64,000 bases of DNA, taken from contig OZ024757.1 of the NCBI GenBank assembly GCA_964016885.1, positions 42,842,001 through 42,906,000 of the forward strand, read 5' to 3'. The notes under the pieces were generated by a model. The model was given only the letters and a program-made list of their open reading frames with translations. It was not told the origin of the DNA and made no database searches. This document shows positions 1-64,000 of the stretch, in pieces. A program made the position numbers and the translations under genes. This DNA is from Eledone cirrhosa (Eukaryota). Numbering within the stretch: the first letter of the stretch is position 1; each line of letters starts with the position of its first letter.

Positions 1-596
1 CCGCCGAACCGTAGTGCGCATGCGCCAAGGCCGCCGGACCAGACTGCGCATGCGCCAAGGCCGCCGGACCGTAGTGCGCATGCGCCAAGGCCGCCTGACC
101 GTAGTGCGCATGCGTCAAGGCCGCAGTACCGAACTGCGTATGGGCTAAGGCCGCCGGACCGTACTGCGCATGCGCCAAGGCCGCCGGACCATACTGCGCA
201 TGCGCCAAGGCCGCCGTACAGCGCACTACGGTCTGGCATCATTGGCGCATGCGCACTACGGCCCGGCGGCCTTGGCGCATGCGCAGTACGGCCCGGCAAC
301 CTTGGCGTATGCGCACTACGGTCTGTCGGCCTTGGCGCATGCGCACTACTGTCCGGCGGCCTTGGCGCATGCGCAGTACGGTCCAGCGGCCTTGACGCAT
401 GCGCACTACGGTTCGGCGGCCTTGGCGCATGCGTACAACGGTCCGGCGGCCTTGGCGCATGCGCACTACGGTCTGGCAGCATTGGCGCATGCGCACTACG
501 GTCCGCCGTCCTTGGCGCATGCGCACTACGGTCCGCCGTCCTTGGCGCATGCGCACTACGGTCCGACGTCCTTGGCGCATGTGCAGTACGGTCCGG

Positions 597-1175
597 ATGA
601 CTTTTTAGCCATTTTAAGCCTTTATGTTGCCATATTTAGCCATTTTTGAGTCATTTTAGTAATTTATGATGCAGTTTTTACCATTTTAGAGCCATTTATA
701 GTCATTTTAGACGTTTCAGTCGTGTTAGAGTCATTCTAGTCAATTATGATACGGTTTTAGCATTTTAGTCGTTGATGATGACGTTTTAGTCATTTATGAT
801 GCAGATTCAGCCATTCTGTTGTAATATGGCAACATAAATGATTAAATGGCCCTAAAATGGCTAAAACAGCATCATATTTGACAAAAGTGACTCGTAAATG
901 AGTAAAACGGTATCATAAATGACTAAAATAACTCTAGAAAGGCTACTACAGCATCATAAATGATTAAAATGACTCTAAAACGACTAAAACGTCTAAAATG
1001 ACAAAAATGGCTTTAATATAGCTTAAACTGCATCTTAAATGACTAAAACTACTAAAATGACTCCGAAATGGCTAAAATGACACTAAAGTGGCTAAAACGG
1101 ACTGTTAAATTGCTAAATTGTCTCTAAAATGGCTAAAACGTCTTCATAAATAAATAAAATGGCTAAAACGTGGGT
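597..1175. repeat. AT-rich spacer type A, copy 1 (internally inverted, degenerate ~41-bp repeat)
   Basis: T-tract left half, A-tract right half; motifs TAAAATGACT/TAAAATGGCT; near-identical to 7004-7604 and 9107-9674. Confidence 0.95.
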
Positions 1176-4100
1176 GCCGGACCGTAGTGCGCATGCGCCA
1201 AGGCCGCCGGACCGTAATGCGCATGCGCCAAGGCCGCCGGATCGTAGTGCGCATGCGCCAAGGCCGACTGACTGTACTGCGCATGTGTCATCGTCGCAGT
1301 ACCGAACTGCGCATGCGGTAAGGCCGCCGGACCGTACTGCGCATGCGCCAAGGCCGCCGGACCGTAGTGCGCAGGCGCCAAGGCCGCCGGACCGTAGTGC
1401 GCATGCACCAAGGCCGCCTGAGTGTACTGCGCATGCATCAAGGTCCCAGTACCGTACTGCGCAAAGGCCGCCGGACAGTAGTGCGCATGCGCCAGAGCCG
1501 CCGAACCGTAGTGCGCATGCGCCAAGGCCGCCCGACCGTAGTGCGCATGGGCCAAAGCCGCCCGACCGTACTGCGCATGCGCTAAGTCCGTAGTACCGTA
1601 CTGCGCATGCTACAAGGCCGCAGTACCGTACTGCGCATGCGACAAGGCCGCAGTACCGTAGTGCGCATGCGCCAAGGCCACCGGACCGTAGTGCGCATGA
1701 GCCAAGGCCGCCGGACCGTACTGCGCATGCGCCAAGCCCGCCGGACCGTAGTGCGCATGCGCCAGAGCCGCCGAACCGTGGTGCACATGCGCCAAGCCCG
1801 CCGGACCGTAGTGCGCATGCGCCAAGCCCGCCGGACCGTAGTGCGCATGCGCCAAGGCCGCCTGACTGTACTGCGCATGCGTCAAGGTCCCAGTACCGAA
1901 CTGCTCATGCGCTAAGGCCACCGGACCGTACTGCGCATGCGCCAAGGCCGCCGGACCTTAGTGCGCATGCGCCAGAGCCGCCGAACCGTGGTGTGCATGC
2001 GCCAAGGCCGCCGGACCATACTGCGCATGCGCCAAAGCCGCCTGACTGTACTGCGCATGCGCCAAGGCCGCCTGACTGTACTGCGCATGCGACAAGGCCG
2101 CCGGACCGTTGTGCGCATGCGCCAAGGCCACCTAAATGTACTGCGCATGGTCGCAGTACCGAACTGCGCATGCGCCAAGGCCGCCGGACCGTACTGCGAA
2201 TGCGCCAAGGCCGCCGGACCGTAGTGCGCATGCGCCAAAGCCGCCGAACCGTAGTGCGCATGCGCCAAGGCCGCCGGACCATACTGCGCACGCATGCGCC
2301 GCGGCCGCAGGACCGTAGTGCGCATGCGCCAAGGCCGCCTGACTGTACTGCGCATGCGGCAAGACCACAGTACCGAACTGCGCATGCACTAAGGCCGCAG
2401 GACCGTAGTGCGCATGCGCCAAGGCCGCCTAACTGTACTGCGCATGCGTCAAGGTCGCAGTGCCGAACTGCGCATGCGCTAAGGCCGCCGGACCGTACTG
2501 CGCATGCGCCAAGGCCGCCGGACCGTAGTGCGCATGCGCCAAAGCCGCCGAACCGTAGTGCGCATGCGCCAAGGTCGCCGGACCTGACTGCGCATGCGCC
2601 GCGGCCGCCGGACCGTACTGCGCATGCCCCAAGGCCGCCTGGTTGTACTGCGCATGCCCCAAGGCCGCCTGGTTGTACTGCTCATGCCCCAAGGCCGCCC
2701 GACCGTAGTGCGCATGCGCCAAGGCCGCCCGACCGTAGTGCGCATGCGTCAAGGTCGCAGTACCGAATTGCGCATGCACTAAGGCCGCCGGACCGAACTG
2801 CGTATGGGCTAAGGCCGCCGGACCGTACTGCGCATGCGCCAAAGCCGCCGGACCGTAGTGCGCATGCGTCAAGGTCGCAGTACCGAACTGCGCATGCGCT
2901 AAGGCCGCCGGACCGTACTGCGCATGCGCCAAGGCCGCCGGACCGTACTGCGCATGCCCCAAGGCCGCCAGGTTGTACTGCGCATGCCCAAGGCCTTCCG
3001 ACCGTAGTGCGCATGCGCCAAAGCCGCCGAACCGTAGTGCGCATGCGCCAAGGCCGCCTAACTGTACTGCGCATGCGTCAAGGTCGCAGTACCGAACTGC
3101 GCATGCGCCAAGGCCGCCGGACCGTACTGCGAATGCGCCAAGGCCGCCGGACCGTAGTGCGCATGCGCCGAACCGTAGTGCGCATGCGCCAAGGCCGCCG
3201 GACCATACTGCGCACGCATGCGCCGCGGCCGCAGGACCGTAGTGCGCATGCGCCAAGGCCGCCGGACCGTAGTGCGCATGCGCCAAGGCCGCCGGACCGT
3301 AGTGCGCATGCGCCAAGGCCGCCTGACTGTACTGCGCATGCGTCAAGGCCGCAGTACCGAACTGTGTATGGGCTAAGGCCGCCGGACCGTACTGCGCATG
3401 CGCCAAGGCCGCCGGACCGTAGTGCGCATGCGCCAAGGCCGCCGGACCATACTGCGCATGCGCCAAGGCCGCCGGACCGTAGTGCGCATGCGCCAAGGCC
3501 GCCTAACTGTACTGCGCATGCGTCAAGGTCGCAGTACCGAACTGCGCATGCGCCAAGGCCGCCGGACCGTAGTGCGCATGCGCCAAGGCCGCCGGACCGT
3601 AGTGCGCATGCTCCAAGGCCGCCTGGTTGTACTGCGCATGCGCCAAGGCCGCCGGATCGTAGTGCGCATGCGCCAAGGCCGCCTGACTGTACTGCGCATG
3701 CGTCAAGGCCGCAGTACCGAACTGCGTATGGGCTAAGGCCGCCGGACCGTAATGCGCATGCGCCAAGGCCGCCGGACCGTAGTGCGCATGCGTCAAGGTC
3801 GCAGTACCGAACTGCGCATGCGCCAAGGCCGCCGGACCTGACTGCGCATGCGCCGCGGCCGCCGAACCGTACTGCGCATGCCCCAAGGCCGCCTGGTTGT
3901 ACTGCGCATGCCCCAAGGCCGCCTGGTTGTACTGCGCATGCCCCAAGGCCGCCCGACCGTAGTGCGCATGCGCCAAGGCCGCCCGACCGAGGTGCGCATG
4001 AGTCGAGGTCGCAGTACCGAACTGCGCATGCGCTAAGGCCGCCGGACCGTACTGCGCATGCGCCAAGGCAGCCGGACCGTAGTGCGCATGCGCCCAAGCC

Positions 4101-7003
4101 GCCGGACCATACTGCGCATGCGCCAAGGCCGCCGAACCGTCGTGCCCATGCGCCAAGACCGCCGGACCGTACTGCGCATGCGCCAAGGCCGCTGAACCGT
4201 ACTGCGCATGCCCCAAAGCCGCCGACCCGTAGTGCGCATGCACCAAGGCCACTGGACCGTACTGGGCATGCTCTAAGACCGTCGGACCGCAGTGCGCATG
4301 CCCCAAGGCCGTCGGACCGTAGTGCGCATGTGCCAAGGCCGCCGAACCGTACTGCGCATGCGCCAAGGCCGCCGAACCGTACTGCGCATGCGCCAAGGCC
4401 GCCGGACCGTAGTGCGCATGCGCCAAAGACGCCGAACCGTCGTGCCCATGCGCCAAGACCGCCGGACCGTACTGCGCATGCCCCAAAGCCGCCGACCCGT
4501 AGTGCGCATGTACCAAGGCCACCGGACCGTACTGCGCGTGCTCTAAGACCGTCGGACCGCAGTGCGCATGCCCCAAGGCCGCCAGACCGTAGTGCGCATG
4601 CGCCAAGGCCGCCAGACCGTAGTGCGCATGCGCCAAGGCCGCCGAACCGTACTGCTCATGCGCCAAGGCCGCCGAACCGTACTGCGCATGCGCCAAGGCC
4701 GCCGAACCGTACTGCGCATGCGCCAAGGCCGCCGAACCGTACTGCGCATGCGCCAAAGCCGCCGAACCGTAGTGCGCATGCGCCAAAGCCGCTGGACCGT
4801 AGTGCGCATGCGCCAAGGCCACTGGACCGTACTGCGCATGTACCAAGGCCGCCGTCGTAGTGCGCATGCGCCAAGGCCGCCGGAACTTTGTGCGCATGCG
4901 CCAAGGCCGCCGGAACTTTGTGCGCATGCGCCAAGGCCGCCGGACCGTAGTGCGCATGCGCCAAGGCCGCCGGACCATAGTGCGCATGCGCCAAGGCCGC
5001 CGGAGCATACTGCACATGCGCCAAGGCCGCCGGACCGTAGTGCGCATGCGCCAAGGCCACCGGACCGTAGTGCGCATGAGCCAAGGCCGCCGGACCGTAG
5101 TGCGCATGCGCCAGAGCCGCCGAACCGTGGTGCACATGCGCCAAGCCCGTCGGACCGTAGTGCGCATGCGCCAAGCCCGCCGGACCGTAGTGCGCATGCG
5201 CCAAGGCCGCCTGACTGTACTGCGCATGCGTCAAGGTCCCAGTACCGAACTGCGCATGCGCTAAGGCCACCGGACCGTACTGCGCGTGCGCCAAGGCCGC
5301 CGAACCGTGGTGTGCATGCGCCAAGGCCACCGGACCATACTGCGCATGCGCCAAAGCCGCCTGACTGTACTGCGCATGCGCCAAGGCCGCCTGACTGTAC
5401 TGCGCATGCGACAAGGCCGCCGGACCGTAGTGCGCATGCGCCCAAGCCGCCGGACCATACTGCGCATGCGCCAAGGCTGCCGGACCGTAGTGCGCATGCG
5501 TCAAGGCCGCAGTACCGAACTGCGCATGCGCTAAGGCCGCAGTACCGAACTGCGCATGCGCCAAGGCCGCCGTACCGTACTGCGCATGCGCCAAGGACGC
5601 CGGACCGTAGTGCGCATGCGCCAAAGACGCCGAACAGTCGTGCCCATGCGCCAAGACCGCCGGACCGTACTGCGCATGCCCCAAAGCCGCCGACCCGTAG
5701 TGCGCATGCACCAAGGCCACCGGACCGTACTGCGCATGCTCTAAGACCGTCGGACCGTAGTGCGCATGCCCCAAGGCCGTCGGACCGTAGTGCGCATGCG
5801 CCAATGCCGCCAGACCGTAGTGCGCATACGCCAAGGCCGCCGAACCCTACTGCGCATGCGCCAAGGCCGCCGAACCGTACTGCGCATGCGCCAAGGCCGC
5901 CGAACCGTACTGCGCATGCGCCAAGGCCGCCGAACCGTACTCCGCATGCGCCAAAGCCGCTGGACCGTAGTGCGCATGCGCCAAGGCCACTGGACCGTAC
6001 TGCGCATGTACCAAGGCCGCCGTCGTAGTGCGCATGCGCCAATGCCGCCGGACCTTTGTGCGCATGCGGTACGGTGGCCTTGGCGCATGCGCACTAAGGT
6101 CTAACGGCCTTGGCGCATGCGCACTACGGTTCGGCGGCTTTGACGCACACGGACTACGTTCCGTCAGATTTGGCGCACGCACACTACGGTCCGGCGGTCT
6201 TGGCGCATGCGCACTACGGTCCGGCGACCATGCCGCATGCGCACTACGTTCCGGTGGCCTTGGCACATGCGCAGTACCGTCCGGCGGCTTTTGCGCATGC
6301 GCACTACGGTCTGGCAGCCTTGGCGCATGCGCACTACGGTCCAGCGGCCTTGGCGCATGCGCACTACGTTCCGGTGGCCTTGGCGCATGCGCAGTACGGT
6401 CCAGTGGCCTTGGCGCATGCGTAGTAAGGTCCGGCGCCCTTAGCGCATGCGCAGTACGGTCCGGCAGCCTTGGCGCATGCGCACTAAGGGCCAGCGGTCT
6501 TTGCGCATGCGCACAACGGTCCGGTGGCCTTGGTGCATGCGCACTACGGTCCGGCGGCCTTGGCGCATGCGCACTAAGGTCCGGCGGCTTTGGTGCATGC
6601 GCACTACGGTCTGGCATCATTGGCGCATGCGCACTACGGTCCGGCGGCCTTGGCGCATGCGCAGTACGGCTGGCAACCTTGGCGTATGCGCACTACGGTC
6701 TGTCGGCCTTGGCGCATGCGCACTACTGTCCGGCGGCCTTGGCGTATGCGCAGTACGGTCCAGCGGCCTTGGCGCATGCGCACTACGGTTCGGCGGCCTT
6801 GGCGCATGCGCACTACGGTTCGGCGGCCTTGGCGCATGCGTACAACGGTCCGGCGGCCTTGGCGCATGCGCACTACGGTCTGGCAGCATTTGCGCATGCG
6901 CACTAAGGTCCGGCGGCCTTGGCGCATGCGCACTACGGTCCGACGTCCTTGGCGCATGCGCACTACGGTCCGACGTCCTTGGCGCATGTGCAGTACGGTC
7001 CGG

Positions 7004-7604
7004 ATGACTTTTTGGCCATTTTAAGCCTTTATGTTGCCATATTTAGCCATTTTTGAGTCATTTTAGTAATTTATGATGCAGTTTTTACCATTTTAGAGCC
7101 ATTTATAGTCATTTTAGACGTTTCAGTCGTGTTAGAGTCATTCTAGTCAATTATGATACGGTTTTAGCATTTTAGTCGTTGATGATGACGTTTTAGTCAT
7201 TTCTGATGCAGTTTCAGCCATTCTGTTGTAATATGGCAACATAAATGATTAAACGGCCCTAAAATGGCTAAAACAGCATCATATTTGACAAAAATGACTC
7301 GTAAATGAGTAAAACGGTATCGTAAATGACTAAAATAACTCTAGAAAGGCTACTACAGCATCATAAATGATTAAAATGACTCTAAAACGACTAAAACGTC
7401 TAAAATGACAAAAATGGCTTTAATATAGCTTAAACTGCATCTTAAATGACTAAAACTACTAAAATGACTCCGAAATGGCTAAAAAAAACATCATAAATGG
7501 CTAAAATGACACTAAAGTGGCTAAAACGGACTGTTAAATTGCTAAATTGTCTCTAAAATGGCTAAAACGTCTTCATAAATAAATAAAATGGCTAAAACGT
7601 GGGT
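7004..7604. repeat. AT-rich spacer type A, copy 2
   Basis: Same sequence and same flanking junctions as 597-1175, plus a 22-bp extra segment AAAAAAAACATCATAAATGGCT at ~7481-7502. Confidence 0.95.
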
Positions 7605-9106
7605 GCCGGACCGTAGTGCGCATGCGCCAAGGCCGCCGGACCGTAATGCGCATGCGCCAAGGCCGCCGGACCGTAGTGCGCATGCGCCAAGACCGACTGA
7701 CTGTACTGCGCATGTGTCATCGTCGCAGTACCGCACTGCGCATGCGGTAAGGCCGCCGGACCGTACTGCGCATGCGCCAAGGCCGCCGGACCGTAGTGCG
7801 CAGGCGCCAAGGCCGCCGGACCGTAGTGCGCATGCACCAAGGCCGCCTGAGTGTACTGCGCATGCATCAAGGTCCCAGTACCGTACTGCGCATGCGCAAA
7901 GGCCGCCGGACAGTAGTGCGCATGCGCCAGAGCCGCCCGACCGTACTGCGCATGCGCTAAGTCCGTAGTACCGTACTGCGCATGCTACAAGGCCGCAGTA
8001 CCGTACTGCGCATGCGACAAGGCCGCAGTACCGTAGTGCGCATGCGCCAAGGCCACCGGACCGTAGTGCGCATGAGCCAAGGCCGCCGGACCGTACTGCG
8101 CATGCGCCAAGCCCGCCGGACCGTAGTGCGCATGCGCCAGAGCCGCCGAACCGTGGTGCACATGCGCCAAGCCCGCCGGACCGTAGTGCGCATGCGCCAA
8201 GGCCGCCTGACTGTACTGCGCATGCGTCAAGGTCCCAGTACCGAACTGCGCATGCGCTAAGGCCACCGGACCGTACTGCGCATGCGCCAAGGCCGCCGGA
8301 CCGTAGTGCGCATGCGCCAGAGCCGCCGAACCGTGGTGTGCATGCGCCAAGGCCGCCGGACCATACTGCACATGCGCCAAAGCCACCTGACTGTACTGCG
8401 CATGTGCCAAGGCCGCCTGACTGTACTGCGCATGCGACAAGGCCGCCAGACCGTAGTGCGCATGCGCCAAGACCACCTAACTGTACTGCGCATGCGTCAA
8501 GGTCGCAGTACCGAACTGCGCATGCGCCAAGGCCGCCGGACCGTACTGCGCATGCGCCAAGGCCGCCGGACCGTAGTGCGCATGCGCCAAAGCCGCCGAA
8601 CCGTAGTGCGCATGCGCCAAGGCCGCCGGACCATACTGCGCACGCATGCGCCGCGGCCGCAGGACCGTAGTGCGCATGCGCCAAGGCCGCCTGGTTGTAC
8701 TGCGCATGCGCCAAGGCCGCCGGACCGCATGCGCACTAAGGTCCGGCGGCTTTGGTGCATGCGCACTACGGTCTGGCATCATTGGCGCATGCGCACTACG
8801 GTCCGGCGGCCTTGGCGCATGCGCAGTACGGCCCGGCAACCTTGGCGTATGCGCACTACGGTCTGTCGGCCTTGGCGCATGCGCACTACTGTCCGACGGC
8901 CTTGGCGCATGCGCAGTACGGTCCAGCGGCCTTGACGCATGCGCACTTCGGTTCGGCGGCCTTGGCGCATGCGTACAACGGTCCGGCGGCCTTGGCGCAT
9001 GCGCACTACGGTCTGGCAGCATTGGCGCATGCGCACTACGGTCCGACGTCCTTGGCGCATGCGCACTACGGTCCGACGTCCTTGGCGCATGTGCAGTACG
9101 GTCCGG

Positions 9107-9674
9107 ATGACTTTTTAGCCATTTTAAGCCTTTATGTTGCCATATTTAGCCATTTTTGAGTAATTTTAGTAATTTATGATGCAGTTTTTACCATTTTAGA
9201 GCCATTTATAGTCATTTTAGACGTTTCAGTCGTGTTAGAGTCATTCTAGTCAATTATGATACGGTTTTAGCATTCTAGTCATTGATGATGACGTTTTAGT
9301 CATTTATGATGCAGTTTCAGCCATTCTGTTGTAATATGGCAACATAAATGATTAAATGGCCCTAAAATGGCTAAAACAGCATCATATTTGACAAAAATGA
9401 CTCGTAAATGAGTAAAACGGTATCATAAATGACTAAAATAACACTAGAAAGGCTACTACAGCATCATAAATGATTAAAATGACTCTAAAACGTCTAAAAT
9501 GACAAAAATGGCTTTAATATAGCTTAAACTGCATCTTAAATGACTAAAACTACTAAAATGACTCCGAAATGGCTAAAATGACACTAAAGTGGCTAAAACG
9601 GACTGTTAAATTGCTAAATTGTCTCTAAAATGGCTAAAACGTCTTCATAAATAAATAAAATGGCTAAATAAAAT
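9107..9674. repeat. AT-rich spacer type A, copy 3
   Basis: Same as 597-1175 with a 9-bp deletion (CGACTAAAA) near 9490 and a rearranged right junction. Confidence 0.95.
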
Positions 9675-9874
9675 GTCCGTAGTACCGTACTGCGCATGCT
9701 ACAAGGCCGCAGTACCGTACTGCGCATGCGACAAGGCCGCAGTACCGTAGTGCGCATGCGCCAAGGCCACCGGACCGTAGTGCGCATGAGCCAAGGCCGC
9801 CGGACCGTACTGCGCATGCGCCAAGCCCGCCGGACCGTAGTGCGCATGCGCCAGAGCCGCCGAACCGTGGTGCA

Positions 9875-12800
9875 CATGCGCCAAGCCCGCCGTCCCGTAG
9901 TGCGCATGCGCCAAGCCCGCCGGACCGTAGTGCGCATGCGCCAAGGCCGCCTGACTGTACTGCGCATGCGTCAAGGTCCCAGTACCGAACTGCGCATGCG
10001 CTAAGGCCACCGGACCGTACTGCGCATGCGCCAAGGCCGCCGGACCTTAGTGCGCATGCGCCAGAGCCGCCGAACCGTGGTGTGCATGCGCCAAGGCCGC
10101 CGGACCATACTGCGCATGCGCCAAAGCCGCCTGACTGTACTGCGCATGCGCCAAGGCCGCCTGACTGTACTGCGCATGCGACAAGGCCGCCGGACCGTTG
10201 TGCGCATGCGCCAAGGCCACCTAAATGTACTGCGCATGGTCGCAGTACCGAACTGCGCATGCGCCAAGGCCGCCGGACCGTACTGCGAATGCGCCAAGGC
10301 CGCCGGACCGTAGTGCGCAAGCGCCAAAGCCGCCGAACCGTAGTGCGCATGCGCCAAGGCCGCCGGACCATACTGCGCACGCATGCGCCGCGGCCGCAGG
10401 ACCGTAGTGCGCATGCGCCAAGGCCGCCTGGTTGTACTGCGCATGCGCCAAGGCCGCCGGACCGTAGTGCGCATGCGCCAAGGCCGCAGTACCGAACTGC
10501 GTATGGGCTAAGGCCGCCGGACCGTACTGCGCATGCGCCAAGGCCGCCGGACCGTAGTGCGCATGCGCCAAGGCCGCCGGACCGTAGTGCGCCTGCGCCA
10601 AGGCCGCCTAACTGTACTGCGCATGCGTCAAATCGCAGTACCAACTGCGCATGCGCTAAGGCCGCCGGACCGTAGTGCGCATGCGCCAAGTCCGCCTGGT
10701 TGTACTGCGCATGCGCCAAGGCCGCCGGACCGTAGTGCGCATGCGCCAAGGCCGCCTGACTGTACTGCGCATGCGTCAAGGCCGCAGTACCGAACTGCGT
10801 ATGGGCTAAGGCCGCCGGACCGTACTGCGCATGCGCCAAGGCCGCCAGACCGTAGTGCGCATGCGCCAAGGCCGCCGGACCATACTGCGCATGCGCCAAG
10901 GCCGCCGGACCGTAGTGCGAATGCGCCAAGGCCGCCTAACTGTACTGCGCATGCGTCAAGGTCGCAGTACCGAACTGCGCATGCGCTAAGGCCGCCGGAC
11001 CGTACTGCGCATGCGCCAAGGCCGCCGGACCGTAGTGCGCATGCGCCAAAGCCGCCGAACCGTAGTGCGCATGCGCCAAGGCCGCCGGACCAGACTGCGC
11101 ATGCGCCAAGGCCGCCGGACCGTAGTGCGCATGCGCCAAGGCCGCTCTGACTGTACTGCGCATGCGCCAAGGCCGCTCTGACTGTACTGCGCATGCGCCA
11201 AGGCCGCCGGACCGTAGTGCGCATGCGCCAAGGCCGCCTGACTGTACTGCGCATGCGGCAAGACCACAGTACCGAACTGCGCATGCACTAAGGCCGCCGG
11301 ACCGTAGTGCGCATGCGCCAAGGCCGCCGGACCGTAGTGCGCATGCGCCAAGGCCGCCTAACTGTACTGCGCATGCGTCAAGGTCGCAGTACCGAACTGC
11401 GCATGCGCTAAGGCCGCCGGACCGTAGTGCGCATGCGCCAAAGCCGCCGGACCGTAGTGCGCATGCGCCAAAGCCGCCGAACCGTAGTGCGCATGCGCCA
11501 AGGTCGCCGGACCTGACTGCGCATGCGCCGCGGCCGCCGGACCGTACTGCGCATGCCCCAAGGCCGCCTGGTTGTACTGCGCATGCCCCAAGGCCGCCTG
11601 GTTGTACTGCTCATACCCCAAGGCCGCCCGACCGTAGTGCGCATGCGCCAAGCCCGCCGGACCGTAGTGCGCATGCGCCAAGCCCGCCGGACCGTAGTGC
11701 GCATGCGCCAAGGCCGCCTGACTGTACTGCGCATGCGTCAAGGTCCCAGTACCGAACTGCGCATGCGCTAAGGCCACCGGACCGTACTGCGCATGCGCCA
11801 AGGCCGCCGGACCTTAGTGCGCATGCGCCAGAGCCGCCGAACCGTGGTGTGCATGCGCCAAGGCCGCCGGACCATACTGCGCATGCGCCAAAGCCGCCTG
11901 ACTGTACTGCGCATGCGCCAAGGCCGCCTGACTGTACTGCGCATGCGACAAGGCCGCCGGACCGTTGTGCGCATGCGCCAAGGCCACCTAAATGTACTGC
12001 GCATGGTCGCAGTACCGAACTGCGCATGCGCCAAGGCCGCCGGACCGTACTGCGAATGCGCCAAGGCCGCCGGACCGTAGTGCGCAAGCGCCAAAGCCGC
12101 CGAACCGTAGTGCGCATGCGCCAAGGCCGCCGGACCATACTGCGCACGCATGCGCCGCGGCCGCAGGACCGTAGTGCGCATGCGCCAAGGCCGCCTGGTT
12201 GTACTGCGCATGCGCCAAGGCCGCCGGACCGTAGTGCGCATGCGCCAAGGCCGCAGTACCGAACTGCGTATGGGCTAAGGCCGCCGGACCGTACTGCGCA
12301 TGCGCCAAGGCCGCCGGACCGTAGTGCGCATGCGCCAAGGCCGCCGGACCGTAGTGCGCCTGCGCCAAGGCCGCCTAACTGTACTGCGCATGCGTCAAAT
12401 CGCAGTACCAACTGCGCATGCGCTAAGGCCGCCGGACCGTAGTGCGCATGCGCCAAGTCCGCCTGGTTGTACTGCGCATGCGCCAAGGCCGCCGGACCGT
12501 AGTGCGCATGCGCCAAGGCCGCCTGACTGTACTGCGCATGCGTCAAGGCCGCAGTACCGAACTGCGTATGGGCTAAGGCCGCCGGACCGTACTGCGCATG
12601 CGCCAAGGCCGCCAGACCGTAGTGCGCATGCGCCAAGGCCGCCGGACCATACTGCGCATGCGCCAAGGCCGCCGGACCGTAGTGCGAATGCGCCAAGGCC
12701 GCCTAACTGTACTGCGCATGCGTCAAGGTCGCAGTACCGAACTGCGCATGCGCTAAGGCCGCCGGACCGTACTGCGCATGCGCCAAGGCCGCCGGACCGT

Positions 12801-13417
12801 AGTGCGCATGCGCCAAAGCCGCCGAACCGTAGTGCGCATGCGCCAAGGCCGCCGGACCAGACTGCGCATGCGCCAAGGCCGCCGGACCGTAGTGCGCATG
12901 CGCCAAGGCCGCTCTGACTGTACTGCGCATGCGCCAAGGCCGCTCTGACTGTACTGCGCATGCGCCAAGGCCGCCGGACCGTAGTGCGCATGCGCCAAGG
13001 CCGCCTGACTGTACTGCGCATGCGGCAAGACCACAGTACCGAACTGCGCATGCACTAAGGCCGCCGGACCGTAGTGCGCATGCGCCAAGGCCGCCGGACC
13101 GTAGTGCGCATGCGCCAAGGCCGCCTAACTGTACTGCGCATGCGTCAAGGTCGCAGTACCGAACTGCGCATGCGCTAAGGCCGCCGGACCGTACTGCGCA
13201 TGCGCCAAGGCCGCCGGACCGTAGTGCGCATGCGCCAAAGCCGCCGAACCGTAGTGCGCATGCGCCAAGGTCGCCGGACCTGACTGCGCATGCGCCGCGG
13301 CCGCCGGACCGTACTGCGCATGCCCCAAGGCCGCCTGGTTGTACTGCGCATGCCCCAAAGCCGCCTGGTTGTACTGCTCATACCCCAAGGCCGCCCGACC
13401 GTAGTGCGCATGCGCCA
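9875..13417 (+). repeat. 1,767-bp tandem duplication (~9875-11650 / ~11642-13417)
   Basis: Constant 1767 offset between matching ORF-track entries (10001/11768, 10533/12300, 11162/12929) and shared rare indels (GCATGGTCGC; TCAAATCGCAGTACCAAC; GCCGCTCTGAC). Confidence 0.9.
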
Positions 13418-14574
13418 AGGCCGCCCGACCGTAGTGCGCATGCGTCAAGGTCGCAGTACCGAACTGCGCATGCACTAAGGCCGCCGGACCGAACTGCGTA
13501 TGGGCTAAGGCCGCCGGACCGTACTGCGCATGCGCCAAAGCCGCCGGACCGTAGTGCGCATGCGTCAAGGTCGCAGAACCGAACTGCGCATGCGCTAAGG
13601 CCGCCGGACCGTACTGCGCATGCGCCAAGGCCGCCGGACCGTACTGCGCATGCCCCAAGGCCGCCTGGTTGTACTGCGCATGCCCCAAGGCCTTCCGACC
13701 GTAGTGCGCATGCGCCAAAGCCGCCGAACCGTAGTGCGTATGCGCCAAGGCCGCCTAACTGTACTGCGCATGCGTCAAGGTCGCAGTACCGAACTGCGCA
13801 TGCGCCAAGGCCGCCGGACCGTACTGCGAATGCGCCAAGGCCGCCGGACCGTAGTGCGCATGCGCCAAGGCCGCCGGACCGTAGTGCGCATGCGCCAAGG
13901 CCGCCTGGTTGTACTGCGCATGCGCCAAGGCGGCCGGATCGTAGTGCGCATGCGCCAAGGCCGCCTGACTGTACTGCGCATGCGTCAAGGCCGCCGGACC
14001 GTAATGCGCATGCGCCAAGGCCGCCGGACCGTAATGCGCATGCGCCAAGGCCGCCGGACCGTAGTGCGCATGCGTCAAGGTCGCAGTACCGAACTGCGCA
14101 TACGCCAAGGCCGCCGGACCTGACTGCGCATGCGCCGCGGCCGCCGAACCGTACTGCGCATGCCCCAAGGCCGCCTGGTTGTACTGCGCATGCCCCAAGG
14201 CCGCCTGGTTGTACTGCGCATGCCCCAAGGCCGCCCGACCGTAGTGCGCATGCGCCAAGGCCGCCCGACCGAGGTGCGCATGAGTCGAGGTCGCAGTACC
14301 GAACTGCACATGCGCTAAGGCCGCCGGACCGTACTGCGCATGCGCCAAGGCAGCCGGACCGTAGTGCGCATGCGCCCAAGCCGCCGGACCATACTGCCAA
14401 GGCCGCCGAACCGTCGTGCCCATGCGCCAAGACCGCCGGACCGTAGTGCGCATGCGCCAAGGCTTCCAGACCGTAGTGCGCATGCGCCAAAGCCGCCGGA
14501 CCGTACTGCGCATGTGCCAAGGCCACCGGAACGTAGTGCGCATGCGGGAAGGTCGCCGGACCGTAGTGCGCATG

Positions 14575-14620
14575 CGCCAAGGCCGCCGAACCGCATGCGC
14601 ACAAAGGTCCGGCGGCCTTG
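14575..14620 (+). other. Representative conserved convergent inversion junction J (20 copies in window)
   Basis: GGCCGCCGAACC-GCATGCGCACAAA-GGTCCGGCGGCC. Forward copies near 14591, 19098, 24349, 31031, 33070, 35308, 41085, 47827, 49855, 54667, 61627; reverse copies near 6061 (variant), 21322, 26326, 38238, 43062, 53078, 57014, 58780, 63604. Confidence 0.93.
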
Positions 14621-17272
14621 GCGCATGCGCAGTACGGTTCGGCGGTCTTGGCGCATGCGCACTACGGTCTGGCGGCCTTGGCACATGCGCACTACGGTCC
14701 GACGGCCTTGGGGCATGCGCAGTAAGATCCGGCGGTCTTGGAGCATGCGCACTACGGTCTGGCGGCCTTGGCACATGCGCACTACTGTCCGACGGCCTTG
14801 GGGCATGCGCAGTACGATCCGGCGGTCTTGGAGCATGCGCAGTACCGTCCCGTGGCATTGGCGCATGCGCACTACGGTCCAGCTGCTTTGGCGCATGCGC
14901 AGTACGGTTCGGCGGCCTTAGCGCATGCGCACTACGGTCCGGCGGGCTTGGCGCATGCGCAGTATGGTTCGGCGACCTTGACGCAGGCGCACTACGGTTC
15001 GGCGGCTCTGGCGCATGCGCACTGCGGTCCGGCGGCCTTGGCGCATGCGCAGTACGGTCCGGCGGCCTTAGCGCATGCGCAGTTCGGTACTGGGACCTTG
15101 ACGCATGCGCAGTACAGTCAGTCGGTCTTGGCGCATGCGCACTACGGTCCGGCGGCCTTGGCGCATGCGCAGTACGGTTCGGCGGCTTTGGCGCATGCGC
15201 ACTACGGTCCGGCGGCCTTGGCACATGCGCAGTACGGTCCGGCGGCCTTAACGCATGCGCAGTTCGGTACTGCGACCTTGACGCATGCGCAGTACAGTCA
15301 GGCGGCCTTGGCGCATTCGCAGTACGGTCCGGCGGCCTTAGCGCATGCACAGTTCGGTACTGCGACCTTGACGCATGCGCAGTACAGTCAGGTGGCCTTG
15401 GCGCATGCGCACTACGGTCCGGCGTCTTTGGCGGATGCGCACTACGGTCCGGCGGGCCTGGCGCATGCGCAGTATGGTCCGGCGGCCTTGGCGCATGCGC
15501 ACTACGGTTCGGCGGTTCTGGCGCATGCGCACTACGGTCCGGCGGTCTTGGTGCATGCGCCGTACGGTACTGGGACCTTGATGCATGCGCAGTACAGTCA
15601 GGCGGCCTTGGCGCATGCGCACTACGGTCCGGCGGCCTTGGCGCATGCGCAGTACGGTTCGGAGGCTTTGGCGCATGCGCACTACGATCCGGCGGCCTTG
15701 GCGCATGCGCACTACGGTCCGGCAGCCTTGGCGCATGCGCACTACGGTCATGTGGCCTTGGCGCATGCGCACTACAGTACTGCGGCCTTGTCGCATGCGC
15801 ACTACGGTACGGTGGCTTTGGCGCATGCGCACTACGGTCCGGCGTCCTTGGCGCATGTGCAATACGGTCCGGTGGCTTTGGCGCATGCGCACTACGGTCC
15901 AGCTGCTTTGGCGCATGCGCAGTACGGTCCGGCGGCCTTAGCGCATGCGCAGTTCGGTACTGGGAACTTGACGCATGCGCAGTACAGTCAGGCGGCCTTG
16001 GCGCATGCGCACTACGGTCCGGCGGCCTTGGCGCATGCGCACTACGGTCCGGCGGCCTTGGCACATGCGCAGTACGGTCCGGCGTCCTTAACGCATGCGC
16101 AGTTCGGTACTGCGACCTTGACGCATGCGCAGTACAGTCAGGCGGCCTTGGCGCATGCGCAGTACGGTCCAGCGGCCTTAGCGCATGCGCAGTTCGGTAC
16201 TGCGACCTTGACGCATGCGCAGTACAGTGAGGTGGCCTTGGCGCATGCGCACTACGGTCCGGCGTCTTTGGCGCATGCGCAGTATGGTCCGGCGGCCTTA
16301 GCGCATGCGCACTACGGTTCGGCGGCTCTGGCGCATGCGCACTACGGTCCGGCGGTCTTGGTGCATGCGCAGTACGGTACTGGGACCTTGATGCATGCGC
16401 AGTACAGTCAGGCGGCCTTGGCGCATGCGCACTACGGTCCGGCGGCCTTGGCACATGCGCAGTACAGTCCGGCGGCCTTAACGCCTGCGCAGTTCGGTAC
16501 TGCGACCTTGACGCATGCTCAGTACAGTCAGGCGGCCTTGGCGCATGCGCAGTACGGTCCGGTGGCCTTAGCGCATGCGCAGTTCGGTACTGCGACCTTG
16601 ACGCATGCGCAGTACAGTCAGGTGGCCTTGGCGCATGCGCACTACGGCCCGGCGTCTTTGGCGCATGCGCACTACGGCCCGGCGGCCTTGGCGCATGCGC
16701 AGTATGGTCCGGCGGACTTGGCGAATGCGCACTACGGTTCGGCGGCTCTGGCGCATGCGCACTACGGTCCGGCGGTCTTGGTGCATGCGCAGTACGGTAC
16801 TGGGAACTTGATGCATGCGCAGTACAGTCAGGCGGCCTTGGCGCATGCGCAGTACGGTCCGGCGGCCTTGGCGCATGCGCAGTACGGTCCGGCGGCCTTG
16901 GCGCATGCGCAGTACGGTCCGGCGGCCTTGGCGCATGCGCAGTTCGGTACTGCGACCTTGACGCATGCGCAGTACAGTCAGTTGGCCTTGGCGCATGCGC
17001 AGTACGGTCCGGCGGCCTTAGCGCATGCGCAGTTCGGTACTGCGGCCTTGACGCATGCGCAGTACAGTCAGGCGGCCTTGGCGCATGCGCACAACGGTCC
17101 GGCGCCCTTGGCGCATGCGCAGTATGGTCCGACGTCCTTGGCGCATGTGCACTATGTATCGGCGGCCTTGGCGCATGCGCACTACGGTTAGGCGGCTTTG
17201 GCGCATGCGCACTACGATCAGGCCGTCTCGGCGCGTGCGCAGTACGGTCTGGCGGTCTTGGCGCATGGGCAC

Positions 17273-17503
17273 GTCATCAAAAAGGACTAACATGGCCGAA
17301 ATGTCATCATGTATGACTGAAATTACAACAAAATGGCTAAGACGGCATAATAAATGACTAAAGTGACAATAAAATGCTAAAACCGTATCATAATTGACTA
17401 GAATGACTCTAACACGACTGAAACGTCTAAAATAACTATAAATGGCTCTAAAATGGTTAAACTGCATCATAAATTACTAAAATAACTCAAAATGGCTAAA
17501 TAT
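17273..17503 (+). repeat. AT-rich spacer type B, truncated by 35 bp at one end
   Basis: Matches 28810-29075 but ends at ...GGCTAAATAT|GGACTGTACTG; reverse complement of 53900-54131. Confidence 0.93.
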
Positions 17504-18499
17504 GGACTGTACTGCGCATGCGCCAAGGCCACCAGGACGTAGTGCGCATGCGCCAAGGCCATCGGACCGTAGTGCGCATGCGCTAAGTCTGCCAGACCGT
17601 AGTGCGCATGCGCCAAAGCCACCGGACCGTACTGCGCATGTGCCAAGGCCAACGGAACGTAGTGCGCATGCGCCAAGACCGCCGGACCGTAGTGCGCATG
17701 CGCCAAGACCGCCGGACCGTAGTGCGCGTGCGCCAAGGCCGCCAGACCGTAGTGCGCATGCGCCAAGGTCGCCGGGCCGTACTGCGCATGCGCCAAGGCC
17801 GCCGGGCTGTAGTGCGCATGCCCCAATGCTGCTAGACCGTAGTGCGCATGCACCAAAGCCGCCGGACCGTAGTGCGCATGCGCCAAGGCTGCCGGACCGT
17901 AGTGCGCATGCACCAAGGCCGCCGGACCGTTGTGCGCATGCGCAAAGAACGATGGCCCTTAGTGCGCATGCGCCAAGGCCGCCGGAACGTACTGCGCATG
18001 CGCTAAGGCCGCCGGACCTTACTACTCATGCGCCAAGGCCACCGGAACGTAGTGCGCATGCGCCAAGGCCGCCGTACCGTTGTGCGCATGCGCAAAGACC
18101 GCTGGCCCTTAGTGCGCATGCGCCATGGCCGCCGGACCTTACTGCGCATGCGCTAAGGCCGCCGGGCCTTACTGCGCATGCGCCAAGGCCACTGGACTGT
18201 ACTGTGCAGGCGCCAAGGCCAGCAGGACGTAGTGCGCATGCGCCAAGGCCATCGGACCGTAGTGCGCATGCGCCAAGTCTGCCAGACCGTAGTGCGCATG
18301 CGCCAAAGCCACCGGACCGTACTGCGCATGTGCCAAGGCCACCGGAACGTAGTGCGCATGCGGCAAGGTCGCCGGACCGTAGTGCGCATGCGCCAAGACC
18401 GCCGGACCGTAGTGCGCGTGCGCCAAGGCCGCCAGACCGTAGTGCGCATGCGCCAAGGTCGCCGGGCCGTACTGCGCATGCGCCAAGGCCGCCGGGCTG

Positions 18500-19660
18500 T
18501 AGTGCGCATGCCCCAATGCTGCTAGACCGTAGTGCGCATGCACCAAAGCCGCCGAACCGTAGTGCGCATGCGCCAAGGCCGCCGGACCGTAGTGCGCATG
18601 CACCAAGGCCGCCGGACCGTTGTGCGCATGCGCAAAGAACGATGGCCCTTCGTGCGCATGCGCCAAGGCCGCTGGAACGTACTGCGCATGCGCTAAGGTT
18701 GCCGGACCTTACTGCGCATGCGCCAAGGCCACTGGACAGTACTGCTCATGCGCCAAGGCCACCGGAACGTAGTGCGCATGCACCAAAGCCGCCGGACCGT
18801 AGTGCGCAGGCGCGAAGGCCGCCGGACCGTTGTGCGCATGCGCAAAGACCGCTGGCCCTTAGTGCGCATGCGCCATGGCCGCCGGACCTTACTGCGCATG
18901 CGATAAGGCCACTGGACCGTAGTGCGCATGCGCTAAGGCTGCCGGACCTTACTGCGCATGCGCCAAGGCCACTGGACAGTACCGCGCATGCGCCAAGGCC
19001 ACCGGAACGTAGTGCGCATGCGCCAAGGCCGCCGGAACGTAGTGCGCATGCGGGAAGGTCGCCGGACAGTAGTGCGCATGCGCCAAGGCCACCGAACCGC
19101 ATGCGCACAAAGATCCGGCGGCCTTGGCGCATGCGCAGTACGGTTCGGCGCCCTTGGCGCATGCGCACTACGGTCTGGCGGCCTTGGCACATGCGCACTA
19201 CCATCCGACGGCCTTGGGGCATGCGCAGTAAGATCCGGCGGCCTTGGAGCATGTGCACTACGGTCTGGCGGCCTTGGCACATGCGCACTACGGTCCGACG
19301 GCCTTGGGGCATGCGCAGTACGATCCGGCGGTCTTGGTGCATGCGCAGTACCGTCCGGTGGCCTTGGCGCATGCGCACTACGGTGCAGCTGCTTTGGCGC
19401 ATGCGCAGTACGGTTCGGCGGCCTTAGCGCATGCGCACTACGGTCCGGCGGGCTTGGCACATGCGCAGTATGGTCCGGCGACCTTGACGCAGGCGCACTA
19501 CGGTTCGGCGGCTCTGGCGCATGCGCACTGCGGTCCGGCGGCCTTGGCGCATACGCAGTACGGTCCGGCGGCCTTAGCGCATGCGCAGTTCGGTACTGGG
19601 ACCTTGACGCATGCGCAGTACAGTCAGGCGGCCTTGGCGCATGCGCACTACGGTCCGGCG
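18500..19660. repeat. Segment with an inverted copy at ~25770-26900 (and ~42.5-43.6 kb)
   Basis: Constant coordinate sum 45431 for reciprocal ORF-track entries (18929/26502, 18958/26473, 19244/26187); shared variants such as CGATAAGG, CGCGAAGG and CTACCATCCG. End points are approximate. Confidence 0.8.
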
Positions 19661-20656
19661 GCCTTGGCGCATGCGCAGTATGGTCCGACGGCCTTGGCGC
19701 ATGTGCACTATGTATCGGCGGCCTTGGCGCATGCGCACTACGGTTCGGCGGCTTTGGCGCATGCGCACTACGATCCGGCGGCCTTGGCGCATGCGCACTA
19801 CGGTCCGGCAGCCTTGGCGCATGCGCACTACGGTCATGTGGCCTTGGCGCATGCGCACTACGGTACTGCGGCCTTGTCGCATGCGCACTACGGTCCGGCG
19901 TCCTTGGCGCATGTGCAGTACGGTCCGGTGGCCTTGGCGCATGCGCACTACGGTCCAGCTGCTTTGGCGCATGCGCAGTACGGTTCAGCGGCCTTAGCGC
20001 ATGCGCACTACGGTCCGGCGGGCTTGGCGCATGCGCAGTATGGTCCGGCGACCTTGACGCATGCGCACTACGGTTCGGCGGCTCTGGCGCATGCGCACTA
20101 CGGTTCGGCGGCTCTGGCGCATGCACACTGCGGTCCGGCGTCCTTAACGCATGCGCAGTTCGGTACTGCGACCTTGACGCATGCGCAGTATAGTCAGGCG
20201 GCCTTGGCGCATGCGCAGTACGGTCCAGCGGCCTTAGCGCATGCGCAGTTCGGTACTGCGACCTTGACGCATGCGCAGTACAGTGAGGTGGCCTTGGCGC
20301 ATGCGCACTACGGTCCGGCGTCTTTGGCGCATGCGCAGTATGGTCCGGCGGCCTTAGCGCATGCGCACTACGGTTCAGCGGCTCTGGCGCATGCGCACTA
20401 CGGTCCGGCGGTCTTGGTGCATGCGCAGTACGGTACTGGGACCTTGATGCATGCGCAGTACAGTCAGGCGGCCTTGGCGCATGCGCACTACGGTCCGGCG
20501 GCCTTGGCGCATGCGCACTACGGACCGGCGGCCTTGGCGCATGCGCAGTACGGTCCGGCGGCCTTAGCGCATGCGCAGTTCGGTACTACGACCTTGACGC
20601 ATGCGCAGTACAGTCAGGTGGCCTTGGCGCATGCGCAGTACGGTCCGGCGGCCTTG

Positions 20657-20710
20657 AAAATGGTTAAACTGCATCATAAATTACTAAAATAACTCAAAAT
20701 GGCTAAATAT
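20657..20710 (+). repeat. 54-bp minimal AT spacer
   Basis: AAAATGGTTAAACTGCATCATAAATTACTAAAATAACTCAAAATGGCTAAATAT; same at 32201-32254 and inverted at 55859-55912. Confidence 0.93.
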
Positions 20711-20929
20711 GGACTGTACTGCGCATGCGCCAAGGCCACCAGGACGTAGTGCGCATGCGCCAAGGCCATCGGACCGTAGTGCGCATGCGCCAAGTCTGCC
20801 AGACCGTAGTGCGCATGCGCCAAAGCCACCGGACCGTACTGCGCATGTGCCAAGGCCACCGGAACGTAGTGCGCATGCGGCAAGGTCGCCGGACCGTAGT
20901 GCGCATGCGCCAAGACCGCCGGACCGTAG

Positions 20930-23900
20930 TGCGCATGCGCCAGAGCTGCCGAACCGTAGTGCGCCTGCGTCAAGGTCGCCGGACCATACTGCGCATGTGC
21001 CAAGCCCGCCGGACTGTAGTGCGCATGCGCTAAGGCCGCCGAACCGTACTGCGCATGCGCCAAAGCAGCTGCACCGTAGTGCGCATGCGCCAAGGCCACC
21101 GGACGGTACTGCGCATGCACCAAGACCGCCGGATCGTACTGCGCATGCCCCAAGGCCGTCGGACCGTAGTGCGCATGTGCCAAAGCCGCCAGACCGTAAT
21201 GCGCATGCTCCAAGGCCGCCGGATCTTACTGCGCATGCCCCAAGGCCGTCGGACAGTAGTGCGCATGCGCCAAGGCCGCCGAACCGTACTGCGCATGCGC
21301 CAAGGCCGCCGGATCTTTGTGCGCATGCGGTTCGGTGGCCTTGGCGCATGCGCACTACTGTCCGGCGACCTTCCCGCATGCGCACTACGTTCCGGCGGCC
21401 TTGGCGCATGCGCACTACGTTCCGGTGGCCTTGGCGCATGCGCAGTACTGTCCAGTGGCCTTGGCGCATGCGCAGTAAGGTCCGGCAGCCTTAGCGCATG
21501 CGCACTACGGTCCAGTGGCTTTATCGCATGCGCAGTAAGGTCCGGCGGCCATGGCGCATGCGCACTAAGGGCCAGCGGTCTTTGCGCATGCGCACAACGG
21601 TCCGGCGGCCTTGGCGCCTGCGCACTACGGTCCGGCGGCTTTGGTGCATGCGCACTACGTTCCGGTGGCCTTGGCGCATGCGCAGTACTGTCCAGTGGCC
21701 TTGGCGCATGCGCAGTAAGGTCCGGCAGCCTTAGCGCATGCGCAGTACGTTCCGGCGGCCTTGGCGCATGCGCACTAAGGGCCATCGTTCTTTGCGCATG
21801 CGCACAACGGTCCGGCGGCCTTGGTGCATGCGCACTACGGTCCGGCGGCCTTGGCGCATGCGCACTACGGTCCGGCGGCTTTGGTGCATGCGCACTACGG
21901 TCTAGCAGCATTGGGGCATGCGCACTACAGCCCGGCGGCCTTGGCGCATGCGCAGTACGGCCCAGCGACCTTGGCGCATACGCACTACGGTCTGGCGGCC
22001 TTGGCGCACGCGCACTACGGTCCGGCGGTCTTGGCGCATGCGCACTACGGTCCGGCGACCTTGCCGCATGCGCACTACTTTCCGGTGGCCTTGGCACATG
22101 CGCAGTACGGTCCGGTGGCTTTGGCGCATGCGCACTACGGTCTGGCAGACTTGGCGCATGCGCACTACGGTCCGATGGCCTTGGCGCATGCGCAGTAAGG
22201 CCCGGCGGCCTTAGCGCATGCGCAGTAAGGTCCGGCGGCCATGGCGCATGCGCACTAAGGGCCAGCGGTCTTTGCGCATGCGCACAATGGTACGGCGTCC
22301 TTGGCGCATGCGCACTACGTTCCGGTGGCCTTGACGCATGCGCAGTACTGTCCAGTGGCCTTGGCGCATGCGCAGTAAGGTCCGGCGGCCTTAGCGCATG
22401 CGCAGTACGTTCCGGCGGCCTTGGCGCATGCGCACTAAGGGCCATCGTTCTTTGCGCACCGTACTGCGCATGCGCCAAGGCCGCCGGAACGTAGTGCGCA
22501 TGCGCCAAGGTCGCCTGACTGTACTGCGCATGCATCAAAGTCCCAGTACCGTACTGCGCATGCACCAAGACCGCCGGACCGTATTGCGCATGCGCCAAGG
22601 CCGCCGGGCCGTAGTGAGCATGCGCCAAAGACGCGGGCCCGTAGTGCGCATGCGCCAAGGCCACCTGACTGTACTGCGAATGCGTCAAGGTCGCAGTACT
22701 GAACTGCGCATGCGCTAAGGCCGCCGGATCGTAATGCGCATGCGCCAAGGCCGCCTGACTGTACTGCGCATGCGTCAAGGTCGCAGTACCGAACTGCGCA
22801 TGCGTTAAGGCCGCCGGACCGTACTGCGCATGCGCCAAGGCCGCCGGACCGTAGTGCGCATGTGCCAAGGCCGCCTGACTGTACTGCGCATGCGTCAAGG
22901 TCCCAGTACCGAACTGCGCATGCGCTAAGGCCGCCGGACCGTACTGCGCATGCGCCAAGGCCGCCGGACCGCAGTGCGCATGCGCCAGAGTCGCCGAACC
23001 GTAGTGCGCATGCGTCAAGGTCGCCGGACCATACTGCGCATGCGCCAAGCCCGCCGGACCGTAGTGCGCATGGGCCAAAGCCGCCTGACCGTACTGCGCA
23101 TGCGCCAAGTCCGCAGTACCGTACTGCGCATGCGACAAGGCCGCAGTACCGTAGTGCGCATGCGCCAAGGCCATATGACCGTAGTGCGCATGCGCCAAGG
23201 CCGCCGGACCGTAGTGCGCATGCGCCAAGTCCGCCGGATCGTAGTGCGCATGCGCCAAAGCCGCCGAACCGTAGTGCGCATGCGCCAAGGCCGCCGATAC
23301 ATAGTGCACATGCGCCAAGGCCGTCGGACCATACTGCGCATGCGCCAAGGCCGCCGGACCGTAGTGCGCATGTGCCAAGGCCGCCTGACTGTACTGCGCA
23401 TGCGTCAAGGTCGCAGTACCGAACTGCGCATGCGCTAAGGCCGCCGGACCGTACTGCGCATGCGCCAAGGCCGCCGGACCGTAGTGCGCATGCGCCAAGG
23501 CCGCCTGACTGTACTGCGCATGCATCAAGGTCCCAGTACCGTACTGCGCATGCACCAAGACCGCCGGACCGTAGTGCGCATGCGCCAGAGCCGCCGAACC
23601 GTAGTTCGCATGCGCCAAGGCCGCCGGAACGTACTGCGCATGCGCTAAGGCCGCCGGACCTTACTGCGCATGCGCCAAGGCCACTGGACAGTACTGCGCA
23701 TGCGTCAAGGCCACCAGAACGTAGTGCGCATGCGCCAAGGCCGCCGTACCGTTGTGCGCATGCGCAAAGACCGCTGGCCCTTAGTGCGCATGCGCCATGG
23801 CCGCCGGACCTTACTGCGCATGCGCCAAGGCCACTGGACTGTAGTGCGCATGCCCCAAGGCCACTGGACAGTACTGCGCATGCGTCAAGGCCACCGGAAC

Positions 23901-26900
23901 GTAGTGCGCATGCGCCAAGGCCGCCGTACCGTTGTGCGCATGCGCCAAGGCCGCTGGACCGTACTGCGCATGCGCAAAGGCCACCGGAACGTAGTGCGCA
24001 TGCGCCAAGGCCGCCGGAACGTAGTGCGCATGCGCCAAGGCCGCCGGACCGTAGTGCGCATGCGCCAAGACTGACAGACCATAGTGCGCATGCGTCAAAG
24101 CCGCCGGACCTTACTGCGCATGCGCCAAGGCCACTGGAGCGTACTGCGCATGCGCCAAGGCCACCGGAACGTAGTGCGCATGCGCCAAGGCCGCCGGACC
24201 GTAGTGCGCATGCGCCAAGGCTGCCAGACCGTAGTGCGCATGCGCCAAAGCCGCCGGACCGTACTGCGCATGTGCCAAGGCCACCGGAACGTAGTGCGCA
24301 TGCGGGAAGGTCGCCGGTCCGTAGTGCGCATGCGCCAAGGCCGCCGAACCGCATGCGCACAAAGGTCCGGCGGCCCTGGCGCATGCGCAGTACGGTTCGG
24401 CGGCCTTGGCGCATGCGCACTACGGTCTGGCGGCCTTGGCACATGCGCACTACGGTCCGACGGCCTTGGGGCATGCGCAGTAAGATCCGGCGGTCTTGGA
24501 GCATGCGCACTACGGTCTGGCGGCCTTGGCGCATGCGCACTACGGTCTGGCAGCCTTGGCGCATGCGCACTACGGTCCGGCGGCCTTGGCGCATGCGCAC
24601 TACTTTCCGGTGGCCTTGGCGCATGCGCAGTACGCTCCAGTGGCCTTGGCGCATGCGCAGTAAGGTCCGGCGGCTTTGGCGCATGCGCACTATGGTCTGT
24701 GAGTCTTGGCGCATGCGCACTACGGTCCGGCGGCCTTGGCGCATGCGCACTACGTTCCGGCGGCCTTGGCGCATGCGCACTACGTTCCGGTGGCCTTTGC
24801 GCATGCGCAGTACGGTCCAGCGGCCTTGGCGCATGCGCACAACGGTACGGCGGCCTTGGCGCATGCGCACTACGGCCCGGTGGCCTTGACGCATGCGCAA
24901 TACTGTCCAGTGGCCTTGGGGCATGCGCACTACAGTCCAGTGGCCTTGGCGCATGCGTAGTAAGGTCCGGCGGCCATGGCGCATGCGCACTAAGGGCCAG
25001 CGGTCTTTGCGCATGCGCACAACGGTACGGCGGCCTTGGCGCATGCGCACTACGTTCTGGTGGCCTTGACGCATGCGCAGTACTGTCCAGTGGCCTTGGC
25101 GCATGCGCAGTAAGGTCCGGCGGCCTTAGCGCATGCGCAGTACGTTCCGGCGGCCTTGGCGCATGCTCACTAAGATGGCCATCGTTCTTTGCGCATGCGC
25201 ACAACGGTCCGGCGGCCTTGGTGCATGCGCACTACGGTCCGGCAGCCTTGGCGCATGCGCACTACGGTCCGCTGGCTTTGGTGCATGAGCACTACGGTCT
25301 AGCAGCATTGGGGCATGCGCACTACAGCCCGGCGGCCTTGGCGCATGCGCAGTACGGCCCGGCGACCTTGGCGCATGCGCACTACGGTCTGGCGGCCTTG
25401 GCGCACGCGCACTACGGTCCGGCGGTCTTGGCGCATGCGCACTACGGTCCGGCGACCTTGCCGCATGCGCACTACGTTCCGGTGGCCTTGGCACATGCGC
25501 AGATGGACCGTAGTGCGCATGCGCCAAGGCCACCGGACCGTACTGCACATGCGCCAAGGACGCCGGACCGTAGTGCGCATGCGCCAAAGCCACCGGACCG
25601 TAGTGCGCATGCGACAATGCCGCAGTACCGTAGTGCGCATGCGCCAAGGCCACATGACCGTAGTGCGCATGCGCCAAGGCTGCCGGACCGTAGTGCGCAT
25701 GCGCCAAGGCCGCCGGATCGTAGTGCGCATGCGCCAAAGCCGCCGAACCGTAGTGCGCATGCGCCAAGGCCGCCGGACCGTAGTGCGCATGCGCCAAGGC
25801 CGCCTGACTGTACTGCGCATGCGTCAAGGTCCCAGTACCGAACTGCGCATGCGCTAAGGCCGCCGGACCGTACTGCGTATGCGCCAAGGCCGCCGGACCG
25901 CAGTGCGCATGCGCCAGAGCCGCCGAACCGTAGTGCGCCTGCGTCAAGGTCGCCGGACCATACTGCGCATGTGCCAAGCCCGCCGGACCGTAGTGCGCAT
26001 GCGCTAAGGCCGCCGAACCGTACTGCGCATGCGCCAAAGCAGCTGCACCGTAGTGCGCATGCGCCAAGGCCACCGGACGGTACTGCGCATGCACCAAGAC
26101 CGCCGGATCGTACTGCGCATGCCCCAAGGCCGTCGGACCGTAGTGCGCATGTGCCAAGGCCGCCAGACCGTAGTGCGCATGCTCCAAGGCCGCCGGATCT
26201 TACTGCGCATGCCCCAAGGCCGTCGGATGGTAGTGCGCATGTGCCAAGGCCGCCAGACCGTAGTGCGCATGCGCCAAGGCCGCCGAACCGTACTGCGCAT
26301 GCGCCAAGGCCGCCGGATCTTTGTGCGCATGCGGTTCGGTGGCCTTGGCGCATGCGCACTACTGTCCGGCGACCTTCCCGCATGCGCACTACGTTCCGGC
26401 GGCCTTGGCGCATGCGCACTACGTTCCGGTGGCCTTGGCGCATGCGCAGTACTGTCCAGTGGCCTTGGCGCATGCGCAGTAAGGTCCGGCAGCCTTAGCG
26501 CATGCGCACTACGGTCCAGTGGCCTTATCGCATGCGCAGTAAGGTCCGGCGGCCATGGCGCATGCGCACTAAGGGCCAGCGGTCTTTGCGCATGCGCACA
26601 ACGGTCCGGCGGCCTTCGCGCCTGCGCACTACGGTCCGGCGGCTTTGGTGCATGCGCACTACGTTCCGGTGGCCTTGGCGCATGCGCAGTACTGTCCAGT
26701 GGCCTTGGCGCATGCGCAGTAAGGTCCGGCAGCCTTAGCGCATGCGCAGTACGTTCCGGCGGCCTTGGCGCATGCGCACGAAGGGCCATCGTTCTTTGCG
26801 CATGCGCACAACGGTCCGGCGGCCTTGGTGCATGCGCACTACGGTCCGGCGGCCTTGGCGCATGCGCACTACGGTCCGGCGGCTTTGGTGCATGCGCACT

Positions 26901-29900
26901 ACGGTCTGGCGGCCTTGGCGCACGCGCACTACGGTCCGGCGGTCTTGGCGCATGCGCACTACGGTCCGGCGACCTTGCCGCATGCGCACTACGTTCCGGT
27001 GGCCTTGGCACATGCGCAGTACGGTCCGGTGGCTTTGGCGCATGCGCACTACGGTCTGGCAGACTTGGCGCATGCGCACTACGGTCCGATGGCCTTGGCG
27101 CATGCGCACTACGTCCTGCTGGCCTTGGCGCCTGCACAGTACAGTCCAGTGGCCTTGGCGCATGCGCAGTAAGGCCCGGCGGCCTTAGCGCATGCGCAGT
27201 AAGGTCCGGCGGCCATGGCGCATGCGCACTAAGGGCCAGCGGTCTTTGCGCATGCGCACAATGGTACGGCGGCCTTGGCGCATGCGCACTACGTTCCGGT
27301 GGCCTTGACGCATGCGCAGTACTGTCCAGTGGCCTTGGCGCATGCGCAGTAAGGTCCGGCGGCCTTAGCGCATGCGCAGTACGTTCCGGCGGCCTTGGCG
27401 CATGTGCACTAAGGGCCATCGTTCTTTGCGCATGCGCACAACGGTCCGGCGGCCTTGGTGCATGCGCACTACGGTCCGGCGGCCTTGGCGCATGCGCACT
27501 ACGGTCCGGCGGCTTTGGTGCATGCGCACTACGGTCTAGCAGCATTGGAGCATGCACACTACAGCCCGGCGGCCTTGGCGCATGCGCAGTACGGCCCGGC
27601 GACCTTGGCGCATGCGCACTACGGTCTGGCGGCCTTGGCGCACGCGCACTACGGTCCGGCGGTCTTGGCGCATGCGCACTACGGTCCGGCGGCCTTGCCG
27701 CATGCGCACTACGTTCCGGTGGCCTTGGCACATGCGCAGTACGGTCCGGTGGCTTTGGCGCATGCGCACTACGGTCTGGCAGACTTGAAGCATGCGCACT
27801 ACGGTCCGATGGCCTTGGCGCATGCGCACTACGTCCTGGTGGCCTTGACGCATGCGCAGTACAGTCCAGTGGCCTTGGCGCATGCGCAGTGAGGTCCGGC
27901 GGCCTTAGCGCATGCGCAGTAAGGTCCGGCGGCCATGGCGCATGCGCACTAAGGGTCAGCGGTCTTTGCGCATGCGCACAACGGTACGGCGGCCTTGGCG
28001 CATGCACACTACGGCCCGGCGGCCTTGGCGCCTGCACACTACGGTCCGGCGGCTTTGGTGCATGCGCACTACGGTCCGGCGGCGCGCACTACGTTCCGGT
28101 GGCCTTGGCGCATGCGCAGTACGCTCCAGTGGCCTTGGCGCATGCGCAGTAAGGTCCGACGGCTTTGGCGCATGCGCACTATGGTCTTTCAGTTTTGGCG
28201 CATGCGCACTACGGTCCGGCGGCCTTCGCGCATGCGCACTACGTTCCGGCGGCCTTGGCGCATGCGCACTACGTTCCGGTGGCCTTTGCGCATGCGCAGT
28301 ACGGTCCAGCGGCCTTGGCGCATGCGCACAACGGTACGGCGGCCTTGGCGCATGCGCACTACGTTCCGGTGGCCTTGGCGCATGCGCAGTACTGTCCAGT
28401 GGCCTTGGCGCATGTGCAGTAAGGTCCGGCGGCCTTAGCGCATGCGCAGTACGTTCCGACGGCCTTGGCGCATGCGCACTAAGGGCCATCGTTCTTTGCG
28501 CATGCGCACAACGGTCCGGCGGCCTTGGTGCATGCGCACTACGGTCCGGCGGCCTTAGCGCATGCGCAGTTCGGTACTGCGACCTTGACGCATGCGCAGT
28601 ACAGTCAGGTGGCCTTGGCGCATGCGCACAACGGTCCGGCGCCCTTGGCGCATGCTCAGTATGGTCCGACGGCCTTGGCGCATGTGCACTATGTATCGGC
28701 GGCCTTGGCGCATGCGCACTACGGTTAGGCGGCTTTGGCGCATGCGCACTACGATCAGGCCGTCTCGGCGCGTGCGCAGTACGGTCTGGCGGTCTTGGCG
28801 CATGGGCACGTCATCAAAAAGGACTAACATGGCCGAAATGTCATCATGTATGTCTGAAATTACAACAAAATGGCTAAGACGGCATAATAAATGACTAAAG
28901 TGACAATAAAATGCTAAAACCGTATCATAATTGACTAGAATGACTCTAACACGACTGAAACGTCTAAAATGACTATAAATGGCTCTAAAATGGTTAAACT
29001 GCATCATAAATTTCTAAAATAACTCAAAATGGCTAAATATGGCAACATAAAGGCTTAAAATGGCTAAAAAGTCATCCGGACCGTACTGCACATGCTTCAA
29101 GGACTTCGGACCGTCGTGCGCATGCGCCAAGGCCTCCGAACCGTAGTGCGCATGCGCCAACGCCGCCGGACCGTAGTGCGCATGCGCCAAGGCCGCCGGA
29201 CCGTAGTGCGCATGCGCCAAGGCCGCCAGACCGTAGTGCACATGCGCCAAGGCCGCCGGGCCGTACTGCGCATGCGCCAAGGCCGCCGGACCGTAGTGCG
29301 CATGCGCCAATGCTGCCAGACCGTAGTGCGCATGCACCAAAGCTTCCGGACCGTAGTGCGCATGCGCCAAGGCCGCCGGACCGTTGTGCGCATGCGCCAA
29401 GGCCACTGGACCGTAGTGCGCACGCGCCAATGCCATCGGACCGTAGTGCGCATGCGCCAAGTCTGCCAGACCGTAGTGCGAATGCGCTAAAGCCACCGGA
29501 CCGTACTGCGCATGTGCCAAGGCCACCGGAACGTAGTGCGCATGCGGCAAGGTCGCCGGACCGTAGTGCGCATGCGCCAAGACCGCCGGACCGTAGTGCG
29601 CATGCGCCAATGCTGCCAGACCGTAGTGCGCATGCGCCAAGGCCGCCGTGCCGTAGTGTGCATGCGCCAAGGCCGCCGGACCGTTGTGCGCATGCGCAAA
29701 GACCGCTGGCCCTTAGTGCGCATGCACCAAGGCCGCCGGACCGTTGTGCGCATGCGCAAAGAACAATGGCCCTTAGTGCGCATGCGCCAAGGCCGCCGTA
29801 ACGTACTGCGCATGCGCTCAGGCCGCCGGACCTTACTGCGCATGCGCCAAGGCCACTGGACAGTACTGCGCATGCGTCAAGGCCACCGGAAAGTAGTGCG

Positions 29901-31070
29901 CATGCGCCAAGGCCGCCGTACCGTTGTGCGCATGCGCAAAGACCGCTGGCCCTTAGTGCGCATGCGCCATGGCCGCCGGACCTTACTGCGCATGCACCAA
30001 GGCCACTGGACTGTACTGCGCATGCGCCAAGGCCACCAGGACGTAGTGCGCATGCGCCAAGGCCATCGGACCGTAGTGCGCATGCGCCAAGTCTGCCAGA
30101 CCGTAGTGCGCATGCGCCAAAGCCACCGGACCGTACTGCGCATGTGCCAAGGCCACCGGAACGTAGTGCGCATGCGGCAAGGTCGCCGGACCGTAGTGCG
30201 CATGCGCCAAGACCGCCGGACTGTAGTGCGCGTGCGCCAAGGCCGCCAGACCGTAGTGCGCATGCGCCAAGGTCGCCGGGCCGTACTGCGCATGCGCCAA
30301 GGCCGCCGGGCTTTAGTGCGTATGCCCCAATGCTGCTAGACCGTAGTGCGTATGCACCAAAGCCGCCGGACCGTAGTGCGCATGCGCCAAGGCCGCCGGA
30401 CCGTAGTGCGCATGCACCAAGGCCGCCGGACCGTTGTGCGCATGCGCAAAGAACGATGGCCCTTAGTGCGCATGCGCCAAGGCCGCCGGAACGTACTGCG
30501 CATGCGCTAAGGCTGTCGGACCTTACTGCGCATGCGCCAAGGCCACTGGACAGTACTGCGCATGCGCCAAGGCCACCGGAACGTAGTGCGCATGCGCCAA
30601 GGCCGCCGTACCGTTGTGCGCATGCGCCAAGGCCGCTGGACCGTACTGCGCATGCGCAAAGGCCACCGGAACGTAGTGTGCATGCGCCAAGGCCGCCGGA
30701 ACGTAGTCCGCATGCGCGAAGGCCGCCGGACCGTAGTGCGCATGCGCCAAGACTGACAGACCATAGTGCGCATGCACCAAAGCCGCCGGACCTTACTGCG
30801 CATGCGCCAAGGCCACTGGAGCGTACTGCGCATGCGCCAAGGCCACCGGAACGTAGTGCGCATGCGCCAAGGCCGCCGCACCGTAGTGCGCATGCGCCAA
30901 GGCTGCCAGACCGTAGTGCGCATGCGCCAAAGCCGCCGGACCGTACTGCGCATGTGCCAAGGCCACCGGAACGTAGTGCGCATGCGGGAAGGTCGCCGGA
31001 CCGTAGTGCGCATGCGCCAAGGCCGCCGAACCGCATGCGCACAAAGGTCCGGCAGCCTTGGCGCATGCGC
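20930..31070 (+). repeat. ~10-kb segment directly duplicated at ~37850-47870
   Basis: Offsets 16916, 16706, 16736, 16826 and 16796 (differing by multiples of 30) between matching ORFs; same order of junctions and spacers. Confidence 0.88.
28810..29075 (+). repeat. AT-rich spacer type B, full length (266 bp)
   Basis: GTCATCAAAAAGGACTAACATGG...GGCTAAAAAGTCAT|CCGGACC; the last ~170 bp are the near reverse complement of the start of type A, including the same satellite junction. Confidence 0.95.
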
Positions 31071-32200
31071 AGTACGGTTCGGCGGCCTTGGCGCATGCGC
31101 ACTACGGTCTGGCGGCCTTGGCACATGCGCACTACGGTCCGACGGCCTTGGGGCATGCGCAGTAAGATCCGGCGGTCTTGGAGCATGCGCACTACGGTCT
31201 GGCGGCCTTGGCACATGCGCACTACTGTCCGACGGCCTTGGGGCATGCGCAGTACGATCCGGCGGTCTTGGATCATGCGCAGTACCGTCCCGTGGCCTTG
31301 GCGCATGCGCACTACGGTCCAGCTGCTTTGGCGCATGCGCAGTACGGTTCGGCGGCCTTAGCGCATGCGCACTACGGTCCGGAGGGCTTGGCGCATGCGC
31401 AGTATGGTCCGGCGACCTTGACGCAGGCGCACTACGGTTCGGCGGCTCTGGCGCATGCGCACTGCGGTCCGGCGGCCTTGGCGCATGCGCAGTACGGTCC
31501 GGCGGCCTTAGCGCATGCGCAGTTCGGTACTGGGACCTTGACGCATGCGCAGTACAGTCAGTCGGTCTTGGCGCATGCGCACTACGGTCCGGCGGCCTTG
31601 GCGCATGCGCAGTACGGTTCGGCGGCTTTGGCGCATGCGCACTACGGTCCGGCGGCCTTGGCACATGCGCAGTACGGTCCGGCGGCCTTAACGCATGCGC
31701 AGTTCGGTACTGCGACCTTGACGCATGCGCAGTACAGTCAGGCGGCCTTGGCGCATGCGCAGTACGGTCCGGCGGCCTTAGCGCATGCGCAGTTCGGTAC
31801 TGCGACCTTGACGCATGCGCAGTACAGTCAGGTGGCCTTGGCGCATGCGCACTACGGTCCGGCGTCTTTGGCGCATGCGCACTACGGTCCGGCGGCCCCG
31901 GCGCATGCGCAGTATGGTCCGGCGGCCTTGGCGCATGCGCACTACGGTTCGGCGGCTCTGGCGCATGCGCACTACGGTCCGGCGGTCTTGGTGCATGCGC
32001 AGTACGGTACTGGGACCTTGATGCATGCGCAGTACAGTCAGGCGGCCTTGGCGCATGCGCATTACGGACCGGCGGCCTTGGCGCATGCGCAGTACGGTCC
32101 GGCGGCCTTAGCGCATGCGCAGTTCGGTACTGCGACCTTGACGCATGCGCAGTACAGTCAGGTGGCCTTGGCGCATGCGCAGTACGGTCCGGCGGCCTTG

Positions 32201-32254
32201 AAAATGGTTAAACTGCATCATAAATTACTAAAATAACTCAAAATGGCTAAATAT
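32201..32254 (+). repeat. 54-bp minimal AT spacer
   Basis: Identical to 20657-20710 including both junctions. Confidence 0.93.
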
Positions 32255-34299
32255 GGACTGTACTGCGCATGCGCCAAGGCCACCAGGACGTAGTGCGCAT
32301 GCGCCAAGGCCATCGGACCGTAGTGCGCATGCGCCAAGTCTGCCAGACCGTAGTGCGCATGCGCCAAAGCCACCGGACCGTACTGCGCATGTGCCAAGGC
32401 CACCGGAACGTAGTGCGCATGCGGCAAGGTCGCCGGACCGTAGTGCGCATGCGCCAAGACCGCCGGACCGTAGTGCGCGTGCGCCAAGGCCGCCAGACCG
32501 TAGTGCGCATGCGCCAAGGTCGCCGGGCCGTACTGCGCATGCGCCAAGGCCGCCGGGCTGTAGTGCGCATGCCCCAATGCTGCTAGACCGTAGTGCGCAT
32601 GCACCAAAGCCACCGGACCGTAGTGCGCATGCGCCAAGGCTGCCGGACCGTAGTGCGCATGCACCAAGGCCGCCGGACCGTTGTGCGCATGCGCAAAGAA
32701 CGATGGCCATCTTAGTGAGCATGCGCCAAAGCCGCCGGAACGTACTGCGCATGCGCTAAGGCCGCCCGACCTTACTGCGCATGCGCCAAGGCCACTGGAC
32801 AGTACTGCGCATGCGTCAAGGCCACCAGAACGTAGTGCGCATGCGCCAAGGCCGCCGTACCGTTGTGCGCATGCGCAAAGACAGCTGGCCCTTAGTGCGC
32901 ATGCGCCATGGCCGCCGGACCGTAGTGCGCATGCGCCAAGGCTGCCAGACCGTAGTGCGCATGCGCCAAAGCCGCCGGACCGTACTGCGCATGTGCCAAG
33001 GCCACCGGAACGTAGTGCGCATGCGGGAAGGTCGCCGGACCGTAGTGCGCATGCTCCAAGGCCGCCGAACCGCATGCGCACAAAGGTCCGGCGGCCTTGG
33101 CGCATGCGCAGTACGGTTCGGCGGCCTTGGCGCATGCGCACTACGGTCTGGCGGCCTTGGCACATGCGCACTACGGTCCGACGGCCTTGGGGCATGCGCA
33201 GTAAGATCCGGCGGTCTTGGAGCATGCGCACTACGGTCTGGCAGCCTTGGCGCATGCGCACTACGGTCCGGCGGCCTTGGCGCATGCGCACTACGTTCCG
33301 GCGGCCTTGGCGCATGCGCACTACGTTCCGGTGGCCTTTGCGCATGCGCAGTACGGTCCAGCGGCCTTGGCGCATGCGCACAACGGTACGGCGGCCTTGG
33401 CGCATGCGCACTACGTTCCGGTGGCCGTGACGCATGCGCAGTACTGTCCAGTGGCCTTGGGGCATGCGCACTACAGTCCAGTGGCCTTGGCGCATGCGCA
33501 GTAAGGTCCGGCGGCCATGGCGCATGCGCACTAAGGGCCAGCTGTCTTTGCGCATGCGCACAACGGTACGGCGGCCTTGGCGCATGCGCACTACGTTCTG
33601 GTGGCCTTGACGCATGCGCAGTACTGTCCAGTGGCCTTGGCGCATGCGCAGTAAGGTCGGGCGGCCTTAGCGCATGCGCAGTACGGTCTGGCGGCCTTGG
33701 CACATGCGCACTACGGTCCGACGGCCTTGGGGCATGCGCAGTACGATCCGGCGGTCTTGGTGCATGCGCAGTACCGTCCGGTGGCCTTGGCGCATGCGCA
33801 CTACGGTGCAGCTGCTTTGGGGCATGCGCAGTACGGTTCGGCGGCCTTAGCGCATGCGCACTACGGTCCGGCGGGCTTGGCACATGCGCAGTATGGTCCG
33901 GCGACCTTGACGCAGGCGCACTACGGTTCGGCGGCTCTGGCGCATGCGCACTGCGGTCCGGCGGTCTTGGCGCATACGCAGTACGGTCCGGCGGCCTTAG
34001 CGCATGCGCAGTTCGGTACTGGGACCTTGACGCATGCGCAGTACAGTCAGGCGGCCTTGGCGCATGCGCACTACGGTCCGGCGGCCTTGGCGCATGCGCA
34101 GTATGGTCCGACGGCCTTGGCGCATGTGCACTATGTATCGGCGGCCTTGGCGCATGCGCACTACGGTTCGGCGGCTTTGGCGCATGCGCACTACGATCCG
34201 GCGGCCTTGGCGCATGCGCACTACGGTCCGGCAGCCTTGGCGCATGCGCACTACGGTCATGTGGCCTTGGCGCATGCGCACTGCGGCCTTGTCGCATGC

Positions 34300-35360
34300 G
34301 CACTACGGTCCGGTGGCTTTGGCGCATGCGCACTACGGTCCGGCGTCCTTGGCGCATGTGCAGTACGGTCCGGTGGCCTTGGCGCATGCGCACTACGGTC
34401 CAGCTGCTTTGGCGCATGCGCAGTACGGTTCAGCGGCCTTAGCGCATGCGCACTACGGTCCGGCGGGCTTGGCGCATGCGCAGTATGGTCCGGCGACCTT
34501 GACGCATGCGCACTACGGTTCGGCGGCTCTGGCGCATGCGCACTGCGGTCCGGCGGCCTTGGCGCATGCGCACTACGTTCCGGTGGCCTTGGCGCATGCG
34601 CAGTACGCTCCAGTGGCCTTGGCGCATGCGCAGTAAGGTCCGGCGGCTTTGGCGCATGCGCACTATGGTCTGTCAGTTTTGGCGCATGCGCACTACGGTC
34701 CGGCTGCCTTCGTGGATGCGCACTACGTTCCGGCGGCCTTGCCGCATGCGCACTACGGTCCGGTGGCTTTGGCGCATGCGCACTACGGTCTGGCAGACTT
34801 GGCGCATGCGCACTACGGTCCGATGGCCTTGGCGCATGCGCACTACGTCCTGGTGGCCTTGGCGTATGCGCAGTACAGTCCAGTGGCCTTGGCGCATGCG
34901 CAGTGAGGTCCGGCGGCCTTAGCGCATGCGCAGTAAGGTCCGGCGGCCATGGCGTATGCGCACTAAGGGTCAGCGGTCTTTGCGCATGCGCACAACGGTC
35001 CGGCGGCCTTGGCGCATGCACACTACGGCCCGGCGGCCTTGGCGCCTGCGCACTACGGTCCGGCGGCTTTGGTGCATGCGCACTACGGTCTGGCAGCATT
35101 GGCGCATGCGCACTACGGTCTGGCAGACTTGGCGCATGCGCACTACGGTGCGATGGCCTTGGCGCGTGCGCACTACGTTCTGGTGGCCTTGGCGCATGCA
35201 CAGTACGGTCCAGTGGAACGTAGTGCGCATGCGCCAAGGCCGCCGGAACGTAGTGCGCATGCGGGAAGGTCGCCGGACAGTAGTGCGCATGCGCCAAGGC
35301 CACCGAACCGCATGCGCACAAAGATCCGGCGGCCTTGGCGCATGCGCAGTACGGTTCGGC
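34300..35360. repeat. Segment with an inverted copy at ~56970-58030
   Basis: Coordinate sum 92330 (35321/57009, 34897/57433); shared rare variant CTTCGTGGATGCG / CGCATCCACGAAG and the ~95-bp micro-block. Confidence 0.8.
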
Positions 35361-35708
35361 GGCCTTGGCGCATTCGCAGTTCGGTACTGCGACATTGACG
35401 CATGCGCAGTACAGTCAGGTGGCCTTGGCGCATGCGCAGTACGGTCCGGAGGCCTTAGCGCATGCGCAGTTCGGTACTGCGACCTTGACGCATGCGCAGT
35501 AAGTCAGGCGGCCTTGGTGCATGCGCACAACTGTCCGGCGCCCTTGGCGCATGCGCAGTATGGTCCGACGGCCTTGGCGCATGTGCACTATGTATCGGCG
35601 GCCTTGGCGCATGCGCACTACGGTTAGGCGGCTTTGGCGCATGCGCACTACGATCAGGCCGTATCGACGCGTGCGCAGTACGGTCTGGCGGTCTTGGCGC
35701 ATGGGCAC

Positions 35709-35974
35709 GTCATCAAAAAGGACTAACATGGCCGAAATGTCATCATGTATGTCTGAAATTACAACAAAGTGGCTAAGACGGCATAATAAATGACTAAAGT
35801 GACAATAAAATGCTAAAACCGTATCATAATTGACTAGAATGACTCTAACACGACTGAAACGTCTAAAATGACTATAAATGGCTCTAAAATGGTTAAACTG
35901 CATCATAAATTACTAAAATAACTCAAAATGGCTAAATATGGCAACACAAAGGCTTAAAATGGCTAAAAAGTCAT
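35709..35974 (+). repeat. AT-rich spacer type B, full length
   Basis: Near-identical to 28810-29075 with a few SNVs. Confidence 0.95.
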
Positions 35975-36940
35975 CCGGACCGTACTGCACATGCGTCAAG
36001 AACGTTGGACCGTAGTGCGCATGCGCCAAGGCCTCCGAACCGTAGTGCGCATGCGCCAACGCCGCCGGACCGTAGTGCGCATGCGCCAAGGCCGCCGGAC
36101 CGTAGTGCGCATGCGCCAAAGCCACCGGACCGTACTGCGCATGTGCCAAGGCCACCGGAACGTAGTGCGCATGCGGCAAGGTCGCCGGACCGTAGTGCGC
36201 ATGCGCCAAGACCGCCGGACCGTAGTGCGCGTGCGCCAAGGCCGCCAGACCGTAGTGCGCATGCGCCAAGGTCGCCGGGCCGTACTGCGCATGCGCCAAG
36301 GCCGCCGGGCTGTAGTGCGCATGCTCCAATGCTGCTAGACCGTAGTGCGCATGCACCAAAGCCGCCGGACCGTAGTGCGCATGCGCCAAGGCCGCCGGAC
36401 CGTAGTGCGCATGCACCAAGGCCGCCGGACCGTTGTGCGCATGCGCAAAGAACGATGGCCCTTAGAGCGCATGCGCCAAGGCCGCCGGAACGTACTGCGC
36501 ATGCGCTAAGGCCGCCGGACCTTACTGCGCATGCGTCAAGGCCACCGGAACGTAGTGCGCATGCGCCAAGGCCGCCGTACCATTGTGCGCATGCGCAAAG
36601 ACCACTGGCCCTTAGTGCGCATGCGCCATGGCCGCCGGACCTTACTGCGCATGCGCCAAGGCCGCCGGACCGTAGTGCGCATGCGCCAATGCTGCCAGAC
36701 CGTAGTGCGCATGCACCAAAGCTGCCGGACCGTAGTGCGCATGCGCCAAGGCCGCCGGACCGTTGTGCGCATGCGCCAAGGCCACTGGACCGTAGTGCGC
36801 ACGCGCCAAGGCCATCGGACCGTAGTGCGCATGCGCCATGTCTGCCAGACCGTAGTGCGCATGCGCTAAAGCCACCGGACCGTACTGCGCATGTGCCAAG
36901 GCCACCGGAACGTAGTGCGCATGCGGCAAGGTCGCCGGAC

Positions 36941-39900
36941 CGTAGTGCGCATGCGCCAAGACCGCCGGACCGTAGTGCGCATGCGCCAAGTCTGCCAGAC
37001 CGTAGTGCGCATGCGCCAAAGCCACCGGACCGTAGTGCGCATGCGGCAAGGCCGCCGGAACGTAGTGCGCATCCACGAAGGCAGCCGGACCGTAGTGCGC
37101 ATGCGCCAAGACTGACAGACCATAGTGCGCATGCGCCAAAGCCGCCGGACCTTACTGCGCATGCGCCAAGGCCACTGGAGCGTACTGCGCATGCGCCAAG
37201 GCCACCGGAGCGTAGTGCGCACGCGCCAAGGCCGCCGGACCGCAGTGCGCATGCGCCAGAGCCGCCGAACCGTAGTGCGCATGCGTCAAGGTCGCCGGAC
37301 CATACTGCGCATGCGCCAAGCCCGCCGGACCGTAGTGCGCATGCGCTAAGGCCGCTGAACCGTACTGCGCATGCGCCAAAGCAGCTGGACCGTAGTGCGC
37401 ATGCGCCAAGGCCACCGGACCGTACTGCACATGCGCCAAGGACGCCGGACCGTAGTGCGCATGCGCCAAAGCCACCGGACCGTAGTGCGCATGCGACAAG
37501 GCCGCAGTACCGTAGTGCGCATGCGCCAAGGCCACATGACCGTAGTGCGCATGCGCCAAGGCTGCCGGACCGTAGTGCGCATGCGCCAAGGCCGCCGGAC
37601 CGTAGTGCGCATGCGCCAAAGCCGCCGAACCGTAGTGCGCATGCGCCAAGGCCGCCGATACATAGTGCACATGCGCCAAGGCCGTCGGACCATACTGCGC
37701 ATGCGCCAAGGCCGCCGGACCGTAGTGCGCATGCGCCAAGGCCGCCTGACTGTACTGCGCATGCGTCAAGGTCCCAGTACCGAACTGCGCATGCGCTAAG
37801 GCCGCCGGACCGTACTGCGCATGCGCCAAGGCCGCCGGACCGCAGTGCGCATGCGCCAGAGCTGCCGAACCGTAGTGCGCCTGCGTCAAGGTCGCCGGAC
37901 CATACTGCGCATGTGCCAAGCCCGCCGGACTGTAGTGCGCATGCGCTAAGGCCGCCGAACCGTACTGCGCATGCGCCAAAGCAGCTGCACCGTAGTGCGC
38001 ATGCGCCAAGGCCACCGGACGGTACTGCGCATGCACCAAGACCGCCGGATCGTACTGCGCATGCCCCAAGGCCGTCGGACCGTAGTGCGCACGTGCCAAA
38101 GCCGCCAGACCGTAGTGCGCATGCTCCAAGGCCGCCGGATCTTACTGCGCATGCCCCAAGGCCGTCGGACAGTAGTGCTCATGCGCCAAGGCCGCCGAAC
38201 CGTACTGCGCATGCGCCAAGGCCGCCGGATCTTTGTGCGCATGCGGTTCGGTGGCCTTGGCGCATGCGCACTACTGTCCGGCGACCTTCCCGCATGCGCA
38301 CTACGTTCCGGCGGCCTTGGCGCATGCGCACTACGTTCCGGCAGCCTTGGCGCATGCGCACTACGGTCATGTGGCCTTGGCGCATGCGCAGTACTGTCCA
38401 GTGGCCTTGGCGCATGCGCAGTAAGGTCCGGCAGCCTTAGCGCATGCGCACTACGGTCCAGTGGCCTTATCGCATGCGCAGTAAGGTCCGGCGGCCATGG
38501 CGCATGCGCACTAAGGGCCAGCGGTCTTTGCGCATGCGCACAACGGTCCGGCGGCCTTGGCGCCTGCGCACTACGGTCCGGCGGCTTTGGTGCATGCGCA
38601 CTACGTTCCGGTGGCCTTGGCGCATGCGCAGTACTGTCCAGTGGCCTTGGCGCATGCGCAGTAAGGTCCGGCAGCCTTAGCGCATGCGCACTACGGTCCA
38701 GTGGCCTTATCGCATGCGCAGTAAGGTCCGGCGGCCATGGCGCATGCGCACTAAGGGCCAGCGGTCTTTGCGCATGCGCACAACGGTCCGGCGGCCTTGG
38801 CGCCTGCGCACTACGGTCCGGCGGCTTTGGTGCATGCGCACTACGTTCCGGTGGCCTTGGCGCATGCGCAGTACTGTCCAGTGGCCTTGGCGCATGCGCA
38901 GTAAGGTCCGGCAGCCTTAGCGCATGCGCAGTACGTTTCGGCGGCCATGGCGCATGCGCACTAAGGGCCAGCGGTCTTTGCGCATGCGCACAATGGTACG
39001 GCGTCCTTGGCGCATGCGCACTACGTTCCGGTGGCCTTGACGCATGCGCAGTACTGTCCAGTGGCCTTGGCGCATGCGCAGTAAGGTCCGGCGGCCTTAG
39101 CGCATGCGCAGTACGTTCCGGCGGCCTTGGCGCATGCGCACTAAGGGCCATCGTTCTTTGCGCACCGTACTGCGCATGCGCCAAGGCCGCCGGAACGTAG
39201 TGCGCATGCGCCAAGGTCGCCTGACTGTACTGCGCATGCATCAAAGTCCCAGTACCGTACTGCGCATGCACCAAGACCGCCGGACCGTAGTGCGCATGCG
39301 CCAGAGCCGCCGAACCGTAGTGCGCATGCGCCAAGGCCGCCGGACCATACTGCGCATGCGCCAAGGCCGCCGGGCCGTAGTGAGCATGCGCCAAAGACGC
39401 GGGCCCGTAGTGCGCATGCGCCAAGGCCACCTGACTGTACTGCGCATGCGTCAAGGTCGCAGTACTGAACTGCGCATGCGCTAAGGCCGCCGGATCGTAA
39501 TGCGCATGCGCCAAGGCCGCCTGACTGTACTGCGCATGCGTCAAGGTCGCAGTACCGAACTGCGCATGCGTTAAGGCCGCCGGACCGTACTGCGCATGCG
39601 CCAAGGCCGCCGGACCGTAGTGCGCATGTGCCAAGGCCGCCTGACTGTACTGCGCATGCGTCAAGGTCCCAGTACCGAACTGCGCATGCGCTAAGGCCGC
39701 CGGACCGTACTGCGCATGCGCCAAGGCCGTCGGACCGCAGTGCGCATGCGCCAGAGTCGCCGAACCGTAGTGCGCCTGCGTCAAGGTCGCCGGACCATAC
39801 TGCGCATGCGCCAAGCCCGCCGGACCGTAGTGCGCATGGGCCAAAGCCGCCTGACCGTACTGCGCATGCGCCAAGTCCGCAGTACCGTACTGCGCATGCG

Positions 39901-42900
39901 ACAAGGCCGCAGTACCGTAGTGCGCATGCGCCAAGGCCATATGACCGTAGTGCGCATGCGCCAAGGCCGCCGGACCGTAGTGCGCATGCGCCAAGTCCGC
40001 CGGATCGTAGTGCGCATGCGCCAAAGCCGCCGAACCGTAGTGCGCATGCGCCAAGGCCGCCGATACATAGTGCACATGCGCCAAGGCCGTCGGACCATAC
40101 TGCGCATGCGCCAAGGCCGCCGGACCGTAGTGCGCATGTGCCAAGGCCGCCTGACTGTACTGCGCATGCGTCAAGGTCGCAGTACCGAACTGCGCATGCG
40201 CTAAGGCCGCCGGACCGTAGTGCGCATGCGCCAAGGCCGCCTGACTGTACTGCGCATGCATCAAGGTCCCAGTACCGTACTGCGCATGCACCAAGACCGC
40301 CGGACCGTAGTGCGCATGCGCCAGAGCCGCCGAACCGTAGTTCGCATGCGCCAAGGCCGCCGGAACGTACTGCGCATGCGCTAAGGCCGCCGGACCTTAC
40401 TGCGCATGCGCCAAGGCCACTGGACAGTACTGCGCATGCGTCAAGGCCACCAGAACGTAGTGCGCATGCGCCAAGGCCGCCGTACCGTTGTGCGCATGCG
40501 CAAAGACCGCTGGCCCTTAGTGCGCATGCGCCATGGCCGCCGGACCTTACTGCGCATGCGCCAAGGCCACTGGACTGTAGTGCGCATGCCCCAAGGCCAC
40601 TGGACAGTACTGCGCATGCGTCAAGGCCACCGGAACGTAGTGCGCATGCGCCAAGGCCGCCGTACCGTTGTGCGCATGCGCCAAGGCCGCTGGACCGTAC
40701 TGCGCATGCGCAAAGGCCACCGGAACGTAGTGCGCATGCGCCAAGGCCGCCGGAACGTAGTGCGCATGCGCCAAGGCCGCCGGACCGTAGTGCGCATGCG
40801 CCAAGACTGACAGACCATAGTGCGCATGCGTCAAAGCCGCCGGACCTTACTGCGCATGCGCCAAGGCCACTGGAGCGTACTGCGCATGCGCCAAGGCCAC
40901 CGGAACGTAGTGCGCATGCGCCAAGGCCGCCGGACCGTAGTGCGCATGCGCCAAGGCTGCCAGACCGTAGTGCGCATGCGCCAAGGCCGCCGGACCGTAC
41001 TGCGCATGTGCCAAGGCCACCGGAACGTAGTGCGCATGCGGGAAGGTCGCCGGTCCGTAGTGCGCATGCGCCAAGGCCGCCGAACCGCATGCGCACAAAG
41101 GTCCGGCGGCCTTGGCGCATGCGCAGTACGGTTCGGCGGCCTTGGCGCATGCGCACTACGGTCTGGCGGCCTTGGCACATGCGCACTACGGTCCGACGGC
41201 CTTGGGGCATGCGCAGTAAGATCCGGCGGTCTTGGAGCATGCGCACTACGGTCTGGCGGCCTTGGCGCATGCGCACTACGGTCTGGCAGCCTTGGCGCAT
41301 GCGCACTACGGTCCGGCGGCCTTGGCGCATGCGCACTACTTTCCGGTGGCCTTGGCGCATGCGCAGTACGCTCCAGTGGCCTTGGCGCATGCGCAGTAAG
41401 GTCCGGCGGCTTTGGCGCATGCGCACTATGGTCTGTGAGTCTTGGCGCATGCGCACTACGGTCCGGCGGCCTTGGCGCATGCGCACTACGTTCCGGCGGC
41501 CTTGGCGCATGCGCACTACGTTCCGGTGGCCTTTGCGCATGCGCAGTACGGTCCAGCGGCCTTGGCGCATGCGCACAACGGTACGGCGGCCTTGGCGCAT
41601 GCGCACTACGGCCCGGTGGCCTTGACGCATGCGCAATACTGTCCAGTGGCCTTGGGGCATGCGCACTACAGTCCAGTGGCCTTGGCGCATGCGTAATAAG
41701 GTCCGGCGGCCATGGCGCATGCGCACTAAGGGCCAGCGGTCTTTGCGCATGCGCACAACGGTACGGCGGCCTTGGCGCATGCGCACTACGTTCTGGTGGC
41801 CTTGACGCATGCGCAGTACTGTCCAGTGGCCTTGGCGCATGCGCAGTAAGGTCCGGCGGCCTTAGCGCATGCGCAGTACGTTCCGGCGGCCTTGGCGCAT
41901 GCTCACTAAGATGGCCATCGTTCTTTGCGCATGCGCACAACGGTCCGGCGGCCTTGGTGCATGCGCACTACGGTCCGGCAGCCTTGGCGCATGCGCACTA
42001 CGGTCCGCTGGCTTTGGTGCATGCGCACTACGGTCTAGCAGCATTGGGGCATGCGCACTACAACCCGGCGGCCTTGGCGCATGCGCAGTACGGCCCGGCG
42101 ACCTTGGCGCATGCGCACTACGGTCTGGCGGCCTTGGCGCACGCGCACTACGGTCCGGCGGTCTTGGCGCATGCGCACTACGGTCCGGCGACCTTGCCGC
42201 ATGCGCACTACGTTCCGGTGGCCTTGGCACATGCGCAGATGGACCGTAGTGCGCATGCGCCAAGGCCACCGGACCGTACTGCACATGCGCCAAGGACGCC
42301 GGACCGTAGTGCGCATGCGCCAAAGCCACCGGACCGTAGTGCGCATGCGACAATGCCGCAGTACCGTAGTGCGCATGCGCCAAGGCCACATGACCGTAGT
42401 GCGCATGCGCCAAGGCTGCCGGACCGTAGTGCGCATGCGCCAAGGCCGCCGGATCGTAGTGCGCATGCGCCAAAGCCGCCGAACCGTAGTGCGCATGCGC
42501 CAAGGCCGCCGGACCGTAGTGCGCATGCGCCAAGGCCGCCTGACTGTACTGCGCATGCGTCAAGGTCCCAGTACCGAACTGCGCATGCGCTAAGGCCGCC
42601 GGACCGTACTGCGTATGCGCCAAGGCCGCCGGACCGCAGTGCGCATGCGCCAGAGCCGCCGAACCGTAGTGCGCCTGCGTCAAGGTCGCCGGACCATACT
42701 GCGCATGTGCCAAGCCCGCCGGACCGTAGTGCGCATGCGCTAAGGCCGCCGAACCGTACTGCGCATGCGCCAAAGCAGCTGCACCGTAGTGCGCATGCGC
42801 CAAGGCCACCGGACGGTACTGCGCATGCACCAAGACCGCCGGATCGTACTGCGCATGCCCCAAGGCCGTCGGACCGTAGTGCGCATGTGCCAAGGCCGCC

Positions 42901-43458
42901 AGACCGTAGTGCGCATGCTCCAAGGCCGCCGGATCTTACTGCGCATGCCCCAAGGCCGTCGGATGGTAGTGCGCATGTGCCAAGGCCGCCAGACCGTAGT
43001 GCGCATGCGCCAAGGCCGCCGAACCGTACTGCGCATGCGCCAAGGCCGCCGGATCTTTGTGCGCATGCGGTTCGGTGGCCTTGGCGCATGCGCACTACTG
43101 TCCGGCGACCTTCCCGCATGCGCACTACGTTCCGGCGGCCTTGGCGCATGCGCACTACGTTCCGGTGGCCTTGGCGCATGCGCAGTACTGTCCAGTGGCC
43201 TTGGCGCATGCGCAGTAAGGTCCGGCAGCCTTAGCGCATGCGCACTACGGTACAGTGGCCTTATCGCATGCGCAGTAAGGTCCGGCGGCCATGGCGCATG
43301 CGCACTAAGGGCCAGCGGTCTTTGCGCATAGGCACAACGGTCCGGCGGCCTTCGCGCCTGCGCACTACGGTCCGGCGGCTTTGGTGCATGCGCACTACGT
43401 TCCGGTGGCCTTGGCGCATGCGCAGTACTGTCCAGTGGCCTTGGCGCATGCGCAGTAA
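36941..43458 (+). repeat. 6.5-kb segment directly duplicated at 57483-64000 (offset 20,542; runs off window end)
   Basis: Constant 20542 offset (37125/57667, 39141/59683, 40820/61362, 43261/63803); only scattered SNVs seen. Confidence 0.93.
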
Positions 43459-45635
43459 GGTCCGGCAGCCTTAGCGCATGCGCAGTACGTTCCGGCGGCC
43501 TTGGCGCATGCGCACGAAGGGCCATCGTTCTTTGCGCATGCGCACAACGGTCCGGCGGCCTTGGTGCATGCGCACTACGGTCCGGCGGCCTTGGCGCATG
43601 CGCACTACGGTCCGGCGGCTTTGGTGCATGCGCACTACGGTCTAGCAGCATTGGGGCATGCGCACTACAGCCCGGCGGCCTTGGCGCATGCGCAGTACGG
43701 CCCGGCGACCTTGGCGCATGCGCCCTACGGTCTGGCGGCCTTGGCGCACGCGCACTACGGTCCGGCGGTCTTGGCGCATGCGCACTACGGTCCGGCGACC
43801 TTGCCGCATGCGCACTACGTTCCGGTGGCCTTGGCACATGCGCAGTACGGTCCGGTGGCTTTGGCGCATGCGCACTACGGTCTGGCAGACTTGGCGCATG
43901 CGCACTACGGTCCGATGGCCTTGGCGCATGCGCACTACGTCCTGCTGGCCTTGGCGCCTGCACAGTACAGTCCAGTGGCCTTGGCGCATGCGCAGTAAGG
44001 CCCGGCGGCCTTAGCGCATGCGCAGTAAGGTCCGGCGGCCATGGCGCATGCGCACTAAGGGCCAGCGGTCTTTGCGCATGCGCACAATGGTACGGCGGCC
44101 TTGGCGCATGCGCACTACGTTCCGATGGCCTTGACGCATGCGCAGTACTGTCCAGTGGCCTTGGCGCATGCGCAGTAAGGTCCGGCGGCCTTAGCGCATG
44201 CGCAGTACGTTCCGGCGGCCTTGGCGCATGTGCACTAAGGGCCATCGTTCTTTGCGCATGCGCACAACGGTCCGGCGGCCTTGGTGCATGCGCACTACGG
44301 TCCGGCGGCCTTGGCGCATGCGCACTACGGTCCGGCGGCTTTGGTGCATGCGCACTACGGTCTAGCAGCATTGGAGCATGCACACTACAGCCCGGCGGCC
44401 TTGGCGCATGCGCAGTACGGCCCGGCGACCTTGGCGCATGCGCACTACGGTCTGGCGGCCTTGGCGCACGCGCACTACGGTCCGGCGGTCTTGGCGCATG
44501 CGCACTACGGTCCGGCGGCCTTGCCGCATGCGCACTACGTTCCGGTGGCCTTGGCACATGCGCAGTACGGTCCGGTGGCTTTGGCGCATGCGCACTACGG
44601 TCTGGCAGACTTGAAGCATGCGCACTACGGTCCGATGGCCTTGGCGCATGCGCACTACGTCCTGGTGGCCTTGGCGCATGCGCAGTACAGTCCAGTGGCC
44701 TTGGCGCATGCGCAGTGAGGTCCGGCGGCCTTAGCGCATGCGCAGTAAGGTCCGGCGGCCATGGCGCATGCGCACTAAGGGTCAGCGGTCTTTGCGCATG
44801 CGCACAACGGTACGGCGGCCTTGGCGCATGCACACTACGGCCCGGCGGCCTTGGCGCCTGCACACTACGGTCCGGCGGCTTTGGTGCATGCGCACTACGG
44901 TCCGGCGGCGCGCACTACGTTCCGGTGGCCTTGGCGCATGCGCAGTACGCTCCAGTGGCCTTGGCGCATGCGCAGTAAGGTCCGACGGCTTTGGCGCATG
45001 CGCACTATGGTCTTTCAGTTTTGGCGCATGCGCACTACGGTCCGGCGGCCTTCGCGCATGCGCACTACGTTCCGGCGGCCTTGGCGCATGCGCACTACGT
45101 TCCGGTGGCCTTTGCGCATGCGCAGTACGGTCCAGCGGCCTTGGCGCATGCGCACAACGGTACGGCGGCCTTGGCGCATGCGCACTACGTTCCGGTGGCC
45201 TTGGCGCATGCGCAGTACTGTCCAGTGGCCTTGGCGCATGTGCAGTAATGTCCGGCGGCCTTAGCGCATGCGCAGTACGTTCCGACGGCCTTGGCGCATG
45301 CGCACTAAGGGCCATCGTTCTTTGCGCATGCGCACAACGGTCCGGCGGCCTTGGTGCATGCGCACTACGGTCCGGCGGCCTTAGCGCATGCGCAGTTCGG
45401 TACTGCGACCTTGACGCATGCGCAGTACAGTCAGGTGGCCTTGGCGCATGCGCACAACGGTCCGGCGCCCTTGGCGCATGCGCAGTATGGTCCGACGGCC
45501 TTGGCGCATGTGCACTATGTATCGGCGGCCTTGGCGCATGCGCACTACGGTTAGGCGGCTTTGGCGCATGCGCACTACGATCAGGCCGTCTCGGCGCGTG
45601 CGCAGTACGGTCTGGCGGTCTTGGCGCATGGGCAC

Positions 45636-45901
45636 GTCATCAAAAAGGACTAACATGGCCGAAATGTCATCATGTATGTCTGAAATTACAACAAAATGGC
45701 TAAGACGGCATAATAAATGACTAAAGTGACAATAAAATGCTAAAACCGTATCATAATTGACTAGAATGACTCTAACACGACTGAAACGTCTAAAATGACT
45801 ATAAATGGCTCTAAAATGGTTAAACTGCATCATAAATTTCTAAAATAACTCAAAATGGCTAAATATGGCAACATAAAGGCTTAAAATGGCTAAAAAGTCA
45901 T
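45636..45901 (+). repeat. AT-rich spacer type B, full length
   Basis: Matches 28810-29075 (offset 16826), including the AAATTTCTAAAA variant. Confidence 0.95.
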
Positions 45902-48900
45902 CCGGACCGTACTGCACATGCTTCAAGGACTTCGGACCGTCGTGCGCATGCGCCAAGGCCTCCGAACCGTAGTGCGCATGCGCCAACGCCGCCGGACCGT
46001 AGTGCGCATGCGCCAAGGCCGCCGGACCGTAGTGCGCATGCGCCAAGGCCGCCAGACCGTAGTGCACATGCGCCAAGGCCGCCGGGCCGTACTGCGCATG
46101 CGCCAAGGCCGCCGGACCGTAGTGCGCATGCGCCAATGCTGCCAGACCGTAGTGCGCATGCACCAAAGCTGCCGGACCGTAGTGCGCATGCGCCAAGGCC
46201 GCCGGACCGTTGTGCGCATGCGCCAAGGCCACTGGACCGTAGTGCGCACGCGCCAATGCCATCGGACCGTAGTGCGCATGCGCCAAGTCTGCCAGACCGT
46301 AGTGCGAATGCGCTAAAGCCACCGGACCGTACTGCGCATGTGCCAAGGCCACCGGAACGTAGTGCGCATGCGGCAAGGTCGCCGGACCGTAGTGCGCATG
46401 CGCCAATGCTGCCAGACCGTAGTGCGCATGCGCCAAGGCCGCCGTGCCGTAGTGTGCATGCGCCAAGGCCGCCGGACCGTTGTGCGCATGCGCAAAGACC
46501 GCTGGCCCTTAGTGCGCATGCACCAAGGCCGCCGGACCGTTGTGCGCATGCGCAAAGAACAATGGCCCTTAGTGCGCATGCGCCAAGGCCGCCGTAACGT
46601 ACTGCGCATGCGCTCAGGCCGCCGGACCTTACTGCGCATGCGCCAAGGCCACTGGACAGTACTGCGCATGCGTCAAGGCCACCGGAAAGTAGTGCGCATG
46701 CGCCAAGGCCGCCGTACCGTTGTGCGCATGCGCAAAGACCGCTGGCCCTTAGTGCGCATGCGCCATGGCCGCCGGACCTTACTGCGCATGCGCCAAGGCC
46801 ACTGGACTGTACTGCGCATGCGCCAAGGCCACCAGGACGTAGTGCGCATGCGCCAAGGCCATCGGACCGTAGTGCGCATGCGCCAAGTCTGCCAGACCGT
46901 AGTGCGCATGCGCCAAAGCCACCGGACCGTACTGCGCATGTGCCAAGGCCACCGGAACGTAGTGCGCATGCGGCAAGGTCGCCGGACCGTAGTGCGCATG
47001 CGCCAAGACCGCCGGACTGTAGTGCGCGTGCGCCAAGGCCGCCAGACCGTAGTGCGCATGCGCCAAGGTCGCCGGGCCGTACTGCGCATGCGCCAAGGCC
47101 GCCGGGCTTTAGTGCGTATGCCCCAATGCTGCTAGACCGTAGTGCGTATGCACCAAAGCCGCCGGACCGTAGTGCGCATGCGCCAAGGCCGCCGGACCGT
47201 AGTGCGCATGCACCAAGGCCGCCGGACCGTTGTGCGCATGCGCAAAGAACGATGGCCCTTAGTGCGCATGCGCCAAGGCCGCCGGAACGTACTGCGCATG
47301 CGCTAAGGCTGTCGGACCTTACTGCGCATGCGCCAAGGCCACTGGACAGTACTGCGCATGCGCCAAGGCCACCGGAACGTAGTGCGCATGCGCCAAGGCC
47401 GCCGTACCGTTGTGCGCATGCGCCAAGGCCGCTGGACCGTACTGCGCATGCGCAAAGGCCACCGGAACGTAGTGTGCATGCGCCAAGGCCGCCGGAACGT
47501 AGTCCGCATGCGCGAAGGCCGCCGGACCGTAGTGCGCATGCGCCAAGACTGACAGACCATAGTGCGCATGCACCAAAGCCGCCGGACCTTACTGCGCATG
47601 CGCCAAGGCCACTGGAGCGTACTGCGCATGCGCCAAGGCCACCGGAACGTAGTGCGCATGCGCCAAGGCCGCCGCACCGTAGTGCGCATGCGCCAAGGCT
47701 GCCAGACCGTAGTGCGCATGCGCCAAAGCCGCCGGACCGTACTGCGCATGTGCCAAGGCCACCGGAACGTAGTGCGCATGCGGGGAGGTCGCCGGACCGT
47801 AGTGCGCATGCGCCAAGGCCGCCGAACCGCATGCGCACAAAGGTCCGGTGGCCTTGGCGCATGCGCAGTACGGTTCGGCCGCCTTGGCGCATGCGCACTA
47901 CGGTCCGGCGGCCTTAGCGCATGCGCAGTTCGGTACTGGGACCTTGACGCATGCGCAGTACAGTCAGTCGGTCTTGGCGCATGCACACTACGGTCCGGCG
48001 GCCTTGGCGCATGCGCAGTACGGTTCGGCGGCTTTGGCGCATGCGCACTACGGTCCGGCGGCCTTGGCACATGCGCAGTACGGTCCGGCGGCCTTAACGC
48101 ATGCGCAGTTCGGTACTGCGACCTTGACGCATGCGCAGTACAGTCAGGCGGCCTTGGCGCACGCGCAGTACGGTCCGGCGGCTTTAGCGCATGCGCAGTT
48201 CGGTACTGCGACCTTGACGCATGCGCAGTACAGTCAGGTGGCCTTGGCGCATGCGCACTACGGTCCGGCGTCTTTGGCGCATGCGCACTACGGTCCGGCG
48301 GCCCTGGCGCATGCGCAGTATGGTCCGGCGGCCTTGGCGCATGCGCACTACGGTTCGGCGGCTCTGGCGCATGCGCACTACGGTCCGGCGGTCTTGGTGC
48401 ATGCGCAGTACGGTACTGGGACCTTGATGCATGCGCAGTACAGTCAGGCGGCCTTGGCGCATGCGCACTACGGTCCGGCGGCCTTGGCGCATGCGCAGTA
48501 CGGTCCGGCGGCCTTAGCGCATGCGCAGTTCGGTACTGCGACCTTGACGCATGCGCAGTACAGTCAGGTGGCCTTGGCGCATGCGCAGTACGGTCCGGCG
48601 GCCTTAGCGCATGCGCAGTTCGGTACTGCGACCTTGACGCATGCGCAGTACAGTCAGGCGGCCTTGGCACATGCGCACTACGGTCCGGCGGCCTTGGCGC
48701 ATGCGCAGTATGGTCCGACGGCCTTGGCGCATGTGCACTATGTATCGGCGGCCTTGGCGCATGCGCACTACGGTTCGGCGGCTTTGGCGCATGCGCACTA
48801 CGGTTCGGCGGCTTTGGCGCATGCGCACTACGATCCGGCGGCCTTGGCGCATGCGCACTACGGTCCGGCGGACTTGGCGCATGCGCACTACGGTCATATG

Positions 48901-49310
48901 GCCTTGGCGCATGCGCACTACGGTACTGCGGCCTTGTCGCATGCGCAGTACGGTACTGCGGACTTGGCGCATGCGCAGTACGGTCAGGCGGCTTTGGCCC
49001 ATGCGCACTACGGTCCGGCGGGCTTGGCGCATGCGCAGTATGGTCCGGCGACCATGACGCATGCGCACTACGGTTCGGCGGCTCTGGCGCATGCGCACTG
49101 CGGGCCGGCGGCCTTGGCGCATGCGCAGTACGGTCCGGCGGCCTTAGCGCATGCGCAGTTCGGTACTGGGACCTTGACGCATGCGCAGTACAGTCAGGCG
49201 GCCTTGGCGCATGCGCACTACGGTCCGGCGGCCTTGGCGCATGCGCACTACGGTCCGGCGGCTTTGGCACATGCGCAGTACGGTCCGGCGGCCTTAACGC
49301 ATGCGCAGTT

Positions 49311-52300
49311 CGGACCGTAGTGCGCATGCGCCAAGGCCGCCGGACCGTAGTGCGCATGCACCAAGGCCGCCGGACCGTTGTGCGCATGCGCAAAGAACGA
49401 TGGCCCTTAGTGCGCATGCGCCAAGGCCGCCGGAACGTACTGCGCATGCGCTAAGGCTGCCGGACCTTACTGCGCATGCGCCAAGGCCACTGGACAGTAC
49501 TGCGCATGCGCCAAGGCCACCGGAACGTAGTGCGCATGCACCAAAGCCGCCGGACCGTAGTGCGCAGGCGCCAAGGCCGCCGGACCGTTGTGCGCATGCG
49601 CAAAGACCGCTGGCCCTTAGTGCGCATGCGCCATGGCCGCCGGACCTTACTGCGCATGCGATAAGGCCACTGGACCGTAGTGCGCATGCGCTAAGGCTGC
49701 CGGACCTTACTGCGCATGCGCCAAGGCCACTGGACAGTACTGCGCATGCGCCAAGGCCACCGGAACGTAGTGCGCATGCGCCAAGGCCGCCGGAACGTAG
49801 TGCGCATGCGGGAAGGTCGCCGGACAGTAGTGCGCATGCGCCAAGGCCACCGAACCGCATGCGCACAAAGATCCGGCGGCCTTGGCGCATGCGCAGTACG
49901 GTTCGGCGGCCTTGGCGCATGCGCACTACGGTCTGGCGGCCTTGGCACATGCGCACTACCATCCGACGGCCTTGGGGCATGCGCAGTAAGATCCGGCGGC
50001 CTTGGAGCATGCGCACTACGGTCTGGCGGCTTTGGCACATGCGCACTACGGTCCGACGGCCTTGGGGCATGCGCAGTACGATCCGGCGGTCTTGGTGCAT
50101 GCGCAGTACCGTCCGGTGGCCTTGGCGCATGCGCACTACGGTGCAGCTGCTTTGGCGCATGCGCAGTACGGTTCGGCGGCCTTAGCGCATGCGCACTACG
50201 GTCCGGCGGGCTTGGCACATGCGCAGTATGGTCCGGCGACCTTGACGCAGGCGCACTACGGTTCGGCGGCTCTGGCGCATGCGCACTGCGGTCCGGCGGC
50301 CTTGGCGCATGCGCAGTACGGTCCGGCGGCCTTAGCGCATGCGCAGTTCGGTACTGCGACCTTGACGCATGCGCAGTACAGTCAGGCGGCCTTGGCACAT
50401 GCGCACTACGGTCCGGCGGCCTTGGCGCATGCGCAGTATGGTCCGACGGCCTTGGCGCATGTGCACTATGTATCGGCGGCCTTGGCGCATGCGCACTACG
50501 GTTCGGCGGCTTTGGCGCATGCGCACTACGATCCGGCGGCCTTGGCGCATGCGCACTACGGTCATATGGCCTTGGCGCATGCGCACTACGGTACTGCGGC
50601 CTTGTCGCATGCGCAGTACGGTACTGCGGACTTGGCGCATGCGCAGTACGGTCAGGCGGCTTTGGCCCATGCGCACTACGGTCCGGCGGGCTTGGCGCAT
50701 GCGCAGTATGGTCCGGCGACCTTGACGCATGCGCACTACGGTTCGGCGGCTCTGGCGCATACGCACTGCGGTCCGGCGGCCTTGGCGCATGCGCAGTACG
50801 GTCCGGCGGCCTTAGCGCATGCGCAGTTCGGTACTGGGACCTTGACGCATGCGCAGTACAGTCAGGCGGCCTTGGCGCATGCGCACTACGGTCCGGCGGC
50901 CTTGGCGCATGCGCAGTACGGTCCGGCGGCCTTAACGCATGCGCAGTTCGGTACTGCGACCTTGACGCATGCGCAGTACAGTCAGGCGGCCTTGGCGCAT
51001 GCGCATTACGATCCGGCGGCCTTAGCGCATGCGCAGTTAAGTACTGCGACCTTGACGCATGCGCAGTACAGTCAGGTGGCCTTGGCGCATGCGCACTACG
51101 GGCCCGCGTCTTTGGCGCATGCGCACTACGGTCCGGCAGCCTTGGCGCATGCGCAGTATGGTCCGGCGGCCTTGGCGCATGAGCACTACGGTTCGGCGGC
51201 TCTGGCGCATGCGCACTACGGTCCGGCGGTCTTGGTGCATGCGCAGTACGGTACTGGGACTTTGATGCATGCGCAGTACAGTCAGGCGGCCTTGGCGCAT
51301 GCGCACTACGGTCCGGCGGTCTTGGCGCATGCGCAGTACGGTGCGCAAAGAACGATGGCCCTTAGTGCGCATGCGCCAAGGCCGCCGGAACGTACTGCGC
51401 ATGCGCTAAGGCCGCCGGACCTTACTGCGCATGCGCCAAGGCCACTGGACAGTACTGCGCATGCGTCAAGGCCACCGGAACGTAGTGCGCATGCGCCAAG
51501 GTTGCCGTACCATTGTGCGCATGCGCAAAGACCGCTGGCCCTTAGTGCGCATGCGCCATGGCCGCCGGACCTTACTGCGCATGCGCTAAGGCCACTGGGC
51601 CTTACTGCGCATGCGCCAAGGCCACTGGACTGTATTGTGCAGGCGCCAAGGCCAGCAGGACGTAGTGCGCATGCGCCAAGGCCATCGGACCGTAGTGCGC
51701 ATGCGCCAAGTCTGCCAGACCGTAGTGCGCATGCGCCAAAGCCACCGGACCGTACTGCGCATGTGCCAAGGCCACCGGAACGTAGTGCGCATGCGGCAAG
51801 GTCGCCGGACCGTAGTGCGCATGCGCCAAGACCGCCGGACCGTGGTGCGCGTGCGCCAAGGCCGCCAGACCGTAGTGCGCATGCGCCAAGGTCGCCGGGC
51901 CGTACTGCGCATGCGCCAAGGCCGCCGGGCTGTAGTGCGCATGCCCCAATGCTGCTAGACCGTAGTGCGCATGCACCAAAGCCGCCGGACCGTAGTGCGC
52001 ATGCGCCAAGGCTGCCGGACCGTAGTGCGCATGCACCAAGGCCGCCGGACCGTTGTGCGCATGCGCCAGAGCCGCCGAACCGTAGTGCGCATGCGTCAAG
52101 GTCCCAGTACCGAACTGCGCATGCGCTAAGGCCGCCGGACCGTACTGCGCATGCGCCAAGGCCGCCGGACCGCAGTGCGCATGCGCCAGAGCCGCCGAAC
52201 CGTAGTGCGCATGCGTCAAGGTCGCCGGACCATACAGCGCATGCGCCAAGCCCGCCGGACCGTAGTGCGCATGGGCCAAAGCCGCCTGACCGTACTGCGC

Positions 52301-53630
52301 ATGCGCCAAGTCCGCAGTACCGTACTGCGCATGCGACAAGGCCGCAGTACCGTAGTGCGCATGCGCCAAGGCCATATGACCGTAGTGCGCATGCGCCAAG
52401 GCCGCCGGATCGTAGTGCGCATGCGCCAAAGCCGCCGAACCGTAGTGCGCATGCGCCAAGGCCGCCGATACATAGTGCACATGCGCCAAGGCCGTCGGAC
52501 CATACTGCGCATGCGCCAAGGCCGCCGGACCGTAGTGAGCATGTGCCAAGGCCGCCTGACTGTACTGCGCATGCGTCAAGGTCGCAGTACCGAACTGCGC
52601 ATGCGCTAAGGCCGCCGGACCGTACTGCGCATGCGCCAAGGCCGCCGGACCGCAGTGCGCATGCGCCAGAGCCGCCGAACCGTAGTGCGCCTGCGTCAAG
52701 GTCGCCGGACCATACTACGCATGTGCCAAGCCCGCCGGACCGTAGTGCGCATGCGCTAAGGCCGCCGAACCGTACTGCGCATGCGCCAAAGCAGCTGCAC
52801 CGTAGTGCGCATGCGCCAAGGCCACCGGACGGTACTGCGCATGCACCAAGACCGCCGGATCGTACTGCGCATGCCCCAAGGCCGTCGGACCGTAGTGCGC
52901 ATGTGCCAAAGCCGCCAGACCGTAGTGCGCATGCTCCAAGGCCGCCGGATCTTACTGCGCATGCCCCAAGGCCGTCGGATGGTAGTGCGCATGTGCCAAA
53001 GCCGCCAGACCGTAGTGCGCATGCGCCAAGGCCGCCGAACCGTACTGCGCATGCGCCAAGGCCGCCGGATCTTTGTGCGCATGCGGTTCGGTGGCCTTGG
53101 CGCATGCGCACTACTGTCCGGCGACCTTCCCGCATGCGCACTACGTTCCGGCGGCCTTGGCGCATGCGCACTACGTTCCGGTGGCCTTGGCGCATGCGCA
53201 GTACTGTCCAGTGGCCTTGGCGCATGCGCAGTAAGGTCCGGCAGCCTTAGCGCATGCGCACTAAGGGCCAGCGGTCTTTGCGCATGCGCAGTAAGGTCCG
53301 GCGGCCATGGCGCATGCGCACTAAGGGACAGCGGTCTTTGCGCATGCGCACAACGGTCCGGCGGCCTTGGCGCCTGCGCACTACGGTCCGGCGGCTTTGG
53401 TGCATGCGCACTACGTTCCGGTGGCCTTGGCGCATGCGCAGTACTGTCCAGTGGCCTTGGCGCATGCGCAGTAAGGTCCGGCAGCCTTAGCGCATGCGCA
53501 GTACGTTCCGGCGGCCTTGGCGCATGCGCACTAAGGGCCATCGTTCTTTGCGCATGCGCACAACGGTCCGGCGGCCTTGGTGCATGCGCACTACGGTCCG
53601 GCGGCCTTGGCGCATGCGCACTACGGTCCG
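49311..53630. repeat. Large inverted repeat: arms 49311-50855 and 52086-53630, ~1.23-kb spacer
   Basis: Constant coordinate sum 102941 (49476/53465, 49716/53225, 50332/52609, 50790/52151); monomer variants mirror each other. Confidence 0.88.
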
Positions 53631-53899
53631 GCGGCTTTGGTGCATGCGCACTACGGTCTAGCAGCATTGGGGCATGCGCACTACAGCCCGGCGGCCTTGG
53701 CGCATGCGCACTACGGTCCGGCGACCTTGCCGCATGCGCACTACGTTCCGGTGGCCTTGGCACATGCGCAGTACGGTTCGGTGGCTTTGGCGCATGCGCA
53801 CTACGGTCTGGCAGACTTGGCGCATGCGCACTACGGTCCGATGGCCTTGGCGCATGCGCACTACGTCCTGGTGGCCTTGGCGCATGCGCAGTACAGTCC

Positions 53900-54131
53900 A
53901 TATTTAGCCATTTTGAGTTATTTTAGTAATTTATGATGCAGTTTAACCATTTTAGAGCCATTTATAGTCATTTTAGACGTTTCAGTCGTGTTAGAGTCAT
54001 TCTAGTCAATTATGATACGGTTTTAGCATTTTATTGTCACTTTAGTCATTTATTATGCCGTCTTAGCCATTTTTGTTGTAATTTCAGACATACATGATGA
54101 CATTTCGGCCATGTTAGTCCTTTTTGATGAC
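53900..54131 (-). repeat. AT-rich spacer type B, truncated form, inverted
   Basis: Reverse complement of 17273-17503 with the same junctions. Confidence 0.93.
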
Positions 54132-55858
54132 GTGCCCATGCGCCAAGACCGCCAGACCTTACTGCGCACGCGCCGAGACGGCGTGATCGTAGTGCGCATG
54201 CGCCAAAGCCGCCTAACCGTAGTGCGCATGCGCCAAGGCCGCCGATACATAGTGCACATGCGCCAAGGCCGTCGGACTATACTGCGCATGCGCCAAGGGC
54301 GCCGGACCGTTGTGCGCATGCGCCAAGGCCGCTGGACCGTACTGCGCATGCGCAAAGGCCACCGGAACGTAGTGCGCATGCGCCAAGGCCGCCGGACCGT
54401 AGTGCGCATGCGCCAAGACTGACAGACCATAGTGCGCATGCGCCAAAGCCGCCGGACCTTACTGCGCATGCGCCAAGGCCACTGGAGCGTACTGCGCATG
54501 CGCCAAGGCCACCGGAACGTAGTGCGCATGCGCCAAGGCCGCCGGACCGTAGTGCGCATGCGCCAAGGCTGCCAGACCGTAGTGCGCATGCGCCAAAGCC
54601 GCCGGAACGTAGTGCGCATGCGGGAAGGTCGCCGGACCGTAGTGCGCATGCGCCAAGGCCGCCGAACCGCATGCGCACAAAGGTCCGGCGGCCTTGGCGC
54701 ATGCGCAGTACGGTTCGGCGGCCTTGGCGCATGCGCACTACGGTCTGGCGGCCTTGGCACATGCGCACTACGGTCCGACGGCCTTGGGGCATGCGCAGTA
54801 AGATCCGGCGGTCTTGGAGCATGCGCACTACGGTCTGGCGGCCTTGGCGCATGCGCACTACGGTCTGGCAGCCTTGGCGCATGCGCACTACGGTCCGGCG
54901 CCCTTGGCGCATGCGCACTACTTTCCGGTGGCCTTGGCGCATGCGCAGTACGCTCCAGTGGCCTTGGCGCATGCGCAGTAAGGTCCGGCGGCTTTGGCGC
55001 ATGCGCACTATGGTCTGTCAGTCTTGGCGCATGCGCACTACGGTCCAGCGGCCTTGGCGCATGCGCACAACGGTACGGCGGCCTTGGCGCATGCGCACTA
55101 CGGCCCGGTGGCCTTGACGCATGCGCAGTACTGTCCAGTGGCCTTGGGGCATGCGCACTACAGTCCAGTGGCCTTGGCGCATGCGCAGTAAGGTCCGGCG
55201 GCCATGGCGCATGCGCACTAAGGGCCAGCGGTCTTTGCGCATGCGCACAACGGTACGGCGGCCTTGGCGCATGCGCACTACGTTCTGGTGGCCTTGACGC
55301 ATGCGCAGTACTGTCCAGTGGCCTTGGCGCATGCGCAGTAAGGTCCGGCGGCCTTAGCGCATGCGCAGTACGTTCCGGCGGCCTTGGCGCATGCTCACTA
55401 AGATGGCCATCGTTCTTTGCGCATGCGCACAACGGTCCGGCGGCCTTGGTGCATGCGCACTACGGTCCGGCAGCCTTGGCGCATGCGCACTACGGTCCGG
55501 TGGCTTTGGTACATGCGCACTACGGTCTAGCAGCATTGGGGCATGCGCACTACAGCCCGGCGGCCTTGGCGCATGCGCAGTACGGCCCGGCGACCTTGGC
55601 GCATGCGCACTACGGTCTGGCGGCCTTGGCGCACGCGCACTACGGTCCGGCGGTCTTGGCGCATGCGCACTACGGTCCGGCGACCTTGCCGCATGCGCAC
55701 TACGTTCCGGTGGCCTTGGCACATGCGCAGTACGGTTCGGTGGCTTTGGCGCATGCGCACTACGGTCTGGCAGACTTGGCGCATGCGCACTACGGTCCGA
55801 TGGCCTTGGCGCATGCGCACTACGTCCTGGTGGACTTGGCGCATGCGCAGTACAGTCC

Positions 55859-55912
55859 ATATTTAGCCATTTTGAGTTATTTTAGTAATTTATGATGCAG
55901 TTTAACCATTTT
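55859..55912 (-). repeat. 54-bp minimal AT spacer, inverted
   Basis: Reverse complement of 32201-32254; flanks ~55.2-56.0 kb mirror ~32.1-32.9 kb (coordinate sum 88113). Confidence 0.93.
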
Positions 55913-58900
55913 CAAGGCCGCCGGACCGTACTGCGCATGCGCCAAGGCCACCTGACTGTACTGCGCATGCGTCAAGGTCGCAGTACCGAACTGCGCATGC
56001 GCTAAGGCCGCCGGACCGTACTGCGCATGCGTCAAGGCCGCCTGACTGTACTGCGCATGCGTCAAGGTCGCAGTACCGAACTACGCATGCGTTAAGGCCG
56101 CCGGACCGTACTGCGCATGTGCCAAGGCCGCCGGACCGTAGTGCGCATGCGCCAAAGCCGCCGAACCGTACTGCGCATGCGCCAAGGCCGCCGGACCGTA
56201 GTGCGCATGCGCCAAGACCGACTGACTGTACTGCGCATGCGTCAAGGTCCCAGTACCGAACTGCGCATGCGCTAAGGCCGCTGGACCTTACTGCGCATGC
56301 GCCAAGGCCACTGGACAGTACTGCGCATGCGTCAAGGCCACCAGAACGTAGTGCGCATGCGCCAAGGCCGCCGTACCGTTGTGCGCATGCGCAAAGACCG
56401 CTGGCCCTTAGTGCGCATGCGCCATGGCCGCCGGACCTTACTGCGCATGCGCCAAGGCCACTGGACTGTAGTGCGCATGCCCCAAGGCCACTGGACAGTA
56501 CTGCGCATGCGTCAAGGCCACCGGAACGTAGTGCGCATGCGCCAAGGCCGCCGTACCGATGTGCGCATGCGCCAAGGCCGCTGGACCGTACTGCGCATGC
56601 GCAAAGGCCACCGGAACGTAGTGCGCATGCGCCAAGGCCGCCGGAACGTAGTGCGCATGCGCCAAGGCCGCCGGACCGTAGTGCGCATGCGCCAAGACTG
56701 ACAGACCATAGTGCGCATGCGCCAAAGCCGCCGGACCTTACTGCGCATGCGCCAAGGCCACTGGAGCGTACTGCGCATGCGCCAAGGCCACCGGAACGTA
56801 GTGCGCATGCGCCAAGGCCGCCGGACCGTAGTGCGCATGCGCCAAGGCTGCCAGACCGTAGTGCGCATGCTCCAAGGCCGCCGGATCTTACTGCGCATGC
56901 CCCAAGGCCGTCGGATGGTAGTGCGCATGTGCCAAGGCCGCCAGACCGTAGTGCGCATGCGCCAAGGCCGCCGAACCGTACTGCGCATGCGCCAAGGCCG
57001 CCGGATCTTTGTGCGCATGCGGTTCGGTGGCCTTGGCGCATGCGCACTACTGTCCGGCGACCTTCCCGCATGCGCACTACGTTCCGGCGGCCTTGGCGCA
57101 TGCGCACTACGTTCCACTGGACCGTACTGTGCATGCGCCAAGGCCACCAGAACGTAGTGCGCACGCGCCAAGGCCATCGCACCGTAGTGCGCATGCGCCA
57201 AGTCTGCCAGACCGTAGTGCGCATGCGCCAATGCTGCCAGACCGTAGTGCGCATGCACCAAAGCCGCCGGACCGTAGTGCGCAGGCGCCAAGGCCGCCGG
57301 GCCGTAGTGTGCATGCGCCAAGGCCGCCGGGCCGTTGTGCGCATGCGCAAAGACCGCTGACCCTTAGTGCGCATACGCCATGGCCGCCGGACCTTACTGC
57401 GCATGCGCTAAGGCCGCCGGACCTCACTGCGCATGCGCCAAGGCCACTGGACTGTACTGCGCATGCGCCAAGGCCACCAGGACGTAGTGCGCATGCGCCA
57501 AGACCGCCGGACCGTAGTGCGCATGCGCCAAGTCTGCCAGACCGTAGTGCGCATGCGCCAAAGCCACCGGACCGTAGTGCGCATGCGGCAAGGCCGCCGG
57601 AACGTAGTGCGCATCCACGAAGGCAGCCGGACCGTAGTGCGCATGCGCCAAGACTGACAGACCATAGTGCGCATGCGCCAAAGCCGCCGGACCTTACTGC
57701 GCATGCGCCAAGGCCACTGGAGCGTACTGCGCATGCGCCAAGGCCACCGGAGCGTAGTGCGCACGCGCCAAGGCCGCCGGACCGCAGTGCGCATGCGCCA
57801 GAGCCGCCGAACCGTAGTGCGCATGCGTCAAGGTCGCCGGACCATACTGCGCATGCGCCAAGCCCGCCGGACCGTAGTGCGCATGCGCTAAGGCCGCTGA
57901 ACCGTACTGCGCATGCGCCAAAGCAGCTGGACCGTAGTGCGCATGCGCCAAGGCCACCGGACCGTACTGCACATGCGCCAAGGACGCCGGACCGTAGTGC
58001 GCATGCGCCAAAGCCACCGGACCGTAGTGCGCATGCGACAAGGCCGCAGTACCGTAGTGCGCATGCGCCAAGGCCACATGACCGTAGTGCGCATGCGCCA
58101 AGGCTGCCGGACCGTAGTGCGCATGCGCCAAGGCCGCCGGACCGTAGTGCGCATGCGCCAAAGCCGCCGAACCGTAGTGCGCATGCGCCAAGGCCGCCGA
58201 TACATAGTGCACATGCGCCAAGGCCGTCGGACCATACTGCGCATGCGCCAAGGCCGCCGGACCGTAGTGCGCATGCGCCAAGGCCGCCTGACTGTACTGC
58301 GCATGCGTCAAGGTCCCAGTACCGAACTGCGCATGCGCTAAGGCCGCCGGACCGTACTGCGCATGCGCCAAGGCCGCCGGACCGCAGTGCGCATGCGCCA
58401 GAGCTGCCGAACCGTAGTGCGCCTGCGTCAAGGTCGCCGGACCATACTGCGCATGTGCCAAGCCCGCCGGACTGTAGTGCGCATGCGCTAAGGCCGCCGA
58501 ACCGTACTGCGCATGCGCCAAAGCAGCTGCACCGTAGTGCGCATGCGCCAAGGCCACCGGACGGTACTGCGCATGCACCAAGACCGCCGGATCGTACTGC
58601 GCATGCCCCAAGGCCGTCGGACCGTAGTGCGCACGTGCCAAAGCCGCCAGACCGTAGTGCGCATGCTCCAAGGCCGCCGGATCTTACTGCGCATGCCCCA
58701 AGGCCGTCGGACAGTAGTGCTCATGCGCCAAGGCCGCCGAACCGTACTGCGCATGCGCCAAGGCCGCCGGATCTTTGTGCGCATGCGGTTCGGTGGCCTT
58801 GGCGCATGCGCACTACTGTCCGGCGACCTTCCCGCATGCGCACTACGTTCCGGCGGCCTTGGCGCATGCGCACTACGTTCCGGCAGCCTTGGCGCATGCG

Positions 58901-61900
58901 CACTACGGTCATGTGGCCTTGGCGCATGCGCAGTACTGTCCAGTGGCCTTGGCGCATGCGCAGTAAGGTCCGGCAGCCTTAGCGCATGCGCACTACGGTC
59001 CAGTGGCCTTATCGCATGCGCAGTAAGGTCCGGCGGCCATGGCGCATGCGCACTAAGGGCCAGCGGTCTTTGCGCATGCGCACAACGGTCCGGCGGCCTT
59101 GGCGCCTGCGCACTACGGTCCGGCGGCTTTGGTGCATGCGCACTACGTTCCGGTGGCCTTGGCGCATGCGCAGTACTGTCCAGTGGCCTTGGCGCATGCG
59201 CAGTAAGGTCCGGCAGCCTTAGCGCATGCGCACTACGGTCCAGTGGCCTTATCGCATGCGCAGTAAGGTCCGGCGGCCATGGCGCATGCGCACTAAGGGC
59301 CAGCGGTCTTTGCGCATGCGCACAACGGTCCGGCGGCCTTGGCGCCTGCGCACTACGGTCCGGCGGCTTTGGTGCATGCGCACTACGTTCCGGTGGCCTT
59401 GGCGCATGCGCAGTACTGTCCAGTGGCCTTGGCGCATGCGCAGTAAGGTCCGGCAGCCTTAGCGCATGCGCAGTACGTTCCGGCGGCCATGGCGCATGCG
59501 CACTAAGGGCCAGCGGTCTTTGCGCATGCGCACAATGGTACGGCGTCCTTGGCGCATGCGCACTACGTTCCGGTGGCCTTGACGCATGCGCAGTACTGTC
59601 CAGTGGCCTTGGCGCATGCGCAGTAAGGTCCGGCGGCCTTAGCGCATGCGCAGTACGTTCCGGCGGCCTTGGCGCATGCGCACTAAGGGCCATCGTTCTT
59701 TGCGCACCGTACTGCGCATGCGCCAAGGCCGCCGGAACGTAGTGCGCATGCGCCAAGGTCGCCTGACTGTACTGCGCATGCATCAAAGTCCCAGTACCGT
59801 ACTGCGCATGCACCAAGACCGCCGGACCGTAGTGCGCATGCGCCAGAGCCGCCGAACCGTAGTGCGCATGCGCCAAGGCCGCCGGACCATACTGCGCATG
59901 CGCCAAGGCCGCCGGGCCGTAGTGAGCATGCGCCAAAGACGCGGGCCCGTAGTGCGCATGCGCCAAGGCCACCTGACTGTACTGCGCATGCGTCAAGGTC
60001 GCAGTACTGAACTGCGCATGCGCTAAGGCCGCCGGATCGTAATGCGCATGCGCCAAGGCCGCCTGACTGTACTGCGCATGCGTCAAGGTCGCAGTACCGA
60101 ACTGCGCATGCGTTAAGGCCGCCGGACCGTACTGCGCATGCGCCAAGGCCGCCGGACCGTAGTGCGCATGTGCCAAGGCCGCCTGACTGTACTGCGCATG
60201 CGTCAAGGTCCCAGTACCGAACTGCGCATGCGCTAAGGCCGCCGGACCGTACTGCGCATGCGCCAAGGCCGCCGGACCGCAGTGCGCATGCGCCAGAGTC
60301 GCCGAACCGTAGTGCGCCTGCGTCAAGGTCGCCGGACCATACTGCGCATGCGCCAAGCCCGCCGGACCGTAGTGCGCATGGGCCAAAGCCGCCTGACCGT
60401 ACTGCGCATGCGCCAAGTCCGCAGTACCGTACTGCGCATGCGACAAGGCCGCAGTACCGTAGTGCGCATGCGCCAAGGCCATATGACCGTAGTGCGCATG
60501 CGCCAAGGCCGCCGGACCGTAGTGCGCATGCGCCAAGTCCGCCGGATCGTAGTGCGCATGCGCCAAAGCCGCCGAACCGTAGTGCGCATGCGCCAAGGCC
60601 GCCGATACATAGTGCACATGCGCCAAGGCCGTCGGACCATACTGCGCATGCGCCAAGGCCGCCGGACCGTAGTGCGCATGTGCCAAGGCCGCCTGACTGT
60701 ACTGCGCATGCGTCAAGGTCGCAGTACCGAACTGCGCATGCGCTAAGGCCGCCGGACCGTAGTGCGCATGCGCCAAGGCCGCCTGACTGTACTGCGCATG
60801 CATCAAGGTCCCAGTACCGTACTGCGCATGCACCAAGACCGCCGGACCGTAGTGCGCATGCGCCAGAGCCGCCGAACCGTAGTTCGCATGCGCCAAGGCC
60901 GCCGGAACGTACTGCGCATGCGCTAAGGCCGCCGGACCTTACTGCGCATGCGCCAAGGCCACTGGACAGTACTGCGCATGCGTCAAGGCCACCAGAACGT
61001 AGTGCGCATGCGCCAAGGCCGCCGTACCGTTGTGCGCATGCGCAAAGACCGCTGGCCCTTAGTGCGCATGCGCCATGGCCGCCGGACCTTACTGCGCATG
61101 CGCCAAGGCCACTGGACTGTAGTGCGCATGCCCCAAGGCCACTGGACAGTACTGCGCATGCGTCAAGGCCACCGGAACGTAGTGCGCATGCGCCAAGGCC
61201 GCCGTACCGTTGTGCGCATGCGCCAAGGCCGCTGGACCGTACTGCGCATGCGCAAAGGCCACCGGAACGTAGTGCGCATGCGCCAAGGCCGCCGGAACGT
61301 AGTGCGCATGCGCCAAGGCCGCCGGACCGTAGTGCGCATGCGCCAAGACTGACAGACCATAGTGCGCATGCGTCAAAGCCGCCGGACCTTACTGCGCATG
61401 CGCCAAGGCCACTGGAGCGTACTGCGCATGCGCCAAGGCCACCGGAACGTAGTGCGCATGCGCCAAGGCCGCCGGACCGTAGTGCGCATGCGCCAAGGCT
61501 GCCAGACCGTAGTGCGCATGCGCCAAAGCCGCCGGACCGTACTGCGCATGTGCCAAGGCCACCGGAACGTAGTGCGCATGCGGGAAGGTCGCCGGTCCGT
61601 AGTGCGCATGCGCCAAGGCCGCCGAACCGCATGCGCACAAAGGTCCGGCGGCCTTGGCGCATGCGCAGTACGGTTCGGCGGCCTTGGCGCATGCGCACTA
61701 CGGTCTGGCGGCCTTGGCACATGCGCACTACGGTCCGACGGCCTTGGGGCATGCGCAGTAAGATCCGGCGGTCTTGGAGCATGCGCACTACGGTCTGGCG
61801 GCCTTGGCGCATGCGCACTACGGTCTGGCAGCCTTGGCGCATGCGCACTACGGTCCGGCGGCCTTGGCGCATGCGCACTACTTTCCGGTGGCCTTGGCGC

Positions 61901-64000
61901 ATGCGCAGTACGCTCCAGTGGCCTTGGCGCATGCGCAGTAAGGTCCGGCGGCTTTGGCGCATGCGCACTATGGTCTGTGAGTCTTGGCGCATGCGCACTA
62001 CGGTCCGGCGGCCTTGGCGCATGCGCACTACGTTCCGGCGGCCTTGGCGCATGCGCACTACGTTCCGGTGGCCTTTGCGCATGCGCAGTACGGTCCAGCG
62101 GCCTTGGCGCATGCGCACAACGGTACGGCGGCCTTGGCGCATGCGCACTACGGCCCGGTGGCCTTGACGCATGCGCAATACTGTCCAGTGGCCTTGGGGC
62201 ATGCGCACTACAGTCCAGTGGCCTTGGCGCATGCGTAATAAGGTCCGGCGGCCATGGCGCATGCGCACTAAGGGCCAGCGGTCTTTGCGCATGCGCACAA
62301 CGGTACGGCGGCCTTGGCGCATGCGCACTACGTTCTGGTGGCCTTGACGCATGCGCAGTACTGTCCAGTGGCCTTGGCGCATGCGCAGTAAGGTCCGGCG
62401 GCCTTAGCGCATGCGCAGTACGTTCCGGCGGCCTTGGCGCATGCTCACTAAGATGGCCATCGTTCTTTGCGCATGCGCACAACGGTCCGGCGGCCTTGGT
62501 GCATGCGCACTACGGTCCGGCAGCCTTGGCGCATGCGCACTACGGTCCGCTGGCTTTGGTGCATGCGCACTACGGTCTAGCAGCATTGGGGCATGCGCAC
62601 TACAACCCGGCGGCCTTGGCGCATGCGCAGTACGGCCCGGCGACCTTGGCGCATGCGCACTACGGTCTGGCGGCCTTGGCGCACGCGCACTACGGTCCGG
62701 CGGTCTTGGCGCATGCGCACTACGGTCCGGCGACCTTGCCGCATGCGCACTACGTTCCGGTGGCCTTGGCACATGCGCAGATGGACCGTAGTGCGCATGC
62801 GCCAAGGCCACCGGACCGTACTGCACATGCGCCAAGGACGCCGGACCGTAGTGCGCATGCGCCAAAGCCACCGGACCGTAGTGCGCATGCGACAATGCCG
62901 CAGTACCGTAGTGCGCATGCGCCAAGGCCACATGACCGTAGTGCGCATGCGCCAAGGCTGCCGGACCGTAGTGCGCATGCGCCAAGGCCGCCGGATCGTA
63001 GTGCGCATGCGCCAAAGCCGCCGAACCGTAGTGCGCATGCGCCAAGGCCGCCGGACCGTAGTGCGCATGCGCCAAGGCCGCCTGACTGTACTGCGCATGC
63101 GTCAAGGTCCCAGTACCGAACTGCGCATGCGCTAAGGCCGCCGGACCGTACTGCGTATGCGCCAAGGCCGCCGGACCGCAGTGCGCATGCGCCAGAGCCG
63201 CCGAACCGTAGTGCGCCTGCGTCAAGGTCGCCGGACCATACTGCGCATGTGCCAAGCCCGCCGGACCGTAGTGCGCATGCGCTAAGGCCGCCGAACCGTA
63301 CTGCGCATGCGCCAAAGCAGCTGCACCGTAGTGCGCATGCGCCAAGGCCACCGGACGGTACTGCGCATGCACCAAGACCGCCGGATCGTACTGCGCATGC
63401 CCCAAGGCCGTCGGACCGTAGTGCGCATGTGCCAAGGCCGCCAGACCGTAGTGCGCATGCTCCAAGGCCGCCGGATCTTACTGCGCATGCCCCAAGGCCG
63501 TCGGATGGTAGTGCGCATGTGCCAAGGCCGCCAGACCGTAGTGCGCATGCCCCAAGGCCGCCGAACCGTACTGCGCATGCGCCAAGGCCGCCGGATCTTT
63601 GTGCGCATGCGGTTCGGTGGCCTTGGCGCATGCGCACTACTGTCCGGCGACCTTCCCGCATGCGCACTACGTTCCGGCGGCCTTGGCGCATGCGCACTAC
63701 GTTCCGGTGGCCTTGGCGCATGCGCAGTACTGTCCAGTGGCCTTGGCGCATGCGCAGTAAGGTCCGGCAGCCTTAGCGCATGCGCACTACGGTACAGTGG
63801 CCTTATCGCATGCGCAGTAAGGTCCGGCGGCCATGGCGCATGCGCACTAAGGGCCAGCGGTCTTTGCGCATGCGCACAACGGTCCGGCGGCCTTCGCGCC
63901 TGCGCACTACGGTCCGGCGGCTTTGGTGCATGCGCACTACGTTCCGGTGGCCTTGGCGCATGCGCAGTACTGTCCAGTGGCCTTGGCGCATGCGCAGTAA

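What the first reader, a model, noticed from the sequence alone, without database searches (positions are those of the whole stretch)
1..64000. Satellite that flips strand on average every ~1.5 kb (43 switches in 64 kb)
Seen: 22 F and 22 R blocks, strictly alternating, from ~95 bp to 4.9 kb. Established: most satellites are long head-to-tail arrays, and unequal crossover or rolling-circle amplification does not by itself create inversions. Inference: this array grows by copying multi-kb patches that already contain inversion junctions, in both orientations, producing a nested mosaic of palindromes.
Basis: partly seen in the sequence, partly recalled or inferred. Interest (0 to 1): 0.75.

Follow-up and report, generated by a model that had tools for sequence, protein, structure and literature searches.

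The report
Satellite grown from a two-way unit
A 30-base repeat fills one 670-kilobase spot in a mollusc genome and reverses direction about every 1.5 kilobases, likely because one small two-way unit was copied again and again in both directions rather than because hundreds of separate inversions happened, a layout described so far in flour beetles at a coarser scale.

Summary
In detail: 22 forward and 22 reverse blocks (92-4,917 bp) of a 30-bp GC-rich satellite, 43 switches. The window is a tenth of a single ~670-kb array in a mollusc genome, with 438 switches, one per 1.5 kb. The switches are few events copied many times: 21 of 22 forward-to-reverse switches in the window (147 of 219 in the array) are one junction in either orientation; 158 of 219 reverse-to-forward switches carry pieces of a second, AT-rich satellite, a nested deletion series of a 1.4-kb spacer kept in ~2.8-kb units at both old edges. 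One fresh 726-bp fold-back at the monomer's palindromic core lies 32 kb upstream. Short-read contigs support the junction and its copy number; no long reads were seen. Closest known: Tribolium macro-dyad satellites; this is denser, single-locus and in another phylum. The scan's earlier notes show only single flips in other genomes.

The parts
1..64000 (.). Part of a ~670-kb array (G000:C18:42,694,597 to about 43,365,700) of a 30-bp GC-rich satellite in alternating F and R blocks, mixed with an AT-rich satellite
   Evidence: single locus in the assembly by exact 28-mer count
1176..1205 (+). One monomer equal to the array consensus GCCGGACCGTAGTGCGCATGCGCCAAGGCC; self-complementary core GCGCATGCGC at 1189-1198
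8698..8757 (+). Junction J1 (F-to-R, ...GAACCG|CATGCGCAC...), + orientation; also at 14593, 19099, 24351, 31033, 33072, 35310, 41087, 47829, 49857, 54669, 61629
6039..6098 (-). Junction J1 in the opposite orientation; also at 21329, 26333, 38245, 43069, 53085, 57021, 58787, 63611
   Evidence: spanned by a short-read contig
200..245 (+). The one other F-to-R junction in the window (221/222), 9 copies in the array, probably a shortened J1
   Evidence: derivation inferred
597..1175 (.). AT-rich spacer, 579 bp, T-rich then A-rich half with its own inversion centre
7004..7604 (.). AT-rich spacer, 601 bp, same class
   Evidence: R-to-spacer joint crossed by RAD reads of two other samples
9107..9676 (.). 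AT-rich spacer, 570 bp, same class, other right joint
17273..17503 (+). 231-bp spacer (positions 1194-1425 of the 1,460-bp edge spacer)
20657..20710 (+). 54-bp spacer (positions 1371-1425 of the edge spacer); again at 32201-32254
28810..29075 (+). 266-bp spacer (positions 1194-1460 of the edge spacer); again at 35709-35974 and 45636-45901
53900..54131 (-). 232-bp spacer, inverted copy of the 231-bp class
55859..55912 (-). 54-bp spacer, inverted copy
22430..22485 (+). Spacer-less R-to-F junction, 24 copies in the array; also 39163, 59705 and inverted at 51341
25475..25530 (+). Spacer-less R-to-F junction, 6 copies; also 42237, 62779. Further types at 49309 (2 copies) and 35213 with 57113 (5 copies)
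36941..53890 (+). Patch of 16,952 bp copied in tandem at 57483 and beyond the window, 99.7% identical
49311..50945 (+). Patch with J1, inverted copy at 51996-53630 (98.5%)
34280..35373 (+). Patch holding the 97-bp block and two switches, inverted copy at 56957-58050 (99.3%)

Best explanation
The array is a two-satellite composite whose switches are mostly copies of a few junctions, and it likely grew from one ~2.8-kb unit (forward block, junction J1, reverse block, AT-rich spacer with its own inversion centre) that is still present at both edges. Shown: one F-to-R junction dominates in both orientations; spacers form nested deletion series; junction-bearing patches are copied directly and inverted; block lengths between the same junctions differ by multiples of 30; edges are more diverse than the centre. 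Inferred: the unit was amplified in tandem; exchange in register between monomers resized blocks and, between oppositely oriented blocks, flipped or copied patches without making new junctions; deletions across existing switches made most other junction types; fold-back or template switching at the self-complementary core occasionally adds a new junction, and J1 itself would be such a core switch shortened by 7 bases. No function is needed to explain the pattern.
For: J1: 21 of 22 F-to-R switches in the window, 147 of 219 in the array, 97.3% identical to their consensus over 60 bp against 90% for monomers. Spacer at 158 of 219 R-to-F and 0 of 219 F-to-R switches. Shared joints give the chains 1,460 > 266 > 231 > 54 (and 140) and 1,460 > 601/579 > 570/472. 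Left-edge units of ~2.75-2.8 kb are 91-95% identical, and recur inverted at the right edge at 91-97%. Monomers with array-unique sequence: 28% and 25% at the edges, 0.6-1.6% in the three central zones. Direct and inverted patch copies, lengths congruent modulo 30 in most of the 22 largest groups. A single-copy palindrome with 726-bp exact arms and a 26-base loop at C18:42,808,806-42,810,283 mirrors J1 and switches inside the core; the unfolded template occurs 15 times elsewhere. 8 of 32 spacer-less junction types are in the register of the monomer's own symmetry axis (1 in 30 expected). Fold-back priming from inverted repeats of 5-9 bp is established in yeast mutants (PMC7999016, passages). 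Junction and copy number agree with short-read contigs.
Against: The order of events is read from one assembly. The symmetric junction types are not independent: collapsed by register they are 2 of 21 classes, about 0.7 expected. The 726-bp palindrome is single-copy and was not checked against reads. The two arms of the edge spacer are only about 67-72% alike, so the founding inversion is old and its mechanism is not shown. RAD reads of other samples cross satellite-spacer joints but barely cover J1. Changes fixed in common monomer variants avoid the motif TGCGC, which neutral copying does not predict. The 579/601 spacer class needs a rearrangement as well as deletion.
Confidence: 0.74

Rival explanations
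1. The dyads are kept by selection, as proposed for Tribolium: hairpins or loops at the switches, or a protein bound to the GCGCATGCGC core, organise chromatin or a centromere here.
For: Even switch density along 670 kb; edge-to-centre age gradient like layered centromere growth (10.1101/2021.07.12.452052 passages); rare variants hit the core as often as other sites but common ones do not (5.9 against 14.9 changes per site; heterogeneity p = 0.006; best window TGCGC, 0 of 150 null scans as extreme); GCGCATGCGC is the NRF1 consensus (PMC10810270 abstract) and an Nrf1 DNA-binding domain gene is in this genome.
Against: The repeat sits at one locus of one chromosome, not on all; junction conservation is explained by recent copying; spacers erode from 1,460 bp to none; the 12-base palindrome chosen beforehand is not significantly protected (p = 0.17); no chromatin or RNA data.
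Confidence: 0.12
2. The switches or their spacing are assembly products (fold-back reads, mis-joined or haplotype-duplicated pieces).
For: No long reads seen; a 72,213-bp tandem pair differs at only 270 of 60,140 sites and could be two haplotypes laid end to end; X1/X2 may be the assembly's own sample.
Against: No N in 764 kb; junctions are a few recurrent, asymmetric sequences, not read-length mirrors; J1 is in short-read contigs at the same depth per copy as plain satellite (4.9 against 4.8); satellite-spacer joints are in reads of two other samples. A false duplication would change array length, not switch density.
Confidence: 0.06
3. The unit is a Foldback-like transposon with long inverted arms of tandem repeats, multiplied in tandem at one site.
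For: The edge unit is an imperfect inverted repeat of tandem repeats; the AT satellite forms dispersed 12-30 kb two-armed loci.
Against: The 30-bp part is at one locus only; no shared terminal sequence at the ends of the array or of nine AT loci, and each AT locus has its own centre; no target-site duplication seen by eye.
Confidence: 0.05
4. The array is an inversion hot spot in which most switches are separate events.
For: 32 spacer-less junction types exist, several single-copy, one clearly fresh.
Against: 147 of 219 F-to-R switches are one junction; spacer joints are shared by descent.
Confidence: 0.03

Closest known systems
Macro-dyad symmetries of intermingled major and minor satellites in Tribolium madens, T. 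freemani, T. castaneum (PMC13081366: abstract, passages, section 7 part 1, section 10 part 2; 10.1101/2024.12.02.626372: passages)
   Same: Two intermixed satellites; orientation changes inside both; few, highly conserved inversion sites (98-99%) and transition zones; a minor-satellite cassette with its own inversion point; arms of unequal length.
   Different: There: 166-704 bp class monomers (225 and 704 bp in T. madens), median arrays 14 and 2.2 kb (T. madens) or 11.8 kb (T. freemani), mostly two subarrays each, multi-megabase regions on all chromosomes. Here: 30-bp monomer, a switch every 1.5 kb (several-fold denser by my estimate), one locus, a mollusc, an eroding cassette and a visible founder unit. 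The paper states the pattern was documented only in Tribolium.
Human HSat3B5 (chr9) and beta-satellite arrays (10.1101/2021.07.12.452052, passages)
   Same: Short-unit satellites with many strand switches: over 200 inversion breakpoints.
   Different: Spread over multi-megabase arrays (sizes recalled; the per-Mb figure was not visible); here 438 in 0.67 Mb. No second-satellite cassette in the passages read.
Fold-back priming at short inverted repeats (review PMC7999016, passages)
   Same: A short self-complementary stretch primes an inverted duplication with a small loop, as at C18:42,809,531-42,809,558.
   Different: Described for amplification in yeast mutants and cancer cells, not as a recurrent source of satellite switches.
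Foldback transposons of Drosophila and sea urchin TU elements (recalled, no call)
   Same: Long inverted arms built of short tandem repeats.
   Different: No shared termini, no dispersal of the unit, no target duplication seen.

Membership tests
Tribolium-type macro-dyad satellite region | Two intermingled satellites, major and minor | tested here: met
   30-bp GC repeat plus AT-rich 41-bp-type repeat that has arrays of its own
Tribolium-type macro-dyad satellite region | Orientation changes inside arrays of both satellites | tested here: met
   J1 in the 30-bp blocks; T-rich to A-rich centre in spacers of 570 bp and more; shorter spacers have lost it
Tribolium-type macro-dyad satellite region | [quoted passage not shown] | tested here: met
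   J1 147 of 219, 97.3%; shared joints
Tribolium-type macro-dyad satellite region | Multi-megabase regions on all chromosomes | tested here: not met
   One 0.67-Mb locus: genome-wide exact 28-mer count 920 + 394 equals the count in the fetched stretch
Tribolium-type macro-dyad satellite region | (Peri)centromeric position | not testable with these tools
   Array ends 0.57 Mb from a TTAGGG end of a 43.9-Mb contig; no CENP-A or FISH data
Satellite DNA (tandem array of a short non-coding unit) | Long tandem array, no structured-RNA family | tested here: met
   19,962 monomers; no Rfam match in window 1-10,000, the only part scanned; stop-free frames up to 1,172 codons reflect the repeat
True palindromic (fold-back or breakage-fusion-bridge) amplicon | Mirror-identical arms at the switches | tested here: not met
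   Arms no closer than random blocks; 1 of 441 junctions has arms over 100 bp
Foldback-type transposon | Shared terminal inverted sequence and dispersed copies | tested here: not met
Foldback-type transposon | Target-site duplication | tested here: inconclusive
   Left end abuts another 41-bp satellite, right end decays; read by eye

The most novel reading that the evidence does not exclude
A self-inverting satellite: the palindromic core of every monomer (the NRF1 consensus) lets neighbouring monomers pair and prime fold-back, and existing inverted blocks give the homology to return, so switches breed switches. The result is the first Tribolium-type dyad array outside beetles and a cluster of over 12,000 NRF1-type sites whose TGCGC half-site is under constraint.
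Probability: 0.25. Interest if true: 0.75.

Novelty: new variant of a known kind. Interest (0 to 1): 0.5.

Why it matters
Conserved inversion sites in Tribolium satellites were read as a hint of function, with spread by copying named as the alternative. This array keeps a readable genealogy (founder unit at the edges, nested spacer loss, inverted patches, one fresh fold-back) in which conserved junctions follow from descent alone, so it offers a test case for that question. It also extends the architecture to a second phylum, at a finer scale and at one locus small enough for single ultra-long reads to cover large parts.

Tried and rejected
Mirror-arm test: negative. Rfam scan of window 1-10,000: 0 matches. 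No RNA holder listed among sequencing runs; no evidence either way. A zinc-finger protein from the C27 locus searched to place the organism: only generic C2H2 hits at 39-57%, uninformative. Shared termini at AT loci: none. Shared inversion centre between the spacer and other AT loci: none by eye. Protection of the whole 12-base palindrome: not significant. Paper searches: two monomer 15-mers, 0 papers; six architecture terms, 0 papers with three of them; 'macro-dyad' set, 2 works, both Tribolium; two cephalopod-satellite searches, 20 listed each, none on this repeat by title and abstract start; template-switch set, 8 listed, none on point by listing. The library lacks most subscription journals, and supplements were not read. 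My first junction clustering split J1 by orientation; correct that. The spacer-less R-to-F joints and the 92/97-bp blocks remain unchecked against reads. Earlier notes near this window: none.

Full report
Observation. The window is a 65% GC tandem repeat with a 30-bp unit. A two-strand HMM gives 22 forward blocks, 22 reverse blocks and 11 AT-rich spacers, with blocks of 92 to 4,917 bp and 43 switches. Strict alternation is built into the definition of blocks; the informative fact is that every spacer sits at a reverse-to-forward switch.

Setting. The window is G000:C18:42,842,001-42,906,000 in a 3.0-Gb assembly. I fetched 700 kb around it. The array runs from 42,694,597 to about 43,365,700 with no N, 222 F and 220 R blocks and 438 switches, one per 1,526 bp. 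An exact 28-mer of the unit occurs 920 + 394 times in the genome and the same number of times in the fetched stretch, so this is the only locus for it in the assembly. The contig ends 0.57 Mb further on in 10 kb of TTAGGG. The genome holds 39 matches to the molluscan haemocyanin domain PF14830, seven per gene on C1: a mollusc, and probably an octopod (seven-unit criterion recalled, not tested).

Junction census. In the window 21 of 22 F-to-R switches are one sequence, J1, 12 times in one orientation and 9 in the other. In the array it is 147 of 219, 97.3% identical to its consensus over 60 bp, against 90% for monomers. Spacers lie at 158 of 219 R-to-F switches and at 0 of 219 F-to-R. They belong to a second, AT-rich satellite with a 41-bp-type unit that has arrays of its own. 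The short spacers map inside the 1,460-bp spacer of the array edge and share joints pairwise: 266 = 1194-1460, 231 = 1194-1425, 54 = 1371-1425. A deletion across an existing switch makes a new junction sequence without a new inversion, so most junction types need no inversion of their own (inference).

Founder unit. The left edge holds head-to-tail units of about 2.8 kb (F block, J1, R block, spacer with a T-rich and an A-rich half), 91-95% identical; the right edge holds the same unit inverted. Monomers unique in the array make up 28% and 25% at the two edges and 0.6-1.6% in the three central zones, so the edges are older and the centre, with the window, expanded recently. Such a unit has two inversion centres; plain tandem amplification of it yields alternating blocks at about 1.5-kb spacing.

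Growth. 96% of the window has a direct copy of 2 kb or more at 98% or more, up to 16,952 bp; 55% has an inverted copy of 1 kb or more, up to 2,784 bp; 98 of 112 such inverted matches contain a junction. Exact inverted copies in the array reach 4,397 bp. Blocks between the same two junction types vary in length by multiples of 30 in most groups, the mark of exchange in register. Arms beside a switch are no more alike than random blocks; the longest exact arm in the window is 29 bp. The array is full of loose inverted repeats, not of true palindromes.

New junctions. One exception lies 32 kb upstream of the window: 726-bp exact arms around a 26-base loop, with J1 mirrored in both arms, single-copy, switching inside the core; the same arm and loop continue normally at 15 other places. 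Core-to-core pairing of neighbouring monomers explains the loop. Fold-back priming from 5-9 bp inverted repeats is known in yeast mutants (PMC7999016, passages). Eight of 32 spacer-less junction types lie on the monomer's symmetry axis (p = 8e-6 if independent), but only 2 of 21 register classes, so the support is moderate. J1 reads as a core switch lacking 7 bases between two CG dinucleotides (from the sequence; inference). This palindrome was not checked against reads.

Reality check. A 95-base contig of short-read run X1 spans J1 at 6013-6106 without difference. Depth per assembled copy is 4.2-4.9 in X1 and 3.4-4.2 in X2 over 7 of the 16 listed pieces, the J1 piece giving 4.9 and plain satellite 4.8. 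These runs may be the assembly's own sample. RAD reads of two other samples cross R-to-spacer joints (327 and 152 molecules begin at 9058) and the 54-bp-spacer-to-F joint (31 and 14 reads), but hardly cover J1. No long reads were seen; a 72-kb tandem pair with 270 differences in 60,140 sites could be two haplotypes.

Possible constraint. Rare monomer variants hit positions 12-19 as often as others (15.6 against 18.1 per site); common variants do not (5.9 against 14.9). The best window is TGCGC, 0 of 150 null scans as extreme, but the 12-base palindrome chosen beforehand gives p = 0.17. GCGCATGCGC is the NRF1 consensus and TGCGC its half-site (PMC10810270, abstract); the genome has an Nrf1-domain gene; 63% of 19,589 monomers hold TGCGCATGCGC. 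This is a lead only; singletons may include sequencing errors.

Comparison. Tribolium madens and T. freemani have two intermingled satellites with macro-dyad symmetries, few conserved inversion sites and a minor-satellite cassette with its own inversion point; the authors say the pattern is documented only in Tribolium. This array works like that but fails one defining feature (all chromosomes, multi-megabase) and its centromeric status is unknown. Human HSat3B5 and beta satellite hold over 200 breakpoints. No paper in the library holds the monomer 15-mers; other searches showed no closer case by listing.

Verdict. Interest 0.5: dense, well-resolved and in a new phylum, with no evidence of function yet.

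Noticed in passing
G000:C23:539-556k, C15:5.973-5.986M, C13:45.757-45.786M, C15:1.002-1.026M, C20:31.111-31.126M, C15:40.603-40.619M, C27:322-349k, C18:42.653-42.668M (L091-L113, L079-L084, L010-L011): The AT-rich spacer family forms dispersed 12-30 kb two-armed loci. Of 15 loci examined (picked from the first 100 of 413 matches, favouring two-strand ones), 8 have a gap-free T-rich to A-rich centre, each with its own junction and arms 75-87% alike; 2 more have an N gap at the centre; 1 A-to-T switch has both arms over 1 kb. A fixed polarity would fit two-ended extension or twin priming.
   Followed up: partly
L118 (G000:C18:41,881,688-41,889,988): An AT-satellite stretch with 10 strand switches, most 0.1-0.7 kb apart, some junctions repeated: possibly a small parallel to the array.
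   Followed up: no
L025:6806-8283 (G000:C18:42,808,806-42,810,283): Single-copy palindrome with 726-bp exact arms and 26-base loop, centred between two monomer cores.
   Followed up: partly
window 1188-1192 and every monomer: TGCGC half of the NRF1 consensus is depleted of common but not rare changes.
   Followed up: partly
G000:C18:43,143,960-43,276,000 (L052-L065): 72,213-bp tandem pair at 99.55% identity, real duplication or two haplotypes; also a ~145-kb-offset copy of window 1-38,000.
   Followed up: partly
L013-L014 (G000:C18:42,685,717-42,694,595): A third, unrelated 41-bp satellite (219 copies, 90% match) abuts the left end of the array.
   Followed up: no
G000:C18:42,773,373-42,986,036: Eleven 20-bp reverse micro-blocks between two monomer cores, one event copied.
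   Followed up: partly
L080:2215-3471 and 7703-8881: C2H2 zinc-finger array frames beside the C27 AT-satellite locus.
   Followed up: partly
G000:C26:21.93-22.02M: Two haemocyanin genes in opposite orientation with matching scores, suggesting a recent inverted duplication.
   Followed up: no
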